Part shown: positions 1 through 64,000 of the stretch, piece after piece
Layout: every line of letters begins with the position of its first letter
How positions within the stretch are numbered: the stretch's first letter is position 1
Origin: an uncultured Acidobacteriota bacterium
GTDB lineage: Bacteria > Acidobacteriota > Vicinamibacteria > Vicinamibacterales > CAVVIG01
DNA: 64,000 nt
Assembly: GCA_963825245.1 (NCBI GenBank)
Contig: CAWGSJ010000013.1
Span: forward strand, 226,537-290,536
Reading direction: 5' to 3'
Notes under the pieces: model-generated
The model's input: only the letters and a program-made list of their open reading frames with translations
Told to the model about the DNA's origin: nothing
Database searches by the model: none
Translations under genes and position numbers: made by a program

Positions 1-118
1 CGGGGCGGCGGTCCACTTCATCGAAGAGGCGCGCTTCAACCGATCGCTCCTGCTCGATCTGGTCGCACGTCCCGCAGTTGCCCGCACCGACGCGGCGCGC
101 CTGGTCGAGGCGGCGTGA
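1..118 (+). CDS. 3' end of an upstream gene of unknown function (partial; C-terminus ...VHFIEEARFNRSLLLDLVARPAVARTDAARLVEAA)
   Basis: Open frame running off the window start; stop TGA at 116-118 overlaps the next start (TGATG). Confidence 0.4.
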   Translation, partial: GAAVHFIEEARFNRSLLLDLVARPAVARTDAARLVEAA

Positions 119-1281
119 TGAAGGTCGCGATCTTCACCGACAACGACTTCACCAAGGTCAACGGGGTGAGCACCGCCCTGCGGGCTGTCCTCGACCATGC
201 CCCCGCCGACGTCAAGGCGCGGATTTACACGTGTGAGCCTCACCGAGTGGATCGGGCCGACTACCTGGCCATGAAGGGAGTTGGCCTCGGCATCCCGTTC
301 TACCGCGAGATGAAGATGTACGTGCCGCCGGTCCGGCGCCTCGTGCGCCAGGCTGCGGCCGACGACATCGACCTGATTCACCTGACGACGCCGGGGCCGG
401 TCGGGCTCGCGGCGATCTACGTCGCCTCGGCGTTGCGCCTGCCGATGGTCGGCAGTTTCCACACGGATCTCGCCGCGTACGCGCGCATCCTGAGCGGGTC
501 GGCCTGGATCGGACGCCTCATGAGCGAGTACCTGCGCTGGCCGTACGGCAGGTGCGAGCGGATCTTCGTCCCCTCCGAAGCGACGCGCCAGACGCTCATC
601 CGGGGAAAGATCGACCCATCGAAGATCCAGGCCTGGCGGCGCGGCGTATCGACCGAGCAGTTCGCGCCTATGAGACGATCCGAAGCGCTGCGCGAGCGGT
701 GGAACGTGGGACCACGGCGGCTTGCGCTGCTCTATGCCGGACGAGTCTCGAAGGAAAAAGGGCTCGATCTGCTGCGCCCGATCAGCGACCGCTTGCGGCG
801 ATCCGGCATCGACCACCAATTGATCATCGTGGGAGACGGACCGATGCGCCGTGAACTGGCCGCATCCTGCCCGGCTGCCGTGTTCATGGGCACACTTCCA
901 GTTGCGGAGGTGGCCACGGCGATGGCCTCGGCCGACCTCTTCGTGTTTCCCAGCCGGACCGACACGGCGGGCAACGTTGTCCTCGAAGCGCAGGCGAGCG
1001 GCCTGCCCGTGCTCGTCACCGACGAGGGCGGCCCGCAGGAACACATGGTCGACGGCGAGACGGGCCATGTCTGCGCCGACCTGCGAGCCTTCGCGCGACG
1101 GATCACCGAGCTGACGTGGAACGTGGAGCGGCGTGGGCGGCTGGCAGAGCGTGCCAGGGCCTACGCCATCAGCCGGAAGTGGGAACCGTCCCTCGCGCCG
1201 CTCTATGCCGCCTATCGCAGCGTCGGCACCCGCACGGGCATCGCAGGCCGCCTCGATGCGAGGCCGGCGGCGGCGCGGTGA
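115..1281 (+). CDS. Glycosyltransferase family 4 (GT-B fold, two-domain)
   Basis: Intact 388-aa ORF; N-domain plus C-domain motifs (LLYAGRVSKEKGLDLL ... FVFPSRTDTAGNVVLEAQASGLPVL, E-x7-E region). Confidence 0.8.
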   Translation: MMKVAIFTDNDFTKVNGVSTALRAVLDHAPADVKARIYTCEPHRVDRADYLAMKGVGLGIPFYREMKMYVPPVRRLVRQAAADDIDLIHLTTPGPVGLAAIYVASALRLPMVGSFHTDLAAYARILSGSAWIGRLMSEYLRWPYGRCERIFVPSEATRQTLIRGKIDPSKIQAWRRGVSTEQFAPMRRSEALRERWNVGPRRLALLYAGRVSKEKGLDLLRPISDRLRRSGIDHQLIIVGDGPMRRELAASCPAAVFMGTLPVAEVATAMASADLFVFPSRTDTAGNVVLEAQASGLPVLVTDEGGPQEHMVDGETGHVCADLRAFARRITELTWNVERRGRLAERARAYAISRKWEPSLAPLYAAYRSVGTRTGIAGRLDARPAAAR

Positions 1282-1289
1282 TGTAGTGA

Positions 1290-2350
1290 GGAGCCCTCCC
1301 ACATCGCTTCGTGCTGGGCCGCTGGGGACGGATCTGGAACATCCTGCGGACCGAACGCCCCGACGTCGTCGAGATCTGCGACAGGTACTCCCTGTGCTAC
1401 CTCGGTTGCCTCATCCGGCGGCGGTGGTTCGCCGGCGCGCGGCGGCCGGCGCTGGTTGGCTTGTCGTGCGAGCGGATGGACGACAACCTCGCCGCGTTCG
1501 TGAGCGCACGCGGGACGCTGCGTTCTTTCTCCCGCTGGTACATGCGCCACGTCTACGTGCCGCAGTTCGACGGACACGTCGCGGTCTCGTCGTATGCAGC
1601 CGATGAGCTGCGCGTGCGGACCGCGTGAAGTGGACGTCGCGCCGCTCGGTCTCGACGTCGCGACCTTCGAGCGTGCGGAACGGAGCCCGGCAGAGCGGCA
1701 ACGCGTGTTCGGGCAGATCGGAGCGGAACCGGATACCGTGCTGTTGCTCTACGCGGGGCGCCTCAGCCGCGAGAAGAACATTCCCCTCCTCCTCGACACG
1801 CTCGACGCCCTGACACGCGCAGGGCGGCAGCGCTTCAGGCTCGTGTTCGCCGGGGACGGGCCCCTTCGGGCCTGGCTGCTGGAGGAGGCGCTGCGGCGCA
1901 CGCCAGTCCGCATCCATCTCCTCGGTCACGTTGCCGACGCTGGCACGCTGAGCGCCTGCTACGCCAACGCGGACGTCGTGCTGCATCCGAATCCGCGCGA
2001 GCCGTTCGGGATTGCGCCGCTCGAAGCCATGGCGTCGGGAACGCCGCTCGTGGTGCCGACGAGCGGCGGCGTGCGCCAGTACGCAACTGCCGACAACGCC
2101 TGGCTCGCCGAGGCCGAGCCCGCGGCGTTCGCGCAGGCCGTCCGCGACCTCCTCGCGTGCCCGGGCCTCCGCGCGTCGAGAATTGTCAACGGACGGCGCA
2201 CCGCGCACGCGCACGACTGGCAGTCGCGTCACGGCGCGGTATTTCGAGCTGTACGACGACATCTACGCCCGCTCGGCCGCGATGCGGCCGATCACCGAGC
2301 CGCGCGCCGCACGCTTTCGCCGCCGCCTTCAACCGGCGAGCCGTTGACGT
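1290..2350 (+). pseudogene. GT4 glycosyltransferase-like gene, N-terminally truncated, with at least 2 frameshifts
   Basis: GT4 N-domain fragment (RPDVVEICDRY) in frame 0 from 1311; C-domain (LLYAGRLSREKNIPLLLD ... PNPREPFGIAPLEAMASGTPLV) in frame 1 from about 1620; C-terminus (ARYFELYDDIYA) in a third frame ending at 2347. The first ~80 aa of a typical GT4 are absent. Confidence 0.55.
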
Positions 2351-3096
2351 CCGACTCCCGCCCGTACGTCGAGATGCTCGCGGTCGGCCGGGCGATGCCG
2401 GAGAATCTCCGACCAGAAGTTGCGGATGTAGAGGCCAAAGACCTTCGATTTCCCCATCACGTGGTAGCGGCGGGCCGACGTCCACACCCAGCATTCGGGC
2501 GCGAGCTCGACGGCACCAAGCGGCGTGAGCCGGCGCCCGAGGTTCGTATCCTCGCCGTGGAACTCGATCGACACATCGAATCCGCCGATCCGCTGGAGGG
2601 CGTGCGCCCGGGCGGCGAAGTTGCCGCCGTACAGGATCGCGCCCGCACCGAACGCGTAGTGCACGAGGAAGTGGGTCGGCGGGGCGACGATCCAGTCGTA
2701 GGCCCGAATGAGGAGTCGTCCGGTCAGGTCCCAATCGTAGAAGCGGTAGGGGCCTGAAACCGCGACGACCGCCGGCCGGCGCAGGAAGCGCCGCTCGAGC
2801 CGTTCGAGCCATTGCAGCGGGACACGGCAATCCGCGTCCACGTACGCCAGGACGTCGCCCGCGGCGACGCGGCGCGCGGTTTCGCGCGCGGCCACCAGCC
2901 CTCTGATCGGCTCGTCCACCACGCGAACCCCCGGGACGGCGCGCGCCACGGCGGCCGTCTGATCGGTGCTGGCATTGTTGACAACGATGATCTCGTCAGC
3001 GGGACGGGTCTGTGACAGGAGCGAGTGCAGGCAAGCGGAAAGGAATGGGGCCTCGTTGAACGCGCAGACGATCGCGGTGATCGTCGGCCGCCTCAT
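2329..3096 (-). CDS. Glycosyltransferase family 2
   Basis: Intact 255-aa ORF; TAIVCAFNEAPFLSACLHSLLSQT ... VDADC are GT2 signatures (DxD region). Confidence 0.8.
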   Translation of the reverse strand: MRRPTITAIVCAFNEAPFLSACLHSLLSQTRPADEIIVVNNASTDQTAAVARAVPGVRVVDEPIRGLVAARETARRVAAGDVLAYVDADCRVPLQWLERLERRFLRRPAVVAVSGPYRFYDWDLTGRLLIRAYDWIVAPPTHFLVHYAFGAGAILYGGNFAARAHALQRIGGFDVSIEFHGEDTNLGRRLTPLGAVELAPECWVWTSARRYHVMGKSKVFGLYIRNFWSEILRHRPADREHLDVRAGVGRQRLAG

Positions 3097-3142
3097 CCAG
3101 CGGTTGGTCCATCCACGTCGCGACCAACACTAGCCGATCGAC

Positions 3143-3172
3143 GTGACCGTCCGGTCACGACCGTATGACGGC
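3143..3172 (-). promoter_or_regulatory. PHO-box-like direct repeats upstream of the GT2 gene (read on minus strand: GCCGTCATacgGTCGTGACcggACGGTCAC)
   Basis: Three 8-mers at 11-bp phasing about 50-75 nt upstream of the GT2 start; the first 8-mer matches motif copies at 4179, 10691, 12293 and 21514. Confidence 0.35.
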
Positions 3173-3251
3173 CGTGTCACATCTGGTCGTGGATCGGTAG
3201 CAACGCGTCGTTACGACCAACCCGCACAATGACACCGGAGGACCATCCCGG

Positions 3252-3710
3252 ATGCCGGTGACCATCGCGATGTCGCGCGCAAGCGCATCGCCCTCATCGC
3301 ACACGACAACCGCAAGGACGACCTGCTCGACTGGGCGCGCTACAACCGCGGGACGCTGAGCGGCCACGAGCTCTACGCCACCGGGACCACCGGCGTGCGC
3401 CTCGCGACCGAGCTGCACCTGCCGGTGATCACGTTTCTGAGCGGTCCGCTCGGCGGCGATCAGCAGGTCGGCGCCGCGATCGCGGAAGGGCGACTCGACT
3501 TCGTGATCTTCTTCTGGGATCCCGCTCGAGCCGCACCCGCACGACGTCGACGTCAAGGCGTTGCTCCGCATCGCCGTGGTCTACAACGTGCCGATCGCGT
3601 GCAATCGCGCGACAGCCGACTTCCTGCTGTCGTCGCCGTTGATGGAGCGCAGCTACGAACGGCGCCTCGTGGAACGGCCGGACGTGGTGTCCGGCATGCC
3701 GATCGGTTAG
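3252..3710 (+). CDS. mgsA: Methylglyoxal synthase (about 2 frameshifts in this assembly)
   Basis: [22 protein letters not shown] ... LYATGTTG ... [29 protein letters not shown] matches the MgsA catalytic region; C-terminal part ([34 protein letters not shown]) is in another frame after a C-homopolymer near 3527. Confidence 0.8.
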
Positions 3711-3712
3711 GT

Positions 3713-4110
3713 TCAGGACGTCTTCTTGAGCGGCTCGAGCAGGATGAACCAGCTCTCGCAGTCGGTTCGCGAACCGCCGCCGAGCGTCACGGTGAAGGCG
3801 AGGTTCAGCGACGCCACCTCCCACCGCTGCGTCGCGCGCGTCCCCTGGAGGATGACGCGGTACGGCTTCAGGAGGTTGTCGGCCGAGTCGTGATCGCGAT
3901 GCGCGTCCTGCACGCCTGGAAAGACGGCGAACTCACGGCGCGGCCCAGATGGACCTCGAACTGTCCGACGCCGTTGACGACGTGATCGTAGACCCGCTCG
4001 CCGTAGCGGCCGGTCGCCGGTTCCTGGCACGACTGCCAGTTGCCTTCCAGGATGTTCTGCAGCTGGCTCGACGTCGAGCTGGAAGCGCGATTCCGGCGTC
4101 TGGGCGGACG
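3713..4110 (-). CDS. Hypothetical protein (frameshifted; family not recognised)
   Basis: Protein-like sequence split over two minus-strand frames (...QLQNILEGNWQSCQEPATGRYGERVYDHVVNGVGQFEVHLGRA / EFAVFPGVQDAHRDHDSADNLLKPYRVILQGTRATQRWEVASLNLAFTVTLGGG...); no start codon found in the N-terminal frame. Confidence 0.35.
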
Positions 4111-4178
4111 CTCTCGAACGCGGCTACCCCAGCAGCCGACAGAGGCCGATCACGAAACTGATGGATGGCCGCACGGGT

Positions 4179-4186
4179 ATGACGGC
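4179..4186 (-). promoter_or_regulatory. PHO-box-like half-site GCCGTCAT (minus orientation), upstream of the 3713-4110 gene
   Basis: ttctGCCGTCATAC on the minus strand; 11/12 identical to the copy upstream of the GT2 gene. Confidence 0.3.
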
Positions 4187-4378
4187 AGAATAACCCGGCT
4201 CGGGCCCGGTGTAACCCACATTTAACAGCTTCGATACGGAAGCGAAACGTCCGCCGGATACTGTCGACTGTAGAGCGCCACGACGGAGGTCACGGACAGT
4301 GGCGACAGCGACGCCCGGCATCCGGGAGTGATCGCCTCGCCGACACAGCTTCCGTGCCCTCCGCCGTGGCGCTCGTTC

Positions 4379-5070
4379 CATATGCCCAGGCACCGTGTTC
4401 TCATCGTCGAGGACGAGCACGACATCGCCGGACTGATCAAGCACACGCTCGAGCGTACCGGCGAGGCCGAGGCGCACATCGTCGGCACGGGTGACGATGC
4501 GCTGAAGGCGGTCGCGGCGCGCCGCCCGACCTGATGATCCTCGACCTCAACCTGCCGGTGTTGAGCGGCCTCGAGGTCTGCCGCATCCTGCGCGGACGCC
4601 CCGAGGGACGGCACCTGCCGATCATCATGCTGACGGCGCGCACCAGCGAGAACGACCGCGTCAGCGGCCTGGATCTCGGGGCGGACGATTACGTCACCAA
4701 GCCCTTCAGCCTGCGGGAACTGACGTCGCGCGTCCGCGCCGTGCTGCGACGCAGCGGCCGCCCCGACGAAGCGGCCGCCGATCAATTACCGCGGCGATCG
4801 CCTGACCGCCGATTTCGACGCCGTCGCCGTCGCCGTCGACGGCGATCAGATACGGCTCACGCGCCGCGAGTTCGAGCTGCTCCGCTACCTCGTCATGAAC
4901 AAGAACCGGGTCGTGTCACGCGACCGGCTGCTCGAGCGGGTCTGGGGTTACGATCGGCAGGTGGAAACGCGATCCGTTGACGTGCACGTCGGCCGCCTGC
5001 GGAGCAAGCTCGGCACGGCGGGCCGGCAGATCGAGACCGTCGTCGGCCTCGGCTATCGTTTCATCGACTG
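4379..5070 (+). CDS. OmpR/PhoB-family response regulator (REC plus winged-helix domains); 2 frameshifts
   Basis: [15 protein letters not shown] ... [17 protein letters not shown] ... [44 protein letters not shown] closely parallels E. coli PhoB; winged-helix C-terminus ([31 protein letters not shown] ... GLGYRFID) is in another frame. Confidence 0.8.
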
Positions 5071-5283
5071 AGTTTCGATCACCCGCCAGCCGGATTCCTG
5101 CAGCTGCAACGTTTCACGGGCGAACAGCGCGAGCGCGCGCTCCACCCGGTGCCAGTCCTGATAGTGGTCGAGCCGCTGGAGCTTCGAGTCCTCCTCGAGC
5201 CGTATTTCCCAGCCCAGCCCCCCGGTCCGGACTATGGAATATCGACGTTCGTGATTGGCCTGGCGCAGCGTGAGGGCGAACAT
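5053..5283 (-). CDS. Hypothetical small protein (77 aa)
   Basis: GGGAG ribosome-binding site 5 nt upstream of the ATG at 5283; non-repetitive sequence MFALTLRQANHERRYSIVRTGGLGWEIRLEEDSKLQRLDHYQDWHRVERALALFARETLQLQESGWRVIE. Confidence 0.45.
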   Translation of the reverse strand: MFALTLRQANHERRYSIVRTGGLGWEIRLEEDSKLQRLDHYQDWHRVERALALFARETLQLQESGWRVIETQSMKR

Positions 5284-5384
5284 GGAGGCTCCCAAAGAGA
5301 AGCCGGAATCTTGCACCCCGCCGCGGCCCGGACGAAGTAAATTCTTTGTAACACGCAGCCAGCTCGACACGACTCGATGGAGGA

Positions 5385-5826
5385 TTGGCCATGCCAACGG
5401 CCCAGAGTTTCCGGAATCACGCCCGAATCGTCCCGGCGTACCACGTCGGCGTGTTCGTTCCCTTCCTGGCGAACTTCATTTGGGCAACCTACCGATTGAT
5501 CGGCATGTTCAGCGGCGAAACGTTTATTGCGTTCCTGGTGTCGATCGCGCTGCTGCTGATGTTCTTCTCGCTGCGCGTGCAGGTGCTGACCGTCCAGGAT
5601 CGGGTGATCCGGCTCGAGATGCGCCTGCGGCTGCGCAACGCGCTGCCGCCCGACCTGCAGGACGCAGATCAGCGGCGTGTCGCACAAACAGCTCGTGGCG
5701 CTGCGGTTCGCAAGCGACGCTGAGCTGCCCGCTCTCGTGCGCGAGGTGCTCGCGGGAACGCTCAAGACACAGAAAGAAATCAAGGCTCGCGTGCGTGAGT
5801 GGCAGGCGGACTATCTCCGAGCGTGA
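5385..5826 (+). CDS. Hypothetical membrane protein (2 predicted TM helices); 1 frameshift
   Basis: GGAGG RBS 7 nt upstream of the ATG at 5385; hydrophobic segments VGVFVPFLANFIWATY and FIAFLVSIALLLMFFSL; C-terminus continues in another frame to the TGA at 5826. Confidence 0.5.
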
Positions 5827-5885
5827 CTCGGGGACTCGAGCTTGCCGCGCCGAAGCTCGATGCAATGTCAGGGAGCGAAGGCGGA

Positions 5886-5908
5886 GCGGACCTGAAGGTC
5901 CGCCCTAC
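5886..5908. repeat. REP-like hairpin GCGGACC-TGAA-GGTCCGC plus CTAC tail
   Basis: 7-bp GC stem with TGAA loop; the CTA of the tail is the stop codon of the minus-strand gene. Same architecture as copies at 47618, 53222, 53261 and 54336. Confidence 0.6.
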
Positions 5909-7387
5909 TTGCGAAGGCTGCGGAGGATCTTCGGCGTGATGAACCACCGCAGCGCGCCCGGGCCGGCGGGAGGCAGCGTGTCGAAATCGATCCGGCAGAC
6001 CGCGCCCTTCTTGAACTCGAGAGGGTGGCGCGATCCGATCAGCCGCGCGCCGAGCTCGCCGATGCCGGGCTCGTGACCGACGAGCGCAATGCGCGAGCGG
6101 CGCGACTGTTTTTCGAGATCGGCCAGGACGGCCTGATAGGTGCCACCCGGCGACAGCGACTCGATGACGACGATCGGCGGACGTGGCTCGAACGTGCTGG
6201 CCACGGCATCGGCCGTTTGGCGCGCACGTATCAACGGGCTGGTGAGCACGACGTCGAAAGCCACGCCGAGCCGCAGCGAGTCCGCGGGCCTCCTTTCGAA
6301 GGCGCGCGATGCCGCGCTCGGTCAGCGGCCGCTTCGAGTCGTCGGGCCACGCGTCGCCGCGTTCCTCCGCGATCCCGTGCCGAATCAGGTACAGCTCGTA
6401 GCCGGCCGGCATCGCCTTATCCGGCGCGCCGGGACGCTGACTGGTCTTCGTGGGAACGCTGCGGCGGGTCAGCGCCGCCTCCGCGGTAGCGCTTCGGCGC
6501 GCCAAGCGGTCGCAAATGTCGATGAGCGTTTGCCGCTCACGGACGTAGCGCGCGTGCAGGCGCCGGCAGCTCTCCTCGAGCGACATCAGCACCGTGTCGA
6601 GGTCGCGCCACATCGACACGCTTGGCGGCGTCAGCGAAGCCTGCACGCCCCGGACATGATCGATGAGAATCTGGTGATCGTGCAGCCGGCCGAGCACCTC
6701 TTGCATCCGTTTCAACGTGCGCAGCTCCTTCGTGCTCTTCAGGCCGCGCGCCTCGACGTCGAGCTCGAGGCCGTAGCGCAGCTTCTTGAGCGCGATCCGC
6801 GCCGCGTGCAGCCGCTCGGCCAGGTAGACCGCTCCGGCCGTGTCGATGGCGTGCCGCAGCGCGAGCGCCCGCCGGCTGACACGCGCGTCGAGCGCCCAGC
6901 GCCAGGCGCGGCGCGTCTGGGCATCCTCCGGGCCCTCGAGCTTGCGGACGGCACGGTCGAGCTTGCGCACGATTCGACGGAAGGCGGCCGCCGTCTGCTT
7001 GGCGGGCATTTCCGCGCGTGCCTCGTCCCGCGTGGCGCGCGCCGCCTCGCGAACCAGCCGCAGCGCGGGCTCGGCGAAACGGCCAGATTCGTGCAGCTCG
7101 GCTATCAGGAGCAACATGACGTCCGCCTCGCGGACGCGCCCAAGCCGCCTCGTCACCTTACGCAGCTGGTGTGACAGCTTTGTGACGGACCCGCCGTCCA
7201 GCTGCAGCACGGGCAGCAGCTCCCGGAGCCTTCGCGTAGAGACGCGAGTCCGGTGAACGGCTCGTTGATCGCGGGTTTCAACGCCTGGCATCGCGCGGGA
7301 GAAACGCTCGAGGCGGGCGCGCAACAGAACGTAACGACTCGGTAACACCGACATGCTTAAGATGGGCGAAACGGAAATTATAGTCAA
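5905..7387 (-). CDS. CHAD-domain protein continuous in frame with a SixA-like phosphohistidine phosphatase (1 frameshift inside the SixA part)
   Basis: N-terminal ~320 aa have CHAD features (VHRTRVSTRRLRELLPVL ... AARIALKKLRYGLEL ... RMQEVLGRLHDHQ); then YELYLIRHGIAEERGD ... VVLTSPLIRARQTAD ... ALVGHEPGIGEL is a histidine-phosphatase (SixA) domain. No stop separates the two parts in this assembly. Confidence 0.6.
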
Positions 7388-7408
7388 TTCGCGTTAAGCT
7401 CATCCAGT

Positions 7409-8958
7409 ATGCGCCTTGCGGCCATCGACATCGGCACTAACTCGCTGCACATGATCGTCGTCCGGGTGCGGCCGGATCTTTCCTTCGAAGTGATCGACCG
7501 GGAGAAGGAAATGGTCAGGCTGGGGGCCGGCGGCCTCGACGGCCGCGCGCTCACGCCCGAGGCGATGCAGGCCGCGCTCCAGGTCCTGTCCAAGTTCCGA
7601 CGGTTGGCAGAATCGCACACGGTTGACCACATTGTCGCGGTCGCGACCAGTGCCGTGCGCGAAGCCGAAAACGGCGGCGAGTTCCTGAAGACGGTCGTCG
7701 CGGAGACGGGGATTCGGCCGCGGGTGATATCCGGCACCGAAGAAGCGCGCCTCATCCACATGGCGGCGGCATACGGCGTCGGTGCGGCCGGCGAGGTCCT
7801 GGTGGTGATCGACATCGGCGGTGGCAGCGTCGAGATCACGCGCGGCGCGGGGCCGGCGATGGAAAGCGGGCGCAGCTTCAAGCTGGGCGTGATCAGGCTT
7901 ACCGAGCGCTTCGTCAAGTCGGATCCGATGTCGCCGCGCGAAGAGCGGAAGCTGGTGCGGCATATCGACGCCGACGTCGACGAGCACATCCAGCGCATCA
8001 AGCGCGCCGGGTTCGATCGCGTCGTCGGCACGTCAGGAACGATCCTGAGCCTCGGGGCGATCGCCGCCGGACACCACAGCCGCGGCGGGGTCGCCACGCT
8101 GCGCAACCGCCGCGTCGCGGCCAAGCAGGTGCACCGGGTGCGCCGAACGATGACGTCGATCGGCCTCGAGAAACGCGTGCGCGTGCCGGGACTGGAGCCG
8201 CGGCGCGCCGACCTCTCGCCTGCCGGCGCGGTGCTGCTCGACACGCTGCTGCGCCGTCTCGGGGCCGAAGAGCTCACACTCTGCGACCTGTCGCTGCGTG
8301 AAGGCGTCGTCCTCGATTACATCGCGCGGCACCGGAAGGAAATCGCGCAGGCCGATCGGTATCCGGACGTTCGCCGGCGCAGCATCATCGAGCTCGCCGA
8401 GCGGTGCAGCTACTGGCCGGAGCATGCCCAGCAGATTGCGCGGCTGTCGACGACGCTGTTCGATCAGACGCGGGCGATCCACGGCCTCACCGACAAGGAC
8501 CGCGAGTGGCTGGAGTACGCGGCGATCCTGCACGACGTCGGCGTGCACATCAGCTACGAACGCCACCACAAGCACTCCGAGTACCTGATTCGCAATGGCG
8601 ACCTGCGCGGCTTCGAGCCCGAGGAAATCGAAACCATCGCGCTGGTCGCCCGCTATCATCGCCGCGCCACTCCCAAGAAGCGGCATTCCGTGCTGCGCGG
8701 GTTCTCCGGCCGGCGCCGCCGCACCATCCGGACGCTGGCGGCGATCCTGAGGCTCGCGGAAAGCCTCGATCGCAGCCATGCCCAGACGATCAGCGGCGTC
8801 GAACTGCACGACCGCGGCGAGGACGCGCTGCTGCAGCTGCGGACCAAGAGCGACGCCGAGCTCGAGTTGTGGGCGGCCAACCGGCATGCCGTCCCGTTCG
8901 AGCGACTCATTGGCAAACCCCTTCGTGTCGAGGTGAGCAGGACGACCGCGTATGTTGA
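7409..8958 (+). CDS. ppx: Exopolyphosphatase / guanosine pentaphosphate phosphohydrolase (Ppx/GppA) with HD domain
   Basis: MRLAAIDIGTNSLHMIV, DIGGGS and the HD region (LHDVGVHISYERHHKHSEY) are Ppx/GppA hallmarks. The ORF as assembled runs on to 9199 over the next gene, so the true stop is probably near 8934-8958 (an indel is suspected). Confidence 0.8.
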
Positions 8959-9650
8959 ACAACCTGACAAAGCCGCACGAGCACCCCGGGAAACTGTTCG
9001 TCGTCGAAGGAATCGACGGGTCGGGAAAGACCACCCAGCTGGGACTCCTCGCGAAGTGGCTGAGCGCCGAAGGCCACCGGGTGTTCGTCACGGAATGGAA
9101 CTCGTCCGCGCTGGTCAAGGCGGCGACGAAGACCGGCAAGAAAAAGAACGCGCTGACACCGATGACGTTCAGCCTGCTGCACGCCACGGACTTCGCTGAT
9201 CGGCTGCTGTACAAGATCATCCCGCCGCTCAAGGCAGGCATGATCGTGCTGGCGGATCGTTATACCTATACGGCGTTCGCCCGCGACGTGACCCGCGGCG
9301 TCGACCGGCAGTGGGTCCGCGACCTGTACAGCTTCGCGGTGCGGCCCGACCTGGCGCTCTACTTCCGCGTGCCGATCGACGTGTCGCTGGATCGCCTGAT
9401 GGCGCGCCGCGTCAAGCTCAAGTTCTACGAAGCCGGCATGGATCTCGGCTGGAGCACGAACCCGATCGAGAGCTTCCGGCTCTTCCAGGGCAAGGTGCTC
9501 GAGGAGTACGATCGCATCGTCGACGAGTTCGACCTGGAGGTCGTCGACGCGGTCGGCAGCATCACCGAGCAGCAGCGCTACGTTCGCGGCCTGATCGCGC
9601 CGCGGCTGGCCATGGCCAACGAGGAGATCCACGATGAGCAACCCGTCTGA
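8952..9650 (+). CDS. Thymidylate-kinase-family P-loop kinase, divergent from canonical Tmk
   Basis: LFVVEGIDGSGKTTQ P-loop and ADRYTYTAFAR (DRY motif); AGGACG RBS upstream. The canonical dTMP-binding REPGG is replaced by TEWNSS. Confidence 0.65.
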   Translation: MLNNLTKPHEHPGKLFVVEGIDGSGKTTQLGLLAKWLSAEGHRVFVTEWNSSALVKAATKTGKKKNALTPMTFSLLHATDFADRLLYKIIPPLKAGMIVLADRYTYTAFARDVTRGVDRQWVRDLYSFAVRPDLALYFRVPIDVSLDRLMARRVKLKFYEAGMDLGWSTNPIESFRLFQGKVLEEYDRIVDEFDLEVVDAVGSITEQQRYVRGLIAPRLAMANEEIHDEQPV

Positions 9651-10387
9651 TCCCGGCGAGCACTCCGAGATCCAGGCCGGCCAGTATTACGGCAGCAGCA
9701 TCCCGTACCTGCCGATCAACGGCTACCCGGGCAAGCTGATCGCCATCGAGGGAACGGACGGCGTCGGCCGCACGACGCAGATTCAGCTGCTGCGCGAGTG
9801 GCTCGAGGTGCGCGGCTACGGCGTCATCGAGACCGGCTGGACGCGGTCGCCGTTGATGCAGCCGACCATCGAGCTGGCCAAGTCCAGCAACACGCTGAAC
9901 AAGCTGACGTTCGTCCTGCTCTACGCGACCGACTTCGCCGATCGGCTCGAGAAGGAAATCATCCCGGCACTCAAGGCGGGCTTCGTCGTGCTGTCGGACC
10001 GCTACATCTTCACCGCGCTGGCCCGCGCCGGCGTCCGCGGCATCGATCGCGCCCTGGCTGCGCGGCCTGTACGGCTTCGCGATCGCGCCGCATATGGTCT
10101 TCTACCTGAAGGTCGACGTCGACACGCTGATCGGCCGCATCCTCGAATCGCGCGGCATGGACTTCTGGGAATCGGGCATGGACATGAAGGCGGCCGACGA
10201 TATCTACGACAGCTTCCGGCTGTACCAGAACAAGCTGCTGCGCGAGTACTCGTCGATGGCCGACGAGTTCCATTTCAGGACGGTCGACGCGCGGCGCTCG
10301 ATCGAGCAGATCCAGGACGAGCTGCGCAAGCAGATGTCCGCCTTCCTCGAACCGGTCGACAAACCCGCCGAAGCGCTCTCCCGCTGA
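9634..10387 (+). CDS. Second thymidylate-kinase-family paralogue with a degenerate P-loop (GVGRTT); 1 frameshift near 10070
   Basis: LIAIEGTDGVGRTTQ and SDRYIFTALAR; the C-terminal half (YLKVDVDTLIGRILESRGMDFWESGMDMK...) parallels Tmk-like 1 (YFRVPIDVSLDRLMARRVKLKFYEAGMDLGW...). Start overlaps the upstream gene by 17 nt. Confidence 0.6.
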
Positions 10388-10390
10388 CCG

Positions 10391-10457
10391 CTGTCGTTCG
10401 TCGTTCGCGGACATCTCCGCTCGTCCATCGTTCGAACGTCGAACGTCGAACGACACG
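10391..10457. terminator. Hairpin built from tandem heptamers, (GTCGTTC)x2 ... (GAACGTC)x2-GAACGAC, between convergent genes
   Basis: Left arm ctGTCGTTCGTCGTTCgcgg and right arm cgttcGAACGTCGAACGTCGAACGACacg are reverse complements; lies 3 nt after the tmk-like stop and 10 nt after the minus-strand small ORF stop. Confidence 0.5.
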
Positions 10458-10466
10458 CCAACACTC

Positions 10467-10625
10467 CTAGATTTCGCTGTCGTCCTCGGTCGGAGCTTCG
10501 TCCTCGCCTTGATCGCCGTCTTCGGCGCTCAGAACGTCTTCGTCGTCCTCAGCCTCGAAGGTGTCGCTTTCGATCTCCTCCCCCTCGATCACTTCGGAGG
10601 CAAGGTCGTCGTCATGCTCGTCCAT
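10467..10625 (-). CDS. Small highly acidic protein (52 aa; MDEHDDDLASEVIEGEEIESDTFEAEDDEDVLSAEDGDQGEDEAPTEDDSEI)
   Basis: ATG at 10625 preceded by GGGAGAG with a 6-nt spacer; below the 60-aa cutoff of the supplied ORF track; 29 of 52 residues are D or E. Confidence 0.4.
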   Translation of the reverse strand: MDEHDDDLASEVIEGEEIESDTFEAEDDEDVLSAEDGDQGEDEAPTEDDSEI

Positions 10626-10683
10626 TGATGGCTCTCCCGACCGTTTTCGCGATCATCTTACTCCCGGCGCTGGCGCACCCTTG

Positions 10684-10710
10684 TGATGCTGCCGTCACGC
10701 TCCGTTCACA
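10684..10710 (+). promoter_or_regulatory. PHO-box-like direct repeats (tgatgctGCCGTCACgcTCCGTTCACa) about 80 nt upstream of the phytase gene
   Basis: Two 8-mers 11 bp apart; TGCCGTCACGCT is identical to the copy upstream of the GDPD gene, and gatgctGCCGTCAC is identical to the copy upstream of phoD. Confidence 0.45.
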
Positions 10711-10788
10711 TCCGCTTTACCAGCGTGCGCTTAAATCGCGCGGCGGCTCGAGTCAGCCGCATCAGGCTTTCACTTTCAGGAGAGACCT

Positions 10789-12273
10789 ATGAAGCGGTTG
10801 ACGATGTGGACGCTGACGGTGGGGGTTGGTGTCGGTGTGATGGGCGCCGTCGGCGCCAGCGGCGACGGGCCGCTCGTGCTGACGCCGGTCGTCATGACGG
10901 CGCCGCTCTTCAACTACGAGGATGCGCCGGCGACGCCCGACGCGGACGATCCGGCGATCTGGGTCGACCGCGACAACCCCCGGCGCTCGCTGGTGATCGG
11001 CACGGCGAAGGACGCCGGCCTGCTCGTCTATGACATGTCCGGCCAGCTGGTGCAGGCACTGCTGCCGCCGAACGCGCCCCACGTCTCGCCCGCGGATCCG
11101 GCGACACCGGCGGGGATCAACCTGAACCCGGACAAGCCGTGCGCGGGCAGCGACAGCCAGGAGACGTTCGGACGCTTCAACAACGTGGACATCGCGTACG
11201 GCGTGCGCCTCGGGGCGCGCTCCGGCCGAGTCGACGTGGCGGTGGTGTCGGATCGCGGTTGCGACCGGGTGCGCTTCTACAAGATCGATCCTGCGGATCC
11301 GGACGGCCCGCTCGTCGACATCACCGCCCCGAACGTGCCGCGTGTCTTCCCGGTTCGGTTCGAGCAGCCGTCAGTCCTCCAGCCGTCGGGGGCGATGGAG
11401 GGTTGGCGCGACAACCCCGTGGACGATCAGAACACGGTGTACGGCCTGACGGTGTCCCAGGGCGACGTCGACGAAATCTTTGTGTCCGAACGCGAGCGCG
11501 GGCTGGTACGTCAGCTCCAGATCGTTGCCGCGCCAGGCGGGACACTGACGTATCGACCAATTCGGACATTCCTGTTCAAGACGTCGTTCCGGCTCCGGAA
11601 CGAGCTTGGCGCGCCCTACGACTGGACGCCATGCCGAGAAGCCGCACTCGAGGAACCCCAATCCGAGGGCCTCGTGTTCGATCGAGCGAACCAGACCCTC
11701 TATGTCGCCTTCGAGACGATCGGTCTCTACAAGCTGCCGCTGAGCAGGTCGACCCCGGCAATTGTCACCGTGACCGGCAATCACCTGATCGAGCCGGTGA
11801 AGTCGTTCGGCCAGGCGTATCACGCCACTCCGGACGATGACGAGTTCGAGTGCGCGTACAGCCCGGCCGATCCGCCCGCACCCGGCGACGTTGTGGCGAC
11901 CGGCTCCGATGCCAACGCCGGCCGCTTCCTGGATGCCGACCTGGAGGGCTTGAGCATCATCGCGAGCATTCCCGGCCGGACGCTGCTGCTGGCATCGAGC
12001 CAGGGCGATTCGAGCTTTCATTTCTACGATCTCAGCCGGACGCGCACAATGCATCGCGGCGAGTTCTTCGTTGAGGGGGTGGGCGACACCGACGGCGTGC
12101 ACTACGTGCCGGTGCCGATCGGAAACCAGTACCCGCTCGGGCTGCTCGTCATCCAGAACGGCGAGGCCCCCGAACCCCCGGATACCGGCGACGTCAACGG
12201 CTTCGAGTTCGACGGGGCGACGCAGTTCCTCTACCTGGACTTCGCGGACGCGTTGAAGGCCCTGATCCCGTAG
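10789..12273 (+). CDS. Secreted beta-propeller phytase (3-phytase)
   Basis: Signal peptide (MKRLTMWTLTVGVGVGVMGAVGA); DDPAIWVD and repeated beta-propeller phytase motifs; GGAGAG RBS. Confidence 0.7.
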   Translation: MKRLTMWTLTVGVGVGVMGAVGASGDGPLVLTPVVMTAPLFNYEDAPATPDADDPAIWVDRDNPRRSLVIGTAKDAGLLVYDMSGQLVQALLPPNAPHVSPADPATPAGINLNPDKPCAGSDSQETFGRFNNVDIAYGVRLGARSGRVDVAVVSDRGCDRVRFYKIDPADPDGPLVDITAPNVPRVFPVRFEQPSVLQPSGAMEGWRDNPVDDQNTVYGLTVSQGDVDEIFVSERERGLVRQLQIVAAPGGTLTYRPIRTFLFKTSFRLRNELGAPYDWTPCREAALEEPQSEGLVFDRANQTLYVAFETIGLYKLPLSRSTPAIVTVTGNHLIEPVKSFGQAYHATPDDDEFECAYSPADPPAPGDVVATGSDANAGRFLDADLEGLSIIASIPGRTLLLASSQGDSSFHFYDLSRTRTMHRGEFFVEGVGDTDGVHYVPVPIGNQYPLGLLVIQNGEAPEPPDTGDVNGFEFDGATQFLYLDFADALKALIP

Positions 12274-12283
12274 TTGTCGATTT

Positions 12284-12313
12284 GTTGATGCTGCCGTCAC
12301 CGGTCCGTCGCAG
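12284..12313 (+). promoter_or_regulatory. PHO-box-like direct repeats (ttgatgctGCCGTCACcggTCCGTCGCA) upstream of phoD
   Basis: Same motif and 11-bp phasing as at 10684 and 21500; 35 nt upstream of the phoD ATG. Confidence 0.45.
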
Positions 12314-12346
12314 GCTTCGACCATCCTCTGGCCATCCGGAGGAACC

Positions 12347-13622
12347 ATGGCTCTGTCGAAATCACGCGCATCGTCGATTGATCGACGACGTTTTCTGCAG
12401 TACACGTGGCAGGGCGTCGGGACGAGCCTGTCGCTGGCGCTCGTCTCCGGCCGCGAGCTGTTTGCGGCCCCCTCGCTCGGAAGGAATCCGTTCACGCTGG
12501 GCGTCGCCTCGGGGGATCCCTCCTCGGAGGGGATCGTGCTCTGGACGCGGCTCGCGCCCGAGCCAGCCAATCCGGCAAGCCTCGGCCGTCGGTCGATCCC
12601 CGTTGGCTGGCGCGTCGCCACCGACAGCCACATGCGTCACCTCGTTGCCCGCGGCCATGCCGTCGCCTCTCCCGAGCTCGCACATTCAGTGCACGTGGAA
12701 GTGGATGGCCTGGAGCCCGAGCGCGACTACTTCTATCAGTTCGACCTGCGCGACGAGGAGAGCCGCATCGGGCACTTCCGCACCACGCCTGCGCCGCACG
12801 AGCATGTCCGGCAGCTGCAGTTCGCCTTCGCCACCTGCCAGGACTGGCCGAGCGGCTTTTACACGGCATACCGGGACATGCTGCAGAACGATCTCGACGT
12901 GGTGCTCCACCTGGGCGACTACACCTACGAGTACGCGATCGGCGGCATGACCGGGCGTGGGATGCCGGTCCCGAGCGGATTCGGGCGGGACCGTGGACCT
13001 CGAAACCTACCGCCTGCGGCGAGGCGCTGCGATGCGCCGAAGCGTTGACGGGCAGTTATACGATGCTCGGAGAGGACCAGGAACGCTGGCTCGCGCGCGG
13101 TTTTCGTCAATCGCTCGCGCGCTGGAACTTCGTCGCGCAGCAGCTCCTGATCGCCGAGCTGGAGCACACGCTGCCCGGTACCCTGACGAGTGGTACTGGA
13201 ACGACGCATGGGATGGCTACCCGCTCGCGCGCAAGCGGATGCTGACCGATGTGGTCCAGAGCCGCGTCAGCAACCCGGTCTTCCTGACCGGCGACTGGCA
13301 CTCGACGTTCGCGAACGAGTTGAAGCTGGACTTCAAGAATCAGGCCTCACCAGCCGTGGCGACCGAATTCGTGACGCCGGCCATCACCACCGGCGGCGAC
13401 GGCACACCCTACGGTCCGTACTACTCGCCGATGATCCCGTTCAACCCGCACATCAAGTGCTACGAAGGCGACAAGCGCGGGTACTTCAAGGCGACCGTCA
13501 CGCCTCGAGAGACCCGGCTCGATCTCCGGTTCGTCACGAGCGTGGAAGATCCGAATGGAGTGGGTTACACGGAGCGATCGTTCGTCGTCGAAGACGGCAG
13601 GCCTGTCATCGAGATGTCCTGA
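12347..13622 (+). CDS. phoD: Alkaline phosphatase D family (PhoD), Tat-secreted; about 3 frameshifts
   Basis: Twin-arginine signal (RRRFLQYTWQGVGTSLSLALVSG); LGVASGDPS, HLGDYTYEY and C-terminal LTGDWHSTFANEL ... FVTPAITTGGDG are PhoD signatures; the pieces lie in 3 frames. Confidence 0.75.
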
Positions 13623-13632
13623 GGCGATCGGT

Positions 13633-14130
13633 TTACTCGACCAGGGCGTGGCGATAGATCCAGAACGTCAGGATGCCGGTCGCGGCCAGCGACGCCACTG
13701 TTCGGACATGGTTCCACGCCGTCCAGCTCCGCAAGTACTCGCTCCAGAGACGGGCGGCTGACTCGGTCTGCGGATCAGCGGCTGCCAGCTGGTTGTTGCG
13801 GGGCACGTTGAAGGCCATCGTGACAAGGAAGGAGCCGACAAGATAGACGGCGCCACCGGCGATCAGGTAGCCGGCGCCGGACGCCGGCGGTGAGATGAGC
13901 GCGACGGCGATCAGAAAGAGGCACACGACAGCTGTCCCTAGAAAGACGCTCATGAACACCGGCGTGATCGCGCGAACATTGACCGACTGCATCGCGGCGA
14001 TGCCCTGCGGCGCCGGCAGTCGGGCGAGCGCGCTCATGACGAACGACGAGAATGCGAGGAACACGCCCGCCATCAGGCCACATCCGAGCGTGGCGCAGAA
14101 GGCCGCGGCGATGAGCACGGGCGCGCTCAT
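13633..14130 (-). CDS. DUF1772-family (anthrone-oxygenase-like) membrane protein
   Basis: Intact 165-aa ORF with 4 hydrophobic helices; pattern typical of DUF1772. Confidence 0.45.
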   Translation of the reverse strand: MSAPVLIAAAFCATLGCGLMAGVFLAFSSFVMSALARLPAPQGIAAMQSVNVRAITPVFMSVFLGTAVVCLFLIAVALISPPASGAGYLIAGGAVYLVGSFLVTMAFNVPRNNQLAAADPQTESAARLWSEYLRSWTAWNHVRTVASLAATGILTFWIYRHALVE

Positions 14131-14133
14131 GAG

Positions 14134-14637
14134 CTATCGAGGAGCCACGTTGGCGATCTCGTCGAGGCGCTCCTGCAAGGCGAGGCCGCTCAACTTGTCG
14201 AGCGGCAGGCTGGCGAAGAGCTCGATCCGGCGGCGCAGCGTGATGAACGCGTCGAAGAACAGTTTCCGGCGGTCTTCACCAGGCAGCACAGCGCCTGCTG
14301 GATCCGGGATGCTCCAATGGGTCTTGGCCGGCCGGCCCGGCCAGACCGGGCAGACCTCGCACGCCGCCTGGTCGCACACCGTGATCACGAACTCCATGTG
14401 CGGGCCGCCGGCGGCACCGAATTCATCCCATGACTTGCTGCGCAGCCCCTCGACCGACAGGCGCTGACTCCGCAGCAAATCCAGGGCGAACGGGTGAACC
14501 TCGCCCTTCGGATGACTCCCGGCGCTGAAACCGCGAAACTTGCCGGCGGGAAGAGGCAGCTGATTCATCAGCGCTTCGGCGAGGATCGACCGCGCGCTGT
14601 TGCCTGTGCACAGGAAGAGGACCTTGAGAGGCGCCAT
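14134..14637 (-). CDS. arsC: Arsenate reductase, LMW-PTP family (thioredoxin-coupled ArsC)
   Basis: VLFLCTGNSARSILAEAL (CX5R P-loop) plus downstream Cys residues; likely start at MAPLKVLF. Confidence 0.7.
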   Translation of the reverse strand: MAPLKVLFLCTGNSARSILAEALMNQLPLPAGKFRGFSAGSHPKGEVHPFALDLLRSQRLSVEGLRSKSWDEFGAAGGPHMEFVITVCDQAACEVCPVWPGRPAKTHWSIPDPAGAVLPGEDRRKLFFDAFITLRRRIELFASLPLDKLSGLALQERLDEIANVAPR

Positions 14638-14700
14638 TGGTGCCGAAGCTTTTACCACCCGGGCGCGACAGACTTGTAAACAAAGTCACGGCAGCGAGAG

Positions 14701-16131
14701 CTACAAGAGCGTTCCCCGCAGCACGACGAGCGCGACCGAGAAGTAAATCACCAGTCCCGTGACGTCGACCAGCGTCGCCACAAACGGCGCTGAAGACGCC
14801 GCCGGATCGAATCCGAGACGTTTCAGCAGAAACGGCAGCAGCGATCCGCTGAGCGTGCCCCAGAGAACGACACCAACCAGCGACACCGAAACGGTGACCG
14901 CCACGAGCAGCCAGTGCGGACCGTAGATATCCGAGAACGCGGACCACAAGCTGATGCGCAGGAACCCGATGCTGCCGAGGATCGCCCCGAGCGCCAAGCC
15001 AGCCAGGACCTCGCGCCGCATGACGCGCCACCAGTCGCGGACGCCGACCTCCCCCAGCGCCAGTGCGCGAATGACGAGGGTGGCGGCCTGCGACCCCGAG
15101 TTGCCGCCGCTCGAGATGATCAGCGGCACGAACAGCGCCAGCACGACCGCCTTCGAGATCTCCGCTTCAAACACGCCCATCGCGGTGGCGGTGAGCATCT
15201 CCCCCAGGAACAGCGCGGTCAGCCACCCGGCCCGCTTTTGAATCATCCGCCCGAACGCGATGCTGATGTACGGCTCGTCGAGTGCTTCCGAGCCGCCGAT
15301 GCGCTGAATGTCGCGGGTCGCGGTCGCTTCGGCGACGTCGAGCACGTCGTCGATGGTCACGATGCCGATCAGCATGCCCGCGGTGTCGGTGACCGGCAGC
15401 GCGGTGCGATCGTACTGACGGAACACGCCGACGGCGGTTTCCTGATCGTCGGTGGCCTTCAACGCCACGAAACGGCGATCCATCAGCTCCGCAACGCGGC
15501 GATCGAGCGGCGCCAGCAGGAACTCTCGGATGCGCACGTCGTCAACCAGGAGATTGCGGCTGTCGACGACGTAGATCACGTTCAGCGTCTCGCTGTCCTG
15601 CCCGTGGGCGCGGACGTAGTCGAGGACCTCGCGGACCGTCCACTCCTCGCGGGCGGCGACATAATTCGGCGTCATCAGCCGGCCGACCGAGTGTTCTGGA
15701 TAGCCGAGCAGCGTCACCGCAACCGCACGCTCGGCCGGCGTCAGCAGCGCCAGCAGCTGCCGCGTCGCCTCGGCCGGCAGCTCTTCGAGGAACAGGGTCC
15801 GATCATCCGGCGCCATGTTGTTCAGCAATCCGGCGACGTCGTCCTGCGCCATCCCTTTCAGCAGCGCTTCCTGCGACTCCTGCGACAGATATTGGAATAC
15901 CGCTGCCGCATCCTTGCGCGGCATCACCCGAAAGACGACGACCTGATCCTCGAGGCTCAGCGCGGTGAGCAATGTGGCGACATCGCCGGCTTCGCGGTTG
16001 CGGAGCATGTCGCGCAGCCGCGCGTAGTCGCGCGCCCGCAGCACCTCGGCAAGTTCTTCGGCCGGCCTGGCGATCTCGCGAATCGCCGCAACCGCCTCCT
16101 CCCGATGGGGACCATTCAGCTGTTCTTCCAT
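14701..16131 (-). CDS. mgtE: Magnesium transporter MgtE (MgtE_N, 2x CBS, TM domain)
   Basis: MgtE_N (DVATLLTALSLEDQVVVFRVMP), CBS pair, and TM domain with PLIISSGGNSGSQAATLVIRALALGEV. In this assembly it is continuous with the upstream ORF (no stop before 16131). Confidence 0.75.
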   Translation of the reverse strand: MEEQLNGPHREEAVAAIREIARPAEELAEVLRARDYARLRDMLRNREAGDVATLLTALSLEDQVVVFRVMPRKDAAAVFQYLSQESQEALLKGMAQDDVAGLLNNMAPDDRTLFLEELPAEATRQLLALLTPAERAVAVTLLGYPEHSVGRLMTPNYVAAREEWTVREVLDYVRAHGQDSETLNVIYVVDSRNLLVDDVRIREFLLAPLDRRVAELMDRRFVALKATDDQETAVGVFRQYDRTALPVTDTAGMLIGIVTIDDVLDVAEATATRDIQRIGGSEALDEPYISIAFGRMIQKRAGWLTALFLGEMLTATAMGVFEAEISKAVVLALFVPLIISSGGNSGSQAATLVIRALALGEVGVRDWWRVMRREVLAGLALGAILGSIGFLRISLWSAFSDIYGPHWLLVAVTVSVSLVGVVLWGTLSGSLLPFLLKRLGFDPAASSAPFVATLVDVTGLVIYFSVALVVLRGTLL

Positions 16132-18231
16132 TTGCTTCAGCGCTGCTCTGACGACGTCGGCGTGATGCACGTGCGGACCGACAGCCTTGACGGCGTCGAG
16201 CCACAAGCGGTGAATCAGATCGAGGTCGCCGGAAGTGAAGGACGGGGGATGAGCTCCGAGATGATAGGTGTCCGATCGGCCGCTGCGGTGGTGGATCACC
16301 AGCCTGACGTCGAGCGCGTCGGGCTTGTCGGCCCGCTCCCAGGCCTCGCCGAGCAGGCGCGCCTGGTCTGCGGCGGAGAGCGTCGCCGACTCGCCGACGA
16401 ACACGTCCGACGCGCGAAGGCGAATCACGGCGCCGACGATCGCGTCGACCACGCTGCGGGTGGGAACAATCAGCAGCCGCACCGGCCGGCCAACCCGTTC
16501 GGCGAGTGCGACGACGTCCGAGAGCAGCTTCCGCTCGTAGGAAGTCGGCGTGGTCCTCCCCGCGTCTTCCTCGTTGACGTCGACGTCGAGCAGACGCGCC
16601 GTCATGACGACGACGTCGCGATCGCCGGGCGTCTGCAGAGCCGCCATGACATGCGCCAGCAGGTGCGGGTTGCGCACCGGCACCAGCAGGCTGCCGGGAC
16701 GCGCTTCGATCTGGTCGGGCGAAAGCTCGGCGGCGAGCATCAGGTCGAACGCGGTTTCATCCGTGCCGATATCGACTGGCGGCCGGTGGCGAGCCGCCAC
16801 GGTGAACCACGCCGCGAGCATCGTCATCAGCGTCACGGCGGCGATCGCAGCGATATCGCCGGTGACGATCATCCCGACCGCGCAGGCGACGGCCACCGCG
16901 CGCGCGACGACGAGCCCGGCAGCGAAGTGCCGGCGGCCGACACGGAGGTCGCCTGGGGCGGTGTAGGGCGTCGGCCCCTGGCGCGCACGGCGGAGGCGCA
17001 TGATTGCGGCAATCGACAGCACCAGGGTGGTCGCGATTGCCACGCCATAGGCGCGTGCCAGCCACGACACTCGCCCGCCGCTCGCGAGCACCGCGACCGT
17101 CGTCGCCATCACCGTGAGGTCGATGGCGCGTGCCGGCGTGCCAAAGCGGCTGTGCAGCGACGTGAGACCAGGGGGGAGGGTGCCTTCCGCCGAGAAGCGA
17201 TGCATCATCTGCTCGGCGTCGATCACTGACGCGTGAGCGGCCGGCAGCAGCACCAGCGCCGCAGCCAGCGCCAGGGCGAGCGCGACGAGGTTCCGCACCG
17301 ACGCCGGGGCCGCGAGATGCTGCGACAGCCCGGCTAGCGGCGCATTGGCCCATACCTCCTGTTCACTGGCCGGGACGAGCCAGACGAAGAGGAACGTTCC
17401 CAAGACAGTCGCCACGACGGTGAACAGAACCGTGGCGATGGCGGTTCGTCGCAGCGCCTGCACGCGGGGCGGCGGGAGCTCGGGGGCCGCGTGGGAGAGC
17501 GCTTCCCCGCCGCCGACGACCGGCAGCGTCAGGGCGAATCCGAGCAGCCACGCCAACGCCGTATCAGCCGGAAACCATCCGGTTCTCGCCACTGGCGCCG
17601 GCAGGACCAGCGACGAAGAGACGGCGCCGTGACGCGCCAGCGTGACAAGAGCCCAGACGATCGTGACGAGGACGATGCCAACCCCAATCCAGCTCGCCCG
17701 CGCAAGCGCGTCGCGGCCAATCTCTCGCCCGAGCCGAGTCTGCAGCCACAGCACGCCGAGCGCGCCCATCGCAATCAGGGTCGCCAGATCCTCGGCCCGG
17801 AGATATCCGGTCAAGCTGCGGCCGGCGATCGCCGATGCCGCCACGCTGGCGGCGTAATGTCCGATCAGCACGCACGCCAGTGCGCCGAGCAGGATGCGCT
17901 CCACCAGCGCCGCCGCCTTCGCGACTCCGGCGGCGCGCGGTCCGAACGCACGCGTCACCGAGCCGACGAATCCACCGGGAATCAGCAGCGACCAGCTTTC
18001 GATGTCGACCGATCGTGCGAACGCGGCGAGCACCGCGGCGGCGAGCACGAACCAGCCGGCGGAATCGCCTACTGCCGCCCGCGCCAGACCCGAGATGAAA
18101 AACACGGCGACGCCGAATTGCGCGATCGCCAGTGCGGCGGCCTTCCACACCGACATGAACGGCAGGAACGCCGTCGCCGACAGGACGACGCGAATCGGAT
18201 GACGGGACCGGATGGGTGAGAACGGAGCCAT
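16132..18231 (-). CDS. APC-superfamily permease with a C-terminal USP-like domain
   Basis: About 12 TM helices, then VVVMTARLLDVD ... VGRPVRLLIVPT ... VFVGES (UspA-like). Same reading frame as mgtE; fusion versus lost stop is unresolved. Confidence 0.55.
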
Positions 18232-18265
18232 CGGGGGCCAACGGGCGGCTTGCCGCCCAGCATGG

Positions 18266-19656
18266 TCAGTGGATGCTTTGCTTGCCGGAGAATTCCTTGA
18301 CGACTTCCCCGATGACGGCCTTCGCGTCGCCGAACAGCATCAGCGTGTTGTCGGCGAAGTAGAGCTCGTTCTCGATCCCCGCGAAGCCGGGGTTCATGCT
18401 GCGCTTGATGGCGATGACGGTCCTGGCCTTGTCGGCGTCGATAATCGGCATGCCGTAGATGGGGCTCTTCGGATCGTTGCGCGCGGCCGGATTCACGACG
18501 TCATTCGCCCCGATGACGACCGCCACGTCGACCTGGGGCATCTCCGGGTTGATGTCGTCCATCTCGACGAGGCTTTCGTACGGGATTTCCGCCTCGGCGA
18601 GCAGCACGTTCATGTGGCCGGGCATCCGGCCGGCAACGGGATGGATCGCGAACTTCACGTTGACGCCGCGCTTGGCGAGCTCGTCGCGCAGGTCGCGGAC
18701 GCGGTGCTGGGCCTGGGCGACCGCCATCCCGTAACCCGGGATGAAGACAACGGTGTTCGCGTTCTCGAGCAGGTGCATCACGTCCTCGGGCGTCGCCGAC
18801 TTCGCGGTCCGCTGTTCGACCGCTCCAGCGGCCGCCTGCACCTGGCCGAAGGCGCCGAACAGCACGTTGGCGAACGAACGGTTCATCGCGCGGCACATGA
18901 TGATCGACAGGATCAGGCCAGACGATCCGTCGAGCGCGCCGGCCGTGATGAGCAGCTTGTTTTCCAGCACGAACCCCATCGCCACGGCCGACAGGCCGGC
19001 ATACGCGTTCAGCAGCGAGATGACCGTCGGCATATCGGCCCCGCCGATCGGCAGGACGAGCAGGACGCCGAAGAGGAGCGACAGCACGATCACGATCGGA
19101 AACAGCCACGACGTGGCCGGCCGGAACACCAGCACGATCGCCATCACGATCGCGACGCCGAGCAGGCCCAGATTGATCACGTTCTGGTTGCGATAGGTCA
19201 GCGGCCGCGTCGGCAGGACTTCCTGCAGCTTGCCCGCGGCCATCAGGCTGCCGGTGCAGGTCAGATAGCCGAGCAGCACTTCAGCACCGATCGCGGCCAT
19301 GCGGAAGGTCGTCAACTGGCCTTCGTCGAGCCAGGTGTAGTACTTGGCGGTGCCGACCAGGCCCGCTGCCAGGCCGCCGAACGCATGCGAGAGCGCCGTC
19401 CGCTGCGGCACCGCCGTAAGCGGCACCCACGACAGCGGGACGCCGACCAGCGTGCCCGCCACCACCGCGATGGCGATCCAGTGATACGCGACGATGTGCG
19501 GGTAGAGGAGCGTGCCGGCAACGGCGAGCACCATCGCCCCGACGCCCGCAAAGACACCGCGGCGCGCGGTATCGGGTCGCTCATCCACTTCAACGACAGG
19601 ATGAACGCGCCGGCGGAGACGAGGTAAATGAGCTGGGTGAGCTGCTCGACGGTCAC
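18266..19656 (-). CDS. pntB: NAD(P) transhydrogenase subunit beta (1 frameshift near 19575)
   Basis: N-terminus MTVEQLTQLIYLVSAGAFILSLKWMSDP in one frame, the remainder (GGADMPTVISLLNAYAGLSA ... IPGYGMAVAQAQH ... HPVAGRMPGHMNVLLAEA) in another; strong match to E. coli PntB. Confidence 0.85.
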
Positions 19657-19946
19657 TTCGCCGGCTCGCGTTTCTTGAACATCTTCAGCATCCGATCGGT
19701 GATCAGAAAGCCGCTGACGATGTTGGTCGTGGACGCGAACACGGCGACGGCGCCAAGGACGGTGCTGAGCGTGGTGTGCTGCTCGCCGGTGATGATGATG
19801 GCGCCGACGATGGCAATCGCCGAGATGGCGTTGGTCAGTGACATCAGCGGCGTATGGAGCAGCCGCGAGACCCGCCGGATGACGTCCAGCCCGATGAACG
19901 TCGCGAGCATGAACACGAACAAGCCGGAGATGAAGTCGAGCTGCAT
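19653..19946 (-). CDS. pntA: NAD(P) transhydrogenase alpha subunit part 2 (small membrane subunit)
   Basis: 97-aa, 3-TM protein directly upstream of pntB with a 4-nt overlap; typical PntAB layout. Confidence 0.75.
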   Translation of the reverse strand: MQLDFISGLFVFMLATFIGLDVIRRVSRLLHTPLMSLTNAISAIAIVGAIIITGEQHTTLSTVLGAVAVFASTTNIVSGFLITDRMLKMFKKREPAK

Positions 19947-19986
19947 TCTGCCGGGGAATTTATCACACGTGGGGGAGGATCGATCT

Positions 19987-20083
19987 GCGTTCTCCGTTCT
20001 ACGTTCTACGTTCTGCGTTCGAAAGCAGAACGATGAACGATGAACGAAGAACGCAGAACGCAGAACGCAGAACGCAGAACGAC
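19987..20083. repeat. Long hairpin of tandem heptamers, (NCGTTCT)x5 - gaaagc - (AGAACGN)x8, between the GDPD gene and pntAB
   Basis: Left arm gcgttctccgttctacgttctacgttctgcgttc and right arm agaacgatgaacgatgaacgaagaacgcagaacgcagaacgcagaacgcagaacg are imperfect reverse complements. Confidence 0.6.
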
Positions 20084-20134
20084 GAAGAGAGCGCTGTAGG
20101 CGACCCGTTCAGGGTCGCCAGCATGCCATCTTCG

Positions 20135-21411
20135 CTACTTCAGACCCATGCAGTTGGCGTAGTACGTCACCGGCGCGGCCCAGTCCGAGAACACGCCGAG
20201 GATGCCGACCTGGCGCGCCAGCACGTCGATCACCTTGTAGAGATCGCCCTCGCGCTTGATGGCCGGGTCGATCGTCTGGTAGTAGAACCCGTTGTTGCCG
20301 TCGGCCAGGATGCCCGAGCGCTCGAGCGTCCAGGTGATGAGGTCGAGGCCGGCCGCCTTGGCGTTGCGCGCGGCCTGCGAGGGCACGATGCGGTTCTGGC
20401 CGTCGAGCGCCAGCAGCGCGAAGGTCGGCGGCGCCCAGATGTTGATCCCCATCAGCTTGTAGCCGGCGAGGTCGGCGAAGGTCGGCAGCTCCGCGACCAC
20501 GTTGGCGTCGTCCAGATACACCGCCTGGCGTGCCGAACGCCGGCTCCCGTTTGATCCAGTAGAGGACGTCGTTGATGTTGAACGACTGCGGGAAGACACG
20601 GCGCGGCGAGACGCCGGCCGCCTTGTACTCGTCGATCATCTTCTGCGCGTACTGCTCCTGCGTGAACCCGTTGAACGGCATCGTCACGCTCGGCACTCTT
20701 CAGCTCTGGCGTCATGCTTCGACGCCGAGCTTCTTGAAGAGCTCGATGCTCTCGGCGTGCGTCAGCAGCTCGCCGCTGGTCGGGCCGGAGTACAGGTCGG
20801 TCCGGAAGTTCGGCGTGCCGCCGAGGAACTGCTGCGGCGTCAAGCGCGCGCGGGTCGAACGCGTCCATCTTGCCGCGCAGGGTCTTGAACTCGGCCAGCG
20901 TGATATCGCTCGTCCGGCACTCGGCCGATGCCGGCTGAAGCAGCGCGCCGCCGGGGGCGATGACGGCCGGCGTGAACGGCTTCGTGCACTTGGCCGGCGA
21001 GCGGCGTCACCAGGATGTTCGTGGTGGTGTGCAGATCGTTCTGCGCGTGGCGGCAGACCAGCTGCGAGATCCTTGGTGAAGGTCACGTCGCATTCGAGGA
21101 TGCCCGCGCCCATGCCGCGCGCCCGCTTCGTACGATTCGCGCGTGTGCTCGGGAAACTGCAGCGCCGCGCCGCGGTGGCCGATTGAGAAATTGCTTTTCG
21201 AGAACGGGCCGGCCGAGCAGCTCTGCAGCTGACGCTTCAGCCAGCTGTCCTCCATGTCGTTGACGAGAAAGAACGGCCGCGGGCCGAGCTGGATGGCCTC
21301 CGACCGATGCCGATGGTCGCGGTCGTCGTCATCGGCGGCCGCGGCGGCGGTCATGCTCGCCGCTCCGGCAAGCGTCGACGCAAGGAGAAGTGAGAGGATT
21401 CGCTGTCGCAT
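20135..21411 (-). CDS. Secreted GlpQ-like glycerophosphodiester phosphodiesterase; at least 3 frameshifts
   Basis: GAAGGAG RBS and signal peptide ([26 protein letters not shown]); [11 protein letters not shown] catalytic motif; GlpQ-like middle and C-terminal pieces ([24 protein letters not shown] ... ITWTLERSG ... [18 protein letters not shown]) in other frames. Confidence 0.75.
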
Positions 21412-21499
21412 CAAGGGGCTCCTTCGCTGGATGGAGTCGGCGCCGTGGACCGGCGCCGACTGACGGAATGTGAGGATGCTAGCGGCGTGGTGTAGCGAA

Positions 21500-21526
21500 C
21501 GGGCAACGGCAGCGTGACGGCAATCG
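21500..21526 (-). promoter_or_regulatory. PHO-box-like direct repeats (minus strand: gattGCCGTCACgctGCCGTTGCc) about 100 nt upstream of the GDPD gene
   Basis: Shares the 12-mer TGCCGTCACGCT with the phytase promoter; a further TGTCAAC/TGTTCGA repeat pair follows at 11-bp phasing. Confidence 0.45.
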
Positions 21527-21562
21527 AACAATTCGTTGACATCGCCGCAACGCCCGGCCCCC

Positions 21563-22666
21563 TTACGGCTGTGGCACGGCGACGCGATTGCCCGGAACGA
21601 TCTGTGGCTCGTACGAGAACACCTCGCGGCTCTTGACGTCGACGACCACCTTGACCCACTGGACGTCGTTCGTGCCGTTCGCCGGGTTGTTGCCGAATGT
21701 CTCGACCCGCGTGAAGTTCTCGAGCCTGCGCCCGGCCGAGTCGAGGAACGGCTTGTCGACGCGGAAGTAATGCGAGTCGCCGTGGACATACGCGACCGGC
21801 TTGCGGAACGCGATCACCTCCGTACGAAGCGCGGCAAGGAAGGCCATGAAGCCGTCGGGCTGGCCGTCCGTCTGGGCCAGCGTGCGCGCGTTGCGAAGCG
21901 GCGCGCGCGTCGGATCCGAAGGATCCCAGCCAGGATTGCCCTGCGTGATCAGCATGATCGCCGCCGATCCCCGCTCCGCCGCGTGCGCGAAGCTCTCACG
22001 CAGCCAGACGATGTTGGCGGCGTTGCGTGCGGCGAACTCCGCCGGATCGGGCGCCGTGTCGCACAGGTTGTTGCAGGAACCCTGGATGTTCAGCGTCGCG
22101 TAGGTGACGCCGCCGATATCCCACCGGCGGTTCTCGACGCAGGGGGCCGGACCGGCCGGTCCGAGGCAGAGCGGCTGCGTCTGCACTTCCTGACGCATCC
22201 GGCGCTGGCCGAGCGAGTACTCGGTGCTGAAGAACAGGCGTCGTTCGTAGTCCAGCCGCTCGAGCGAGTTGAAGCTTCCGGCGGCCGGCCGATCGCAGTC
22301 GGTCCAGTCGTTGTCGCCCGGCGTGAAGATCACCGGCGCCTCGAGCGCGTTGAAGTACGCCAGCGAATCCAGATAGAGCTGGTCGTCACAGCGGCCCGCG
22401 CCGGCCTTGAGATCGCCGTCATGCGCCGTGAACGCCAGCTTCTGCGCGTTCATGTCGGCAATCAGATTCGGCACGCCGACCGTGGCCTGTTCCGGCGAGT
22501 ACGGCAGGTCGCCCCACAGGCCGATGGCGTAGGCGGCGCGCCGCTCGCCCGGCCTGCCACCGTCATTGCTTTGCGCCCCGAGGGTTGCGGCTGCGGCCGC
22601 CCCGAGCAGAACGGCGAGGATGACCAGGGATCGAACTGAATCGGAGACTGAACGGAGTCTGTTCAT
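21563..22666 (-). CDS. Secreted calcineurin-like metallophosphoesterase
   Basis: Signal peptide ([15 protein letters not shown]); GDLPY ... DGDL ... GDND ... HGDSHY fit the metallophosphatase metal-binding motifs. Confidence 0.65.
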
Positions 22667-22912
22667 GTGCGGCCCTCAGCAGTGGTTGAAAAACGCAGTC
22701 ACCGCCACGAAATCTAGGGAGCCGCCGTAACAGCTTCACGACGAGGGCGACAGAATCGTGTAAACAGTGCAAAGTTCAGCGCGGCCCGGAATTCAGAGTG
22801 ACTCGAAGCTATCTCACAAAACCAGCTGACCTGCGTCGCGAGCGAGCGCGCGAGCGAGCCCCGCGAACGGAGCGCGCCGGCGCCGCGGCGCGCGAGAGAG
22901 CGTGTCGGGGAG

Positions 22913-22933
22913 TCCGAGGGGCGAAGCCCCTCG
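22913..22933. terminator. GC hairpin CCGAGGGG-cgaag-CCCCTCGG, 8 nt downstream of the mgtE(2) stop
   Basis: 8-bp perfect stem; no U-tract, which is common in high-GC genomes. Confidence 0.4.
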
Positions 22934-22940
22934 GGTAAGT

Positions 22941-24371
22941 CTAGAGAAACAGACGAGCCAGCCCCAGGAACAGGAAGAAGCCCATCGAGTCAGTGACGAA
23001 GGTCAGCAGCACGCTCGACCCTTGCGCGGGATCGCGGCCGGACCGTTGAAGCGCGAGCGGCACGAGGACGCCCACCGCTGCGGCGATGACGAGATTCAGC
23101 ATGATGGCGGCCATCATTACCAGGCCGAGCCGCGCCCGCTGGTAGACCAGGCCGGCGAACAGCCCGACCAGTCCGCCAAATATGAGGCCATTGAGCAGGC
23201 TGACGATCATTTCCTTGCGGAGCAGGTGCCGCCGGCTGTCCTGCGTGAGTTGCTCGTAGGCCAGCCCGCGGATGACCAGCGCGACGGTCTGGTTGCCCGT
23301 GTTGCCACCGATGCTGGCGACGATCGGCATCAGCGTCGCCAGCGCGACGAGCTCCTGGATCGTCGATTCGAACAGGCCGATGAACCGCGTCGCGAGGAAC
23401 GCCGTGACGAGATTCACGAACAGCCAGGGCGATCGATTGCGCGCCGAATACCAGATCGGCGCGAAGAGGTCCTCGCCGCTGCGCAACCCGGCCATCGCGA
23501 GCGCATCCTGATCGGCCGTCACCCGGATGAAGTCGACGACCGCGTCGACCGTGAGGCGGCCGACCAGCTTGCCGCGGTCGTTGATGACCGGCACCGACAC
23601 CAGGTCGTAGCGCTCGAAGGCGCGGGCAGCCTGGGCGGCCGTATCCTCCGGGTGGAAGGCCAGCGGATCGGCCTCCATCACCGCGGCGACCGGCGTGTCC
23701 GGCTTCCCGATCACCAGCGATTTCAGGCTGACGGCGCCGCGAAGGACGTTCCGGACGTCGACGACGAACAGGCGGTCGAGATGATCGGGCAGCGCCGTGC
23801 GGGCCTGTAGATCGCTGAACACGTCGGCAACGGTCTGCGAGTCGCGAACCGCCACGACGTCGACGCTCATCAGGCGCCCGACGGTGCTGGGCGGCAGCGT
23901 ATCGGTCTGCTGGAGCAGCTGCCGGTCGGCCTCGTCGAGCGAGCGCCGCACCTGCTCCATCACGTGGGCGGGCAGCTCCTCGGCGATCCAGGCCAGGTCG
24001 TCCGGGTCGAGGTTCGAGACGATCCGCGTCAGCCGGCGCTCGTCGCTTTGATCGATCGCCCACGCGCGCGCGGCCTCGTCCAGCTCGACGAGCGCCTCAG
24101 CCGCCTGGCTGGCATCGAGCGCCGCCCAGGCGTGCTCGCGCGCCTCGGGCGGCAGGTTTTCGAGGACGAATGCCAGGTCGGCCGGATGCAGATCGCGGGC
24201 GCGACGCTGCAGCTCCGCCTCGTTCTGCCGTCGCTGGAGCTGGTCGGCAACGCCGCGGCCGGCTGCGTCCTGCCGGCGCGCCAGCGTCTCGAGGGCGCGG
24301 TGATGCTCGAGCATCGCCGCGATCTCCTCGAGCGTGTGGTGAAGGTTGACCGCCGGTTTTCGGGTCTGCAT
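22941..24371 (-). CDS. mgtE: Magnesium transporter MgtE, second copy
   Basis: Intact 476-aa ORF with MgtE_N, CBS pair and TM domain (ASIGGNTGNQTVALVIRGLA). Confidence 0.8.
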   Translation of the reverse strand: MQTRKPAVNLHHTLEEIAAMLEHHRALETLARRQDAAGRGVADQLQRRQNEAELQRRARDLHPADLAFVLENLPPEAREHAWAALDASQAAEALVELDEAARAWAIDQSDERRLTRIVSNLDPDDLAWIAEELPAHVMEQVRRSLDEADRQLLQQTDTLPPSTVGRLMSVDVVAVRDSQTVADVFSDLQARTALPDHLDRLFVVDVRNVLRGAVSLKSLVIGKPDTPVAAVMEADPLAFHPEDTAAQAARAFERYDLVSVPVINDRGKLVGRLTVDAVVDFIRVTADQDALAMAGLRSGEDLFAPIWYSARNRSPWLFVNLVTAFLATRFIGLFESTIQELVALATLMPIVASIGGNTGNQTVALVIRGLAYEQLTQDSRRHLLRKEMIVSLLNGLIFGGLVGLFAGLVYQRARLGLVMMAAIMLNLVIAAAVGVLVPLALQRSGRDPAQGSSVLLTFVTDSMGFFLFLGLARLFL

Positions 24372-24418
24372 GGACGCTCCAGGGACCCGAGTCTACGCCG
24401 TGAACAGCGATCGATGTG

Positions 24419-24931
24419 TTACGCGGGTGCGGCGGCACGCATCGCCGCGGTCTCCTCACGGTTCGGTCCGTACAGCCCCGGCGCTTCGCCGCCGGCCAGG
24501 CGGCACATGAGCGCCAGCTGCCCGCGGTGATGTACGCCGTGCAAGATGATCATGTCCCACAGGATCTCGCGGATCTGCACCTGCCGTCCGAAGAACGGCA
24601 GCTCGCGATCGAGATCCGCGACCGCGAGCGGGCGGATACGGGCGACTGCTTCCTCGTGGAGGCGCTCGAATCCCGGCGCCAAAGCCTCGACCGTACGCGG
24701 CCGCTCCATGTTCGGTGGCCGGTCCGTCATGTTGAACCCACCGCGTGAGACCCCGTGGCTCATATACGCATCGCCTTCGGCGAGATGCCAGGCGAGCTCG
24801 CCGAGCGAGCGGCCGCCGGCATCGGGACGGAAGTCGTACTGCGAGACAGGAAGCGCGCGCAAGAGCTTCGCGGTGTTGGCCGCCTCCCTGTCCCAGGTTG
24901 TGAGGAAACGTTCGAGCTCGTTAACCGGCAT
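24419..24931 (-). CDS. DinB/YfiT-like metal-dependent hydrolase superfamily protein
   Basis: CAGGAGG RBS 7 nt upstream of the ATG at 24931; LGELAWHLAEGDAY ... HHRGQL His motifs typical of DinB_2. Confidence 0.55.
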   Translation of the reverse strand: MPVNELERFLTTWDREAANTAKLLRALPVSQYDFRPDAGGRSLGELAWHLAEGDAYMSHGVSRGGFNMTDRPPNMERPRTVEALAPGFERLHEEAVARIRPLAVADLDRELPFFGRQVQIREILWDMIILHGVHHRGQLALMCRLAGGEAPGLYGPNREETAAMRAAAPA

Positions 24932-25134
24932 GGATACCTCCTGGAGGGACGTCCGCCTGAAGTCGGACACTACGGTCGGAAGCCTCGAATCATAGCGCGA
25001 ATCGAACCGCGCCGTATCGCTGCACACTCGCGGTGAACGGCGATATCCTGTCACCCGATTGACGACTGACATCGCGGCGCCTCGACTGAACAGTCCCCGC
25101 CAGGTCCTGTTCGCGAGCCACTTCTACAAAGACG

Positions 25135-26619
25135 ATGACCTCTCCCACCACGCTTAAGTCGACCGAGCTCGACGGCGAATTCACCCGTGGCCTCGGCCTC
25201 TTCGACGCGACGGCCGTGGTCGTCGGCTCGATGATCGGTTCGGGTATTTTCATTGTCTCCGCCGACATGGCGCGAAACCTGGGCAGCCCCGGTTGGCTGC
25301 TCGTGGCGTGGCTGATCACCGGCGTGCTCACGGTCACCGGCGCGCTGGCTTACGGGGAGCTGGCCGCGATGATGCCGCGCGCTGGCGGGCAGTACGTCTA
25401 CCTGCGCGAGGCGTACTCGCCGTTGTGGGGCTTCCTCTACGGGTGGACGCTGTTCCTCGTGATCCAGACCGGGACGATCGCCGCCGTGGCCGTCGCGTTC
25501 GCGCGCTTTCTCGGTGTACTCGTCCCGGCCATCTCCGAGCAGCGCTACCTGGTTGCGCCGATCCACCTGTCGTCGGGCTACGCGCTGTCGCTGTCCACGG
25601 CGCAAGTCGTCGGCATCCTGCTGGTTGCGCTTTTGACGTGGACGAACACGCGCGGCCTCGCGTACGGCAAGGTCATTCAGAACATCTTTACGACAGCCAA
25701 GACCGGATCGCTCATCGGCCTCATCCTGGCCGCGATGCTGTTCGGCTGGAACGAGGCGGCCGTCTCGAACAACTTCGGCAACCTGTGGACGGTGCGCCCG
25801 GGCCTTGACGGTACTCTGCCGCTCGCCGCGGCCGGCTCTTTCGGCCTGCTGGTTGCGCTGTGCGTGTCGCAGACCGGGTCGCTCTTTTCGGCCGATGCGT
25901 GGAACAACATCACGTTCACCGCCGGCGAAGTGCGGGAGCCGCGCCGGACGATCCCGATTTCGCTCGTGCTCGGCACGGGCACGGTGATCGGGTTGTACCT
26001 GCTGGCGAACGTCGGCTACCTGGTGACGCTCACCTTCGAGCAGATTCAGCGCGCGCCTGGGGATCGGGTCGCGACGGCGACGGTGGACGCGATCGTTCCG
26101 GGCGCGGGGGTGACGATCATGGCGATGGCGATCATGATCTCGACCTTCGGCTGCAACAACGGCCTGATCCTGGCGGGGGCGCGCGCGTATTACGCGATGG
26201 CGCGGGACGGGTTGTTCTTCCGGCCGGCCGGCGTCCTGAACGGCGCCAAGGTTCCGGCGTTCGCGCTGCTGCTGCAGGGCATCTGGGCGATGTTCCTGAT
26301 TCTGCCGCGTACCTACGACGCGTCGAGCGGCGCCTACGGCAACCTGTACAGCAACCTGCTCGACTACGTGATTTCGGCGGCGCTCATCTTCTATATCCTG
26401 ACCGTCGCCGCGGTGTTCCGCCTGCGGCGGACACGCCCCGACGTCCCGCGCCCGTACCGCGCCCTCGGCTACCCGATCCTGCCTGCCCTCTACATCGCCG
26501 GCGCGACCACCATCCTCACGATCCTGTTCATCTACCGCTCGAGCACGACCTGGCCGGGGCTCGTCATCGTGATCCTGGGACTTCCTGCGTACTACGCCTG
26601 GAGTTCGAAAAAGCTCTAA
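25135..26619 (+). CDS. APC-family amino acid permease
   Basis: Intact 494-aa ORF with 12 TM helices and the GSGIF ... AYGELAAMMPRAGGQYVY signature. Confidence 0.8.
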   Translation: MTSPTTLKSTELDGEFTRGLGLFDATAVVVGSMIGSGIFIVSADMARNLGSPGWLLVAWLITGVLTVTGALAYGELAAMMPRAGGQYVYLREAYSPLWGFLYGWTLFLVIQTGTIAAVAVAFARFLGVLVPAISEQRYLVAPIHLSSGYALSLSTAQVVGILLVALLTWTNTRGLAYGKVIQNIFTTAKTGSLIGLILAAMLFGWNEAAVSNNFGNLWTVRPGLDGTLPLAAAGSFGLLVALCVSQTGSLFSADAWNNITFTAGEVREPRRTIPISLVLGTGTVIGLYLLANVGYLVTLTFEQIQRAPGDRVATATVDAIVPGAGVTIMAMAIMISTFGCNNGLILAGARAYYAMARDGLFFRPAGVLNGAKVPAFALLLQGIWAMFLILPRTYDASSGAYGNLYSNLLDYVISAALIFYILTVAAVFRLRRTRPDVPRPYRALGYPILPALYIAGATTILTILFIYRSSTTWPGLVIVILGLPAYYAWSSKKL

Positions 26620-26651
26620 CACGGCTGCGACCAGCGCCGCGTACGCGGCGG

Positions 26652-26727
26652 CCTGACGAAGAACACACCGAAAACGCAAGTCTCAGGAACCGCGCCGGCT
26701 TGCGATTTTCGGTGTGTTCTTCGTCAG
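26652..26727. terminator. 28-bp near-perfect hairpin (cctgacgaagaacacaccgaaaacgcaag / cttgcgattttcggtgtgttcttcgtcag) between convergent genes
   Basis: Arms are reverse complements with one indel; 18-nt loop; starts 33 nt after the permease stop. Confidence 0.5.
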
Positions 26728-26762
26728 ACCGCGGCCGGTTCCACCGGCCGCGCTGGTCACAG

Positions 26763-26846
26763 CACAGACACGAACGGACACGTACGGTTCGCAGCCGTCG
26801 TGTCGTCCGGGTCCATCGTGTCCGTGTTGAAGCTTTTCGTGACGCA
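26763..26846. mobile_element. Partial copy of the MITE-like element found at 58802-58960
   Basis: 26826-26846 gtgtccgtgttgaagcttttc is the reverse complement of the 58802 TIR (gaaaagcttcaacacggacacga); cacgaacggacacg is also shared. Confidence 0.4.
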
Positions 26847-26851
26847 TTTCG

Positions 26852-28516
26852 TCACGATCGTCGAGGCATGACAAGACTGAGCGAGAGACCGACAAACACG
26901 ACGACTACTGCTCCAATGACGTTGTGCCAAAGGAAGGCAATGGGCGTGAAGGCGGCGACCCACGCCACCACTGACATGCCGGCGATCAGGCCGATGAAGG
27001 CGCCGGTGCCGGTCGCGCGCGAAAACCCGGTCGCCAGGATGAAGACGCCGAGCACGGAACCATAGAAGAACGAACCAATGCGGTTCACGACCTCGATCAG
27101 CGAGCCGAGCTCGGCGGCCCAGACGGCGACGGCGCAGGCGAACAACCCCCACACACCAGTCGCGATTCGCGACACGGCGAGGTAGTGCGAATCGGTTGCA
27201 ACCGGCCTGAACCATCGCCGATAAAAGTCGATCACGGTCGCCGTCGACAGCGAGTTCAGTTCCCCCGCGATCGTGTCGGTCGCCGCCAGCAGGATGGCGA
27301 GGATCAGCAGGCCGACGACCCCGACCGGGATGTGCTCCAGGATGAACCCCGGGATGATGTAATTCACATCGTCGAAGGTGGCGTCCCGTGTCGTCTGGCG
27401 CACAAGCTCCCGCGCCCGGCGGCGGACCTGCTGCACGTCAGCATCGGCGGCGCGAACCGCGTCGCGCCCGCCGTCATCGCCGGCTTGCGCGAAGCGGCGG
27501 GCGACCTCGAGGCGGACGGCGATGGCCGCGTCGTGCTCCTGCCGGAGGGCGGTATATGCGTCGGCTGCATCGCGCCTCAAGCGCGCGTCGGCATCGCTGC
27601 TGAAGATGAGCGGCGGCGCGTTGAACACGTGGAAGACGAACACGAGCACGCCGAGCAGGAGCACGACGGCCTGCATCGGGATCTTCCAGTAGGCACTCAC
27701 CAGCAACGAGCTGCGCGCTTCGTTGACGGACCGGGCGGTGAGAAAGCGCTGCACCTGGCTCTGGTCGGTGCCGAAGTATGAGCAGAACAGAAACAGCGCG
27801 GCGATCGTGCCCGACCAGAAGGTGTACTGGTTGGTCAGGTCGAAGCTGAAGTCGAACATCCGCAGCCGTCCGGTAGCGCCAGCGATCCTGAGGCCGTCCG
27901 TGATGCTGACGTCTGACGGATAACCGACGACGGCCGCGACGATGACGGCGAACAGGAAGAAGACGACCAGGACCATGATCTTGACGTCGGTCCAGGTGAC
28001 GGCCTGCACGCCGCCGAACATCGTGTAGACCACGGCGGGCATGGCGATCAGCAGCGAGGTCGAGGTCAGGTTCAGGTCGAGCACGAGCGACAGCACGACG
28101 GCGGGCGCGGCGACGACGGCGCCGCACGACATGCCGCGTGAGAGCAGGAACAGCAGGCTGGTGAGGCTGCGGGTCTTGGCGTCGAACCGTTTCTCGAGAT
28201 ACTCGTACGCCGTGTAGACGCCCGAGTTGTAGAAAAACGGGACCAGCGTCACCGACAGGATGATCATCGCCAGCGGCAGCCCGAAGTAGAACTGCACGAA
28301 GCGCATGCCGTCGTTGTAGCCCTGTCCGGTCGTACCGATCATGGTGATGGCGCTGAGCTGCGTGGCCATCACCGAGATGCCAGCCGCCCACCACGGAATG
28401 CTCCGCTTGGCGAGCAGGTAGCCGTCGAGCTCGTGGCTGTCTTTGGTTCGCCTCAGGCCGTCGTAAACGATCCAGATGAGGAAAACGCCGAGCAGGGTCC
28501 AGTCAATCCAGTGCAA
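26852..28516 (-). CDS. Sodium:solute symporter family (SSF) transporter
   Basis: Intact 554-aa ORF with about 13 TM helices and a large cytoplasmic loop; SSF-like N-terminal pattern. Confidence 0.7.
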   Translation of the reverse strand: MHWIDWTLLGVFLIWIVYDGLRRTKDSHELDGYLLAKRSIPWWAAGISVMATQLSAITMIGTTGQGYNDGMRFVQFYFGLPLAMIILSVTLVPFFYNSGVYTAYEYLEKRFDAKTRSLTSLLFLLSRGMSCGAVVAAPAVVLSLVLDLNLTSTSLLIAMPAVVYTMFGGVQAVTWTDVKIMVLVVFFLFAVIVAAVVGYPSDVSITDGLRIAGATGRLRMFDFSFDLTNQYTFWSGTIAALFLFCSYFGTDQSQVQRFLTARSVNEARSSLLVSAYWKIPMQAVVLLLGVLVFVFHVFNAPPLIFSSDADARLRRDAADAYTALRQEHDAAIAVRLEVARRFAQAGDDGGRDAVRAADADVQQVRRRARELVRQTTRDATFDDVNYIIPGFILEHIPVGVVGLLILAILLAATDTIAGELNSLSTATVIDFYRRWFRPVATDSHYLAVSRIATGVWGLFACAVAVWAAELGSLIEVVNRIGSFFYGSVLGVFILATGFSRATGTGAFIGLIAGMSVVAWVAAFTPIAFLWHNVIGAVVVVFVGLSLSLVMPRRS

Positions 28517-28540
28517 GGTCGAAGCGCCCCGGGCAGGAGA

Positions 28541-29893
28541 TCACAGCAGCATGCCGGCGATGGTTGCGGTGACGAAGTTGGCGAACGTGCCGGCCAGCAT
28601 CGCGCGGACGCCGAGGCGGGCGAGGTCGTGGCGGCGCTCCGGTGCGAGCGCGCCGATGCCGCCGATCTGGATGCCGATCGAGCTGAAGTTGGCGAAGCCG
28701 CAGAGGGCGTAGGTGGCGATCGTGAACGATTTCGGATCGAGCGAGGCCTTGAGCGGGCCGAGCTGCGAGTAGGCGACGAACTCGTTGAGCACCATGCGGG
28801 TGCCGAGCAGGTTGCCGATGGTCGGCGCGTCGCGCCACGGCACGCCGAGGCTCCAGGCGATCGGCGCGAAGACCCAGCCGAAGATCTGCTGCAGGCTGAG
28901 CCCGGCCAGGCCGAGCAGCGCATTGACCAGCGCGATCAGCGCGAGGAACGAGATCAACATCGCCCCGACGTTGAGCGCCAGCCGCAGTCCCTCGCCGGTG
29001 CCGCGGCCGATGGCGTCGATGACGTTGACGTCGGTCTGCTCCACTTCGAGCTTCACCGTGCCGCTCGTCTCGGGCTGCCCGGTTTCGGGGACGAACAGCT
29101 TCGCCATCATCAGCGTGCCGGGTGCGGTCATGATCACCGCGGTCAGCAGGTGCTGCGCCTCGACGCCGAACAGGATGTAGGCCGCCATGACGCCGCCCGA
29201 GATGTGCGCCATTCCGGCGGTCATCACGGTCATCAGCTCCGATTCGGTCATGCGCGGCAGGAAGGGGCGAATCGTCAACGGCGCCTCGGTCTGCCCCATG
29301 AAGATGCTTGCAGCGACGTTGAGCGACTCGGCGCCGCTGGCGCGCATGAAGCGGCGCATGATGATCGCGAAGATCCGGACGATCACCTGCATGACGCCGA
29401 AGTAGTAGAGCATCGCGGACAGCGCCGCGATGAAGATGATCGTCGGCAGCACCATGAAGGCAAAGATGTTCGCGTAGCGCGAGCCCTCTTCGCCCAGCAC
29501 GCCGGTCATGATCCTCGGCCACACTTCGGGGTCGCCGAGCGGGCCGAACACGAACGACGATCCGACGTAGGCGAAGTTCAGCAGGCGCGTCATCAGCGCC
29601 CCGAGCTGCTGAAAGACCTGCCGGCCGGCCTCGGTCTTGAGCACGACGACCGCGAAGAGCCCCTGGAGCGTCAGTCCCCACGCCACCGTGCGGTAGTCAA
29701 TGGCATGGCGCGCCGACGACAGGCAATAGGCGATCGCAAGAATCAGCGCCAGCCCGGCGATCGGCTGGACACGCGTCGCGCCTCCCAGGCCGATGACAAT
29801 CGCCGCCGCCGCCACCAGCGCCAGCGCACCGAGCGTCGTCAGATCGCGCCGCGTCCACGCCTGGCGAGCGCGTGGCTCCACGCCGACTTCCAC
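28541..29893 (-). CDS. nupC: Concentrative nucleoside transporter (NupC/CNT family)
   Basis: Intact 450-aa ORF; CNT-typical hydrophobic profile and conserved C-terminal region (GFANFSSIGIQIGGIGALAPERR). Confidence 0.7.
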   Translation of the reverse strand: MEVGVEPRARQAWTRRDLTTLGALALVAAAAIVIGLGGATRVQPIAGLALILAIAYCLSSARHAIDYRTVAWGLTLQGLFAVVVLKTEAGRQVFQQLGALMTRLLNFAYVGSSFVFGPLGDPEVWPRIMTGVLGEEGSRYANIFAFMVLPTIIFIAALSAMLYYFGVMQVIVRIFAIIMRRFMRASGAESLNVAASIFMGQTEAPLTIRPFLPRMTESELMTVMTAGMAHISGGVMAAYILFGVEAQHLLTAVIMTAPGTLMMAKLFVPETGQPETSGTVKLEVEQTDVNVIDAIGRGTGEGLRLALNVGAMLISFLALIALVNALLGLAGLSLQQIFGWVFAPIAWSLGVPWRDAPTIGNLLGTRMVLNEFVAYSQLGPLKASLDPKSFTIATYALCGFANFSSIGIQIGGIGALAPERRHDLARLGVRAMLAGTFANFVTATIAGMLL

Positions 29894-29980
29894 AGATCCT
29901 CCTGGTGCCAGTGTTTTAGCCGAACGTTTGTATCACAGGAATAAGAGGCCGAACGAGCGGGAGTGCAACACGCTGCTACC

Positions 29981-30065
29981 AAAATGCAACCACGAAGACG
30001 CGAAGACGCGAAGATGATCTTTGGCGTGTTTTCTTCGAGTCTTCGAGCCTTCGTGGTTGCATTTT
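29981..30065. repeat. About 35-bp-stem hairpin; arms contain tandem octamers (CGAAGACG)x3 and (CTTCGNGN)x3
   Basis: aaaatgcaaccacgaagacgcgaagacgcgaagatga pairs with tcttcgagtcttcgagccttcgtggttgcatttt; lies between the DUF4159-like gene stop and the nupC start. Confidence 0.6.
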
Positions 30066-30083
30066 CGGTGTTCGGTCGGGGCG

Positions 30084-30935
30084 TCAATGCGACAACGCGT
30101 ACAACACGACGTTGACGCCGAGCGCGTAGCCGTCGGAGGAGAACTGCAGGAAGAACTCGCGGTCTTCGCCTTCACGCTCCCACGAATCGCCGATGTCGGT
30201 GTTGTGCGTCATCACGACCATCGCCCGGCCGCGCTGGTCGGCGATCATCCGGAAGTTGGCGTGCGGGCTATCGGACCCGCGCTCCGAGGTCGTGCCGCCG
30301 CTGACGCGCCACAAGTTGATGCTGGTGACCTGCGGGATCTTCTCGATGCTGAACATCATGTGCCGCGTGGCGTGGTCCGCGGGAACGTCCACGATCGGGT
30401 ACTCGGGCAGCACGCGCCGCATCTGCGCCGACCACTCCTGCCAGGCGCGCGTGCCCCAGAAATCGTCCACCCAGAGGAATCCGCCCTTCAAGAGGTAGTC
30501 GCGGAGGCGTTTCACTTCCTGATCGGAGAACCCGGCGGTCCCGACGTCGGTGGCCATCGTGAACGTGCACTGAAAGAGCGTATCGTCCAGCGCCGTCACG
30601 ACCCAGTAGTTCGGCTGGCCTTCTTTATCCCTGCTGATCGGCGTCTTGGTGAGTTCGGCGACGCGCGTCATCAGGTTGATTCCAGCGTACGGGTAGTCAG
30701 TCGCCCAGCCGATGCCGTTGTCCTCCCTGCGGACGCTGTCGTACATCAGCTTGCAGTGCGTGAACGCCCCGTCGGCGAAGCGCGGCGGAGGGAATCGCGG
30801 CGGCACCTGGGGCCCTTCCGGCAGCCGATACCGCTGCGCGGACGCGGTGGCCGCGACAATCGCCAGCAGCAGCATCGCGGCGAGCACCCGGGTTCTTCGC
30901 ATGGTTTCTGGACGACCTCGAAGTCCCCTGATCAT
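30084..30935 (-). CDS. Secreted hypothetical protein (possibly DUF4159 family)
   Basis: Intact 283-aa ORF with signal peptide (VLAAMLLLAIVAATASA) and GGFLWVDDFWG motif; family call is from memory. Confidence 0.4.
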   Translation of the reverse strand: MIRGLRGRPETMRRTRVLAAMLLLAIVAATASAQRYRLPEGPQVPPRFPPPRFADGAFTHCKLMYDSVRREDNGIGWATDYPYAGINLMTRVAELTKTPISRDKEGQPNYWVVTALDDTLFQCTFTMATDVGTAGFSDQEVKRLRDYLLKGGFLWVDDFWGTRAWQEWSAQMRRVLPEYPIVDVPADHATRHMMFSIEKIPQVTSINLWRVSGGTTSERGSDSPHANFRMIADQRGRAMVVMTHNTDIGDSWEREGEDREFFLQFSSDGYALGVNVVLYALSH

Positions 30936-31000
30936 ATCCGCGGGACGGGTGCCTGATTCGTATTGCAGTCCGTGCGGACCTTTGGAGTCTGTAACAAACC

Positions 31001-33001
31001 CTACTCGGGAGTTATCGCCACGTCATTCGCGGGCGTCGGCCGCACTGGCTTCGAGGTAAGCCCGGCGTCGATCTGGCGCATCAAGAGCGCCATCACTCCT
31101 CCGAGCGTGCCGCTGCCATCGCTGCCGCCCATGACCAGCGTGTTCGGCATGAACGGCACATTGCTCTTCGAGAGAGCTTCGACGGCGTTCACCAGCGCCG
31201 TCGCGCTCGCCCCCAAGGCTGCAACCTGCCGTTCGTAGGCCTCGGCCCGTGCCAGACCGACCGATCTGACCTGCGCGCCCTGCGCCGCGCCGGTCTGCTC
31301 GATAAAGGTGGCCTCTCCCTGGGCTTCCATTTTCCGGGCCGCGGTCCGGTTGGTCTGGATGTCCACACCCACCTGGGACTTCGCGAGGTCGGCCTGCATG
31401 TCCGCAGTGCCTTTGGCCTTCTCGGTTTCGGTCCGCTGGTCCTGGGCCGACCTCTGCATTTTGTAGGTGGCTACTTGCTGATTCGCGATCTCCCGTTCCG
31501 TCAACACGCCCACCAATTGCTCTGGGAGGACCACCGCTTGGATATACACGCCGCGCGTCTCGACCCGATATTTCGCCAGTTCTTCCTTGACGTATTCGAA
31601 TGCCCCTTGCTGGACCGCCTCACGGGTGGCGATGAAGCTGACCGCGGGCATGCTTTGCAGCTTGTTGCGAAAATGGTTACCCACCGCGGCCTGCAACACC
31701 TCGTTGACAAGGTTCGCCACGCTCCCAACCATGGAGATGACATACGGAGCCTGGGTGTCTGGAATGTGAATCTGCACCTGCAGATCGATCGCGAAATGAA
31801 ACCCCTCACTGCTCTTTGCCTCAATCTGCTTCAGTTGCGCATCAAGATTGTGCGCTTGCGACACCACATCGGCCCAGTTCAGCGTGATGATAAACGTCGG
31901 CACGATGACGGCCTGGTAACAGCGAGGATTGATCGGGTACTTTCCCGTTCGCAACGGCTCCTGCCAGATGCCGCGATGGCCGGGCCGCACGAGGCTGCCG
32001 AACTTGAACTCAGACCCCGACGTATCCTGCGTCGGGAGACCGACGTACGCTTTCATCACGGCAACCTGACCTTGCTCGACGACCAGCATCGGCACTTCTT
32101 CGACTCGAACCAGAAACGGGTTGAGGTTGTACGCACCGTACAGCAGGGGGTCGTGTTGCAGCCCGATCTTGCCGCCCAGCTGCAAAAACTTCTGAAAATC
32201 CTGGTAGGCGCTGTGCTTGTCATTCTGGTTGCCCAGAATGGTCTCGATGAGTCGCGCGTCCGAAGCGGCGCTCGCGCCAACGACGGTCTCCAACGCTTCG
32301 ATATCCTTGAATCCACCCAGGCGGCTCGCGATATCACCGGCAGGCAAGGGCTCGCCTTCCAACGTCGTGACGACACCCACCATGTCGAGGACTTTTCCGG
32401 CCTCGGTTGGGTGCGGAGAGATTCGGGTGACTTCGAGTTGCCGTGCTTCGAGCCCGAACGCCTCGTAGGTGAGCGCGCCTTTCTTGTGAGCCAACGTGCT
32501 GAGATCGGAAGAAACGGGTCGGCCGAATACCTCCGGCTTGGTGATCACCAGGAACGCGACGGGATGAATCGGAGCCAGTGTGCCGGGAGACAACACCGGC
32601 CGCTGAACGCCCTTTTGGCCGCCTCGTTCGATGAACGTGTTCAGGTCGCTGAAATTACCGAACTCCGGTTTGTACACCGCCGACTTAGCGCCGATGGGCA
32701 GCGGCTGTCCAACTTGAGCAATCACCACGCCGATTTGGCCCGCGGGCACCTGCACCCACGGATGCTTCGTCACCGCGTACACCAGGCCGAACTTGAAGCG
32801 TAGGCCGGGCATGAGCAATTGCGCCTGGTACCCCGCTTCCCCACGAAACGCCAGAGGGTTGTCTCCCGGCAGTTTCGCTCCGAATCGTTTGCGGACCAGT
32901 CCGATCTGGGTGGGACCGATGCTGTAGATCGAGTGAAGAAGACTGATCAAGACCACGACTGCCGCGATGACGAGAGACCATGTTCCAACGTCGAATATCA
33001 C
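31001..33001 (-). CDS. SPFH/band-7 (flotillin-like) family protein
   Basis: Intact 666-aa ORF; N-terminal TM helix, SPFH domain, Ala/Gln-rich coiled-coil C-terminus. Confidence 0.65.
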   Translation of the reverse strand: MIFDVGTWSLVIAAVVVLISLLHSIYSIGPTQIGLVRKRFGAKLPGDNPLAFRGEAGYQAQLLMPGLRFKFGLVYAVTKHPWVQVPAGQIGVVIAQVGQPLPIGAKSAVYKPEFGNFSDLNTFIERGGQKGVQRPVLSPGTLAPIHPVAFLVITKPEVFGRPVSSDLSTLAHKKGALTYEAFGLEARQLEVTRISPHPTEAGKVLDMVGVVTTLEGEPLPAGDIASRLGGFKDIEALETVVGASAASDARLIETILGNQNDKHSAYQDFQKFLQLGGKIGLQHDPLLYGAYNLNPFLVRVEEVPMLVVEQGQVAVMKAYVGLPTQDTSGSEFKFGSLVRPGHRGIWQEPLRTGKYPINPRCYQAVIVPTFIITLNWADVVSQAHNLDAQLKQIEAKSSEGFHFAIDLQVQIHIPDTQAPYVISMVGSVANLVNEVLQAAVGNHFRNKLQSMPAVSFIATREAVQQGAFEYVKEELAKYRVETRGVYIQAVVLPEQLVGVLTEREIANQQVATYKMQRSAQDQRTETEKAKGTADMQADLAKSQVGVDIQTNRTAARKMEAQGEATFIEQTGAAQGAQVRSVGLARAEAYERQVAALGASATALVNAVEALSKSNVPFMPNTLVMGGSDGSGTLGGVMALLMRQIDAGLTSKPVRPTPANDVAITPE

Positions 33002-33088
33002 AGGGCAGCTCCTAGCAACCGTCTTGACTTCGGCAGGAGTCTATCATTGGGCGTCAGAGGCGAGGCGTGAGTCCGCGTCAGCTTCCAA

Positions 33089-34231
33089 TCAGGATTCTGT
33101 AAGCGGGACGACCTGAACAGCGGCGTCGGGGACTGCGCTCAGAAAACGATCCAGCGTCGATCCACGCCAGAGCACTTCCCACCGCGACCTGGCCGACTGT
33201 CCGAAGATGACGTGCGTCACCCCTTCTCGCTGCGCGAACGCGACCAGGCCTTCGGCGGGACGGTCGGCCTTCACACGAACCACGGTGGCGCCGAGGCTCT
33301 CGGCGAGACGGATGTTCTGCTGAAGGGCATCCGCGTCGTCGCGCTGGATGCGATCGGGCTGTTCGCGCGGCGTCTCCACGTAGACCGCGTACCACTTCGA
33401 GCCCAGGCGGCCGGCGATGCGGGCGCCGGTGCGAAGCACGCGCGGCGCGAGCGCATTGGAGCTCATGCACACCATCACCCGCTCGGGAATCAGCGCCGGC
33501 TCCAGCCCTTCGCGCTGCCGGTAGCTGGCCGCCTTCTCGCCCACTTCGTCGGCAACGGCACGCAGCGCCAGCTCACGGAGCGTCGACAGGTTGCCCTTGC
33601 GGAAGAAGTTCGTGAGCGCCTGCTCCACTTTCTCCGGCTTGTAGACCTTCCCCTGGCGGAGCCGGTTGCGGAGCTCTTCGACGGTGACGTCGACGTTGAT
33701 CACTTCGTCGGCGCGGTCGATGAACGTGTCGGGGACGGTTTCTCGCACGCGGACTCCCGTCAGCCGGGCCACCGCATCGTTCAGCGTCTCGATGTGCTGG
33801 ATGTTGACCGCCGTCATGACATGAATGCCGGCGCCGAGGATCTCGAGGACGTCCTCGTAGCGCTTCTCATGCCGGCTGCCTGGCACGTTGGTGTGCGCGA
33901 GCTCGTCCACCACGCAGACCTGCGGCTTCCGGCGGATGATGGCGTCGACGTCCATCTCCTCCATCGTCACGCCGCGATAGTCGATGGCGCGCCTCGGCAC
34001 GATCTCCAGGTCCTTGATCTGCGCCTGCGTGTCGGGCCGGCCGTAGGTCTCGACCAGGCCGACCACGACGTCGAGACCGCCGGCGCGCAGCGCATGCGCT
34101 TCCTGCAGCATCTCGTAGGTCTTGCCGACGCCAGGTGCCGCTCCGATGTAGATGCGCAGCCGTGCATGGTCCTGCGCTTTGATCCGTGCCAGCAGCGCAT
34201 CAGCGGACGGTCGCTGATGAGGGACGGTCAC
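33089..34231 (-). CDS. kdpD: Stand-alone KdpD N-terminal sensor domain with USP domain (split KdpD)
   Basis: RLRIYIGAAPGVGKTYEMLQEA (KdpD_N P-loop-like motif) followed by a USP domain; 380 aa with no TM or kinase part. Confidence 0.75.
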   Translation of the reverse strand: MTVPHQRPSADALLARIKAQDHARLRIYIGAAPGVGKTYEMLQEAHALRAGGLDVVVGLVETYGRPDTQAQIKDLEIVPRRAIDYRGVTMEEMDVDAIIRRKPQVCVVDELAHTNVPGSRHEKRYEDVLEILGAGIHVMTAVNIQHIETLNDAVARLTGVRVRETVPDTFIDRADEVINVDVTVEELRNRLRQGKVYKPEKVEQALTNFFRKGNLSTLRELALRAVADEVGEKAASYRQREGLEPALIPERVMVCMSSNALAPRVLRTGARIAGRLGSKWYAVYVETPREQPDRIQRDDADALQQNIRLAESLGATVVRVKADRPAEGLVAFAQREGVTHVIFGQSARSRWEVLWRGSTLDRFLSAVPDAAVQVVPLTES

Positions 34232-34284
34232 CGGCGACCACCGGGGAGGCTGGAATCGGCAGACTGACCGCCGTGACAGAATGG

Positions 34285-34950
34285 ATGCAATCGATGAAAC
34301 GCATCGCGGCGATTGTCGCGCTGATGGTTGCGGCCGCGGTCGTGTTCGTCGCCGATCAAGCGCGGCGAACGCTCGGAACGCTGGAACGCGTGGAGCAGGA
34401 CCGGGACACCTGGCAGCGTCCCGCCGACGTGCTGCGTCATCTCGACGCCGGGCCCGGTGATGTCGTCGTCGATCTCGGGTCGGGCGCCGGTTACTTCGCC
34501 CTGAAGCTGGCGCCGCAGGTCGCGCCCGGCGGGCGCGTCATCGCGGTCGACTTGCGACGCCAGTCGCTCGCCTTCCTCAGGATGAGGGCCGTGCGGCGCG
34601 GCGACTCCAACGTGGAGATCGTTCACGCTGCGCCCGATGACCCGCGGCTGCCACCAGGCCCCGTCGACGCCGCACTTATCGCCAACACTTACCACGAGCT
34701 GACGGCGCCGTCGGCGGTTCTGACAGCGCTCGCGCGCGCCATGCACTCGAACGCACGGCTGGTCGTCGTCGACCGAAGTCCGCGGCCAGGCGACAGCGAT
34801 CGCCACGCCGGGCACCACCACGTCACCCTGGATGCGGCGGAGCGTCAGATCTCCCAACATGGCTTCGAGCCGGTGACTCGTGAGGCTTCGTTCATCGATC
34901 GACCCGGAGAGGAAGACGTCTGGTGGCTGCTGGTCTTCCGCAAGATCTAG
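34285..34950 (+). CDS. Class I SAM-dependent methyltransferase (membrane-anchored or secreted)
   Basis: VVDLGSGAGYFALKLA (motif I); signal-anchor MKRIAAIVALMVAAAVVF; inserted on the opposite strand between kdpC and kdpD-N. Confidence 0.6.
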   Translation: MQSMKRIAAIVALMVAAAVVFVADQARRTLGTLERVEQDRDTWQRPADVLRHLDAGPGDVVVDLGSGAGYFALKLAPQVAPGGRVIAVDLRRQSLAFLRMRAVRRGDSNVEIVHAAPDDPRLPPGPVDAALIANTYHELTAPSAVLTALARAMHSNARLVVVDRSPRPGDSDRHAGHHHVTLDAAERQISQHGFEPVTREASFIDRPGEEDVWWLLVFRKI

Positions 34951-35015
34951 CTACACCCACTTCCCACCACCCGGACCTGCCGGCAATCGCATCCTCGACG
35001 GCCATCACCACGCCG

Positions 35016-35609
35016 CTACTGTTTCTGGCCGCGATGCCCGGCATCCAGGGCCAGATTGAGCTCGAGCACGTTCACACGCGGCTCGCCGAAGAACCCGAGC
35101 TGCCGGCCTTCGGTATGGGCGTCCACGAGACGCCGGACGTCGGCCTCGTTCATCTGCCGTTCGCGCGCCACACGCGGCACCTGGAAGTCCGCTGCCGCCG
35201 GCGAGATATGCGGGTCGAAGCCGGACGCCGACGTCGTGACCAGATCGATCGGAACCGGGGCGTTCGTGTTCTCCTGGCGCGCGGCCTTCACATTGGCCTC
35301 GACCGCCTCGATCAGCTTCTTGTTCGTCGGGCCGAACTGGCTGCCCGCCGAGTTCGCGGCGTCGTAGGGCGTGCTGGTTGCCGACGGCCGTGGGCGGAAG
35401 TAGCCGGGCTTCGAAAATCCCTGACCGATGATCCGCGATCCCACGACTGTGCCGTCGCGCTCGATCAGCTGACCGTTAGCCTGGTCGGGAAAGAAGACCT
35501 GTGCGATCCCGGTGATTGCCAATGGGTACAAGACACCAAGAAGGACCGTCGTCACAACCGTCATGAGGACGGCGACGACGAAATTGCGAGCGAAGTTCAT
35601 TGGTGACAC
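35016..35609 (-). CDS. kdpC: K+-transporting ATPase subunit C
   Basis: Intact 197-aa ORF; N-terminal TM helix and KdpC-conserved ASGFDPHISPAAADFQ. Confidence 0.85.
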   Translation of the reverse strand: MSPMNFARNFVVAVLMTVVTTVLLGVLYPLAITGIAQVFFPDQANGQLIERDGTVVGSRIIGQGFSKPGYFRPRPSATSTPYDAANSAGSQFGPTNKKLIEAVEANVKAARQENTNAPVPIDLVTTSASGFDPHISPAAADFQVPRVARERQMNEADVRRLVDAHTEGRQLGFFGEPRVNVLELNLALDAGHRGQKQ

Positions 35610-35613
35610 CCCT

Positions 35614-37662
<2,049 letters not shown>

Positions 37663-37663
37663 A

Positions 37664-39394
37664 TCAAAACACCTGGCCGCTGTTCATCAGGAAGTGTTCG
37701 ACGATCGGTCCGAGGCTGAGCGCCGGGAAGAAGGTGAGCGCGCCGACGATCACGATGACGCCGACCAGCAGCGCCGTGAAGAGCGGCGTCGTCACCGGGA
37801 AGGTCCCGAGCGACGGCGGAATCAGCTTCTTGCGGCTCAGGCTGCCGGCGATGGCGAGCGGCGGGATGATCATGAAGAACCGCCCGAACAGCATCGCCAG
37901 GCCGAGCGTCGTGTTGTACCACTTCGTGTTGACACTGATGCCGCCAAAGGCGGACCCGTTATTGGCCGACGCCGACGAGTAGGCGTAGAGGATCTCGGAG
38001 AGCCCATGCGGGCCCGGATTGAAGACGCTCGACGTGCCGAACTCGGGCGAGACCGAGGAGATCGCGGTGAAGGTGAGGATCAGCAGCGAGAAGATCAGCA
38101 CCGTCAGCATGGCCATCTGCACCTCGAACGCCTGGATCTTCTTGCCGAGGTACTCCGGTGTCCGTCCGACCATGAGGCCGGCGATGAAGACGGACAGGAT
38201 GATGTAAACGAGGATTCCATACATCCCGGCGCCGACACCGCCGAACACGACCTCGCTCAACTGCATGTTGGCGAGCGGCACGAGCCCGCCGAGCGGCGTG
38301 AACGAGTCGTGCCAGCCGTTGACCGCGCCGCAGCTCGCGTCGGTGGTCACCGTGGCGAACAGCGCCGTGTTCGCGATACCGAAGCGGACTTCCTTGCCTT
38401 CCATGTTGCCGCCGGGCGAGGCCGCCGTCGTGGTCTGATCCGCGCCGGCCGCGGCCAGCATCGGGTTGCCGGCCGCTTCGGCCCAGTAGGCGACCGTCAC
38501 GCCGCCGAGAAACAGCACCGCCATCGCCGCCCAGACCGCCCAGCCGTGTCGGCGCGACCCGGTCATCGTGCCAAGCGTGTAGGTCAGCCCCGAGGAGATC
38601 GCGAAGATGCCGAACATCGCCAGGAAGTTCGTCAGCGGGGTCGGGTTCTCGTAGGGATGCGAGCTGTTGGCGTTGAAGAAGCCGCCGCCGTTGGTGCCGA
38701 ACTGCTTGATGATCTCCTGCGACGCCGCCGGGCCCTGTGCGATGACCTGCTTGCCACCCTCGACGGTCTGCACCGTGTCGTAGGCCTTCAGGTTCTGCAC
38801 CACGCCCTGCGACACCAGGAACAGCGAGCCGACGATGGCGATCGGCAGAAGGACCCAGAGCGACGCGCGCACCAGGTCGACCCAGAAGTTGCCGATCGTG
38901 TCGGTTTCCTTCTGGCTGATACCGCGGATGAAGGCGATTGCCACCGAGATGCCGACGGCCGCGGACACGAAGTTGTGGTAGGCGAGCCCGGCCATCTGCG
39001 TGAAATAGCTCATCGTCGACTCGCCGCTGTACGCCTGCCAGTTCGTGTTCGTGGTGAACGACACCGCGGTGTTGAACGCGAGGTCGGGGGCGACGCCGCC
39101 GAACCCCTGCGGGTTCCACGGGAGCAGCGACTGCAGCCGCTGCATCGCATAAAGCACCACCAGCGACACGACGCTGAAGAGCAGCAGCGCGACCGCGTAC
39201 TCGGTCCAGCGCATGCCGCGCCGCTCGTCGACGCCGGTGAGGCGGTAGATCAGGCGCTCGATCGGCCGCATCACCGGATCGAGAAAGGTGCGCTGCCCGG
39301 CGAACACCCGCGCCATGAAGCCGCCGAGCGGCGGCGTCACGACGAAGACCGCCACCAGGAAAAACAGAATCTGCAGCCAGCCGTTGAGAGTCAT
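37664..39394 (-). CDS. kdpA: K+-transporting ATPase subunit A
   Basis: Intact 576-aa, 10-TM ORF immediately upstream of kdpB. Confidence 0.85.
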
Positions 39395-39406
39395 GTCAGA
39401 ACCCTG

Positions 39407-39496
39407 TCAGAACTTTTCCGGTTTCAGCATCGCCATGACGAGGTACGCCAGCGTCACGATGCTCACGAGCAGACCAATCGTGTAATCCAGGCCCAC
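39407..39496 (-). CDS. kdpF: KdpF-like small membrane peptide (29 aa, GTG start)
   Basis: VGLDYTIGLLVSIVTLAYLVMAMLKPEKF; AGGTGA upstream; 12 nt upstream of kdpA. Confidence 0.55.
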   Translation of the reverse strand: MGLDYTIGLLVSIVTLAYLVMAMLKPEKF

Positions 39497-39504
39497 GGCT
39501 CACC

Positions 39505-39594
39505 TCATTTCATGAGCCGATCGCACACGGCCACATAGCCGATGCCGACGGCGAAGAAAAGAATCGTCAGGCCGACGAACGCAACATCCAGCAC
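39505..39594 (-). CDS. Second KdpF-like hydrophobic peptide (29 aa, GTG start)
   Basis: VLDVAFVGLTILFFAVGIGYVAVCDRLMK; GAGGTG 4 nt upstream; 8 nt upstream of kdpF. Confidence 0.4.
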   Translation of the reverse strand: MLDVAFVGLTILFFAVGIGYVAVCDRLMK

Positions 39595-39661
39595 GGGACA
39601 CCTCGACTTCACGATAAGCAGAGCGCCCTGAAAGCGGGCCAAAAAGTACCCAAGAAAGTCC

Positions 39662-40138
39662 TCAAGACGCGACCGGCGCCAGTGCCCGCTCGCGGAAACC
39701 AGCGCCAATTTGCGCGAAGACGACCGGATAGCCGTCGGCCGTCAGCCGCCCCACCAGCCGCTGTTCCCGGCTCGGCCACCACCACCCGCGGTGGCCTCCG
39801 ACGATCACCAGACCCGACGGGGCGATGAGATGCCCGATCACATCGTCGACACGGTCGCAGATACAGGCGAGGACGGTCGCGCGGACGCCGGCGTCCGCTG
39901 CGGCGGCGCGATGGCGGGCGATCAGCGCGTCCGGCTCTTCACCGGCTCGTTCGGCCGGCCGGAAGGCTTTCCGCGTGGGGACGAAGATCACCACTCGCGC
40001 GTCGACGCCGGCCGTCACCCGCTTCGCGCATTCCAGCGCGCACGCCGTGCCTTCGACCGTCGTCGCCAGCACGTGAATCGACAGTCTGGGCGACGACTCG
40101 ACAGCAGCAGCCGCCTCGACGCCCGCTCGACCGCCCAT
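39662..40138 (-). CDS. Universal stress protein (UspA-like) family protein
   Basis: SIHVLATTV ... ARVVIFVPT ... DLIAPSGLVIVGGHRG ... GYPVVFA fits the USP alpha/beta fold; upstream of the kdp operon. Confidence 0.5.
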   Translation of the reverse strand: MGGRAGVEAAAAVESSPRLSIHVLATTVEGTACALECAKRVTAGVDARVVIFVPTRKAFRPAERAGEEPDALIARHRAAAADAGVRATVLACICDRVDDVIGHLIAPSGLVIVGGHRGWWWPSREQRLVGRLTADGYPVVFAQIGAGFRERALAPVAS

Positions 40139-40296
40139 GCCTCGAGCTTAAGAAGCGCCGCCTGATCGCGGCCCAAGAAGTGCCTGAAAAGTCGCTGAAG
40201 TTTTCTTCGGCGACGCCGTCTACACTGGAGGCTGTGGAGCAGCGTGATCTGACGTACTTCGGTCTCTTCATCATGCGCGGGACGCGGCGGTAATTC

Positions 40297-40518
40297 ATGC
40301 TCGCGACGATCATCGACGTCTACTCCGTCGTCGTCCTGGCTGCCGTCGTCATGTCGTGGGTTTCGGTCGATCCACGGAACCAGTTTGCCTCAGTGATCCG
40401 CGGTGCCACCGAGCCGGTCCTCGAGCCGATTCGGCGCGTGCTGCCGCCGATCGGCGGTCTCGACCTGTCGCCGATGGTGCTGCTCCTTGCCCTGCAGTTG
40501 CTGAAAGGTCTTCTGTGA
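40297..40518 (+). CDS. yggT: YggT-family membrane protein
   Basis: Intact 73-aa ORF; LSWV, TEPVLEPIRRVLP and GGLDLSPMVLLLALQLL are YggT signatures. Confidence 0.7.
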   Translation: MLATIIDVYSVVVLAAVVMSWVSVDPRNQFASVIRGATEPVLEPIRRVLPPIGGLDLSPMVLLLALQLLKGLL

Positions 40519-40649
40519 ACGCCATCCTGCTGTCGACGGCTCATAGAATGATGTCTACTCCTTCTCAGGGAGTTCTCAGGTAATTCGTGGGGCACTGCGG
40601 TTACAGTCGTTGCAGCGTGCTTCGCGGCCGGCTTCGCACGAGGTTTCTG

Positions 40650-41513
40650 ATGTCGTCTCCCACCGCAGCGATGGTACGACTGGCTTTCGCGACGCTGGCA
40701 ATTGGTGCCTGGGGGTGTGTGAATCCGCAGGCGCAACTGACCCAGCTGATCGAAGCGCGTCGGCTCGCATCCGAGCTTCACGTCGAGTTCACAAAAGCGT
40801 CCGACGCGGCCAACCGCGCCGTCATGGCCGACACCGACGAGGCATCAGCTGCCGCGGCCGACGAGGCGCGGCGCGCCCGGGAGATCGTGGAGCGCGACGT
40901 CCAGGCGCTGCATTCCCTCCTGCAATCAGTCGGCTACGGCGCGGATCTGAAGGCGCTCGAGGCGTTCAACGAGCGCTTCGAGGAGTACCGCCGGCTGGAC
41001 GACGAAATCCTGCCGCTGGCCGTCGAGAACACGAACCTGAAGGCACAGCGTCTGTCATTCGGGCCAGGACCCGAGGCGGCCGAGGCGTTCCGGACTGCGC
41101 TCGAGGCCAGCGCTCGAGTGAGCGCGGCGACGGGCTCGTGTTGCTCCGAAGCGATCGCCGCCCGCGCGCGGACCGCCGTCCTCGAGATCCAGGTGTTGCA
41201 GGCGCCGCACATCGCGGAATCGGACGACGCCGCGATGACGCGCATGGAGGGGCAGATGGCCTCTTTTGCCGAAGCGGCGCGGCAGGCTCTCCAGGAGTTG
41301 AAAGCCGGGCCCGAGCGGACGGCGGCGATGGCCGCACTGGATCGCTTCCTGGCCACGAACCAGGAGATCGTCGCGCTGTCGCGCCGCAACAGCAACGTGC
41401 GCTCCCTCGCGCTGTCGCTCGGCCGCAAGCGGACAGTCGCCGCCGAGTGCGAGGATCGATTGCGCGCCCTCGAGGAAGCCCTCGCGAAGCACGAGTTTTC
41501 CGCTACGCGATGA
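40650..41513 (+). CDS. Putative lipoprotein with a helical (four-helix-bundle-like) domain
   Basis: Lipobox LAIGAWGC; Ala/Glu-rich helical repeats; no recognised catalytic motif. Confidence 0.45.
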   Translation: MSSPTAAMVRLAFATLAIGAWGCVNPQAQLTQLIEARRLASELHVEFTKASDAANRAVMADTDEASAAAADEARRAREIVERDVQALHSLLQSVGYGADLKALEAFNERFEEYRRLDDEILPLAVENTNLKAQRLSFGPGPEAAEAFRTALEASARVSAATGSCCSEAIAARARTAVLEIQVLQAPHIAESDDAAMTRMEGQMASFAEAARQALQELKAGPERTAAMAALDRFLATNQEIVALSRRNSNVRSLALSLGRKRTVAAECEDRLRALEEALAKHEFSATR

Positions 41514-41527
41514 TGGTGATGGGTGCG

Positions 41528-42235
41528 TCAGGATGATTCATCGGTCGCGAACCGATAGCCGACCCACGGCTCGCTGAGCAGATACTTCGGGTGCGTCGGA
41601 TCGGGCTCGATCTTCTTCCGGAGCTGCGCCACCAGGGTCCAGAGGTGCTCGGGCTGCTCGACCGCATTCGGCCCCCACACCGCCTTCAGGATCACGCGGT
41701 GCGTCAGCACTCGATCGTGGTTGCGGGCCAGCAGCGACAGGAGCTCGAATTCCTTCGGCGTGAGCCGGATTTCGGTTTCATCGCGAACCACGCGCCGCCG
41801 GTCGTAGTCGATTGTCAGCGCACCGGCGCGCAGCAGACCGGTCTCGGTGCTGTCGCCGGACGCCACCCGCCGCAGCGCGACCCGGATGCGCGCCAGCAGC
41901 TCCTCCGGACCAAACGGCTTGGTGACGTAGTCGTCGGCGCCGACGTCGAGCGCATTGACCTTGTCGGCTTCCCCGCCGCGCGCCGACAGGACGATGATCG
42001 GCACGTCGGATGTCGCCCGCACCCGCCGGCACACTTCGGTGCCCTCCAGATCGGGCAGCCCCAGGTCGAGGACGATCAGGTCGGGCGGCGTCTGCGCGAA
42101 TCGATCGAGGGCGTCTGCCCCGGTTGCCGCGAGGTCCACCTCGTATCCGCGGGAGCGCAGAAGTGGACCGACCGCGCGTTGAATGGCGGCCTCGTCGTCG
42201 ACGAGCAGGATGCGAGGGCGATGCGTCATCGGCTG
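41528..42235 (-). CDS. kdpE: Kdp response regulator (OmpR family)
   Basis: ILLVDDEAAIQRAV ... [23 protein letters not shown] ... LTPKEFELLSLLARNHDRVLTHRVIL ... VGYRF. Start ATGA overlaps the probable kdpD stop. Confidence 0.8.
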   Translation of the reverse strand, partial: QPMTHRPRILLVDDEAAIQRAVGPLLRSRGYEVDLAATGADALDRFAQTPPDLIVLDLGLPDLEGTEVCRRVRATSDVPIIVLSARGGEADKVNALDVGADDYVTKPFGPEELLARIRVALRRVASGDSTETGLLRAGALTIDYDRRRVVRDETEIRLTPKEFELLSLLARNHDRVLTHRVILKAVWGPNAVEQPEHLWTLVAQLRKKIEPDPTHPKYLLSEPWVGYRFATDESS

Positions 42236-43786
42236 GCGGGAGCCGCCGGTTCGGTCTCCTTCACGGAGACCGGCACGGCCATGCGTAAACTGCGCGCCGC
42301 CGCCCGGGCTGTTTTCCGCCCAGACGCTGCCACGCTCGGCCGCCAGCAGTCCCCGGACGATCCACAGGCCCATGCCCGTGCCGGAGGCCCGGGTCGTCGC
42401 CGCCTCACCGCGGTAGAAGCGCTCGAACAGATGCGGCAGGTCGGCCGGTGCGATGCCGGCGCCATGATCGCGAACGCGAATGGTGAGCTCCTGGTCGGTC
42501 ACGGTCGCGGAGACCTCGATCCTCGATCCTCGCGGGGTGTACTGCGCGGCGTTTTCGAGCAGGTGGGCCAGCGCGGTTGCGGTCAAGCGCGGATCCAGCC
42601 GCACCGGGACGTCGGGCTCGATCACGACTTCCACGGCGTGTCCCTGCAGCGTGTGCTCGACCTGATCGCGAGCCGCCGCGACGATCTCCGATGGATGCGT
42701 CCAGCGCGACTCGGTCGCCACCGCGCCGGCATCGATGCGCGCCATCTCGAGGACGTTCTGGAACAGCCGCGTCAGGCGCTCGACTTCCGACAGGATCAGA
42801 TCGCTCTGCTCGAGCCGGTCCTCGCGGGTCAGGTCCGGGGTATTGAGATTGCTCGCGGCGATGCGGATGGCGGTCAGCGGCGTGCGAAGGTCGTGGCTGA
42901 GCGACGCCAGCAGCGTGGTCTTCAGCTGCTCGCTCTGCCGCGTGAGCTCGCCGGCCCTGCGCTCCTCGAGAAATTCGGCGCGTTCGATGGCGATGGCGAC
43001 GACCCCTGCCAGCGTATCGAGCGTCCCGGCCTCGACCGGCCGGCCGGCCGCGGCGAGCAGGCCGATCGGCTTCGTGCCGACGCGGAGCGGCACGAGCCGG
43101 ATGGTTCGACCCTCCACTGTCATCGTTCGATGACCGGCATACGTGCGGGCATGCGCGTCGAATTCGAGGGTCGTCTGCGCCGCCGCGAACACATTCGACA
43201 GCTGGCGACGATCGAGCTCGATGTTCTCCCCGCCCGCCTGGTGGACGTCCCAGTCGGTGCCGCGCGGCACCGCGATGGCGACGAATTCGAGGTCGAACCG
43301 GCGGCCCACCGACCGCGCCAGCGCCGCCAGCGCCTGCCGGCTGTCGGTGGTCATCATCACGTCCCGGCTGAGATCGAAGAGCCGCGCGAGTTCGTCGCGG
43401 CGTCCGGCGGCTTCCTCGGTACGCGCTCGGGCGACGGAGGACAGGTTGCTGGCGACCAGACTCACCGCCAGGAAGGCGAACAGGGCAATCCAGTTCTGCG
43501 GGTCAGCAATCGTGAACGTGCCAACCGGCGGCAGGAAGAAGAAATTGAAGCAGAGCATCGCGACCACGGAGGTCAGGACCGCGATCGACAGACGCGAGGT
43601 CGCCGCGACGACCAGGACGACCATCAGGTAGCTGGTCGAGACGGTCGCGGCGTTCGAGACGCGCAGCCACCGGCTGAGGACGAGCGTCACCAGGGCGACG
43701 GCGAGCAGCGCGCCCGCGGAGCGCGCCTTGTCGGTGCGGTCGAACTTGCGCATAAAGCGTCGCTCAGATTTCCACTTGGACGCCAA
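42232..43786 (-). CDS. kdpD: KdpD C-terminal half: 4-TM Kdp sensor, GAF-like and histidine-kinase domains (1 frameshift near 42290 joins it in-frame to kdpE)
   Basis: LSHDLRTPLTAIR (H-box) and HGAGIAPADLPHLFERFYRG ... GTGMGLWIV (HATPase); an alternative frame gives AQFT...PVSVKETEPAAPASR* whose stop overlaps the kdpE ATG. Confidence 0.75.
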
Positions 43787-45682
43787 GCTCCACCACCCGC
43801 TCCGGCGGCAGGCGGAAGAACGTCGTCGCGCGCACCGCGTTGCGGGCCATCAGCACGAACAACTGCTCGCGCCACAGCGCCATGCCCGGCGCGTTCGTCA
43901 CGATCAGCGTTTCGCGGCCGAGGAAATAGGTCACATCTCCCTCATCGAGCTCGAGCCCGTGTTTGGAGGCAAAGGCAAGGGCTTGCGGCACGTTCGGGTC
44001 CTGCATGAAGCCGTAGCTGACGACTACCTCGAACAGGCCCTGGCCAAGCGGACGGACCATGACCTGATCCTTCGGCGCCACATAGGGAACGGGCTTCGTG
44101 GTGACCATCAACGTCACGACGTGTTCGTGCAGAACCTTGTTGTAGCGAAGATTGTGGGCGAGCGCCGGCGGCGTGCCCTTTCCCTGCGCCGTCATGAACA
44201 CCGCGGTGCCCGGAACACGCGCCGGATGCGTGGTCTCGACCGTCCTGAGAAAGGTGTCGACCGGCACTGCCCGCGCCGTGAGGCGTGCCGCGACCAGCTG
44301 ACGTCCGGTCTTCCAGGTCGTCATCAACGTGAACAGCCCCGCGCCGATGACCAGCGGCAGCCATCCCCCGTGCGTGATCTTGAGGGCATTGGCGCCGAAG
44401 AACGCCAGGTCGATCGTCAGAAAGACGCCGGTCACCGCGTAGGCCACTGCCGGCGGCCACTTCCACCGTTCGATGGCGATGACGAACAGCAGCACCGCGG
44501 TGATCACCATCGTCAGCGTCACGGCGATGCCGTAGGCGGCGGCGAGCGCGGTCGACGAGCCGAACCCGATGACGATCAGGATGGTGCTGATCATCAGCGC
44601 CCAGTTGATCTGCGGCACGTAGACCTGACCGATCTCATCGTGGGAGGTGTGGTCGATGTCGAGGCGCGGGCAGTAGCCGAGTTGAATCGCCTGCTGGGTC
44701 AGCGAGAACGCGCCGGAGATGAGCGCCTGCGACGCGATGATCGCGGCGGCCGTCGCCAGGCCGACGAGCGGCAGCAGCGCCCAGTCCGGCGCGAGCAGGA
44801 AGAACGGCTGTTCGGCAGCGGTCGGATTGCGCAGCAGAAGCGCGCCCTGGCCGAAGTAGTTCAGCAGCAGCGCCGGCAGCACCAGGCTGAACCATGCCAC
44901 GCGGATCGGGAGCTTGCCGAAATGGCCCATGTCCGCATAAAGCGCCTCGCCGCCGGTCACGACCAGGAACACGGCGCCGAGCACGGCGAAGCCATGCCAG
45001 CCGTGCTCCACGAAGAACGACACGGCGTGGCGAGGGTCGATGGCCGTCGAGCACGACCGGATTCTGAACGAGCGACGCAATCCCCAGCGTCGCGATGACG
45101 ATGAACCAGACGACCATGATCGGCCCGAACAGGCGGCCGACGCGGTGCGTGCCATGCCGCTGGATCGCGAACACCGCCGACGAGAATCACGACCGTGACC
45201 GGCACGACGTACGGATCGAAGAACGGCGTCGCGACCTTCAGGCCCTCGACGGCGCCCAGCACGGTAATCGCGGGCGTGATCATCCCATCGCCGTACAGCA
45301 GTGCGGCGCCGAAGATGCCCATCAGCACCAGCACCGGCCACCGGACGCGGGTGCCGTTGTTCTGCGGCAGCAGCGCGGTCAGCGCGAGGATGCCGCCCTC
45401 GCCCTGGTTGTCGGCGCGCATGACGATCGCGATGTACTTGACCGAGATGACCAGCAGCAGCGAGTAGATGATCAGCGACAGCACGCCGAGCACGTTGTCG
45501 TGAGTCGCCGGCACCGAATGCGAGCCGAAAAAGCACTCCCGCATCGCGTACAGCGGACTGGTGCCGATGTCGCCGTAGACGACGCCAATCGCCGTCAGAG
45601 TAAGGGGAAGGAGCTTGCGCGGGCCGACGCCGGTCGTCGCCAGAATGTCTCCAATCGCCGGGTTGGATCAGGTCCGCACTGA
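43764..45682 (-). CDS. kup: KUP/HAK/KT potassium uptake transporter (multiple frameshifts; start approximate)
   Basis: [23 protein letters not shown] ... [18 protein letters not shown] ... and C-terminal [13 protein letters not shown]... match Kup across 3 frames. Confidence 0.8.
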
Positions 45683-45703
45683 TTTTATACCGAGCCCCCA
45701 CGG

Positions 45704-47565
45704 TCACTGACTGAGATGGAATGGGACACTGGTGACGACGGTATTGCGGCGGAACAGCAGCGCGCCTTTGATCAGCAGCGCCCGCTGGTTGTGGAACAGG
45801 TGGTGCCACCAGCGCGCGGGCACGAACTCCGGGAGCACCACGGTGACGTAGTCGTCGGGTGACTCGCGATCGACCTGCTCGATGTACTCGAGCAGCGGCT
45901 CCATCAGCGATCGATACGGCGACTGGAGCACGACCAGCGGCACGCCATCGCCCCACTTGTCCCATTCGCGTTTGAGCTGCTCGGTCGCGACCGGATCGAC
46001 GTCGACGTAGAGGGCTCGGACATCCTTGGATAAGGTACGGGCGTAGTTCACGGCCTCGACCACCGCGCGCTGGACACCGCTCACTGGCACCAGGACGATG
46101 TTGTTCCGCTTTTTCGGCTCTGGCGCGAAGCCGCGCATCGTGAGTTGATTCGCCACGGAGTCGTAGTGCTGCCGCGTCTTCTTGAAGACGAGCACATGGA
46201 TCGGGATGAGCAGCATGATGATCCATGCGCCCTCGTCCTGCCTTGGTGACTCGCCACGACGATCAGCACGAGGGCGGTCACCAGCGCACCGATCGCGTTC
46301 ATCGCCGCGTGCGCCCGCCAGCTCGAGCCGCCGAGGCGGCGCCAGTGCACGACCATCCCGGCCTGCGAGATCGTGAACGACAGGAACACGCCGATCATGT
46401 AGAGCGGGATGAGCGCATGCGTGTCGCCGCGAAACATCACCAGCAGGATGCCGGCGAGGACGCTCAGCCCGACGATGCCGTTGGAAAAGGCCAGCCGATC
46501 GCCCTGGTTCATGAACTGGCGCGGCAGGTGGCGGTCGCGGGCGAGGATCGACGCGAGCCGCGGAAAATCGGCGTAGGCGGTGTTGGCCGCGAGCACGAGG
46601 ATCAGCATCGTCGCGGCCTGCACCGCGTAGTACGGCATCGCCGCGAGCGCCGAAGACGCCGCGCGCCAGCTGCGACACGACCGTTTCCTGCTCGTTCGGC
46701 ATGATGTGGTAGGCATGCGCGAGCAGCGTGATCCCGAGGAACATCGTCACGGACAACGCCGCCATCATCAGCATGGTGGCTGCGGCATTGCTGCGACTCG
46801 GGCGGCTGAAACGCAGGAACGCCGTTCGAAACGGCTTCGACGCCGGTCATCGCGGTGCAGCCGTTCGAAAACGCGCGCAGGAGCAGAAACAGCGTCAGCG
46901 GCGACGCCGTCGCCACCAGGTCGTGCGGCCGGAGCCGGTGGCACGGTCCCGGCCAGCACGCGCCAGGTCCCGACGCCAATCAGCAGGAGCGATCGTCGCA
47001 ATGAAGAAATACGTCGGCACGGCGAAGATGCGGCCGGACTCGCGGATGCCGCGCAGATTGCCCAGCATCAGCACCACGACGAATCCCAGCGGCGAGCTCG
47101 ACGCGACTGACGTGCCAGTTCGGAAACGCCGACGTGATCGCGGCCACTCCGGCCGCGACGCTGACCGCGACGGTCAGCACGTAGTCGATCAGCAACGCCG
47201 CCGCGGCAATGAGCGCCGGCGTCTCGCCAAGATTGTCGCGCCGCCACGATGTAGGCGCCGCCTCCGCTTGGATAGGCATGGATCGTCTGTCGATAGGAAA
47301 ACACGACGATCAGCAGGATGGCGGCGATGACGAAGGCAATCGGGCTGGCCGCGCCGAGGGCCGCCGCGCCGGCCAGGACCAGGACGCGCAGGACTTCTTC
47401 CGTGGCGTAGGCGACGGACGACAGCGCATCGGATGACAGGACGGCCAGGCCGACTGGCCTGGACAGCCGCTCGTGGTGGGCGAGATGCGACGGAATGGGC
47501 TTGCCGACGATCAGTCGCTTGACCTGAGCGCCGAGCGACCCTTCTTCGAACACCAGGGCCTCCAA
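45704..47565 (-). CDS. APC-superfamily permease with a C-terminal soluble domain (multiple frameshifts)
   Basis: N-terminus (MEALVFEEGSLGAQVKRLIVGKPIPSHLAHHERLSRPVGLAVLSSDALSSVAYATEEV), TM core and C-terminal domain (IIMLLIPIHVLVFKK...) lie in 4 frames. Confidence 0.6.
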
Positions 47566-47617
47566 CCGCCGACGGGGTTAGCTGACGGGCTCGAGGTTGG
47601 AAGTCCTCTATCGCTGC

Positions 47618-47674
47618 GATCGTCCGCCTGAAGGCGGACACTACAATCGTCCGCCTGAAGGCGGACGCTACGAT
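47618..47674. repeat. Two tandem copies of a 29-30-nt unit, each a REP-like hairpin GTCCGCC-TGAA-GGCGGAC followed by (G)CTAC
   Basis: gatcGTCCGCCtgaaGGCGGACactac / aatcGTCCGCCtgaaGGCGGACgctacgatc; no spacers, so not a CRISPR array. Confidence 0.7.
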
Positions 47675-47774
47675 CGCGGCCGAATTCGCCCCCGGGCGCG
47701 AAATACGCCCTCTGGGTCCCCCGCGCGCCCTGTAACAGGCGCTTAGGCTTGTCGTAACTGCAATGGTAACAGAC

Positions 47775-49008
47775 TCAGCGGGTCAGGATGTTCAGCGGCA
47801 GCGATTGGCCCATCTCGAAGTAGCCGCGCGGCGTCGGATGGATGCCGTCGCAGTTGAAGGGCGCGGAGATCAGATCGCCGTTCGACGCGTCGCGCACGGC
47901 GGCGTCGAAGTCGAGCACGCCGTCGAACGGCGCGCGCGTGCGAATCCACTGGTTGACCTCGCGGCGAATCGCCGTCTTGGCGTCGTTCCAGCCGGTGTTC
48001 GTGCCGGACGGCGGCACGTTGTGCCGCGGGATGATCGTGACGCCAAGCACCTTCATGCGACGCGCCTTGATGGCCGCGGCGATCCGGGTCATGGCGTCGA
48101 TGACCTGCGCCGCGGACGCGCCGCGGCGGATGTCGTTGGTGCCCATGAAGAGGATCACGTCCGTCACGCCTGCGTGCGACATCACGTCGCGCTCGAGGCG
48201 ATCCAGCCCGGGCGTGCTGTCGGGCGGCGGCTGAAGGCCCTCGCTGGTCAGCGTGTTGCCGCCGATCCCTTCGTTGACGACTGCTTTGTGCGCATCGCGC
48301 CGGGCGCTGTCGAGGCGGAGCCGCACGGAGAGCCAGTCCACCCACCGGTCGTGGGCGTCAAGGGTGGAGCACGTTCCGTCGGTGATCGAGTCGCCGAAGG
48401 CGACGATCGCGCCCGGCGCTGGACGCTGGAGCTCACGTCGATCGCCTTCAGCAACGGCATCGTGGTGAGCGTGGCCGTGAACGGATCGCCGCCCTCCATC
48501 GCCGCGTGATCGCCGGTCGCGACGTATGAGGTCGCCATTGCGCCGGTGTGCTGGCTGGACAAGAACGTCCGTGTCAGGAATGTAGAGGCTGACGGCGAGG
48601 TCCTGCATCGCGAGGACGTTCATGACGATGGGATCGCTTCGGACCGTCCCGCCGGCCGGGATGGTGGCCGTCTCGCTTCCGTTGAAAAGCGCCGGCTTGT
48701 TCGACCCGGGGATGAGCACCGGTCCGCGGGCGCGCACACCAACATAGGCGCGGCCAATCCTGACGGCGCTCTTGCCGTATGCATTGTCGAGCCGGATGCG
48801 CACGGCGTCGCCGCCGATCGTCACGCGAGCGTTGAGCCGCACGGTCGTGTTCGTCAGGGCGGCGTTGGCCGCGGTCTGCTGCGAGGTCCCCCAGGCAGTG
48901 ATCCAACGGGCGGCCGGCTGGGTCTGCGATCGTCCGCGAGCGGTCGATCCGACAGTCACGAATCAATGTCGCGGCGACAACGACCGCAGGAATGGAGTAC
49001 TTCATCAT
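47775..49008 (-). CDS. Secreted SGNH/GDSL-family hydrolase (about 3 frameshifts)
   Basis: Signal peptide MKYSIPAVVVAATL; IVAFGDSITDG (block I Ser), NEGIGGNT, FMGTNDI and the DGIHPT catalytic His region. Confidence 0.7.
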
Positions 49009-49176
49009 CTGGTCTTCTTTTTCCACCGGCGGCGGGGCCCCACCCCCGCCGCGAACTTACGCTGATGCCTCGCCTCGGATTCGCTCATCCTCGGCTCGGC
49101 ATGGCCGCAGGCGCTGCGCTGGATTTTACACGGCCTTAACAAGCCGCGGCGTGTGGCTGGGATAGTCTGCAGAGAG

Positions 49177-50009
49177 ATGCGTCTTGACGCTCCCGCCGTG
49201 CCGCGTCCTGTGCCCGCGGCGTCTTCTCCGGCTCCGGTCGGCTCCCCTCGGCCCGCCAAGATCGACGTGACGGGCATGAACTTCTATTACGGCCTCAACC
49301 GGGTCCTCGACGGCATCAACCTCAAGATTCATGCCGAATCAGGTCACGGCGCTCATCGGCCCGTCGGGATGCGGCAAGTCGACGTTCCTGCGGTCGCTGA
49401 ACCGGATGAACGACATCATCCCGGGCGCCCGGGTCGAAGGCTCGGTCCTGATCGACGGCCAGGACATCTACGCGCCCGGGCGTGGACGTCGTCGCCCTGC
49501 GGCGGCGCGTCGGCATGGTGTTCCAGAAGTCGAACCCGTTTCCGAAGACGATCTTCGAGAACGTCGCCTACGGTCTCCGCATCAACAGCATGGCGGCGTC
49601 GCGCGACGACATGCGCGGGCGGGTCGAGGACAGCCTGAAGGCCGCGGCGCTCTGGGACGAGGTCCGCGACCGGTTGCATACGTCTGCGCTCGCGCTCTCG
49701 GGCGGCCAGCAGCAGCGCCTGTGCATCGCCCGGGCGCTGGCGGTCGAACCCGAGATCATCCTGATGGACGAGCCGGCGTCGGCGCTCGACCCGATCGCCA
49801 CCCAGCGCATCGAGGAGCTGATCTACCAGCTGAAAACGCGGTATACGATCGTCATCGTGACGCACAACATGCAGCAGGCGGCGCGCGTGTCGGACGTCAC
49901 GGCGTTCTTCTGGCTCGGCAAGCTGGTCGAATGCGGCCGGACCGAAAAGATTTTCACGGCTCCAGCCGAAAAGCTGACCGAGGACTATGTCACGGGACGG
50001 TTTGGCTAA
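49177..50009 (+). CDS. pstB: Phosphate ABC transporter ATP-binding protein (2 frameshifts)
   Basis: Near-collinear with E. coli PstB: [12 protein letters not shown] ... [24 protein letters not shown] ... [17 protein letters not shown] ... [10 protein letters not shown]. Confidence 0.85.
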
Positions 50010-50013
50010 TCGC

Positions 50014-50698
50014 ATGGAGCCGGTCGAACGCGTCGTCACGCCACTTCCAGGACGAGCTCGAGCAGCTGAAGACCCGGCTGCTCGAGATGGGCGGCATTGC
50101 CGAGGAACAGGTGCGACCGGCGGTCAAGGGGCTTGTCGACCGCGACCAGGCGCTCATCGACCAGGTGCTCACCGGCGACGACCCGCTGAACTCGCTGCAC
50201 ATCGAGATCGACAACCGCTGCTTCACGCTGCTGGCGCTCTACCAGCCGATGGCCGCCGACCTGCGGACCATCGTCGCGGCCGTGAAGATCAACACCGATC
50301 TCGAGCGGGTCGGCGACCTGGCGGTGAACATCGCCGAGGCGGCCCGCCGCTACGTCGCGCACCCGCCGGTCAAGAAGCTGATCGACATCCCGCGGATGGC
50401 GATGATCGCGCAGACGATGCTGCGCGACGCGCTGGACGCGTTCGTCCGGCGCGACATCGAGCTCGCACAGCAGGTGCTCAACGAGGACGACCGGCTCGAC
50501 TCGCTCAAGACCCAGATCTTCCGCGAGCTCCTGACCTACATGCTCCAGGACCCGCACACGATTGAGCCGGCCCTCGACCTGATCCTGATTTCGCGCCACC
50601 TGGAGCGGATCGGCGATCACGCCACGAACGTCGCCGAGGACGTGATCTTCATCGTCTCGGCCCGGGACGTCCGCCACCACGCCCGGGAAGGGGCGTAG
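50014..50698 (+). CDS. phoU: Phosphate signalling complex protein PhoU (1 frameshift near 50035)
   Basis: Two PhoU repeats ([14 protein letters not shown] ... [16 protein letters not shown]). Confidence 0.85.
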
Positions 50699-50785
50699 AA
50701 GTCGGAGGCTGGAGACTGCGGCCTGGGGGCTGGACTCCCCACCCTCGAGTCTCCAGACCCCAGTCTCCAGCCCCCAGACGCTCAT
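50699..50785. repeat. Complex inverted/direct repeats of CTGGAGAC / GTCTCCAG with a CCAGCCCCCAG run, downstream of phoU
   Basis: ggaggCTGGAGACtg ... gggggCTGGACtcc ... gaGTCTCCAGaccccaGTCTCCAGcccccag; the motif CCAGCCCCCAG recurs at 54985-55021. Confidence 0.45.
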
Positions 50786-50795
50786 AGAATAGAAT

Positions 50796-50980
50796 TCATG
50801 CCCGTGCCGCCGGACGAGGGGCTGTGTGTGTTCTGCCGGAAGCAGCCGGTGGACCCCGCCTGGCGCCCGTTCTGCAGCGAACGCTGCAAAACCCAGGATC
50901 TGGCCCGCTGGGCCGACGGCACGTATAGGGTCGCGGGCGAACCGGCGAGCGACCCGGAAACGGAGAAGTCCGATGGCTGA
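50796..50980 (+). CDS. yacG: DNA gyrase inhibitor YacG (zinc-binding)
   Basis: CVFCRKQPVDPAWRPFCSERCKTQDLARW is the YacG zinc-finger signature. Confidence 0.7.
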
Positions 50981-52323
50981 ACTGAAAGCCCCTGAGACTT
51001 CCAACTTCATACCTCAGACTTCTATGAGCGACTCGCTGACCGTCATCGACAACCGGACCGGGAAGAAGTACGAGCTGCCGATTCAGGACGGCACGATCCG
51101 GGCCATGGATCTCCGGCAGATCAAGGCCGGGGCCGGACGACTTCGGGCTGATGACGTACGACCCGGCGTTCATGAACACGGCGAACTGCCGCAGCTCCAT
51201 CACCTACATCGACGGCGACAAGGGCATCCTGCTCTATCGCGGCTATCCCGATCGAGGAGCTCGCGGAGCACAGCGACTACCTCGAGACCGCGTACCTGCA
51301 TCGTCTTCGGCGAGCTGCCGACCTCGTCGCAGCTCCAGGCGTGGACGCGCGAGATCACCCTGCACACGATGCTGCACGAGAACGTGAAGACGTTCATGCA
51401 GGGCTTCCAGTACGACGCCCACCCGATGGGCATCTTCCTGAGCACGGTCGGCGCGCTGTCGACGGTCAATCGCGACGCGAAGTTCATCTTCGACAAGGCG
51501 TCCCGCCTGCGCCAGATGCAGCGGCTGATCGCCAAGGTGCCGAGCATCGCCGCCTACGCCTACCGCCACAGCATCGGCCGGCCCTACATCTACCCCGACA
51601 ACGATCTGAGCTTCACCGGCAACTTCCTGAACATGCTGTTCAGCATGCCGGCCGAGAAGTACCACCCGAACCCGGTGCTGGCGCGCGCGCTCGACGTGCT
51701 GTTCATCCTCCACGCCGATCACGAACAGAACTGCAGCACCAGCACGATGCGCAACATCGGCAGCTCGCACGTCGATCCGTACTCGGCGCTGGCCGGGGCC
51801 GCCGCGGCGCTGTGGGGCCCGCTGCACGGCGGCGCGAACGAAGCGGTGCTGCGGATGCTGAACGAGATCGGGTCGGTGTCGCAGGGTGCCGGACTTCATC
51901 AAGCGGGTGAAGTCGGGCGAGGGCAAGGACCGGCTGATGGGGTTCGGCCACCGCGTCTACAAGTCGTACGACCCGCGCGCGAAGGTCATCAAGAAGATCG
52001 CCGACCTCGTGTTCACCGTCACCGGCAAGAACCCGCTGCTCGACATCGCGCTCGAGCTCGAGCGCATCGCGCTCGAGGACGAGTACTTCGTCAGCCGCAA
52101 GCTGTACCCGAACGTCGACTTCTACTCCGGCCTCATCTACCAGGCGATGGGCTTCCCGGTCGAGATGTTCCCGGTCCTCTTCGCCATCCCGCGGACCGCG
52201 GGCTGGATTGCGCAGTGGGAGGAGATGCTGCTCGATCCCGAGCAGAAGATCGCCCGCCCGCGGCAGATCTACACCGGCGCCGCCCGCGCGGGCATACGTG
52301 CCGCGAGAGCAGCGCGGCAATGA
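50973..52323 (+). CDS. gltA: Citrate synthase (about 4 frameshifts)
   Basis: [50 protein letters not shown] and [19 protein letters not shown] are collinear with E. coli GltA over 4 frames. Confidence 0.85.
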
Positions 52324-52341
52324 GGGATCGAGTGATCGGTC

Positions 52342-53221
52342 ATGTCGCACGCGATTGACCCGATGCTGGCGACCTCTGCTCGCGCTCGCGCTGCAGGCGG
52401 CCGCGCCGCGCCGCGTTCGACTCGAGCCGCGCCTGGGAGCACCTGCGGCAGCTCGTCGCGCTCGGTCCGCGGCCGGCGGGCTCGCCGGCGATCGAGCAGG
52501 CGCGCGGCTACATCAAGGCGCAGCTCGCCGCCGCCGGCGTATCGGTCGTCGAACAGGCATGGGAGGACCAGACGCCGGCCGGGCCGATCCAGATGGTCAA
52601 CCTGATCGCGACCATCCCGGGCGCATCGAAGAACCGCCTGATCATCGGCGGGCACTACGACACGAAGCGCTTCCGCGAGTTCCGCTTCGTCGGCGCGAAC
52701 GACGGCGGGTCGAGCGCGGCGTTCCTCATCGAGCTCGCGCGCGTCCTGAAGGCGCGCAAGAACGCGCTGACGATCGAGCTGCTCTTCCTCGACGGCGAGG
52801 AGGCCGTCGTCGAGTGGACCGGCACCGACAACACCTACGGCAGCCGCCACTACGTCGCGGCCGCGCGGCAGGACGGGTCGCTGGCGACGCGAAGGCGTTC
52901 ATCCTGGTCGACATGATTGGCGACCGCGACCTGCAGCTGACGCGCGAGACGCAACTCGACGCCGTGGCTCGACGGCATCATCAGGGGCGCGGCCACGCGC
53001 AGAAGCTCGGCACCTACTTCGCCGGTCCGCCACTCGCGCTCGAAGACGATCACCTGCCGTTCCTCGCGGCCGGCGTGCCGTCGGTCGACCTCATCGACTT
53101 CGAGTTCCCGGCCTGGCACACCGCCGACGACACGCTCGACGCCGTCAGCGCGCGCAGCCTGCAGATCGTCGGCGACGTGCTGCTCGCCGCGCTGCCGCAG
53201 ATTGAATCCAAACTCCGGTAG
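52342..53221 (+). CDS. M28-family peptidase (about 3 frameshifts)
   Basis: LIIGGHYDTK ... FVGANDGGSSAAFLIELARVL ... LLFLDGEE ... FILVDMIGDRDLQ ... DDHLPFLAAGVPSVDLIDF are M28 zinc-ligand motifs. Confidence 0.7.
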
Positions 53222-53283
53222 GCCCGACCTTTAGGTCGGGCGCACGCCGGCCCAGCACACGCCCGAGCTAAAGCTCGGGCCTA
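53222..53283. repeat. Two REP-like hairpins (GCCCGACC-TTTA-GGTCGGGC and GCCCGAGC-TAAA-GCTCGGGC plus CTAC) between convergent genes
   Basis: First hairpin abuts the TAG of the + gene; the CTA of the second's CTAC tail is the stop codon of the minus-strand gene. Confidence 0.65.
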
Positions 53284-53982
53284 CCGTCCCACCGCCGTGA
53301 GCAGCACGATCAGCGCCTTGTCGCCCTGCAGCCGCGATGTGCCGACGACGACCGTTTCGCCGACGTCCATGTTGAACGTCGTGTCGATGATGCGGCCGGG
53401 ATGCTTCACGATGCGCACCGTGCCGTTACCGGCCCCGGTGCGAAAGCCGCGGCCCGCGACGAACGGGAATGCCTGCCTGGGGTCGCGCAGGTTGAAGTTG
53501 ATCTGCACCTCGCTGTCCGACCGCGCCGAGGTCCGCAGCTCGAGCTCGTACTCGCGGTTCTCGGGGCCGCGAATCAGCGACGTCGACCGGGGCGACCCGA
53601 GAATCCAGCGCGCGTCGATCAACTCGTAGCTCTTATAGGGCAGGAACTGGCTCATGTCGGCGAGCGCCTTGCTCGCGGCCGGGGGCAGATCCCGCGTCGG
53701 GGCTCCGCCCTGGAGATCGCCGACCGCCAGGATCACGCTGAACCCGTGGTTCGCGCTCTTCTCCTCGCGGAACCGCTGCGTCTCCGCTTCGACCTCCTTG
53801 ATCCTGGCAATCGCCTGCTCGAGCTCGCGCTGCTTCAATTCGACCACGCGGTGCGACTGCTGGAGCAGCACCCTGGCCCGAGCGGAGTCGAGGGCCCGGA
53901 CGGCCGGCTCGAAATCCTGCGCGAGCGCCGGCGCCGCCGACGACAGGGCGCAGGCCACGACCGCCGCTAACGGTTTCTTCAT
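53281..53982 (-). CDS. Secreted hypothetical protein (coiled-coil N-terminus, beta-rich C-terminus)
   Basis: Signal peptide MKKPLAAVVACALSSAAPALA; third gene of an ECF sigma / anti-sigma module. Confidence 0.5.
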   Translation of the reverse strand: MKKPLAAVVACALSSAAPALAQDFEPAVRALDSARARVLLQQSHRVVELKQRELEQAIARIKEVEAETQRFREEKSANHGFSVILAVGDLQGGAPTRDLPPAASKALADMSQFLPYKSYELIDARWILGSPRSTSLIRGPENREYELELRTSARSDSEVQINFNLRDPRQAFPFVAGRGFRTGAGNGTVRIVKHPGRIIDTTFNMDVGETVVVGTSRLQGDKALIVLLTAVGR

Positions 53983-53990
53983 GGGCGTTC

Positions 53991-54322
53991 TCACAAGTCG
54001 AAGTCTGGATCGATGACCCAGATGATCCGCGTCCCGCCGGGCGTATCGAACTGCACCTGCCGCCGGACTTCGCCCCCGGCCGCTCGACGCTGCCCGCGGG
54101 GAGCGGCGCCTGGCGCGGCAACCGCTGGCCAATCACCACGCCCGCCGCAAGTGTCGCCGCGACCGTCACGCCGACCATCAGCGGCGGCGGCGACCACAAG
54201 GCCGGAGGCCGCGTGGCCTCCGCGATGACCACCCGCCTGATCCGCTGCAGGTCGAGCGGCGGCAGGGCGGGCGCGTCGGCCAGAGGATCGCCGTCGCGCA
54301 GTTGTTTCCCCAGGTTCGTCAT
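53991..54322 (-). CDS. Putative membrane anti-sigma factor (1 frameshift)
   Basis: Directly downstream of the ECF sigma gene; single TM helix (LMVGVTVAATLAAGVVIG); C-terminus in another frame (...FDTPGGTRIIWVIDPDFDL). Confidence 0.4.
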
Positions 54323-54335
54323 GATCCCTCGAGAC

Positions 54336-54360
54336 GTCCGGCTAAAGCCGGACGCTACGC
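54336..54360. repeat. REP-like hairpin GTCCGGC-TAAA-GCCGGAC plus GCTACGC
   Basis: Same stem, loop and tail architecture as 47618-47674; in the short sigma / anti-sigma intergenic region. Confidence 0.55.
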
Positions 54361-54363
54361 TGA

Positions 54364-54894
54364 CTATCCTGTCGCCAGCTCGCGCCGCCCGCGCGACAGG
54401 TGCCAACGGACGGTCACTGCCGAAACGCCCAGCAGCGTCGCTATCTCGGCTATCTGCAACCCGTCGAGCTCGTACATCACGATGACGGCGCGCCGCCGCG
54501 GCGGCAGCTGGTTCAGACCCGCCCAGACCGTCTGCCGCGCAATCAGGGCGCGCTCCGGATCGCTGCCCGGGAGCACACCCAGTGACGACTCGCCGCCCAG
54601 CCGGGCCCGCGTGGCGCGCTTCCGCCATCCGTCCCGGCAGACGTTGACGAGGACGCGGACGAGCCAGGCCTCTTCCGGCTGAGCACCCTGCGGCACCGAA
54701 TTCGGCGACCGCGCAGCCCTCAGAAATGTCTCCTGCACCAGGTCGCGGGCGTCCTCGGTCGTCGACACCATGCGCCGGGCAAGCCGGTACAAGCGCTGAT
54801 GGTGCACATCGAACAGCCGCGCGATCCGGCACTCTGCCGTCTCGGCGGCCGCGTTCGCCGCCTTCGTCGGAAGGGCGACCGCCTCGCCGGTCAT
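54364..54894 (-). CDS. ECF (sigma-70 group 4) RNA polymerase sigma factor
   Basis: Region 2 (LVQETFLRAARS) and region 4 (AVIVMYELDGLQIAEIATLLGVSAVTVRWHLSRGRREL); start at 54894 or 54921. Confidence 0.75.
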   Translation of the reverse strand: MTGEAVALPTKAANAAAETAECRIARLFDVHHQRLYRLARRMVSTTEDARDLVQETFLRAARSPNSVPQGAQPEEAWLVRVLVNVCRDGWRKRATRARLGGESSLGVLPGSDPERALIARQTVWAGLNQLPPRRRAVIVMYELDGLQIAEIATLLGVSAVTVRWHLSRGRRELATG

Positions 54895-54938
54895 GTTGCC
54901 CCTGTAGACGTCCGCCGCCATCACTGCGTTGGCCCCTT

Positions 54939-55049
54939 CAGAATTCTTAATCCCTAATTCCAAATTCCTAATTTCAGGGATAACGCCCCCAGCCCCCCAG
55001 CCCCCAGCCTCCAGCCCCCTAACCCGTTGACGCGTAAGCCCGTCTAATC
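54939..55049. promoter_or_regulatory. Divergent ECF promoter region: AT-rich octamer repeats, (CCCCAG)n run, and an ECF-type promoter (AAC-N17-CGTCTAA) 10 nt before the 55057 start codon
   Basis: cttaatccc/taattcc/aaattcc/taatttc tandem 8-mers (AT-rich in a ~70% GC genome); cccccagccccccagcccccagcctccagccccc; aacccgttgacgcgtaagccCGTCTAAtc. Confidence 0.4.
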
Positions 55050-55056
55050 TGTTCGG

Positions 55057-55653
55057 ATGGACGCCAGCGACGTAGCAGCGGTCCTCGCCCGCGCTCAGCA
55101 GGGCGACGGCGAGGCTTTCCGCGTCCTGGTGGAGCGGCACAGCCGGCGTGCGTTTCAGCTGGCCTTTCGGATGACCCGCAACGAACAGGATGCCGAGGAT
55201 GTGGTGCAGGAGAGCTTTCTGCGGGCGTATCGGCAGCTGGGACGCTTCGAAGCGCGCGCCAACTTCGCGACCTGGCTCCACCGAATCGTCGCGAATTGCG
55301 CGGTGGACGTGATGCGGACGCGGCATGCCAGGCAGCAGAGGGTCAGCGATCCGCTCGACGAGGCCGCGCCGATCCAGGCCGGGACGCCCGACCCGCAGCG
55401 GCTGGCCGAAAGCGGCGAGGTGAGGACGCGGGTGGACGAAGCGCTGGCCGGCGCTGAGCCCGCTCGAGCGCGCGGCCTTCGCGCTCAGGCATCACGAGGG
55501 CCGATCCATCGAGGAGATCGGCCGCACGCTCGGCCTCGGCACGAGCGCGTCGAAGCACGCGGTGTTTCGAGCCGTGAAGAAACTACGAGTGGCGCTGACG
55601 GACCTCTTAGGTCCGCCAGCGGAAACGAAATGCATTACACCGAAGACGACCTG
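55057..55653 (+). CDS. ECF RNA polymerase sigma factor (1 frameshift near 55455)
   Basis: Region 2 (DAEDVVQESFLRAYRQL) and, in another frame, region 4 (LSPLERAAFALRHHEGRSIEEIGRTLGLGTSASKHAVFRAVKKLR). Confidence 0.75.
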
Positions 55654-56400
55654 ATTCTCTACTACTACGGCGAGCATCGCCGCCGCGTGCGGCGTCGAGC
55701 AGCATCTGGCGGCTTGCGACGTCGTGCCGCGCGCTCTACAGCGACATCACCGCAAGCCTGGCGCTCGTCACCGACCCCGACGTCGCCCGAACGCGGTGAT
55801 CAGTACGGCCTCGAGGTCTGGCAGCGGATCCGCCACCAGCTGCCCGAGCAGGAAGCGCCATGGTGGGCCGTGTGGACGCGGCCGCATCGCCTGGCCCTGG
55901 CTGGCGCCGTGGCGGTGCTCGTGCTGGCAGCGTTCGTCGCCGGGCTCTCGTGGCCGCGCGCCGATCGTCAGGTGCAGACGACCAACGCAGCGCCCGAACG
56001 TCGTCAGACTCCCGATGCAGGCGAGCGCGTGCGTCTGCGCGTGGTCGGCGATCACCTCGAGCAGTCGGAACGGGTGCTCCTCGATTTCGTGAACGCGTAC
56101 GGCACCGCCGACCAACCGGCCAACGTGAGCTCGCAGCAGCAGGGGGCGTCCGACCTCATTTCAGCGAACCGCCTGTATCGCGATGCATCGACTGCCGCCG
56201 GCGACGAAATGGTCGCCGCGGTGCTCGACGAGCTCGAACGGAGTCTTCTCGAGCTCGTCCACGGACCCGCGACGTTGACGCCTCGGGAGCTCGATCAAAT
56301 TCGTCTGCGGCTCGACGCTGCTGCCCTGCTGTTCCGGGTACGCGTCCTCTCCGAAGAATTGCGCGAGCGCGAGACTCGCACTCGCCAACACCCAGGAACA
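55629..56400 (+). CDS. Anti-sigma factor with zinc-finger (HxxxCxxC) N-terminus and one TM helix (frameshifted; end approximate)
   Basis: MHYTEDDLILYYYGEH ... HLAACDVCRALYSDI across frames; TM helix LALAGAVAVLVLAAFVAGL; start overlaps the sigma gene. Confidence 0.5.
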
Positions 56401-56404
56401 CGAT

Positions 56405-57895
56405 ATGACCAGAATGATTGCCGCCGTCTTCGTCAGCCTCACTCGTCCTCGCCGGCCATGTCGCGTCGGCCCAGCCGGTGCCGATGCCGTGCTGCCGCCG
56501 CTGCCCGTACCGCCGGAGACGTTCGTGCTGCCACCGGTTCCGCCGCTGCCGGTGCTGCCCGAGATGCCGACATTGCCGGAACTCCCACCGATGCCGACGG
56601 TGGGGCCGCTGCCTCCAATGCCGCCACTGGCGGCGTTGCCGCCGCTGCCGACCGTTCCATTCTTCGAGCTCGATAAGTTCTATGCGGACTTCCTTTACCA
56701 GCCGGCGCCGAAGCCCCAGCCCACGCCGCGGCCTCAACCCGCGCCACGGCCAGTGCGCGTCGACAGGGGACGCGATGCCGAGGGGACGTACGAAGATGCG
56801 CGTCAGCTGATCGATTCAGGCCGCTACGAACGGGCGCTCGAGGCGCTCGATCGAGTGGCGGCTGCGCCGAACAGCACGCGGGCAGACGCGGCGCTGTACT
56901 GGAAGGCCTACGCGCAGTGGAAGCTCGATCAGCGCGCCGACGCACTCGCGACGCTCGCGGACATGAGCAAGACGCGTTCCCGCAGAGCCGCTGGGCGAAG
57001 GACGCGCAGGCGCTCGACGTCGAGATCCGGCAGAGGTCCGGCACGATCGGTTTCGCCAGACGGCCAGTCCAGCGAGGAGCTGAAGCTGCTGGCGCTGCGG
57101 GGACTGATGAACAGCGATCCCGACCGGGCCATCCCGATGATCGAGCAGACTCCTGGCCGGCCCGAGCACGGTCCGCGTCAAGGAGAACGCCCTGTTCGTA
57201 CTGAGCCAGAGCCGCTCCGCGCGCGCACGCGACATCATCGCGGGAGCCGCCAAGGGCAGCCTCAATCCCGATCTGCAGCTGCGCGCGATCCGCTACCTCG
57301 GGGCGATCGGCGGTCGCGGAGAACCGCCAGGTGCTGGACGATGCGTATCGATCGACGACCGACCTGGCGGTAAAGCGCGCCATCATCCGCAGCTTCGGCG
57401 CGGCGGGTGATCGCCAGCGGCTGCTCGGCCTGGCAAAGTCCGAGAACGCGCCGGAGCTGCGCGGCGAAGCGGTCCGATCGCTCGGCGCGATGAACGCGAC
57501 CGCCGAGCTCGACGAGCTGTACCAGACCGAGACGTCGCGCGGAGGTCAAGAACCAGATCATTCGCGGCATGATGTCGAGCGGTAACGTCGGTTCGCTGAC
57601 GAAGCTCGCCACCTCGGAGAAGGACCCGGCGCTGCAGCGCACGGCGATCCGCAACCTCGGGGCGATGGGATCGGCCAAGACGAGCGACACGCTGCGATCG
57701 ATCTACACCAGCGACAGCAACACCGACGTCCGCATGGAAGTGATCGACGCGCTGATGATTCAGCAGAACGCGACCGTGCTCGTCGCGCTCGCCCGCGCCG
57801 AGAAGGACGCCGCGCTGAAGCGGCGCATCGTCGAGCGGTTGTCGATGATGAAGTCGAAGGAAGCCACGGACTACATGTTGGAATTACTGAAATGA
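56405..57895 (+). CDS. Proline-rich / TPR / HEAT-repeat protein (about 3 frameshifts)
   Basis: N-terminal signal-like segment, PPLP repeats, TPR-like helices, C-terminal HEAT/PBS-lyase repeats (ALQRTAIRNLGAMGS ... VRMEVIDAL...). Confidence 0.5.
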
Positions 57896-57950
57896 GGGTG
57901 CTGGGTGGATCCTGTAGGGTGCTCGGTGGATCCTGTAGGGTGCTGGGCGC
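57896..57950. repeat. Tandem 21-bp direct repeat, 2.6 copies of GGGTGCTGGGTGGATCCTGTA, each containing GGATCC
   Basis: Copies at 57896-57916 and 57917-57937 differ by 1 nt, with a partial third copy; begins directly after the upstream TGA. Confidence 0.7.
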
Positions 57951-57959
57951 GGGTGCGCC

Positions 57960-58794
57960 ATCGCGATCGTGCTGGCTGCTGACGCGGCGGCGGCACAAAC
58001 GCTCCAGCAGCGGGTCGAGGCGGTCGCGGCCAAGGGCGGCGTTGCGCTGGGTCGAGTACCGCGTGCCGATGGTGGGCGGATCGCGGCGGATGTGCTGCTT
58101 CGATTCGGCCGCGTCGCGCGGCGCCGACTGCTGTGGCCGCTGCCGGCTCGAGGGGCGCGACGGGATTGTGCTGAACAACAGCAATCAACCCGAGCCCGCC
58201 GCGGCGCGGATTGTCGTCGAGCCACCGTCCGAAATGCGCGTCTTCGCGCGGATCGAGAACCGGTCGGTCACGCGGCTGCGGATCTTCTCGCTCGATTGCG
58301 ACGTCGACGCCGACGGCGTGGCCGTGACGACGCTGTCCGGGATCAGCGCGGACGAGAGCGTCGCCTGGCTCGCCGCGCTCATTCGGTCGGCTGACGATAC
58401 GACGCCCACGCTCAACACCGTGCAGATGCCCGCTCTTTCAGCGCTCGCCCTGCACCCCGGAGACGCGGCCGAGAAAATCCTGATCACGCTCGCGCGGAGC
58501 GATCAGCGGCCGCGCATGCGCAGCCAGGCACTCTTCTGGCTCTCGCAGCGCGCCGGCGACGAAGCCCTCAAGGCGATTGGCAGCGCCGTGAGCGACGATC
58601 CCGAGATCGAGGTCAAGCGGCGCGCAGTGTTCGCCCTGAGCCAGCTGCCCCGCAGCGAGGGCGTACCGATGCTCATCGATCTCGCTCGCAACCACCGCCT
58701 GCCCGAAGTCCGCCGGCAAGCCATGTTCTGGCTCGGTCAGTCGAGGGATCCCCGCGCCGTCGATTTCTTCGAGCAGATCCTTCTCGCCAAGTAA
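57960..58794 (+). CDS. HEAT-repeat (PBS-lyase-like) protein (frameshifted N-terminus; start approximate)
   Basis: Repeated RSQALFWLSQ / RRAVFALSQ / RRQAMFWLGQ HEAT-like motifs; the N-terminal signal-like segment is in another frame. Confidence 0.55.
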
Positions 58795-58801
58795 ATACTT
58801 C

Positions 58802-58960
58802 CACGAAAAGCTTCAACACGGACACGACGGACACGAACGGATCACGGACTGTTCCGGACCGTACCGTGTCTGTTCTGCGACCCGCGCCGCGCAGCGGCGC
58901 TCGGGCCGGCTTCGCCGGCCCGCTGGTCGCAGCAGTTCGTGTCCGTGTTTTGAGCTTTTC
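58802..58960. mobile_element. MITE-like non-coding element (~159 bp) with 26-bp terminal inverted repeats and internal hairpins
   Basis: Left end cacgaaaagcttcaacacggacacga and right end (reverse complement) gaaaagctcaaaacacggacacgaac match at 23 of 26 positions; no ORF; lies between convergent genes; a partial copy is at 26763-26846. Confidence 0.55.
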
Positions 58961-58994
58961 TTCTTTTTTCGTGTTCGTGCTTCCGTGCTGGTCG

Positions 58995-60227
58995 TCAGGA
59001 CTGCTTCGAGGTGGCTTCATCGAGGATTTTCTGAATCTGCTCGGCGGTCAGGGTCCGCTTCGAAGCCTTGGCGGCGCTGAAGATCCTGTCGACGATGTCG
59101 TCGGTCGCGGCCAAGCCGCGGCTCTCCAGCCAGTAGACGACGTTCGACCTGCCGGACATCGGGCCGACGTCGATCTGCTGCGCGCGGCCGACGAGCGTGG
59201 CGGGAACGGACGCGTAGACCGCGTCCATCAGCTCGCGGTCACCCTTTCTGAACGCTTTCACCACCGCCGCCGCGTGCACGCCGGTGGCGGTGCGGAACGC
59301 GTCGTATCCGATCACTGGATAGTTCGGCGGAATCGGCACGTCGCACACACGCGAGACGGCCTCGCAGTAGCCGGGCAGCGTCGACAGGTCGCGTTCGATG
59401 GCGCCGCTCATTACCAGGTTGACGAGCAGCAGATCGATCGCCGTGTTGCCGCAGCGCTCGCCGATGCCGAGCGCGGTGCCGTGCAGCCGCGTCGCGCCCG
59501 CCTCCCAGGCCGCGAGCGCGTTGGCGATGCCGAACCCGCGGTCGCGGTGGCCGTGCCAGTCGATGCCGGCTTCCACGCCGAGCTCGGCCACCAGGTTTCG
59601 GACGAAATGGACCACGGCCCGCGCGCCGGCGGGCGTCGCGTGGCCGACCGTGTCGGCGATGCAGAGTCGTGACGCCCCGGCGCGCAGCGCCGTCGTGAAC
59701 AGCACGCGCAGAGAAGCCGGGTCGGCGCGCGTCGTGTCCTCGGTGACGTACATCACCCTCAGGCCTTGCTTTACCGCGAACCCGATGGCCTCTTCGGTGG
59801 TCTTCTGCAGGAACTCGATCGTCCAGCCCTCGGCGTACTGGCGGATCGGGCTCGAGCCGATGAAGGCACAGCACTCGATCGGGACGCCGGTCCGCTGGAC
59901 AGCCTCGGCAATCGGCCGGATATCCGAGATGACCGTGCGCGCGGCGCAGTTGGCGGTGATCGTCAGCCGCCGATCGCCGATCGATCGGGCCAGGCGCTCG
60001 ACGTCGGCGGCCACGTGCGCGCCCGCGCCGGGAAGGCCGATGTTCGCGGTGTCGATCCCGAGGACGTCCATCCGCTCGAGCAGATCGAGCTTCTCCTCGA
60101 TCGCCGGGGTGCGCACCGACGGCGACTGCAATCCATCACGCAGCGTCTCGTCGTCGAGCATCACCGCCGGCCCGCGGACGGCGCTTTCAGCGTTCCAATC
60201 GTGAATGAGCGGATGGAGGTGCGACAT
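58995..60227 (-). CDS. 2-isopropylmalate synthase / homocitrate synthase family (HMGL-like) enzyme
   Basis: Intact 410-aa ORF; LRDGLQS, MYVTEDTTRADP and DTVGHATP ... HGHRDRGFGIANALAA are DRE-TIM metallolyase motifs. Confidence 0.75.
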   Translation of the reverse strand: MSHLHPLIHDWNAESAVRGPAVMLDDETLRDGLQSPSVRTPAIEEKLDLLERMDVLGIDTANIGLPGAGAHVAADVERLARSIGDRRLTITANCAARTVISDIRPIAEAVQRTGVPIECCAFIGSSPIRQYAEGWTIEFLQKTTEEAIGFAVKQGLRVMYVTEDTTRADPASLRVLFTTALRAGASRLCIADTVGHATPAGARAVVHFVRNLVAELGVEAGIDWHGHRDRGFGIANALAAWEAGATRLHGTALGIGERCGNTAIDLLLVNLVMSGAIERDLSTLPGYCEAVSRVCDVPIPPNYPVIGYDAFRTATGVHAAAVVKAFRKGDRELMDAVYASVPATLVGRAQQIDVGPMSGRSNVVYWLESRGLAATDDIVDRIFSAAKASKRTLTAEQIQKILDEATSKQS

Positions 60228-60271
60228 CTGAAATCTACAATGTCGAATTTACAAATTTCGGAGATCAGACT

Positions 60272-60559
60272 TCAGGCTTCAGACTTCCGTCGAGTCGCGG
60301 CCGCGATTCCCACCAAACCCACCATCAGGACGCCGCCGGCCGCGGCAGTCGCGGTCCACAGCGCATGCGATTGGGCGGCGCGCATCCACGGACTCGCGAG
60401 CACGTACGGCGCCGACTTCGACGCGGCCACGGCGGCGGCGTAGACGTATTCGCGCCCTTCGACGACCAGGATGCGATCGAAGACGACGTTCCAGACGACG
60501 AACGCGAACAGCAGCCAGAGAAAGACGGCGAGGCGAATCCGGCCTCGGTCAGCTGGCAT
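60272..60559 (-). CDS. Hypothetical small membrane protein (2 TM helices)
   Basis: 95-aa ORF directly downstream of bioB; hydrophobic helices [18 protein letters not shown] and [14 protein letters not shown]. Confidence 0.35.
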
Positions 60560-61527
60560 TCGCCGTGACGGCCCGTTCCGTCGTCAGCCGCATCCCGAGC
60601 CGCGCCAGAAGCTGATCGTCGTGGGTCTGGCCGGGGTTCGGGGTGGTCAACAGGCGATCGCCGAGGAAGACGGAGTTGGCGCCTGCCACGAAGCACAGCG
60701 CCTGGGCCTCGTCGGTGAGCGAGAGGCGGCCCGCGCTCAGCCTGACGAACGACGTCGGCATCAGGATGCGGGCGGTCGCGATCGTCCGGACCAGCTCGAG
60801 CGGATCCTCCGGGCGGACGTCGGCCAGCGGCGTGCCATCGACCCGCACGAGCAGGTTGACGGGCACGCTTTCGGGATGCGGATCGAGCGTTGCGAGCTGT
60901 TGCAGCAGCCGGTAGCGGACGCCCCGATCCTCTCCCATGCCGATGATGCCGCCGCAGCAGACGGTCACGCCGGCCCGGCGGACGCGCGCCAGGGTCTGCA
61001 GGCGGTCGTCGTAGGTGCGCGTCGTGATGATGTGGCCGTAGAACTCCGGCGAGGTGTCGAGGTTGTGGTTGTACGCGGTCAGGCCGGCGGCGGCGAGCGC
61101 GTCGGCCTGCTCCTGCGTGAGCATGCCGAGCGTGCAGCACGCCTCCATCCCGAGCCCGCGCACGACGCGCACCATCTCGAGCACGCGCTCGAACGGCGCG
61201 CCGTCCGGCACGTCGCGCCACGCCGCGCCCATGCAGAACCTGGTCGCGCCCTGCTCCCGCGCGTGCGTCGCCGCTTCCGTCAGCTCGTCGAGGCCGACGA
61301 GATCGGTGCGGGCGACGCCGGTCTGGTAGTGCGCCGACTGCGGACAATAGGCGCAGTCTTCGGGACAGCCGCCGGTCTTGATGCTGAGGAGCATGCAGCC
61401 CTGCACCTCGTCGGTCCGGTGATGGGCGCGATGCACGGTCTGCGCGCGGAAGATCAAGTCCGGCAGCGGCGCAGTGTAGATGTCTTCGATCTCGGGGACG
61501 GTCCAGTCGTGGCGGAGCGGTGCGGTC
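60549..61527 (-). CDS. bioB: Biotin synthase (radical SAM)
   Basis: [11 protein letters not shown] (CxxxCxxC) and YNHNLDTS; likely start MTAPLRHDW. The supplied ORF extends upstream only because of a missing stop. Confidence 0.85.
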
Positions 61528-61544
61528 ATGGCTGGTTTCAGGAA

Positions 61545-61640
61545 ACGGAGTGCCCGGAGGAACGGATTAACAACGGAGCAACGAAGCAACGGAGATCGGC
61601 CCGTTCTCCCGTTAATCCGTCTCTCCGCCATCCGCTTTCT
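61545..61640. repeat. Structured leader upstream of bioB: tandem (C/G)AACGGAG octamers and their inverted partners (CTCCCGTT...)
   Basis: gaaacggag / ggaacgg / caacggag / caacgaag / caacggag, then cccgttctcccgttaatccgtctctccg; ggaacggattaacaacggag pairs with ctcccgttaatccgtc. Confidence 0.45.
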
Positions 61641-61645
61641 CAAGC

Positions 61646-61835
61646 CTAGCACGCGTAATACAGCACGGCGGCCGCCAGCGCCGCGGCCGCAGTCAGCGCG
61701 GCGATCAGACCGGCCGGCATGCGGCGCGGTCTTGATCGGCGCCGGCTTGAACTTCGCCTCGGTGGTTGCCGTGCCGCACCGATAGCAGATGAGCGCCTTG
61801 TCGGCGATTTCGGTGCCGCAGTTACGACACTGCAT
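61646..61835 (-). CDS. Small zinc-ribbon protein with a C-terminal TM helix (about 62 aa; 1 frameshift)
   Basis: [22 protein letters not shown] (CxxC...CxxC), then after a frameshift [22 protein letters not shown] and a stop at 61646. Confidence 0.45.
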
Positions 61836-62673
61836 GCGCCGGGCGCTGAATGAAGGGCCGCAGGACGGCCATCAGGATGAGCACCACGCCAAATGTGCAG
61901 ACAATGGTCGCGCCGGTCGGCAGGTCCAGCACGAGCGACAAGTACACGCCGAGTGCCGAGACCAGCGTGCCCATCGACCAGCCGATCGCGAGCCGCGCGC
62001 CAATCCGGTCAGCGTACAACATCGCGGCGACCGAAGGCACGATCAGGTAGCAGAACACCAGCAGGACGCCGGCGATCGACACCGACGAGGTGACGACGAA
62101 TCCGAACGACGCGTAGAAGAGAAAATCCCACAGGCGGAGCGACAGCCCGCGCGCCTCGGCGCCCTCGGGGTCCATGGAGATCGCGAGGAACTGCCGGCGG
62201 AAGATGAAGTGGAACGCGCCCACCGCGCCGTAAAGCAGCGCGGTCTTCCCGACTTCCCCCCACGACACGGCGAGAATGTTCCCGACCAGCATGTCCTTCA
62301 GATGCTCGCTCTCAGAGGTCGCCTTGCTCATGGCCAGGATCGCCGCGGCCGACGCGACCGCGTAACAGATCCCGATGATTGCCTCTTGCGGGATACGCGC
62401 GTGGCGGATGCGGATCGTCGAGAACACGACCGCGCCGATGAAGGTGAACGCCAGGCTGATCCAGTAGACGACGGGCGCGTGCGCGTCGCCGCCCGACACC
62501 GGCAGGAGCAGCGCGATCGCGGCGCCGAGCGCCGCGATCTGCGCCAGCGACAGGTCCACGAAGATCACCCCGCGCTCGACGACGTGCACACCGAGGTAGG
62601 CGTGGATGCCGGTCAGGATCAGGCTGGCCGCGAACGGGGCCGCCAGGAACTCGATGACGCTCAGGGTGTCCAT
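61822..62673 (-). CDS. znuB: Metal ABC transporter permease (ABC-3 / ZnuB-MntB family)
   Basis: [38 protein letters not shown]...; 8-9 TM helices typical of the ABC-3 family. Confidence 0.7.
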
Positions 62674-63606
62674 GCGTCCTACTTCGTCCCGGTCTGCCGG
62701 GCGGCATCGGCCACCAGGCTGACCGCGTTGTCGAACAGCGTGAAGTAGTCGGTCACGGTCTTTCGTGCCGCCGACCGACGGCGGCAGCACGACGACCCGG
62801 CCGCCGGTCTGGCGCGCGATGGCGTTCGGGGTCTTCAGGTCGAAGTACGGCTCGACGAGGATCAGCTTCACGTTCTGGCGGTTCATCTCGTTGACCAGAT
62901 CGAGCGTGTGCTGCGGCGTCGGCGGGATTCCCGGCCGCGGCTCGACGAAGCCGATCACGTCGAGCCCGAAGCGGTCGGCGAAGTTGGAATAGGACCGGTG
63001 GTAGGTGACGACCTTCAGCCCCTTGAACGGCGCCAGCGCGGCCTGCCAGCGCTGCCGGGCCTCGTCGATGCCGCCGCGAGAAATCGGCGAGACGCTGATC
63101 GAAGTACGCCTTGTCGTTCGGACGCAGCTCCGACAGCTTGCCGGCGATGGCGCGCGCGATCACCTTGCCGTTGTCCGGATCCAGCCAGTAGTGCGGGTTG
63201 CCGAGCGGGTGCACGTCGCCCATCGCCCGCGTGATCTGCCCCTGCGGGATGTCGAGAATGCGCGCCTGGAGCGACGCGTCCAGGTACGCCGGGCGCGCCC
63301 GGCTGAATCCTGCGCGTTGCGGCTCTGCTGCACGAGCGGCGGCAGCCAGCCGACTTCGAGCTCGCGGCCGACCACCACCAGGAGGTCGGCGCGCTGCAAG
63401 CGCAGGATGAAGCTGGGCTTCGCTTCGACGAAATGCGGGTCCTGGTAGCCGCGCGCGATCGACTCGACCGCCGCGCGGTCGCCGGCGACTTCGCGCGCGA
63501 TGGCGGCCAGATCCTCGGTCGTGGTGACGACGTTGAGCTTCCCTTGCGCGTGGACCGGTGCGGTCAGCACCGACTGCAGCGCCAGCAAAGCGATTAACTT
63601 CTTCAT
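62670..63606 (-). CDS. znuA: Metal-binding periplasmic lipoprotein / SBP (TroA-ZnuA family); about 3 frameshifts
   Basis: Signal peptide MKKLIALLALQSVLTAPVHA; cluster 9 SBP motifs (KLNVVTTTEDLAAIAREV ... GDVHPLGNPHYWLDP ... KLILVEPYFD) across 3 frames. Confidence 0.65.
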
Positions 63607-63647
63607 GAAATCCTCTTTCACTTCCTTCACCGACTACCGACTACCGA

Positions 63648-64000
63648 CTAAAACGGGTGCGCGCCGTGCGCGCCGATCGAGAACTGGAGCTGGAACAGGA
63701 ACTCGTTGGCGGCCGGACCGTCGGCGTAGTTGGTCCGGCGGTACTGGCCGCGCAGCTGACTGAATTCACTCGGCCAGAACGTGACCAGCGCGGAATATGA
63801 CTTGTCGCGCAGATCGTCCTCGTCGAGCCGGTCCGACTGATCGAGGCGGCCACCGGCAAACCAGCGGCGCGCAAACTGATAGTCGCCCGACACGTAGAAG
63901 CCCGAGCTGTCGATCTGGCCGGTCGAGCGCTCCCGCCGGCTCCACACCACCTCGGAACGGCCGATGAACGATCGGTAGATCGACCGCTGCAGCGGCCGCC
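63648..64000 (-). CDS. C-terminal part of a putative outer-membrane beta-barrel porin (partial; continues past the window end)
   Basis: Alternating hydrophobic beta-strand pattern ending in ...FQLQFSIGAHGAHPF (terminal Phe typical of OMPs). Confidence 0.4.
   Translation of the reverse strand, partial: RPLQRSIYRSFIGRSEVVWSRRERSTGQIDSSGFYVSGDYQFARRWFAGGRLDQSDRLDEDDLRDKSYSALVTFWPSEFSQLRGQYRRTNYADGPAANEFLFQLQFSIGAHGAHPF

Follow-up and report, generated by a model that had tools for sequence, protein, structure and literature searches.

Candidate PHO boxes and a putative Pho regulon in a soil acidobacterium of the order Vicinamibacterales

Introduction

Acidobacteriota are among the most abundant bacteria of soil, and few of them have been cultured. 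A literature search returned no published description of a Pho box in this phylum. The stretch of DNA analysed here (64,000 nucleotides in length, hereafter the window) comes from a soil acidobacterium of the order Vicinamibacterales and carries, among others, genes for a phytase, PhoD and a glycerophosphodiester phosphodiesterase (GDPD). The question that it raises is whether the short repeats found upstream of these and other genes are the operators of a PhoB-type response regulator. In Escherichia coli, the PHO box is defined by two 11-nt direct-repeat units with the core CTGTCAT (PMC4415409), and a strict distance separates it from the core promoter (PMC10294691). An original prediction had proposed five such boxes in the window on the basis of the 8-mer GCCGTCAY.

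Results

The 8-mer and its phased partners

The 8-mer is present at all five sites, with position and strand as predicted, and at four of them a related second unit follows at exactly 11 nt: GCCGTCAC/CCGTTCAC at the phytase gene, GCCGTCAC/GCCGTTGC at the GDPD gene, GCCGTCAT/GTCGTGAC at a GT2 glycosyltransferase gene and GCCGTCAC/TCCGTCGC at phoD. The second phoD unit had been read one base out of register, as CCGTCGCA. The strings TGCCGTCACGCT, common to phytase and GDPD, and gatgctGCCGTCAC, common to phytase and phoD, had been given correctly. GCCGTCAY alone is nevertheless weak and non-specific evidence, since the window holds 22 copies (10.8 expected), mostly intragenic. None of the 17 copies beyond the five sites has a second repeat, and nearly all of them lie within strong codon periodicity. 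Such figures speak for an 8-mer that is G+C-rich and codon-like and recurs by chance in a genome of 67% G+C, and the fifth site (4179-4186) fits this explanation. It has neither a phased second repeat nor a -10 hexamer, and is not conserved in 13 related loci; just upstream of it lies a conserved element, TATTCT, that belongs to the neighbouring gene. Lacking both a second repeat and conservation, it is probably a chance occurrence and not a box, so that four of the five predicted boxes are retained, those at GT2, phytase, phoD and GDPD.

Composite architecture

In the arrays of the window, two to four copies of a 7-mer (consensus C-C/T-G-T-C/T-A-C/T) stand head to tail, separated by 4 nt and hence at 11-nt phasing, and the gap from the last repeat to a -10 hexamer (consensus TAnnnT) is exactly 10 nt at six promoters of the window, as also in relatives. 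This composite was scored with half-site and -10 matrices trained solely on promoters of phytase genes from 10 other genomes, the training sites having been chosen by eye; the 20 training units gave the half-site C/T-C-G-T-C/T-A-C/T, which is related to CTGTCAT. The top ranks in the window went to phytase (27.6), GDPD (27.5) and a gene for a metallophosphoesterase-fold protein (20.2), and GT2 (17.6) and phoD (14.7) ranked no lower than eighth among about 128,000 positions. Six positions scored at least 16 and four at least 18, against 0.3 and 0.095 expected from shuffles, respectively. The excess of the composite architecture is thus about 20- to 40-fold, far beyond chance. Two high-scoring composite matches are intragenic, one in the CHAD gene (7155-7199) and one at 45716-45760, so that the specificity of the model is imperfect. 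The over-representation, together with conservation that extends to other genomes and to promoters that are not orthologous, refutes chance for four of the five flagged sites and makes it a very improbable account of the arrays, while it is still the best explanation for 4179-4186.

Phosphoesterase and phosphate-transport genes

The window's top match, the phytase array (10681-10720, plus strand; TTGTGAT gctg CCGTCAC gctc CGTTCAC atcc GCTTTAC), is followed by the -10 hexamer TTAAAT (10731-10736, plus strand) in a layout that is repeated in L019, L020, L016 and L011. Its putative target is a beta-propeller phytase gene of 494 aa (10789-12273, plus strand; Pfam PF02333, E = 1.7e-30). In 11 other Vicinamibacterales/Acidobacteriota genomes the box likewise stands upstream of phytase orthologues, and in L011 it is carried by a GDPD-phytase operon. 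Proteobacterial phytase homologues from the same search have canonical CTGTCAT/CGGTCAC boxes (L006-L008, L030).

The phoD array (12283-12311, plus strand; TGTTGAT gctg CCGTCAC cggt CCGTCGC) is the third-best match with the 45-column model. The -10-like hexamer CATCCT (12322-12327, plus strand) stands 10 nt past its last repeat, and the putative target is a phoD gene that is frameshifted in the assembly (12347-13622, plus strand; Pfam PhoD_N, E = 1.6e-31; PhoD, E = 2e-13). The poor -10 and modest score of this promoter count against the PHO-box reading.

On the minus strand, the GDPD array (21492-21531; TTGTTCG attg CCGTCAC gctg CCGTTGC ccgt TCGCTAC) and its -10 hexamer TAGCAT (21476-21481), located by sequence and composite scan, precede a putative target gene at 20135-21411. 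Three-frame reading of this gene revealed about six frameshifts in the assembly, and the repaired protein matches Pfam GDPD with E = 5.1e-19. A GDPD orthologue in L044 has a matching box layout.

Two further boxes had been overlooked in the original prediction, one of them upstream of the metallophosphoesterase-fold gene and the other at the response-regulator promoter (4209-4264; see below). The former array (22727-22766, minus strand; TGTTTAC acga TTCTGTC gccc TCGTCGT gaag CTGTTAC) is followed by the -10 hexamer TAGATT (22711-22716, minus strand), 44 nt before the ATG at 22666. The new putative target (21563-22666, minus strand) encodes a secreted protein of 367 aa which has no sequence match in Pfam, NCBIfam or PDB, and whose fold was assigned from its predicted structure: the AlphaFold model (pLDDT 79, pTM 0.81) has Lmo2642, purple acid phosphatase and Mre11 as its best Foldseek matches. 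More than 5,400 close homologues occur across phyla, a family for which there is no Pfam model, and Pho boxes at a homologue are also found on contig L112, apparently from a different lineage.

The promoter of the window's own pstB-phoU genes features merely a weak candidate box (49123-49140, plus strand; ATTTTAC acgg CCTTAAC), off register by one in its distance to the -10-like TAGTCT, and this counts against the PHO-box reading. Core Pho genes elsewhere do carry the box: it lies upstream of porin-pstS in relatives from soil metagenomes (composite scores 20.4, 21.2, 16.9 and 17.0), in canonical form upstream of pstB in L083, and, in all 14 loci, ahead of the gene for the regulator.

The glycosyltransferase promoter

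The GT2 array (3143-3182, minus strand) comprises four phased repeats, ATGTGAC acgg CCGTCAT acgg TCGTGAC cgga CGGTCAC in minus-strand reading. The ATG at 3096 lies 30 nt beyond the -10 hexamer TAGTGT (3127-3132, minus strand), which itself stands 10 nt past the final unit of the array. The putative target (2329-3096, minus strand) encodes a 255-aa glycosyltransferase best matched by PF00535 (GT2; 106 bits, E = 2.6e-30), with just 23.9 bits, against a cut-off of 21.7, for PF13506 (GT21). Among soil metagenomes, scores of at least 15 were obtained in 38 of 71 upstream regions of GT2 orthologues, compared to 3/71 on the reverse strand and 0/71 in coding sequence; as these loci are related to one another, the counts do not represent independent events. 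The predicted extension of Pho control to a glycosyltransferase is the best conserved part of the candidate regulon. In relatives the GT2 gene is followed by a gene for a PHP-domain protein, assigned from the motif CDFHVHTxWSDG alone, within the order regulator / DUF / GT2 / PHP / porin / pstSCA. This PHP partner is absent from the window.

A conserved element that keeps its distance from a -10-like hexamer might, instead of binding an activator, be recognised by an alternative (ECF-type) sigma factor, and no sigma70 -35/-10 consensus promoter was detected in 3000-4400, the sole region scanned, which covers the GT2 and regulator promoters. Half-site co-occurrence in the 71 GT2 promoters, however, peaks at lags of 11, 22 and 33 (23, 21 and 32 cases, with 1-6 at neighbouring lags). 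Two to four equivalent units recurring at 11-nt phase are the signal of a tandem-binding protein and not of a sigma factor, and a last repeat a mere 10 nt from the -10 is too near for a -35 element, all of which leaves the sigma-factor explanation very improbable.

A PhoB-like response regulator

The regulator gene is itself preceded by a four-repeat array (4209-4248, plus strand; GTGTAAC ccac ATTTAAC agct TCGATAC ggaa GCGAAAC) that is kept in 14/14 loci, and whose half-site scores favour orientation toward this gene (mean 15.3 vs 0.05). The -10 hexamer TACTGT (4259-4264, plus strand), kept as TACnnT in relatives, again lies 10 nt past the last repeat. The OmpR/PhoB-family response regulator gene (4382-5071, plus strand) extends over three reading frames owing to two frameshifts in the assembly; after repair, the protein, with receiver and OmpR-type winged-helix domains, gives a full-length OmpR-family match. 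The prediction of a PhoB-like regulator agrees with its best NCBIfam match, TIGR02154 PhoB. This match reaches 226.4 bits, below the curated equivalog cut-off of 296.2, and neither the window nor the metagenome loci with this regulator gene have a histidine kinase gene (phoR) beside it; the protein is thus to be called PhoB-like only.

These properties would fit arrays that serve a non-phosphate regulator of the OmpR family, possibly the product of 4382-5071 itself, with polyphosphate or envelope state, for instance, as its signal and with an incidental overlap with phosphorus genes. The box at the regulator's own promoter has a variant core, TAAC instead of TCAC, and the conserved neighbours of the regulator gene include CHAD and Ppx, which are polyphosphate genes. 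On the other hand, the two best family matches are both PhoB models, about 30 bits above the next families (CreB, YycF; 196), the neighbourhood in relatives also comprises GT2-PHP-porin-pstSCA, and the gene combines this pst linkage with a conserved four-repeat box at its own promoter. Moreover, the box stands ahead of porin-pstS and pstB in relatives, the targets are classical Pho genes, and the half-site resembles CTGTCAT. A regulator serving a signal other than phosphate is therefore unlikely.

Discussion

The features of a PhoB-type box, i.e. at least two 7-nt direct repeats with 4-nt spacing, a CTGTCAT-related half-site, and a position in place of the -35 element (its absence having been scanned in 3000-4400 only) at a fixed distance from the -10, are all found here. 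The sequences establish this architecture, show that it is statistically in excess, and show that it is conserved between genomes and at promoters that are not orthologous, that of porin-pstS among them. At the level of sequence analysis the PHO-box reading holds, and the arrays are probably (at roughly 80%) operators for a phosphorylated, winged-helix response regulator of the PhoB type within the OmpR family. The gene set would then represent a real but ordinary Pho regulon, with the expected type of regulation and a textbook mechanism.

By analogy with E. coli PhoB, we infer the identity of the binding protein, the dependence on phosphate, and an activating, not a repressing, effect. When phosphate is limiting, the regulator would bind as tandem dimers to the two to four head-to-tail 11-nt units that take the place of the missing -35 element, and would recruit RNA polymerase-sigma70 holoenzyme. 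Expression would thereby be turned on for phytase, PhoD and GDPD, all three of them secreted organophosphate hydrolases, for the secreted metallophosphoesterase-fold protein, for the GT2 glycosyltransferase and, by positive autoregulation, for the regulator itself.

The proteobacterial PhoB box, typified by CTGTCAT-N4-CTGTCAT replacing the -35 in E. coli, has the same 7-nt repeats and 4-nt spacers, a nearly identical core (xxGTCAY), and arrays of two to four units ending a fixed short distance before the -10; phosphatase, GDPD, pst and the regulator's own gene are likewise targets of its regulon. The acidobacterial core is richer in G+C (CCGTCAC / CCGTTAC), the spacers are G+C-rich and not A/T-rich, and the regulator in this acidobacterial host has no adjacent PhoR. 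In Streptomyces coelicolor, PhoP binds direct-repeat units of 11 nt with the motif GTTCACC (PMC2275107). High G+C content and a variable number of 11-nt units, in operators that may be simple or complex, are shared with that system, while core and register differ, and no constant 10-nt gap to the -10 is imposed on the Streptomyces operators.

For Proteobacteria, glycosyltransferases under Pho control have been described before, in the lipid-remodelling PlcP-Agt systems of marine bacteria and P. aeruginosa with their Pho boxes (PMC4796936, PMC8528852). Both there and here, the gene immediately after the Pho box encodes a glycosyltransferase, and it is coupled to a gene for a phosphoesterase or, in the relatives studied here, for a PHP-domain protein. 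The acidobacterial enzyme, however, appears from its best match to be a small GT2-family protein rather than a GT4 Agt, and PlcP was not found as its operon partner, its place being taken by the PHP-domain protein in relatives and by no partner in the window.

It is tempting to speculate that the Pho regulon of Vicinamibacterales includes two conserved uncharacterised members, the GT2-PHP pair, which in relatives usually has the gene for the PhoB-like regulator on one side and the porin-pstS operon on the other, and the secreted metallophosphoesterase-fold family. As a tentative proposal, the former may represent a new glycoconjugate pathway for phosphorus stress and the latter a new family of phosphoesterases that scavenge phosphate, with an orphan PhoB-like regulator without neighbouring kinase in control of both. 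Both candidates merit biochemistry. A Pho-box model combining repeat core, 11-nt phase, 10-nt gap and -10 would make the phosphate-starvation regulon readable from metagenome-assembled genomes, and would thereby show which phytases, phosphodiesterases and transporters Acidobacteriota deploy under phosphorus scarcity.

Phased repeats upstream of phosphate-related genes

The octamer GCCGTCAY, previously reported in front of five genes encoding a GT2 glycosyltransferase, a hypothetical protein, phytase, PhoD and a GDPD, is present at all five positions, and the related unit claimed to follow 11 nt downstream at four of them was confirmed (4/5). The octamer alone is uninformative, since it occurs 22 times in the window against 10.8 expected, the 17 further copies lie mostly where codon periodicity is strong, and a phased partner, sought at these 17 copies, was found at none. 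Read towards the gene, each of the four sites is part of a larger layout, in which three to four 7+4-nt units are separated by exactly 10 nt from a downstream -10 hexamer. The box upstream of phytase reads TTGTGAT gctg CCGTCAC gctc CGTTCAC atcc GCTTTAC (gap cagcgtgcgc, -10 TTAAAT); that of GDPD, TTGTTCG attg CCGTCAC gctg CCGTTGC ccgt TCGCTAC (gap accacgccgc, -10 TAGCAT); that of GT2, ATGTGAC acgg CCGTCAT acgg TCGTGAC cgga CGGTCAC (gap gtcgatcggc, -10 TAGTGT); and that of phoD, TGTTGAT gctg CCGTCAC cggt CCGTCGC (gap aggcttcgac, -10 CATCCT).

Such a layout corresponds to a textbook PhoB-activated promoter, from which we infer binding of the regulator, phosphate dependence and activation. PhoB binds 11-nt direct-repeat units head to tail (PMC4415409), and the spacing between its box and the core promoter is strict (PMC10294691). 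No sigma70 -35/-10 consensus promoter was detected in 3000-4400, the only region scanned, which holds the GT2 and regulator promoters.

The fifth site (4179-4186) was ruled out as a Pho box, having neither a partner repeat nor conservation in relatives. A conserved TATTCT element of the hypothetical gene immediately precedes the site, which shares its intergenic region with a box of the regulator gene on the opposite strand; judging from the sequence, we take the site to be a chance occurrence.

Composite model and scan of the window

The phytase gene (10789-12273) encodes a protein with 67-76% identity to phytases of Vicinamibacterales/Acidobacteriota MAGs, which places the source among the acidobacteria of this order, and the region upstream of its orthologues in 11 other Vicinamibacterales/Acidobacteriota genomes matches the layout in the window. 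Canonical CTGTCAT/CGGTCAC boxes were found at proteobacterial phytase homologues from the same search (L006-L008, L030; L-numbers denote loci of other genomes or metagenomes returned by homology searches). As an initial 45-column matrix including spacer columns was noisy (null maximum 26), a composite model of half-site and -10 matrices was adopted, built from 10 foreign phytase promoters only, with which the window was then scanned. Six matches scored at least 16, against 0.3 in 200 Markov shuffles, and four scored at least 18, against 0.095.

Phytase ranked first (27.6), a score inflated by orthology to some training promoters, the other promoters of the window being non-orthologous to the training set. 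It was followed by GDPD (27.5), a new site at 22711-22755 belonging to a 367-aa secreted protein (20.2), a match within the CHAD gene (19.3), GT2 (17.6), an intragenic match at the end of a permease gene (17.3), a match upstream of arsC (15.2) and phoD (14.7). The arsC-like candidate (14649-14693, minus strand; TGTTTAC aagt CTGTCGC n10 TAAAAG), a weak box-like sequence at the gene start, is doubtful because its -10 element lacks the final T. The box in the CHAD coding sequence (7155-7199, minus strand; CCGTCAC aaag CTGTCAC n10 TAAGGT) may act as an internal promoter or be an inert match within a gene. In Escherichia coli, PhoB sites inside genes are mostly transcriptionally inert (PMC10294691), and intragenic matches to the model need not imply function. 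No convincing box was seen upstream of a distant PhoD-like gene of locus L019.

Conservation at GT2 and association with core Pho genes

A metagenome scan yielded 80 loci with GT2 orthologues (70-80% identity), 71 of them with enough upstream sequence. Scores of at least 15 were obtained in 38/71 upstream regions on the gene strand versus 3/71 on the reverse strand, and in none of the 71 within coding sequence. The majority of the 71 promoters share the pattern A[CT]GTGAT-n4-nCGnnnC-n4-C[CT]GTTAC-n10-TAnnCT, whose distance to the start codon is constant, and half-sites co-occur with sharp peaks at lags 11, 22 and 33. An alternative reading of the window site as a palindromic operator, based on the inverted repeat CGTGACCG-tc-CGGTCACG (3143-3160), was rejected because two adjoining GTSAC cores account for it and the middle repeat is unconserved in the 71 orthologous promoters. 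In L016, the GT2 orthologue, divergent from the phytase gene, is preceded by a box of its own (score 25.7). The proposed extension of Pho control to a glycosyltransferase is supported, as a prediction from sequence, by the boxes in 38 of the 71 orthologous upstream regions.

The gene order pieced together from several longer metagenome loci is Ppx <- / CHAD -> / regulator <- / secreted DUF -> GT2 -> PHP-domain protein, continuing (second GT2) -> porin -> pstS pstC pstA. The 251-aa protein encoded after GT2 is presumably a PHP-domain protein, from its motif CDFHVHTxWSDG; in L044, L051, L085, L090 and other loci its gene directly follows GT2 with overlapping stop and start codons, and it is often followed in relatives by the second GT2, porin and pstSCA. 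Porin-pstS promoters of relatives carry boxes scoring 20.4, 21.2, 16.9 and 17.0, and GATTCAC-gtgc-CCGTTAC-n10-CATACT lies upstream of pstB in L083. A four-repeat box precedes the GDPD gene of L044, and a box precedes a GDPD-phytase operon in L011. These boxes at porin-pstS, pstB, GDPD and GDPD-phytase argue for a Pho box and against a site of another regulator; together with the layout, those at porin-pstS and pstB favour the PHO-box reading of the original prediction. The window itself departs from the arrangement of the metagenome loci: the DUF gene and GT2 are separated by mgsA, GT2 lacks a following PHP gene (region 2250-2329), and pstB-phoU, at a distance of 45 kb, has no more than a weak candidate box that is out of register.

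The regulator and its promoter

After two frameshifts were mended, the regulator gene (4382-5071, plus strand) encodes a full-length OmpR-family protein. The suggestion that it is PhoB-like holds in that its two best NCBIfam matches are TIGR02154 (PhoB, 226 bits) and the Bacteroidetes PhoB model (211 bits), the next families reaching 196; both matches are nonetheless below their cut-offs, and no kinase gene adjoins it. A box overlooked in the original prediction lies in its promoter (4209-4264) and is kept in 14/14 loci, with the consensus [G/T]GTAAC cca. ATTTAAC agct TCGAYAC nnnn GCGAAAC n10 TACnnT. The core GTSAC being nearly palindromic, the array might instead face the divergent DUF gene; this was rejected, as half-site scores favour the regulator direction in 14/14 loci. 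Positive autoregulation of phoB is known, and a conserved predicted box at the regulator's own gene fits such autoregulation.

The DUF gene (3713-4198, minus strand), the hypothetical gene of the excluded fifth site, is frameshifted in the window and in relatives usually lies between regulator and GT2. It belongs to a conserved family of secreted proteins of about 140 aa with motifs NILEGNWQSC and DCESWY, for which no family match was found. The conserved TATTCT (4189-4194, minus strand) and a GTTACA some 17-19 nt upstream look like the promoter of this gene, overlapping the regulator box.

A secreted protein of predicted metallophosphoesterase fold

The 367-aa protein (21563-22666, minus strand) has a signal peptide and no match in Pfam, NCBIfam or PDB sequences. 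Its homologues number more than 5,400, the best being 68-93% identical, and come from several phyla (sources include Vicinamibacterales, Myxococcales, Calothrix and Candidatus Angelobacter). Its GDxxY, GD, GDND and GDSH sequences we take to be typical metallophosphoesterase motifs. The AlphaFold model (pLDDT 79, pTM 0.81) resembles the calcineurin-like phosphoesterases Lmo2642, purple acid phosphatase, SMPDL3B and Mre11 (E-values 1e-9 to 1e-7, TM-scores about 0.45-0.48), and it is by fold comparison only that the protein is placed as a putative metallophosphoesterase fold. On an unrelated contig (L112, 2745-4140), a homologue is divergent from a GDPD gene, with Pho boxes at both (scores 16.5 and 22.3).

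Gene content and integrity of the window

Genes near the boxes encode two GT4, GT2, MgsA, the secreted DUF protein, the OmpR-family regulator, CHAD, Ppx/GppA, phytase, PhoD, ArsC, MgtE, PntAB, GDPD and the 367-aa secreted protein without family match. At a G+C content of about 67%, the window contains many genes broken by frameshifts, including the response regulator, phoD, GDPD, one GT4, mgsA, pstB and others (4382-5071, 12347-13622, 20135-21411, 1311-2250, 3253-3700, 9634-10470, 43764-47565 and 49180-50006), which were mended by hand where required. The 1.3-kb GDPD gene has about six, and its unrepaired fragments match no Pfam or NCBIfam family, a match appearing only after repair. Very long frames are unbroken, e.g. 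1176 aa at 14701-18231. The frameshifts may be either uneven assembly indel errors or true decay that has affected some of the Pho genes, the regulator among them.

Further features were noted. At 19984-20086, in the interval separating pntA from the GDPD gene end, two opposed tandem heptamer arrays, TCTACGT (x5) and AGAACGA (x8.6), make up a long, imperfect hairpin, followed by a second, short one, GGCGACCC-gttca-GGGTCGCC. The frame at 14701-18231 (minus strand) is an MgtE magnesium transporter with an N-terminal fusion to a membrane region of some 700 aa without family match; a second MgtE (22941-24371) is ordinary. Adjoining kdpABC is a 773-aa kinase-regulator fusion (41528-43849, minus strand), with a KdpD-like sensor (DUF4118, GAF, HisKA, HATPase), a receiver and an OmpR-type DNA-binding domain. 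A c-di-AMP riboswitch (47552-47759, minus strand; Rfam RF00379, 55.6 bits) precedes a frameshifted permease gene and a Kup potassium transporter, beside the kdp cluster.

Pho boxes and Pho-controlled glycosyltransferases are already known in Proteobacteria (PMC4796936, PMC8528852); for Acidobacteria, our literature search yielded no paper describing a Pho box. The more interesting by-product of the analysis is a pair of uncharacterised, conserved predicted targets.

Follow-up and report, generated by a model that had tools for sequence, protein, structure and literature searches.

GTAG-tagged hairpins in a Vicinamibacterales contig are very probably REP elements, with a tandem pair inside a c-di-AMP riboswitch aptamer

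The closest described relatives of the hairpins considered here are the GTAG-tagged repetitive extragenic palindromes (REPs). Two accounts of this superfamily (PMC3733652; Nunvar et al. 2010, PMC2817692) describe an unpaired terminal GTAG, a short loop on a perfect GC-rich stem of 6–9 bp, subfamilies set apart by complementary changes in the stem, occurrence as singletons, HH dimers (tags outward) and HT dimers (tandem), a preference for same-direction and convergent spacers, the provision of TAG stops, and REP-associated tyrosine transposases (RAYTs) accompanied by inverted REPs. The hairpins reported here are alike in all of these respects and differ in their host phylum, Acidobacteriota. 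The survey PMC3733652 lists GTAG repeats of 24 families in Proteobacteria, Cyanobacteria, Chloroflexi, and the PVC group and, for Acidobacteria, only tyrosine transposases with long terminal inverted repeats; TAG stops supplied by GTAG are already described there (Di Nocera 2013, PMC3733652). GTAG is needed for cleavage by TnpA-REP, and only in the E. coli, S. maltophilia, and Marinomonas systems has a RAYT been shown to bind and cleave the GTAG strand as single-stranded DNA (PMC8266576). A literature search found no paper tying Vicinamibacteria to REPs.

In the 64,000-nucleotide stretch analyzed (the window), which comes from an uncultured soil acidobacterium, we identify a family of hairpins as GTAG-type REPs with a probability of about 0.9, that is, as short non-autonomous DNA elements with an unpaired GTAG, a GC-rich stem of 7–8 bp, and a TTYA loop. 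A first-pass annotation had described six hairpins of one design; all six were found, with perfect GC-rich stems of 7–8 bp and 4-nt loops, and their positions stand apart from two end coordinates that were wrong by 1–2 nt because the actual CTAC positions differ. The CTAC tail that had been ascribed to every copy is present in five (5905–5908, 47641–47644, 47668–47671, 53281–53284, and 54355–54358) and absent from 53222–53241, which has GTAG directly 5′ (53218–53221) and is therefore a copy of the same kind in reverse orientation. What had been called a tail is the complement of the GTAG head that typifies REPs. The window contains at least one further copy (24950–24973) and probably a second (20096–20118). 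After allowing for orientation, the GTAG head lies 0–1 nt from the stem in the six and the two additional copies, and the elements have a total length of 23–24 nt and folding energies of −18 to −21 kcal/mol. The features are as follows.

5886–5908, minus strand: REP of the GGCGGACC subfamily, GTAG-G-GCGGACC-TTCA-GGTCCGC, −18.3 kcal/mol.
20096–20118, plus strand: probable variant REP whose loop has 5 nt, GTAG-GCGACCC-GTTCA-GGGTCGC, −21.3 kcal/mol; antisense to both flanking minus-strand genes and adjoining a hairpin made of heptamer repeats.
24950–24973, minus strand: REP of the GTCCGSC subfamily, missed earlier, GTAG-T-GTCCGAC-TTCA-GGCGGAC-G, the stem having a single mismatched pair (A/G); the ATG of a minus-strand gene with a GGAGG ribosome-binding site follows 18 nt downstream.
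47552–47759, minus strand: c-di-AMP riboswitch aptamer (Rfam RF00379), hosting the tandem REPs in one hairpin loop.
47621–47647, minus strand: REP, downstream unit of the tandem pair, GTAG-T-GTCCGCC-TTCA-GGCGGAC.
47648–47674, minus strand: REP, upstream unit of the tandem pair, GTAG-C-GTCCGCC-TTCA-GGCGGAC-G (CTAC at 47668–47671).
53218–53241, plus strand: REP of the GCCCGASC subfamily, GTAG-GCCCGACC-TTTA-GGTCGGGC.
53261–53284, minus strand: REP of the GCCCGASC subfamily, GTAG-GCCCGAGC-TTTA-GCTCGGGC; forms with the preceding copy a REPIN-like dimer, GTAG tags outward, that folds at −51.5/−59.5 kcal/mol.
54335–54358, minus strand: REP, GTAG-C-GTCCGGC-TTTA-GCCGGAC-G, −18.8 kcal/mol; 5 nt after the TAG stop (54364–54366) of an ECF sigma factor gene and 12 nt before the next ATG (54322).
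55597–55617, plus strand: uncertain REP-like hairpin without a GTAG head, GACGGACC-TCTTA-GGTCCGCC; within the final codons of another ECF sigma factor gene, with a similar, less palindromic sequence at the same place in the related locus L007.

The window total is 6–8 copies in 64 kb, in three stem subfamilies (GGCGGACC, GTCCGSC, and GCCCGASC), and none lies in a coding frame save for shared stop codons. Two dimers are present, HH at 53216–53286 and HT at 47621–47674, the latter being the directly tandem copies noticed earlier, a 27-nt unit repeated twice. A repeat search independently recovered 24950, 47621, 47648, and 54335 as one direct-repeat family (D2) and 53216–53242/53260–53286 as one inverted pair (I22). 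The intergenic stretch around 20096–20118 gave no alignment with relatives. A permissive hairpin scan of the window (one mismatch, any head) returned 176 matches, mostly chance, among which only 24950 and 55597 looked related.

Under a strict design (GTAG, 0–1 nt, a perfect stem of at least 7 bp, and a 4-nt loop), the window contains six copies against a mean of 0.057 and a maximum of one in 300 dinucleotide-preserving shuffles; perfect hairpins with TTYA or TRAA loops likewise number six against 0.06 expected (200 shuffles). We therefore give practically no weight to the explanation that the copies are chance GC-rich palindromes in a genome of 67% GC, an explanation that does suit the remaining 15 perfect hairpins of this size class, whose number in the window is close to the 11.1 ± 3.7 expected from shuffles. 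It is also at odds with the recurrence of the same sequences, among the matches listed, at hundreds of places in related genomes. An exact 21-base pattern occurs in at least 112 stretches of GTDB genomes, and the matches listed are mostly from MAGs of Vicinamibacteria or other Acidobacteriota, with many per MAG; a second pattern occurs in at least 120 metagenome stretches. In the window, the relatives, and the collection scans, the elements are high-copy, dispersed, and mostly extragenic.

Relatives share the elements, often at orthologous sites, and the stems differ yet stay complementary. Thirteen more copies were found in 163 kb of relatives, at loci retrieved via a protein and not via the repeat. 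Exact-protein look-ups with three window genes near 47622–54358 gave no match, and the orthologous loci for this region were reached via homologues of a 283-aa ORF. Among 151 candidates in Acidobacteriota loci, picked by GTAG-N8-TTYA alone, 127 have at least seven of eight pairs, in a bimodal distribution. Changes on both sides are seen at all eight stem pairs, and the stem covariation score is 0.539 versus 0.193 in shuffles (reached by none of 500) and 0.10–0.15 in slid controls. The REP at 5886 has intact orthologues in the related loci L001, L003, and L006 and decayed ones in L002 and L004. A GTCCGCC copy with a perfect stem occurs next to the DinB genes of both L004 and L005, in a stretch that by its position probably corresponds to 24950. 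The orthologue of the pair 53216–53286 in L007 is likewise a doublet. The copy at 54335 is between two co-oriented genes of one operon, whose orthologues in L008, which has no REP at this site, overlap (TGA/ATG). This pattern of presence and absence among relatives suggests that the elements are mobile.

Three copies had been linked to stop codons, and each link holds. (i) Positions 5905–5907 are the TAG of the minus-strand ORF 5905–6264 (GC3 0.84), which is the histidine-phosphatase end of a CHAD/His_Phos gene. (ii) Positions 53281–53283 are the TAG of the minus-strand ORF 53281–54132, a convergent 224-aa-type gene whose homologues end at the same residue. (iii) Positions 53219–53221, directly before the hairpin at 53222, are the stop of the plus-strand M28 peptidase ORF 52208–53221. 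Because the assembly has many frame disruptions, these assignments are based on ORFs, GC3 periodicity, and homologue comparison. GTAG provides the TAG stop in three of the six window copies and in 24 of 226 copies in Acidobacteriota loci.

Insertion of a REP beside a pre-existing GTAG was considered and rejected at two sites: neither the riboswitch loop of L007 and L008 nor, in L008, the junction between the sigma factor gene and the downstream gene contains GTAG where the REP is missing, and therefore the tag comes in with the element at both. Where the window has the convergent pair, the two TAG stops of L008 are separated by GTAGGGTCGGGGCCGCCCTAC, possibly the remnant of a dimer, and a pre-existing GTAG may have been used there. 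As to stop context in the window, G precedes 9 of 13 TAG stops and also five of seven TAA stops, small numbers in both cases; avoidance of CTAG could account for the G before TAG stops.

Among Acidobacteriota loci, 185 copies were classified on both sides, with approximate strand calls from GC3 periodicity; 60 are convergent, 108 same-direction, and 17 divergent, and 168 have a gene 3′ end on one side or both, consistent with the preference of GTAG-type REPs for downstream regions. The hairpins might be ordinary intrinsic (Rho-independent) terminators that are alike by coincidence, as GC-rich hairpins directly 3′ of stops at three window sites and the presence of one convergent pair could suggest. 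We regard this as very unlikely. Neither strand has a T-run after any of the copies, no copy is among the terminator-like sites in 40000–59999, two copies lie in a riboswitch aptamer, one between cistrons, and one just before a start codon, and neither the conserved GTAG nor the RAYT association is a terminator feature. The first-pass annotation had compared the family to REP/BIME elements acting as terminators and mRNA stabilizers at gene ends. The REP likeness is upheld by the GTAG tag, the head-to-head and tandem dimers, and the RAYT flanking in related contigs, and as a whole the earlier reading is partly supported; the terminator or stabilizer function in it is conjectural and does not fit every copy because of the missing T-runs and the positions of the tandem copies, 54335, and 24950.

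The riboswitch match at 47552–47759 scores 55.6 bits, above the gathering score of 38. Its aptamer has a 67-nt loop as compared with 10 nt in the consensus, and the tandem REPs lie inside this loop, in a 5′ leader. Orthologous riboswitches without a REP insert score 59.7 bits (L007) and 71.8 bits (L008), and both are upstream of kup. In a six-frame translation of the window, the riboswitch is followed by a frameshifted gene, which on visual inspection looks like an APC-family permease of the KimA kind, and then by kup; Pfam gave no family for two ORF fragments of the KimA-like gene. A paper retrieved by a literature search on REPs and riboswitches describes no REP inside a riboswitch aptamer. 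The riboswitch may tolerate, or even make use of, the tandem REPs as an extension of its aptamer at the apical loop of one helix, and if so, RAYT-dispersed hairpins would be able to remodel structured regulatory RNAs.

No RAYT gene was found by tblastn in the 64-kb window or in the loci of the closest MAG; the link between REP and RAYT comes only from related MAGs and contigs, in which cognate RAYTs are flanked by inverted REPs. The protein P0121 (162 aa) scores 92.9 bits on the NCBI RAYT model NF047646 (cutoff 80). It is identical to the product of a gene in L114, a locus of a Vicinamibacteria MAG, across the part present there, which is the 101 C-terminal residues. RAYT loci of the GGCGGACC type are L114, L121, L122, and L123, the last three with the layout REP REP > RAYT < REP REP and with GTAGGGCGGACCTTYAGGTCCGCC. 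RAYTs of the GTCCGSC type, in contigs that are unbinned soil metagenome fragments (L141, L192, and L221), score 95–102 bits on the RAYT model and are flanked by GTAGNGTCCGSCTTYAGSCGGAC, and the exact 23-mer of window copy 54335 flanks the RAYT gene in L192. In these contigs, one RAYT type pairs with GGCGGACC stems and another with GTCCGSC stems, and the lineage seems to contain at least two REP–RAYT pairs side by side; for the GCCCGASC subfamily (copies 53218 and 53261), no RAYT was found. The 20-nt REP core GTAGGGCGGACCTTCAGGTCCGCC flanks RAYTs that are just 25% identical, one from Vicinamibacteria and the other from a gammaproteobacterial Aquisalimonas MAG. This sharing may reflect convergence of REPs under a common constraint or cross-phylum spread of REPs uncoupled from the transposase. 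That this holds together with a tolerated or functional extension of the riboswitch loop is an improbable conjunction.

For GTAG-type REPs, analogy with E. coli, Stenotrophomonas, and Marinomonas would have the GTAG strand fold as single-stranded DNA and be bound and cleaved by its cognate RAYT (TnpA-REP), which would spread and maintain the repeats. Copies would survive at low-harm sites, such as after stops, as convergent head-to-head dimers, between cistrons, and once in a riboswitch apical loop, and a copy that abuts or slightly invades a gene 3′ end would supply an amber stop because every element begins G-TAG. Transcribed hairpins (about −18 kcal/mol for single copies and −50 to −60 kcal/mol for dimers) would probably act as barriers to 3′ exonucleases, and those 0–5 nt past a stop may hinder terminating ribosomes, as is reported for E. 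coli REPs.

A doubtful but not negligible alternative is that the hairpins are host regulatory RNAs (3′-end stabilizers, intercistronic attenuators, or termination modulators) under RNA selection and that the likeness to REPs is secondary. Seven of eight window copies are oriented so that the transcript of the flanking gene reads GUAG-stem-UUYA-stem, the hairpins are stable and their stems covary, relatives with 75–85% identity around the copy after the CHAD/His_Phos gene have kept it at the orthologous position, and E. coli REPs located no more than 15 nt from a stop reportedly stall ribosomes and reduce translation (Liang et al. 2015, cited in PMC12306157). However, covariation is expected equally if a RAYT recognizes a single-stranded DNA hairpin, and copies with a single mismatch have G/T pairs no more often than A/C pairs (five each) and therefore give no sign of strand-specific selection. 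The orientation bias is weak in same-direction intergenic regions of other Acidobacteriota (63 versus 45), and the invariant GTAG and the RAYT flanking are left unexplained. A role in RNA fits better as a possible additional function of GTAG-type REPs than as an alternative origin.

Identification as REPs would extend the REP/RAYT system, mostly Proteobacterial so far, to the Vicinamibacteria, which are abundant and nearly uncultured soil Acidobacteriota. REPs would account for many TAG stops and short hairpins between genes in MAGs of this group; such hairpins should not be labeled terminators by annotation pipelines, and the repeats may cause trouble in assembly and binning. The riboswitch insert and the REP between a sigma factor gene and its partner are natural experiments in structure tolerance, indicating that extra structure is tolerated in a regulatory RNA and in translationally coupled genes.

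Among described systems, the Group 3 REPtrons, such as the Stenotrophomonas maltophilia REP/TnpA-REP (Corneloup et al. 2021, PMC8266576), are alike in having a perfect palindrome with an 8-bp stem and a 3–4-nt loop after GTAG, T...A loop ends (compare the TTTA loop of Marinomonas), and a small RAYT of ∼160 aa with an HUH motif (PDHxH), which here is a predicted protein. The REPINs (Bertels and Rainey; PMC8049555, PMC5581495) are resembled by 53216–53286, in which inverted REPs 19 nt apart form one long hairpin, but most window copies are singletons or the tandem pair, and the arms of the doublet are unlike, making it a heterodimer. The E. coli REP/BIME elements are also extragenic GTAG-tagged palindromes, with proposed mRNA 3′-end protection and a translation effect within 15 nt of the stop (Liang et al. 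2015, cited in PMC12306157). Their bulged ∼35-nt stem, alternating Y and Z types, and IHF and gyrase sites are not apparent in the window, where the stems are perfect and short and there are no alternating arrays. The elements are a known kind of repeat and an ordinary finding, save for the two copies within the c-di-AMP riboswitch.

Six hairpins of one design, each with a CTAC tail, were described in the first-pass annotation as resembling repetitive extragenic palindromes (REPs), and all six are present in the window. The common design stands, but copy 53222 has no such tail; it lies in the plus orientation and has GTAG at 53218–53221. Read on the opposite strand, CTAC becomes a head of sequence GTAG, and the shared design is therefore stated here with GTAG first: GTAG, 0–1 nt, a GC stem of 7–8 bp, a TTYA loop, and then the second stem arm. 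The hairpins are as follows.

5886, plus-strand reading GCGGACC-TGAA-GGTCCGC-C-CTAC
47622 and 47648, plus-strand reading GTCCGCC-TGAA-GGCGGAC-(A/G)-CTAC
53222, plus-strand reading GCCCGACC-TTTA-GGTCGGGC
53261, plus-strand reading GCCCGAGC-TAAA-GCTCGGGC-CTAC
54336, plus-strand reading GTCCGGC-TAAA-GCCGGAC-G-CTAC
24950–24973, minus strand, additional copy with one stem mismatch, from a relaxed scan and a repeat search
20096–20118, plus strand, probable additional variant with a 5-nt loop
55597–55617, doubtful hairpin without the head

The strict design occurs six times in the window, whereas 300 dinucleotide-preserving shuffles gave 0.057 on average and never more than 1. Hairpins with TTYA or TRAA loops likewise number six, against 0.06 expected, and the remaining 15 hairpins of the same size are close to the chance level of 11.1 ± 3.7. 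Because the strict design and this loop class lie far above the shuffles and the other hairpins lie near chance, the possibility raised at the outset, that there is no enrichment beyond ordinary GC hairpins, does not hold. The stems also covary. Among candidates picked by GTAG-N8-TTYA alone, with the 3′ arm unconstrained (n = 151), at least seven of the eight pairs are formed in 127, and the remainder have 2–6. The 67 distinct sequences have changes on both sides at all 8 pairs, with double changes in 125 cells versus 50 ± 7 in shuffles, and the covariation score is 0.539 (reached by 0 of 500 shuffles) versus 0.193 in shuffles and 0.10–0.15 in slid controls. A wobble-asymmetry test for RNA-level selection gave no signal.

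Genes in the window were called from ORFs, periodicity of GC at third codon positions (GC3), Pfam, and relatives in combination because the window has many frame disruptions. Mid-gene frame changes at 6264, 45000–47550, 52208–53221, and elsewhere affect the CHAD/His_Phos gene, a KimA-like permease (several shifts), and an M28 peptidase; the broken genes are intact in relatives or broken at other places there, and the disruptions look like indel errors of long-read assembly rather than pseudogenes. The copies have an extragenic bias. As had been proposed, the CTA of the tail at 5905 and 53281 is the TAG stop of a minus-strand gene. In copy 5886, the TAG of GTAG (5905–5907) ends the histidine-phosphatase part of the CHAD/His_Phos gene, which has a single intact 393-aa product in the relative L001. 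Copies 53218 and 53261 are paired as a dimer whose GTAG tags face outward and lie between the M28 peptidase gene (plus) and a gene of ~224 aa (minus), and each of these convergent genes ends at one of the two TAGs; the TAG of the plus gene, noted previously as directly preceding the hairpin at 53222, belongs to the GTAG of the element itself. The 75-nt dimer region folds as one hairpin (−51.5 / −59.5 kcal/mol). Across Acidobacteriota loci, 24 of 226 copies have a GTAG whose TAG stops a coding ORF, by far the commonest single offset, and the 185 copies classified on both sides comprise 60 in convergent, 108 in same-direction, and 17 in divergent settings, the strand calls being approximate and based on GC3 periodicity. 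Copy 24950 precedes a start codon by 18 nt. No T-run follows the copies, and none of those between 40000 and 59999 is called terminator-like; the putative terminator or stabilizer role does not apply to several copies.

The tandem pair at 47621–47674 lies away from gene ends, within a c-di-AMP riboswitch (RF00379, 47552–47759, minus strand; 55.6 bits versus a gathering score of 38). As a 54-nt insertion it occupies the apical loop of a single riboswitch helix, a loop of 67 nt as compared with 10 in the consensus, and the REPs stack as a prolongation of the host helix. The orthologous riboswitches of L007 (59.7 bits) and L008 (71.8 bits), two loci that correspond to the region around copies 47621–54358, have no insert and are located directly before kup; in the window, the riboswitch is followed first by a frameshifted gene judged by eye to resemble a KimA-like permease and next by kup. 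A limited literature search met no description of a REP within a riboswitch aptamer, and the REP dimer in the aptamer loop is among the modest new points of this analysis.

Relatives were chosen via the 97-aa PntA protein of the window, which is encoded on 20 metagenome contigs, and six were taken as 20-kb loci (L001–L006), in which the longest aligned blocks are 83–96% identical to the window. These loci carry the same elements. Most MAGs in which the repeat also occurs have the label Vicinamibacteria or Vicinamibacterales, and the window probably comes from this class as well. After CHAD/His_Phos, an intact REP is found in the window, L001, L003, and L006, varying in loop and stem and present singly or as two tandem copies. 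L002 and L004 have a decayed version, in which a synonymous AAG-to-AAA change has turned the head into ATAG and the TAG is still the stop codon. The convergent pair is kept in L007, with stems GGCGGGTC and GGCGGACC versus GCCCGAGC and GCCCGACC in the window, and L008, which is more distant, has only a 21-nt GTAG...CTAC palindrome in its place. This palindrome (GTAGGGTCGGGGCCGCCCTAC, 10655–10675) is the sole separation of the convergent genes, with both TAG stops inside it, and may be either what is left of a collapsed REP dimer or the ancestral arrangement. Copy 54335 begins 5 nt past the TAG that closes an ECF sigma factor gene, and 12 nt separate its end from the ATG of the following gene; the 41-nt spacer between the two genes (window 54322–54366) contains the REP and a fresh Shine-Dalgarno sequence. 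The REP is absent from L008 (9630–9660), where the two genes overlap (TGA/ATG), and in L007 (9560–9640) translation continues through a degenerate REP, which adds a C-terminal extension to the sigma factor. Copies are thus gained and duplicated, and also decay and disappear, within the time that separates these genomes.

Other repeats in the window are distinct from these elements. Long intergenic hairpins at 19988–20086, 29981–30065, 50704–50775, and 26645–26735 have arms of tandem ~7-nt units, for example (CGTTCTA)n opposite (GAACGCA)n, and form a class separate from the GTAG REPs; that at 29981–30065 is bounded by AAAA...TTTT in the manner of a bidirectional terminator. Similar GGAGTCG heptamers are found close to the degenerate REP of L007. 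A 38-nt sequence, CGTCCGGGTCCATCGTGTCCGTGTTGAAGCTTTTCGTG, at 26804–26841 has a 92% inverted copy 32 kb away (58802–58839) and no relation to REPs. The window also encodes an unusually long MgtE-family ORF of 1176 aa (14701–18231, minus; domains MgtE_N, CBS, and MgtE), which is conserved over its whole length in L001 and L005.

The exact pattern GTAGGGCGGACCTN{1,3}AGGTCCGC was matched at least 112 times among stretches from GTDB species genomes; the matches listed come mostly from Acidobacteriota MAGs, above all Vicinamibacteria, and individual MAGs contain many such stretches. The other labels among them are Aquisalimonas, Deltaproteobacteria, Verrucomicrobia, Phycisphaeraceae, and Bifidobacteriaceae. 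GTAGNGTCCGCCTTYAGGCGGAC occurs in at least 120 metagenome stretches. REP-associated tyrosine transposases (RAYTs) were identified with NCBI model NF047646 (cutoff 80). No RAYT was found in the 64-kb window or for the GCCCGASC subfamily, and RAYT genes flanked by the same repeats are present elsewhere. (i) In L038, from an Aquisalimonas MAG, an ORF scoring 191.6 bits is flanked by inverted REPs of the GGCGGACC subfamily. (ii) In L114, from a Vicinamibacteria MAG, a RAYT homologue cut by the locus end terminates in two inverted REPs; the complete version of this homologue, P0121 (162 aa), reaches 92.9 bits, and three contigs (L121–L123) have the layout REP REP > RAYT < REP REP, with GTAGGGCGGACCTTYAGGTCCGCC. 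(iii) For the GTCCGSC subfamily, a second RAYT type (95–102 bits) is found on three metagenome contigs; it is ~40–48% identical to four RAYTs recovered with the first type (P0121, P0125, P0129, and P0161) and is flanked by GTAGNGTCCGSCTTYAGSCGGAC; the flanking copies in L192 include the exact 23-mer of window copy 54335. In L221, 11 tandem inverted REPs with a 31-nt period (1872–2204, reverse-strand coordinates) come directly after the RAYT gene, whose open reading frame extends into the first of them. The coexistence of at least two REP-RAYT pairs in the lineage is a modest new point, as is the cross-phylum sharing of one REP core by divergent RAYTs: GTAGGGCGGACCTTCAGGTCCGCC flanks 25%-identical RAYTs in two phyla (L038 versus L114 and L121–L123). 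The exact core is also present in MAGs labelled Deltaproteobacteria, Verrucomicrobia, Phycisphaeraceae, and Bifidobacteriaceae, and some of these labels may be binning errors.

The REP-like classification is thus supported, and we consider the elements to be REPs with high confidence. In homologous systems, the RAYT protein TnpA-REP binds the folded single-stranded GTAG strand, depends on GTAG to cleave it, and makes its cut at a CT dinucleotide on the 5′ or 3′ side of the hairpin (PMC8266576), and REPs are thought to be non-autonomous and mobilized or maintained by domesticated transposases (PMC2817692, PMC5581495). This recognition and cleavage, and RAYT-based mobilization or maintenance, would also hold in this lineage, with copies surviving at harmless sites and a copy that abuts a gene end providing that gene with its TAG stop. 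The hairpins may plausibly also act at the RNA level, either as a 3′ exonuclease barrier or, for hairpins no more than 15 nt from the stop, through interference with terminating ribosomes, an effect attributed to hairpins starting within that distance of a stop codon (Liang et al. 2015, as cited in PMC12306157).

A literature search found no paper linking Vicinamibacteria with REPs, and the acidobacterial host is a modest new point. The elements agree with the GTAG REP superfamily of Di Nocera et al. (PMC3733652) in every sequence-level criterion, including dimers with the tags outward (HH) and in tandem (HT). The most striking point of the first-pass annotation, the tag serving as stop codon, was already known because these authors state that GTAG termini often supply a TAG stop codon. 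The difference lies in the host group, as the Acidobacteria appear in that survey with TIR-flanked tyrosine transposases only.

Follow-up and report, generated by a model that had tools for sequence, protein, structure and literature searches.

A probable PPK3-type operon encoding two paralogous thymidylate-kinase-fold subunits in an uncultured Acidobacteriota bacterium

Organization of the locus

The locus lies within a 64-kb window (the whole stretch of DNA that was analysed) and comprises two divergently transcribed groups of genes (Table 1). One strand carries genes for a SixA-like histidine phosphatase and a CHAD-domain protein; the other carries ppx, followed by two genes whose products display the thymidylate kinase (Tmk) fold, Tmk-like 1 and Tmk-like 2, for which we use c and r as the labels of the putative catalytic and regulatory subunits. 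This arrangement, with sixA and CHAD divergent and then ppx-c-r, is the same in the window and in its relatives L001-L011.

Table 1. Features of the ppx-c-r locus, in coordinates of the window
Feature	Coordinates	Strand	Evidence and remarks
SixA-like histidine phosphatase (His_Phos_1)	5905..6411	-	His_Phos_1 and TIGR00249 matches; frameshifted at ~6278 (1-nt insertion)
CHAD-domain gene	6412..7387	-	Pfam CHAD 5.4e-27; divergent from ppx
Sigma-70-like promoter match TTAAGA-16-TATAGT	7357..7384	+	Short divergent region 5' of ppx; 1 found vs 0.3 expected; consensus match only
ppx (Ppx/GppA-family exopolyphosphatase)	7409..9199	+	Pfam Ppx-GppA 5.5e-59, Ppx-GppA_III 4.5e-32, HD
cPPK3-type catalytic subunit (Tmk-like 1), 232 aa	8952..9650	+	PF02223 2.2e-22
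rPPK3-type regulatory subunit (Tmk-like 2), 250 aa after removal of one base	9634..10387	+	PF02223; frame interrupted at ~10052
Inverted repeat with 16-nt arms (94% complementary) separated by 32 nt	10392..10455	+	Directly 3' of the r stop; without a T-run

The CHAD gene, which a preliminary description of this DNA had noted opposite ppx, indeed lies divergently upstream of it; the ATG at 7354 is its more likely start codon, and its frame reads into the sixA-like gene without a stop. The latter gene is intact in the relatives, where it codes for 165-168 aa. At the other end of the cluster, the inverted repeat may be where the operon terminates. Other phosphate-related genes found nearby in the window are those for a phytase, PhoD and an OmpR-type regulator. 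Neither a third Tmk-like region nor a canonical tmk was detected within the 64-kb window; a canonical dTMP kinase is reported to be encoded elsewhere in the genomes of bacteria of this clade (PMC12995831). No PPK1 or PPK2 domain was recovered in the 30 large ORFs of the window that were scanned, and an Rfam scan gave no match near the locus.

The Ppx protein scores 260.8 bits against NCBIfam TIGR03706, below the cut-off of 307. Its frame first stops at 9197-9199, resulting in an overlap of 248 nt with Tmk-like 1. Thus, the order originally proposed for the three genes stands, but not the simple placement of the Tmk-like pair directly downstream of ppx. The conserved part of ppx extends to about 8935, and the last ~87 codons form a read-through tail in a different frame from that of c. 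Overlaps of 113-263 nt between ppx and c are seen across all Vicinamibacterales-type relatives, and in other phyla the ppx stop lies 5-8 nt upstream of c. We rejected the tail as a functional dual-coding region: synonymous change in c is 0.30 within the overlap versus 0.33 outside it, the amino acid sequence of the tail drifts, and stops are in any case rare in that frame.

The two Tmk-fold proteins

The closest characterized counterparts of the two proteins are the subunits of PPK3, a heteromeric polyphosphate kinase formed by Saci_2019 (c) and Saci_2020 (r) (Hofmann et al., JBC 2026; PMC12995831). The r gene begins exactly 17 nt before the end of c, with a Shine-Dalgarno-like GAGGAG just upstream, and the two products share 46% identity across 202 aa (E 6e-65), which bears out the earlier account of overlapping paralogous Tmk-fold genes.

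Tmk-like 1 has been described correctly as retaining a canonical Walker A (GIDGSGKTT) and the DRY motif, with TEWNSS replacing REPGG. GIDGSGK[ST]T and DRY are found in all 84 c-type proteins, with [TS]EWNSS where the dTMP-binding REPGG would be expected. It is 51% identical to Saci_2019 (204 bits), and among structures it recovers STK_15430 (PDB 2plr/5h70) with E 1.1e-55 and 191.9 bits, versus 3e-14 and 56.3 bits for the best canonical Tmk. All the c-class signatures are present, namely K26, E48, S51, G62, H77 and the basic residues K56, K60, K64 and K157, of which the last three are shared with Saci_2019. By sequence alignment, these four positions are basic in at least 87% of c but in at most 25% of r proteins. 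Likewise, the mean net charge is +3.5 in c versus -4.8 in r.

In Tmk-like 2 the corresponding motifs are GTDGVGRTT, TGWTRS at the site of the dTMP motif, and DRY (SDRYI), confirming the reported substitution of the Walker A lysine by arginine. The substitution is no one-off degeneration but is near-universal among the r-type homologues examined: GR[ST]T occurs in all 78 r subunits from bacteria and from Nitrososphaerales (i.e. outside Sulfolobales). DRY is retained in 77 of 79 r sequences, with DGY in Saci_2020 only, and R84, R111, R115, R148, E160, D164 and DRY are each conserved at 90% or more. Within the order, the identity among r proteins (75-90%) may be set against that among c proteins (78-93%). 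Tmk-like 2 matches 2plr with 151.5 bits; against canonical Tmk structures, the two proteins reach only 56-58 bits. Conversely, the top 15 matches of Saci_2020 are all r-type, with a median of 94 bits for r versus 74 bits for c (p = 9e-23). An AF2 model of r built from an 87-sequence alignment (pLDDT 85.7) finds 5h70 as its best match (TM 0.91-0.92, rmsd ~2 Å). The profile and structure searches that had been suggested for this pair place both proteins in the Tmk superfamily through PF02223, with c nearest to cPPK3 structures.

The frame of Tmk-like 2 breaks at ~10050-10054 and resumes in an ORF spanning 10094..10387. The cause is one extra C (CGCGCC[C]TGG, ~10052) that is missing from all five relatives compared (L001-L005); the form without the extra base at 10050-10054 is CGCGCCTGG, with two C. 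The preliminary description overlooked this 1-nt insertion; its 17-nt overlap holds, but the gene is not a single ORF over 9634-10387. Compared with both L001 and L003, the window carries other single-base indels at 4521 (in a response regulator gene), 5304, 5662 and 6278 (in sixA); moreover, the PhoD gene in the window is split, and comparable breaks occur in other genes of related long-read contigs. Hence, the break in r is most likely a sequence error of an assembly rich in single-base indels. A programmed frameshift was rejected, as the extra base is absent from all five relatives and the window has many indels of the same kind. The insertion could also be read as evidence that r is a true pseudogene here, with c acting alone or the system decaying, and Saci_2019 by itself does keep ~10% activity (PMC12995831). 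We regard this as very improbable: the frame-corrected protein is 96% identical to an intact homologue (P0122), with 98% before and 95% after the break, and so there is no decay downstream; furthermore, the insertion lengthens a C-run, and the window-wide pattern of indels fits assembly error.

Phyletic spread, gene neighborhoods and phylogeny

Gene order was surveyed across 80 species-level genomes from more than 10 phyla. Adjacent c and r genes, in that order, are found in 75 of these; 53 of the 80 have ppx within 6 kb, 32 have a SixA-like gene and 17 a CHAD gene. The association of ppx with Tmk-like pairs, which the preliminary description had proposed to examine across genomes, is thus borne out. 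In a neighbor-joining tree (100 bootstraps), c and r are resolved as separate groups: the c clade is recovered in all 100 replicates, and a single r clade, including Saci_2020 and the bacterial r proteins, receives a weak support of 37%. Elsewhere, the Tmk-like domain is fused to Ppx domain III, SPX, MFS or pyrophosphatase domains, which ties it to phosphate metabolism. Apparent c-r fusions were also encountered: on reading their sequences, three of these (P0004, P0121 and P0123) were set aside as frameshift or chimeric assembly artefacts, and a fourth, P0362 from Alicyclobacillus, appears to be genuine.

Functional interpretation

The PPK3 class was first demonstrated biochemically in the archaeon Sulfolobus in 2024-2026 (PMC12995831). 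Saci_2019 and Saci_2020 showed polyphosphate (polyP) kinase activity and yielded no dTDP from dTMP; Saci_2020 activates Saci_2019 at a 1:1 ratio; and the enzyme has a preference for ADP and polyP, with GTP not serving as a donor (PMC12995831). The genes form an operon with the order sixA-ppx-c-r-CHAD (PMC12995831). Acidobacteriota homologues were already mentioned in a bioRxiv preprint of 2024. Accordingly, the view that the arrangement is undescribed has to be abandoned, the family having been published (bioRxiv 2024; JBC 2026), and the locus is a further bacterial example of the already known PPK3 system. Specifically, we consider it probable that this is a PPK3 operon of a Vicinamibacterales-like member of the Acidobacteriota, in which gene 1 codes for cPPK3 and gene 2 for rPPK3 of a heteromeric polyphosphate kinase. 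The functional prediction draws on an archaeal thermophile whose c and r subunits share 51% and 28% identity, respectively, with those encoded here, and the likely activity is reversible polyP:ADP phosphotransfer, not dTMP phosphorylation. The earlier proposals that neither gene is a housekeeping tmk, and that the two form a heteromeric pair with gene 2 as a regulatory, pseudo-kinase-like partner, agree with the archaeal biochemistry (PMC12995831) as well as with homology and synteny. The same three lines of evidence uphold the polyP half of the suggested tie to polyP or (p)ppGpp, and nothing indicates the (p)ppGpp half. NMPs or dNMPs, once suggested as substrates, do not fit the characterized enzyme, which moves phosphate between polyP and ADP/ATP and does not phosphorylate dTMP.

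Database sources name the homologues dTMP kinase. In line with this, both proteins match PF02223, Tmk-like 1 reaches 82.9 bits on TIGR00041, just short of the cut-off of 83.25 (the two halves of Tmk-like 2 reach 54.1 and 21.2), and STK_15430 was first reported as an unusual thymidylate kinase. However, in place of REPGG, c has TEWNSS and r has TGWTRS, and neither the stacking Phe nor the Arg of F-x-x-D-R aligns; the Sulfolobus pair formed no dTDP (PMC12995831), and the earlier assay of STK_15430 tracked only the formation of ADP. Nor would tmk be expected to occur in conserved association with ppx, CHAD and sixA. We therefore hold it highly unlikely that one or both of the genes encode real dTMP kinases.

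Under the PPK3 assignment, two proteins with a thymidylate kinase fold would have been exapted as a heteromeric polyphosphate kinase. By analogy with the Sulfolobus enzyme, c would hold ATP/ADP at the Tmk nucleotide site and polyP in a basic cleft that takes the place of the dTMP site of canonical Tmk, and would reversibly transfer phosphate between polyP and ADP/ATP, with a low ATP/ADP ratio favoring the formation of ATP. The r subunit would be inactive alone and would activate c via oligomerization, as in the alpha2beta2 complex of Sulfolobus. The inactivity of Saci_2020 has been explained by the loss of the catalytic Arg of DRX (PMC12995831). Judging from the alignments, this loss appears to be specific to Sulfolobales and not family-defining. 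The explanation is inapplicable here because r keeps DRY along with most of the active-site residues; and since it differs by the Walker A lysine to arginine change with DRY intact, its role may differ from that of Saci_2020.

These features of r also bear on whether the heteromer might have another specificity or logic, be it GDP or NMP acceptors, a Ppx/GppA-type coupling to (p)ppGpp, or an r subunit that binds ligand or is active. Its set of retained residues and the exchange of the P-loop lysine for arginine amount to a far milder lesion than that of Saci_2020, and r is nearly as conserved as c; further, the neighboring gene belongs to the Ppx/GppA family, in which the models do not distinguish Ppx from GppA activity. 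On the other hand, the enzyme with which c shares 51% identity favors ADP and polyP and does not accept GTP as a donor, and CHAD, SixA, phytase and PhoD indicate polyP or phosphate over alarmones. Overall, we consider such a departure unlikely.

A more far-reaching proposal, which we offer tentatively as less likely than not, is that r of bacteria and thaumarchaea is no dead scaffold, and that PPK3 is a major, largely overlooked polyP kinase among uncultured bacteria of soil and groundwater. The r subunit might then bind and sense ATP/ADP or polyP and set the direction of the reaction allosterically, or might have residual catalytic activity, because an invariant Walker A arginine stands beside the retained DRY and the six other conserved active-site residues. 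Regulation of the most common form of PPK3 would then differ in mechanism from that of the only characterized enzyme. As for the second part, PPK3 was found here in at least 80 species from more than 10 phyla, as against the "few bacteria" of the literature.

The conserved arginine in the P-loop of an otherwise intact r active site offers a clear, testable contrast to the one enzyme studied so far. In Vicinamibacterales, Nitrospira, Chloroflexota and Planctomycetota, all abundant members of soil, groundwater and wastewater communities, PPK3 may be a main route between polyP and ATP, which would bear on the cycling of phosphorus and the modelling of enhanced biological phosphorus removal. The PPK3 assignment also implies that the "dTMP kinase" label would be wrong for thousands of such database entries, which most likely represent two polyphosphate kinase subunits.

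Comparison with known systems

The locus resembles that of Sulfolobus PPK3 in having adjacent, overlapping Tmk-fold paralogues after ppx (the overlap is 17 nt here and 22 nt in Sulfolobus), sixA and CHAD in the same cluster, a c subunit with TEWNSS and conserved basic residues, and an r subunit of the same r class that has lost these residues. It differs in several respects. Here r combines GTDGVGRTT with DRY, whereas the motifs of Saci_2020 are GIMSSGKTT and DGY, and R84 and R111 are missing from it as well; r further possesses an N-terminal extension with a [FYW]YGxG[LI]PY[LV]-like motif that is absent from Saci_2020. The identity between c and r is 46% here versus 30% in Sulfolobus, sixA and CHAD lie upstream in divergent rather than co-directional orientation, and the host is a mesophilic bacterium.

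STK_15430 of Sulfurisphaera tokodaii (PDB 2plr, 4nzy, 4rzx and 5h70) is a cPPK3 homologue deposited as a dTMP kinase. Tmk-like 1 is 47% identical to it (E 1e-55), with TEWNSS, KKK, HATDF.DR and DRY kept; these structures are of the catalytic subunit alone, with no r subunit or complex solved. Canonical Tmk (PF02223/TIGR00041) shares the fold, P-loop, DRY/DRX motif and lid. However, the T. thermophilus enzyme has TREPGG where TEWNSS (c) and TGWTRS (r) are found here, and the present genes are paired in a polyP gene context. Finally, the two-domain class II PPK2 (such as P. aeruginosa PA3455) offers an analogy, drawn in PMC12995831, in that an active P-loop kinase module is joined by an inactive paralogous oligomerization module and polyP-dependent nucleotide phosphorylation is favored; it differs in belonging to the PF03976 family, in the fusion of its modules and in having the ADP and polyP sites swapped.

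Organization of the locus

The plus strand of the window, which has a G+C content of 65-70%, carries three consecutive genes, namely ppx and two Tmk-fold genes (genes 1 and 2), whose products share 46% identity (E=6e-65). Genes 1 and 2 overlap by exactly 17 nt, with a GAGGAG sequence immediately 5' of the gene 2 ATG. Upstream lies a divergent CHAD gene, with a SixA-like histidine phosphatase gene coming next. This overlap, the CHAD gene opposite ppx and the motifs quoted in the preliminary description (GIDGSGKTT, TEWNSS and DRY in gene 1; the Walker A motif GTDGVGRTT in gene 2) were all found in the window. That description missed two further features, discussed below: the overlap of ppx with gene 1, and the interruption of gene 2, which is not one unbroken ORF in the window.

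Features of the operon and of the surrounding window
Feature	Position	Strand	Remarks
OmpR/PhoB-type response regulator	4274-5071		broken by indel at 4521
sixA			broken by indel at 6278
CHAD ORF	~6412	-	continues into SixA-like gene
ppx, Ppx/GppA-family ORF	7409..9199	+	Ppx-GppA 5.5e-59, domain III 4.5e-32, HD
Gene 1, Tmk-fold ORF, 232 aa	8952..9650	+	PF02223 2.2e-22
Gene 2, second Tmk-fold gene	start 9634; resumed ORF 10094..10387	+	
Inverted repeat	10392-10455		16 nt, 94% complementary
Beta-propeller phytase	10789-12273		
PhoD phosphatase	12347-13622		split gene
KdpD sensor-domain ORF	33089-34231		
kdpA, kdpB	35.6-39.4 kb		
Kup-type K+ transporter ORF	43764-46226	-	
c-di-AMP riboswitch RF00379	47552-47759	-	55.6 bits, E 3.5e-10
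pstB-phoU	49331-50698		

A single additional C in CGCGCC[C]TGG, not present in five relatives, breaks the reading frame of gene 2 near 10052. With this base removed, the product shares 96% identity with an intact homologue (98% ahead of the break and 95% past it). Compared to both L001 and L003, two loci from close relatives, the window has further single-base indels at 4521, 5304, 5662 and 6278. Because the identity to the intact homologue persists on both sides of the break, and given the many other indels and the split PhoD gene, we read it as an assembly error rather than as the mark of a pseudogene. The indel pattern is consistent with an assembly rich in errors, of long-read style. Microflora-Danica-type MAG contigs, the closest relatives, have similar breaks of their own, for example in c (the gene 1 counterpart) of L001 and in ppx of L003. 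Further, the CHAD ORF continues in frame into the SixA-like gene without a stop codon (…DKAMPAGYELYLIRHG…); in L001 and L002, another relative, these are separate adjoining genes. The read-through could be a real fusion or one more sequence error.

The ppx frame meets its first stop only at 9197-9199, and 248 nt of gene 1 (8952-9199) are overlapped in another frame. An overlap of 113-263 nt is seen in every Vicinamibacterales-type relative (L001-L011), including those with Illumina assemblies; in other phyla the ppx stop lies 5-8 nt ahead of the downstream gene. The Arg-rich tail drifts in sequence, and no suppression of synonymous change was seen in gene 1 within the overlap (0.30 inside versus 0.33 outside). 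The tail looks like neutral, clade-specific read-through.

Directly 3' of the gene 2 stop is an inverted repeat with embedded CGAACGT repeats; it may delimit the operon at its 3' end but lacks a T-run.

Relationship to the family-3 polyphosphate kinases

Sequence searches with gene 1 recovered 2plr and 5h70, structures of a 'probable thymidylate kinase' from Sulfurisphaera tokodaii (E=1.1e-55), in which TEWNSS is conserved; the best canonical Tmk structure scored only 3e-14. The corresponding values for gene 2 are 3.2e-43 and 9.5e-15. Two 'dTMP kinase' genes of Sulfolobus acidocaldarius adjoin ppx in the order sixA-ppx-c-r-CHAD, where c and r are the catalytic (cPPK3, Saci_2019) and regulatory (rPPK3, Saci_2020) subunits of a heteromeric (alpha2beta2) reversible polyphosphate kinase, PPK3, that favors ADP + polyP -> ATP (Hofmann et al., JBC 2026, PMC12995831; preprint 10.1101/2024.08.28.610084). 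Neither has dTMPK activity, the true dTMPK being Saci_0893, encoded elsewhere in the genome (PMC12995831). Gene 1 shares 51% identity with Saci_2019 (204 bits), and gene 2 shares 28% with Saci_2020 (97 bits). Within the set of homologues gathered, the best 15 matches of Saci_2020 are all r-type, with median scores of 94 bits for r and 74 bits for c (p=9e-23). In a neighbor-joining tree c and r separate; the c clade was recovered in 100/100 bootstraps, and the r clade containing Saci_2020 is supported at only 37%. When an r homologue was modeled with AF2 (pLDDT 85.7), its best superpositions were on 5h70 and 4rzx (TM 0.91-0.92).

Judged by sequence, the locus is a new bacterial example of the already described PPK3. 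The preliminary description, largely borne out, had proposed a heteromer with a regulatory or pseudo-kinase partner, linked to polyP or (p)ppGpp metabolism, rather than a housekeeping tmk. A polyP-linked heteromer of this kind agrees with the PPK3 assignment; the arrangement, which that description did not recognize as a known system, has been published (PMC12995831).

By analogy with the archaeal enzyme, and judging by the conserved residues, c would bind ATP/ADP at the Tmk nucleotide site, hold polyP in a basic cleft in place of the dTMP site and reversibly transfer phosphate between polyP and ADP/ATP, while r would activate c through oligomerization. The c-r overlap with its internal Shine-Dalgarno sequence fits equimolar subunit production.

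Phyletic spread and genomic contexts

GTDB species were scanned with one genome each, and at least 549 relatives were confirmed among the 600 candidate stretches listed. Synteny was counted in the best 80 of these loci, each sharing at least 54% identity with gene 1. The groups represented are Acidobacteriota (Vicinamibacterales, Bryobacterales, Terriglobia and Blastocatellia), Nitrospirota, Binatia and delta-proteobacterial lineages, Chloroflexota, Planctomycetota, Armatimonadota, Bacteroidota and Ignavibacteriota, and the archaeal Nitrososphaerales. Among these 80, r directly follows c in 75 and ppx lies within 6 kb in 53, being immediately 5' of c in 34; a SixA-like gene is present in 32 and a CHAD gene in 17. 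Synteny with ppx, whose absence would have refuted the proposal in the preliminary description, is conserved in related genomes. Close cPPK3 homologues with an adjoining r span more than 10 phyla and at least 80 species-level genomes, and a search of 1.84 billion representatives yielded 308 clusters at E<=1e-30. Acidobacteriota homologues were already mentioned in the preprint (10.1101/2024.08.28.610084); however, the spread in bacteria is much broader than the 'few bacteria' of the published paper (PMC12995831).

In the 64-kb window there are no other Tmk-like regions, and no PPK1 or PPK2 domain was found in 30 large ORFs searched. Phosphate-acquisition genes surround the operon (the response regulator, phytase and PhoD), with pstB-phoU farther away; in L002 the latter is directly 3' of r. 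The neighboring OmpR-type regulator, CHAD, SixA, Ppx, beta-propeller phytase and PhoD fit a phosphate-responsive cluster. Elsewhere in the window, the riboswitch upstream of the Kup-type transporter, together with the kdp genes, is an ordinary potassium-homeostasis arrangement.

Fusions of PPK3-type domains with other phosphate-related modules were noted in the proteins P0431, P0447, P0451, P0454, P0474, P0488, P0374, P0402, P0419 and P0362. In a EukProt transcript of the protist Ancoracysta twista, SPX is joined to a c-type domain and an APH/DUF2252-like domain. Other proteins combine an MFS transporter with Tmk-like and APH/DUF2252 domains (1030-1237 aa), inorganic pyrophosphatase with a Tmk-like domain (1610 aa), or c and r with Ppx domain III/HD (650-696 aa), and Alicyclobacillus sp. 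SP_1 has a c-r tandem fusion. In its main text the JBC paper (PMC12995831) does not use the words SPX, MFS or DUF2252. These fusions may hint at eukaryotic PPK3-like enzymes controlled by SPX.

Distinct signatures of the two subunits

The c subunits are characterized by GIDGSGK[ST]T and DRY (84/84 sequences), [TS]EWNSS and the conserved basic residues K56, K60, K64 and K157. The r subunits lack these basic residues and instead display GR[ST]T, TG[WML]xRS and a tyrosine where c has His77; the mean net charge is -4.8 for r and +3.5 for c. The window proteins fit these signatures completely, gene 1 that of c and gene 2 that of r. Many r subunits (window 9634-9730; L012-L082) are additionally extended at the N terminus, with a [FYW]YGxG[LI]PY[LV]-like motif that is semi-conserved (50-76% per position) ahead of the first strand. 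Absent in c and Saci_2020, this element may serve at an interface or in regulation.

The Walker A lysine is replaced by arginine in each of the 78 r subunits from bacteria and Nitrososphaerales (L003-L082), and DRY is kept in all but one, which has DCY; R84, R111, R115, R148, E160 and D164 are each at least 90% conserved. Since DRY and these residues are retained, the majority r type may still bind a ligand. In contrast, Saci_2020 (5621-6253 of the S. acidocaldarius locus), the one r subunit characterized so far, has DGY and a Walker A motif with the lysine kept (GIMSSGKTT), and lacks several of these six residues. The inactivity of r has been attributed to loss of the DRX arginine (PMC12995831); this does not hold for gene 2, and going by the aligned sequences the generalization seems valid only for Sulfolobales.

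Follow-up and report, generated by a model that had tools for sequence, protein, structure and literature searches.

Two intergenic inverted-repeat elements of an uncultured Acidobacteriota bacterium are probably ORF-less members of a GxxExxY cassette family

The window analyzed here, a 64,000-nucleotide stretch of DNA from an uncultured Acidobacteriota bacterium, carries two hairpin-forming elements (copies A and B). We think it probable that both are ORF-less, non-autonomous members of an inverted-repeat-bounded GxxExxY cassette family of the Acidobacteriota, most likely of the Vicinamibacterales, and, as part of the same account and with the same degree of confidence, that its members come and go in the short spacers just past stop codons, in the manner of a MITE. 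Our data directly support the existence of the family, its architecture, its hairpin-preserving evolution, the empty orthologous sites, the cassettes that share its arms, and the deletion intermediates.

Copy A (58802-58960) is a non-coding segment of 159 bp without a plausible ORF and forms a hairpin over its whole length. The original prediction, made from the letters of the window, had described a segment of this size with inverted ends and internal GC hairpins between convergent HEAT-repeat and LeuA-like genes, and each of these points held. The ends lie at 58802-58827 (cacgaaaagcttcaacacggacacga) and 58935-58960 (gttcgtgtccgtgttttgagcttttc), the internal GC hairpins are present in a fold of about -105 kcal/mol on either strand (z = -7.8 and -8.7), and the neighbors are a HEAT-repeat gene (57892-58794, + strand) and a convergent HMGL/LeuA-family gene (58995-60227, - strand). 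The arms share 8 and 13 identical bases with a 1-nt indel between them, and the termini are inverted copies of GAAAAGCT(N2-3)AACACGGACACGA. The parts of copy A and the spacer beside it are as follows.

58802-58847, + strand: long (5') arm, cacgAAAAGCTTCAACACGGACACGA plus two more ACGGACACGA-type units
58848-58874, + strand: loop and return strand of hairpin 1, pairing with the inner long arm in the MFE and centroid folds
58875-58932, + strand: inner module, a stem ctgcgacc/ggtcgcag closing two GC hairpins, gccgcgcagcggc and ggccggcttcgccggcc
58935-58960, + strand: short (3') arm, the reverse complement of GAAAAGCTCAAAACACGGACACGAAC
58961-58994, no strand: T-rich, (TTCGTG)n spacer beside copy A, which aligns to the 32 nt that separate the genes in L024, where the site is empty

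Within the left arm, TRF reported a 9-nt period (ACGGACACGA x 2.9, at 58818-58846), and the arm HMM matches 58806-58847 with E = 2.6e-12. The window contains the 23-mer GAAAAGCTTCAACACGGACACGA both at 58805-58827 (+) and at 26816-26838 (-), a recurrence that was seen in 0 of 100 dinucleotide-preserving shuffles of the window, with 0 expected. On the + strand, the large hairpin is followed by the T-rich run at 58961-58994, which, judging from its alignment, is ancestral spacer and lies outside the inserted unit. A promoter and terminator consensus scan of 58300-59400 returned 0 sites, and the intrinsic terminator pattern of a short GC-rich stem-loop with a direct U-tract was likewise found at 0 sites in this interval.

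The second occurrence of the terminal sequence was originally taken for a partial copy; it is instead the long arm of a full element of 236 bp on the minus strand (copy B, 26606-26841), whose second arm lies at 26606-26624.

26796-26841, - strand: long (5') arm, its first 26 nt identical to those of copy A
26763-26795, - strand: loop and return strand of hairpin 1, from the fold
26625-26762, - strand: inner module, inverted with respect to that of copy A, from alignment and fold
26606-26624, - strand: short arm, cgAAAAAGCTCTAACACGG on the + strand, carrying the 3' end of the permease gene

Copy B also has no plausible ORF and is a hairpin throughout (z = -11.3), with the architecture of copy A plus one extra long hairpin, and the arm HMM matches it at 26837-26796 (E = 1.9e-10). 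The recurring sequence gtgtccgtgttgaagcttttc had been read correctly and placed 8 nt off, at 26826-26846 instead of 26818-26838; of the internal block thought to be shared, cacgaacgga is common to both copies and is then followed by cacg in copy B and tcacg in copy A. The short arm of copy B encodes the last codons and the TAA stop (26617-26619) of an amino-acid permease gene (25135-26619), the C terminus of which reads ...WSSKKL* in the window versus ...WSSRRN* in orthologues.

Both copies consist of an outer arm-arm helix, a hairpin 1 formed by the inner long-arm units and their return strand, and an inner module closed by (c/g)tgcgacc...ggtcgca(g/c). Inside this module are hairpins X (gccgc-loop-gcggc) and Y (ggccggc-loop-gccggcc), between which copy B has its extra hairpin of ~90 nt (arms 26645-26674 and 26706-26735). 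Outside copies A and B, neither this module nor any of its hairpins turned up in the window, and the module of copy A is homologous to those of four elements in other contigs (L007, L010, L009, and L017). Pairwise global alignment places the modules of copy A, L007, L010, L009a, and, marginally, L030i in one group and those of copy B and L017 in another; from one group to the other, alignment is better with the reverse complement than with the direct strand, which indicates that the module can sit either way round between the asymmetric arms. The long hairpin is an optional part: copy A and L007 lack it, and copy B, L009a, L010, L017, L030i, and L002 have it. The early suggestion of a BIME-like composite build is thus borne out in that the elements are mosaics with an inner module seen in either orientation.

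In seven modules, aligned after their orientation had been normalized, 92.7% of the cells form standard pairs, and 12 pairs have changed on both sides, the long hairpin accounting for 10 of these; none of 500 shuffles did as well, and slid partners paired in only 35-51% of cases. These alignments show that the hairpins of the family are maintained while their sequence changes. Changes that look compensatory can come from arm-to-arm conversion in palindromic DNA, without selection on RNA, and hairpin maintenance fits selection on RNA, selection on single-stranded DNA, or arm-to-arm conversion alike. A comparison of the MFE of both strands, intended to find the strand of function, gave no consistent preference among the members.

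Relatives of the two copies were found in related genomes and in soil metagenomes. Protein matches of the flanking genes point to Vicinamibacterales, which makes this the probable order of the host. An exact-pattern scan of species-representative genomes gave two matches, both in one uncultured Acidobacteriota MAG (L001 and L002), and L001 is syntenic with the HEAT/LeuA locus of the window, which it matches at ~82% nucleotide identity over 6.7 kb. The same kind of scan over soil metagenome contigs gave 17 loci, among them 10 true members (L003, L004, L007-L011, and L015-L017), and the arm HMM revealed one more copy in L009 and no additional one in the window. The remaining 7 of the 17 metagenome matches were discarded as chance or coding: in L013, L014, and L018 the matches to the arm pattern AAAAGCTTCAACACGGACACG are codons of ornithine carbamoyltransferase (FEKASTRTR motif), and L005, L006, L012, and L019 are without a second arm. 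Coding matches of the AAAAGCTTCAACACGGACACG type will be a source of false positives for any arm-only search.

Altogether the family is dispersed over at least eight distinct sites, with or without an ORF, the window copies included. All members are intergenic, begin 6-45 nt past a stop codon, and are found in both orientations, with convergent or tandem genes as neighbors. Their arms are inverted, 20-45 nt long, and built of ACACG(N)ACGG units, followed by the first hairpin and the three-hairpin module; ORF-less members measure ~155-300 bp, and arms in members other than the window copies reach 45 nt. About 60 kb of three related contigs (L021, L022, and L024) contained no copies, versus two in the 64-kb window, and per-genome copy number looks low, as far as these contigs and the two exact matches in the one related MAG can tell. 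A scan of viral contigs with the arm pattern gave 0 matches and hence no sign of a link to phages. As far as Rfam and the open-access literature that we searched go, the family is new, while its general kind (MITE-, IVS-, or BIME-like) is known.

Orthologous sites show that the elements are polymorphic in presence between relatives. At site B, permease orthologues with 84-94% protein identity are present in four contigs (L025, L026, L027, and L028), and in all four the next gene is a convergent SSF-family (sodium:solute symporter) transporter gene; the spacers between the two genes are 34, 24, 35, and 35 nt, respectively, versus 232 nt in the window. Even relatives with 92-94% protein identity have spacers of 24-35 nt without a hairpin. 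Site A is empty in L024, where 32 nt separate the LeuA orthologue (85% identity) from the HEAT gene. L024 and L025 come from the same 1.74-Mb contig, which is collinear with the window and in which both sites are empty. A further contig with a 95%-identical LeuA (L022) has a rearranged neighborhood and is without the element, and L001 keeps the arms around a decayed interior (z = -0.6). Such empty sites mean that the elements were gained or lost, as is predicted for a mobile, MITE-like element, and on this comparison copies A and B are lineage-specific acquisitions or else survivors of losses elsewhere.

A target-site duplication, which had been named as something to look for, is seen at one of the two sites at most. 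The sequence GAAG stands on either side of copy A and once in the empty site, and the window sequence from which the element and one GAAG had been removed aligned to the empty site of L024 with a score of 14.5 (shuffle control, 1.0 +/- 3.2; maximum of 12.5 in 1000), which makes GAAG a candidate 4-bp duplication at site A. No target-site duplication is recognizable at site B, where the genes on both sides have diverged in their C-terminal codons, so that neither a duplication nor an exact junction can be read.

The link to GxxExxY genes rests on cassettes that share the arms of the family. In L002 we found an arm, a 125-amino-acid ORF, a module of three hairpins built like that of the window copies, and another arm, and the ORF matches PF13366 (PDDEXK_3) at 3e-38 and TIGR04256 (GxxExxY) at 5e-39. 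Such a cassette, with arms of 40-45 nt enclosing a GxxExxY ORF and a three-hairpin module, is present in L002, L003, L004, and L020 and has a full length of about 600-640 bp. The two arms of the cassette have a complementarity of 95%, and their identity to the arm of copy A is 93%, the latter value being that of the long arm of copy A against the arm of L002. The D...E-V-K and G-x-x-E-x-x-Y motifs are intact in the GxxExxY protein of L020. At the Hexapep-epimerase locus that also holds the L002 cassette, L011 has two internal deletions of the ORF, and L015 has lost segments of the ORF together with the module, the arms being intact in both; these two contigs represent in-situ deletion intermediates, the classic way in which an autonomous unit becomes ORF-less. 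In all the loci that we retrieved, GxxExxY is the only ORF between arms of the family type, and tblastn found no GxxExxY ORF in the window.

Further GxxExxY genes, 65-66% identical, are found at the Hexapep-epimerase locus in L030 and L035. In L030 a complete ORF-less element is nested behind the GxxExxY ORF, and in L035 the ORF is directly followed by a tandem array (3420-4429) of four to five copies of 201-224 bp with 95% matches, the unit of which comprises the last ~30 nt of the GxxExxY ORF and an arm-type palindrome. Another GxxExxY gene lies between recJ and accA in L021 and L029, with arms that have diverged yet are mutually complementary. The cassettes that we examined thus occupy two conserved loci (Hexapep-epimerase and RecJ-AccA) in genomes at 65-95% protein identity, and this positional conservation makes them look like old residents rather than recent jumpers.

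The arm also seems to be connected to the reading frame. Among the 120 closest homologues of the L002 ORF (P0001-P0120), 89 have a called N terminus at least 10 residues upstream of the conserved core, and by eye these extensions are mostly KSSNTDTTDTNGHDG, TTEDTDTNGGHG, or a variant, corresponding to the arm translated always in the same frame. As no more than 31 of the 89 satisfied a strict regular expression, "mostly" is a judgment by eye and not an established count. An arm in frame at the N terminus suggests that the GxxExxY ORF starts in or before the arm, and transposase genes often begin inside an IS end. One search returned more than 5,000 close GxxExxY homologues. A sequence search of the PDB found no solved structure, the passages of open-access papers that name the family give no function for it, and the open-access literature that we searched holds no description of inverted-repeat-bounded GxxExxY cassettes, which may be described elsewhere.

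Inverted repeats around GxxExxY genes are also found in other phyla. A tblastn search of plasmid records gave eight GxxExxY genes, five of which are bracketed by inverted repeats just outside the ORF; these five (L031-L034 and L036) are on plasmid or chromid records.

Gemmatirosa: flanking inverted repeat of 25 nt, 100% complementary
Sphingomonas: 25 nt, 92% complementary, gene between fabD and fabG
Bacteroides: 30 nt, 90% complementary, gene fills the radA spacer
Bernardetia: 28 nt, 86% complementary
Treponema: 16 nt, 88% complementary

The repeats around these five genes are made of similar short units such as CACAGAGGA or CGCGAAGG, and the layout outside the Acidobacteria is about 470 bp with a terminal stem of 25-30 nt and one small ORF. 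The other three of the eight genes (Fusobacteria, Persicobacter, and Prevotella; L037-L039) have no flanking repeats. The five bracketed genes are wedged between housekeeping genes.

This layout resembles that of the intervening sequences (IVS) of 23S rRNA. The IVS of Coxiella burnetii is 428 nt long, has a 28-bp terminal stem and an S23p ORF, and is excised by RNase III, and the origin of IVSs is debated, with transposon-remnant and mobile-element hypotheses under discussion (PMC4990558). The full-length relatives of the window elements (L002 and L020) similarly have ~430-640 nt and a stem of at least ~28 bp around one small ORF of unassigned function, and in both systems the ORF decays while the stem is kept. 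In contrast, IVSs sit in helix 25 or 45 of 23S rRNA, whereas copies A and B lie between protein-coding genes; the Coxiella ORF encodes the four-helix-bundle protein S23p, whereas the ORF here is GxxExxY and the window copies keep the stem without it. RNase III processing, known for IVSs, would by analogy be expected here.

A second comparison is with free-standing homing-endonuclease genes, and a PD-(D/E)XK homing endonuclease exists in I-Ssp6803I. The GxxExxY gene is likewise small, of a nuclease fold, located between housekeeping genes (as between fabD and fabG in Sphingomonas), and patchily distributed. To our knowledge, homing-endonuclease genes are not normally located inside long inverted repeats and have no ORF-less hairpin derivatives; GxxExxY differs in both respects, and its nuclease activity is putative.

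Our results lead us to speculate that the elements are mobilized in trans, possibly by the GxxExxY PD-(D/E)XK nuclease acting on the arms or, as an alternative to the nuclease, by host recombination or replication at palindromes. A read-through transcript from either neighbor would fold into a long, near-perfect helix, and would do so from both strands, and this helix would probably serve as a barrier to transcription or to exonucleases as well as a substrate of RNase III. A symmetric barrier and RNase III site of this predicted kind would account for tolerance of the elements right after stop codons and between convergent genes, where an insertion would be nearly harmless. The nuclease link is weakened by the cassettes being old residents, by the low copy number, by a target duplication that is only a candidate, and by the putative nature of the GxxExxY activity.

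More tentatively, inverted-repeat-bounded GxxExxY genes could be widespread and so far undescribed compact selfish cassettes (~470-640 bp), a counterpart of IVSs in the spacers of protein genes, in which the nuclease moves or homes the cassette via its arms; the elements of the window, and perhaps other unit-armed palindromes, would be ORF-less derivatives of them. We regard this wider proposal as possible, if rather doubtful. If the nuclease link is true, an abundant uncharacterized family gains a testable role as the nuclease of a minimal inverted-repeat/ORF/inverted-repeat selfish cassette, and the question of the origin of rRNA intervening sequences gains a non-rRNA relative with visible insertion polymorphism. 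Should the GxxExxY link fail, a new family of repeats is left that is well documented but otherwise ordinary. In practical terms, the family is a marker of recent gain and loss in a soil lineage that is uncultured, and it accounts for long intergenic stretches of strong structure that one might take for RNA genes.

The least unlikely alternative is that of a classical MITE or REPIN moved by a conventional transposase (DDE or RAYT/Y1) encoded elsewhere, in which case GxxExxY would be a passenger or would have inserted secondarily into one copy. This reading would fit the terminal inverted repeats of the elements, their small size, their dispersal between genes, and the empty sites of relatives, and it would also fit an inner module that occurs in both orientations, like those of mosaic BIMEs, and GxxExxY cassettes that look positionally stable. 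At 159 and 236 bp, copies A and B are below the size of about 500 bp that bounds a MITE. The Correia/NEMIS elements of Neisseria are bacterial MITEs, and Correia elements duplicate TA. The window elements are like them in being non-coding and 100-300 bp long, with terminal inverted repeats of ~26 nt, an intergenic location, size variants, and presence or absence between strains, and by analogy they may also be co-transcribed with their neighbors and form long hairpins that RNase III can cut. They are unlike them in having no sequence similarity, no clear target-site duplication, an apparently low copy number, arms of short tandem units, and GxxExxY instead of a transposase between the arms.

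REP, BIME, REPIN, and ERIC (IRU) sequences are extragenic palindromes of Proteobacteria, and ERIC sequences have internal insertions at fixed positions. The REP type has palindromic units of 20-40 nt that bear a GTAG or CGTC tag, a high copy number, and an associated RAYT gene. Palindromes after stop codons, mosaic modules in alternative orientations, optional internal insertions at fixed positions, and hairpin-preserving evolution are common to these sequences and the window family, the units of which are, in contrast, larger and more branched than REPs, far fewer in copy number, and from a different phylum. The GTAG or CGTC tag typical of REPs (PMC3733652) is absent from the ends of the arms and modules.

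No transposase had been seen nearby, and a Pfam scan of about 55 window ORFs agreed, returning housekeeping families only and no recombinase; no RAYT gene and no Y1 or other transposase family was found among them, which, together with the missing tag and low copy number, sets the family apart from REP, REPIN, and BIME sequences. Moreover, the arm is in frame with GxxExxY across many homologues, and inverted repeats surround GxxExxY genes in unrelated phyla, which ties the arms to the GxxExxY gene and argues against a passenger relation. The first description of copy A as a candidate non-autonomous element or BIME-like repeat is thus supported in part. With GxxExxY, which is not a known transposase, as the only ORF found between the arms, a classical MITE is no more than a candidate reading, and we judge a conventional transposase elsewhere to be an unlikely explanation.

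We consider it quite improbable that the elements are non-mobile terminators or 3'-end hairpins that grew in place from (CACGAA)n/(TTCGTG)n and came to resemble each other through convergence or gene conversion. Intergenic palindromes whose arms consist of tandem units are indeed numerous in the window and its relatives (19980-20091, 29981-30065, and others), the empty site A already has CACGAA motifs, copy A is followed by a T-rich run, and both of its strands fold equally well. Against growth in place, copies A and B have an identical end of 26 nt, and a multi-part architecture recurs at eight or more unrelated loci, neither of which is expected from convergence; in addition, relatives at 92-94% protein identity have hairpin-free spacers of 24-35 nt at site B, and the simple consensus scan around copy A found no terminator. 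Structured non-coding RNA genes or cis-regulatory RNAs, acting in the transcript of one strand, would explain the very strong predicted structure (z down to -11) and the significant covariation of the modules, and are just as hard to believe in, given that no Rfam family reaches its gathering score, that both strands fold about equally and the favored strand varies among members, that the elements can point either way where the genes beside them are co-directional (L009a versus L009b and L007), that the inner module is inverted in some members, that no promoter-like site was found in the 58300-59400 scan, and that the element is missing from close relatives. None of these rivals explains the multi-part architecture, the empty sites, and the link to an ORF together.

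Several other structured or repetitive features were observed in the window and in related contigs. At the gathering threshold, the only Rfam match in the whole window is a c-di-AMP riboswitch away from the elements (RF00379, 47552-47759, - strand, 55.6 bits, E = 3.5e-10), and no rRNA was found; at permissive settings the best matches had E values of 0.036-4.9 and scores of 13.6-25.6 bits versus thresholds of 40-70. This riboswitch precedes ORFs of transporter type on the minus strand (fragments of an amino-acid permease and of a K+ transporter) and contains a tandem repeat of 27 nt x 2.1 (47619-47676). Partial Pfam matches, to the C terminus of citrate synthase (51886-52323), the N-terminal part of K_trans (44957-45544), the N terminus of PhoD (12347-13048), and the start of ZnuA (63160-63630), suggest frameshifts in these ORFs, owing either to pseudogenes or to indel errors of the assembly.

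An intergenic palindrome of 7-nt units at 19980-20091, in which (TCTACGT)x5 faces (AGAACGA)x8.6 with several pairing registers possible, follows a pntB-type gene and precedes a minus-strand ORF (20135-20599). Another, of ~85 nt and 8-nt units (AAAATGCAACCACGAAGACGCGAAGACGCGAAGA and its reverse complement), lies at 29981-30065 between nucleoside-transporter and DUF4159 genes and is possibly a simpler relative of the same element class. An 81-92% identical copy of it is present in an unrelated contig (L011, 1333-1411), and its orthologous spacer holds a different, (CACGAAAA)n palindrome in L027 (5822-5960) and none in L025. Strong intergenic inverted repeats with arms of 24-31 nt are also located at 50704-50775, 53216-53286, and 4273-4374, the last of which is 85% conserved in a collinear relative (L025, 1214-1318). 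Gene 3' ends in this lineage seem, from the contigs at hand, to be prone to the expansion of short units, with (GAACTGAG)x6 running across the stop codon at the LeuA end in L022 (2580-2630) and (GAA)n(GTA)n across that at the permease end in L026 (2840-2880).
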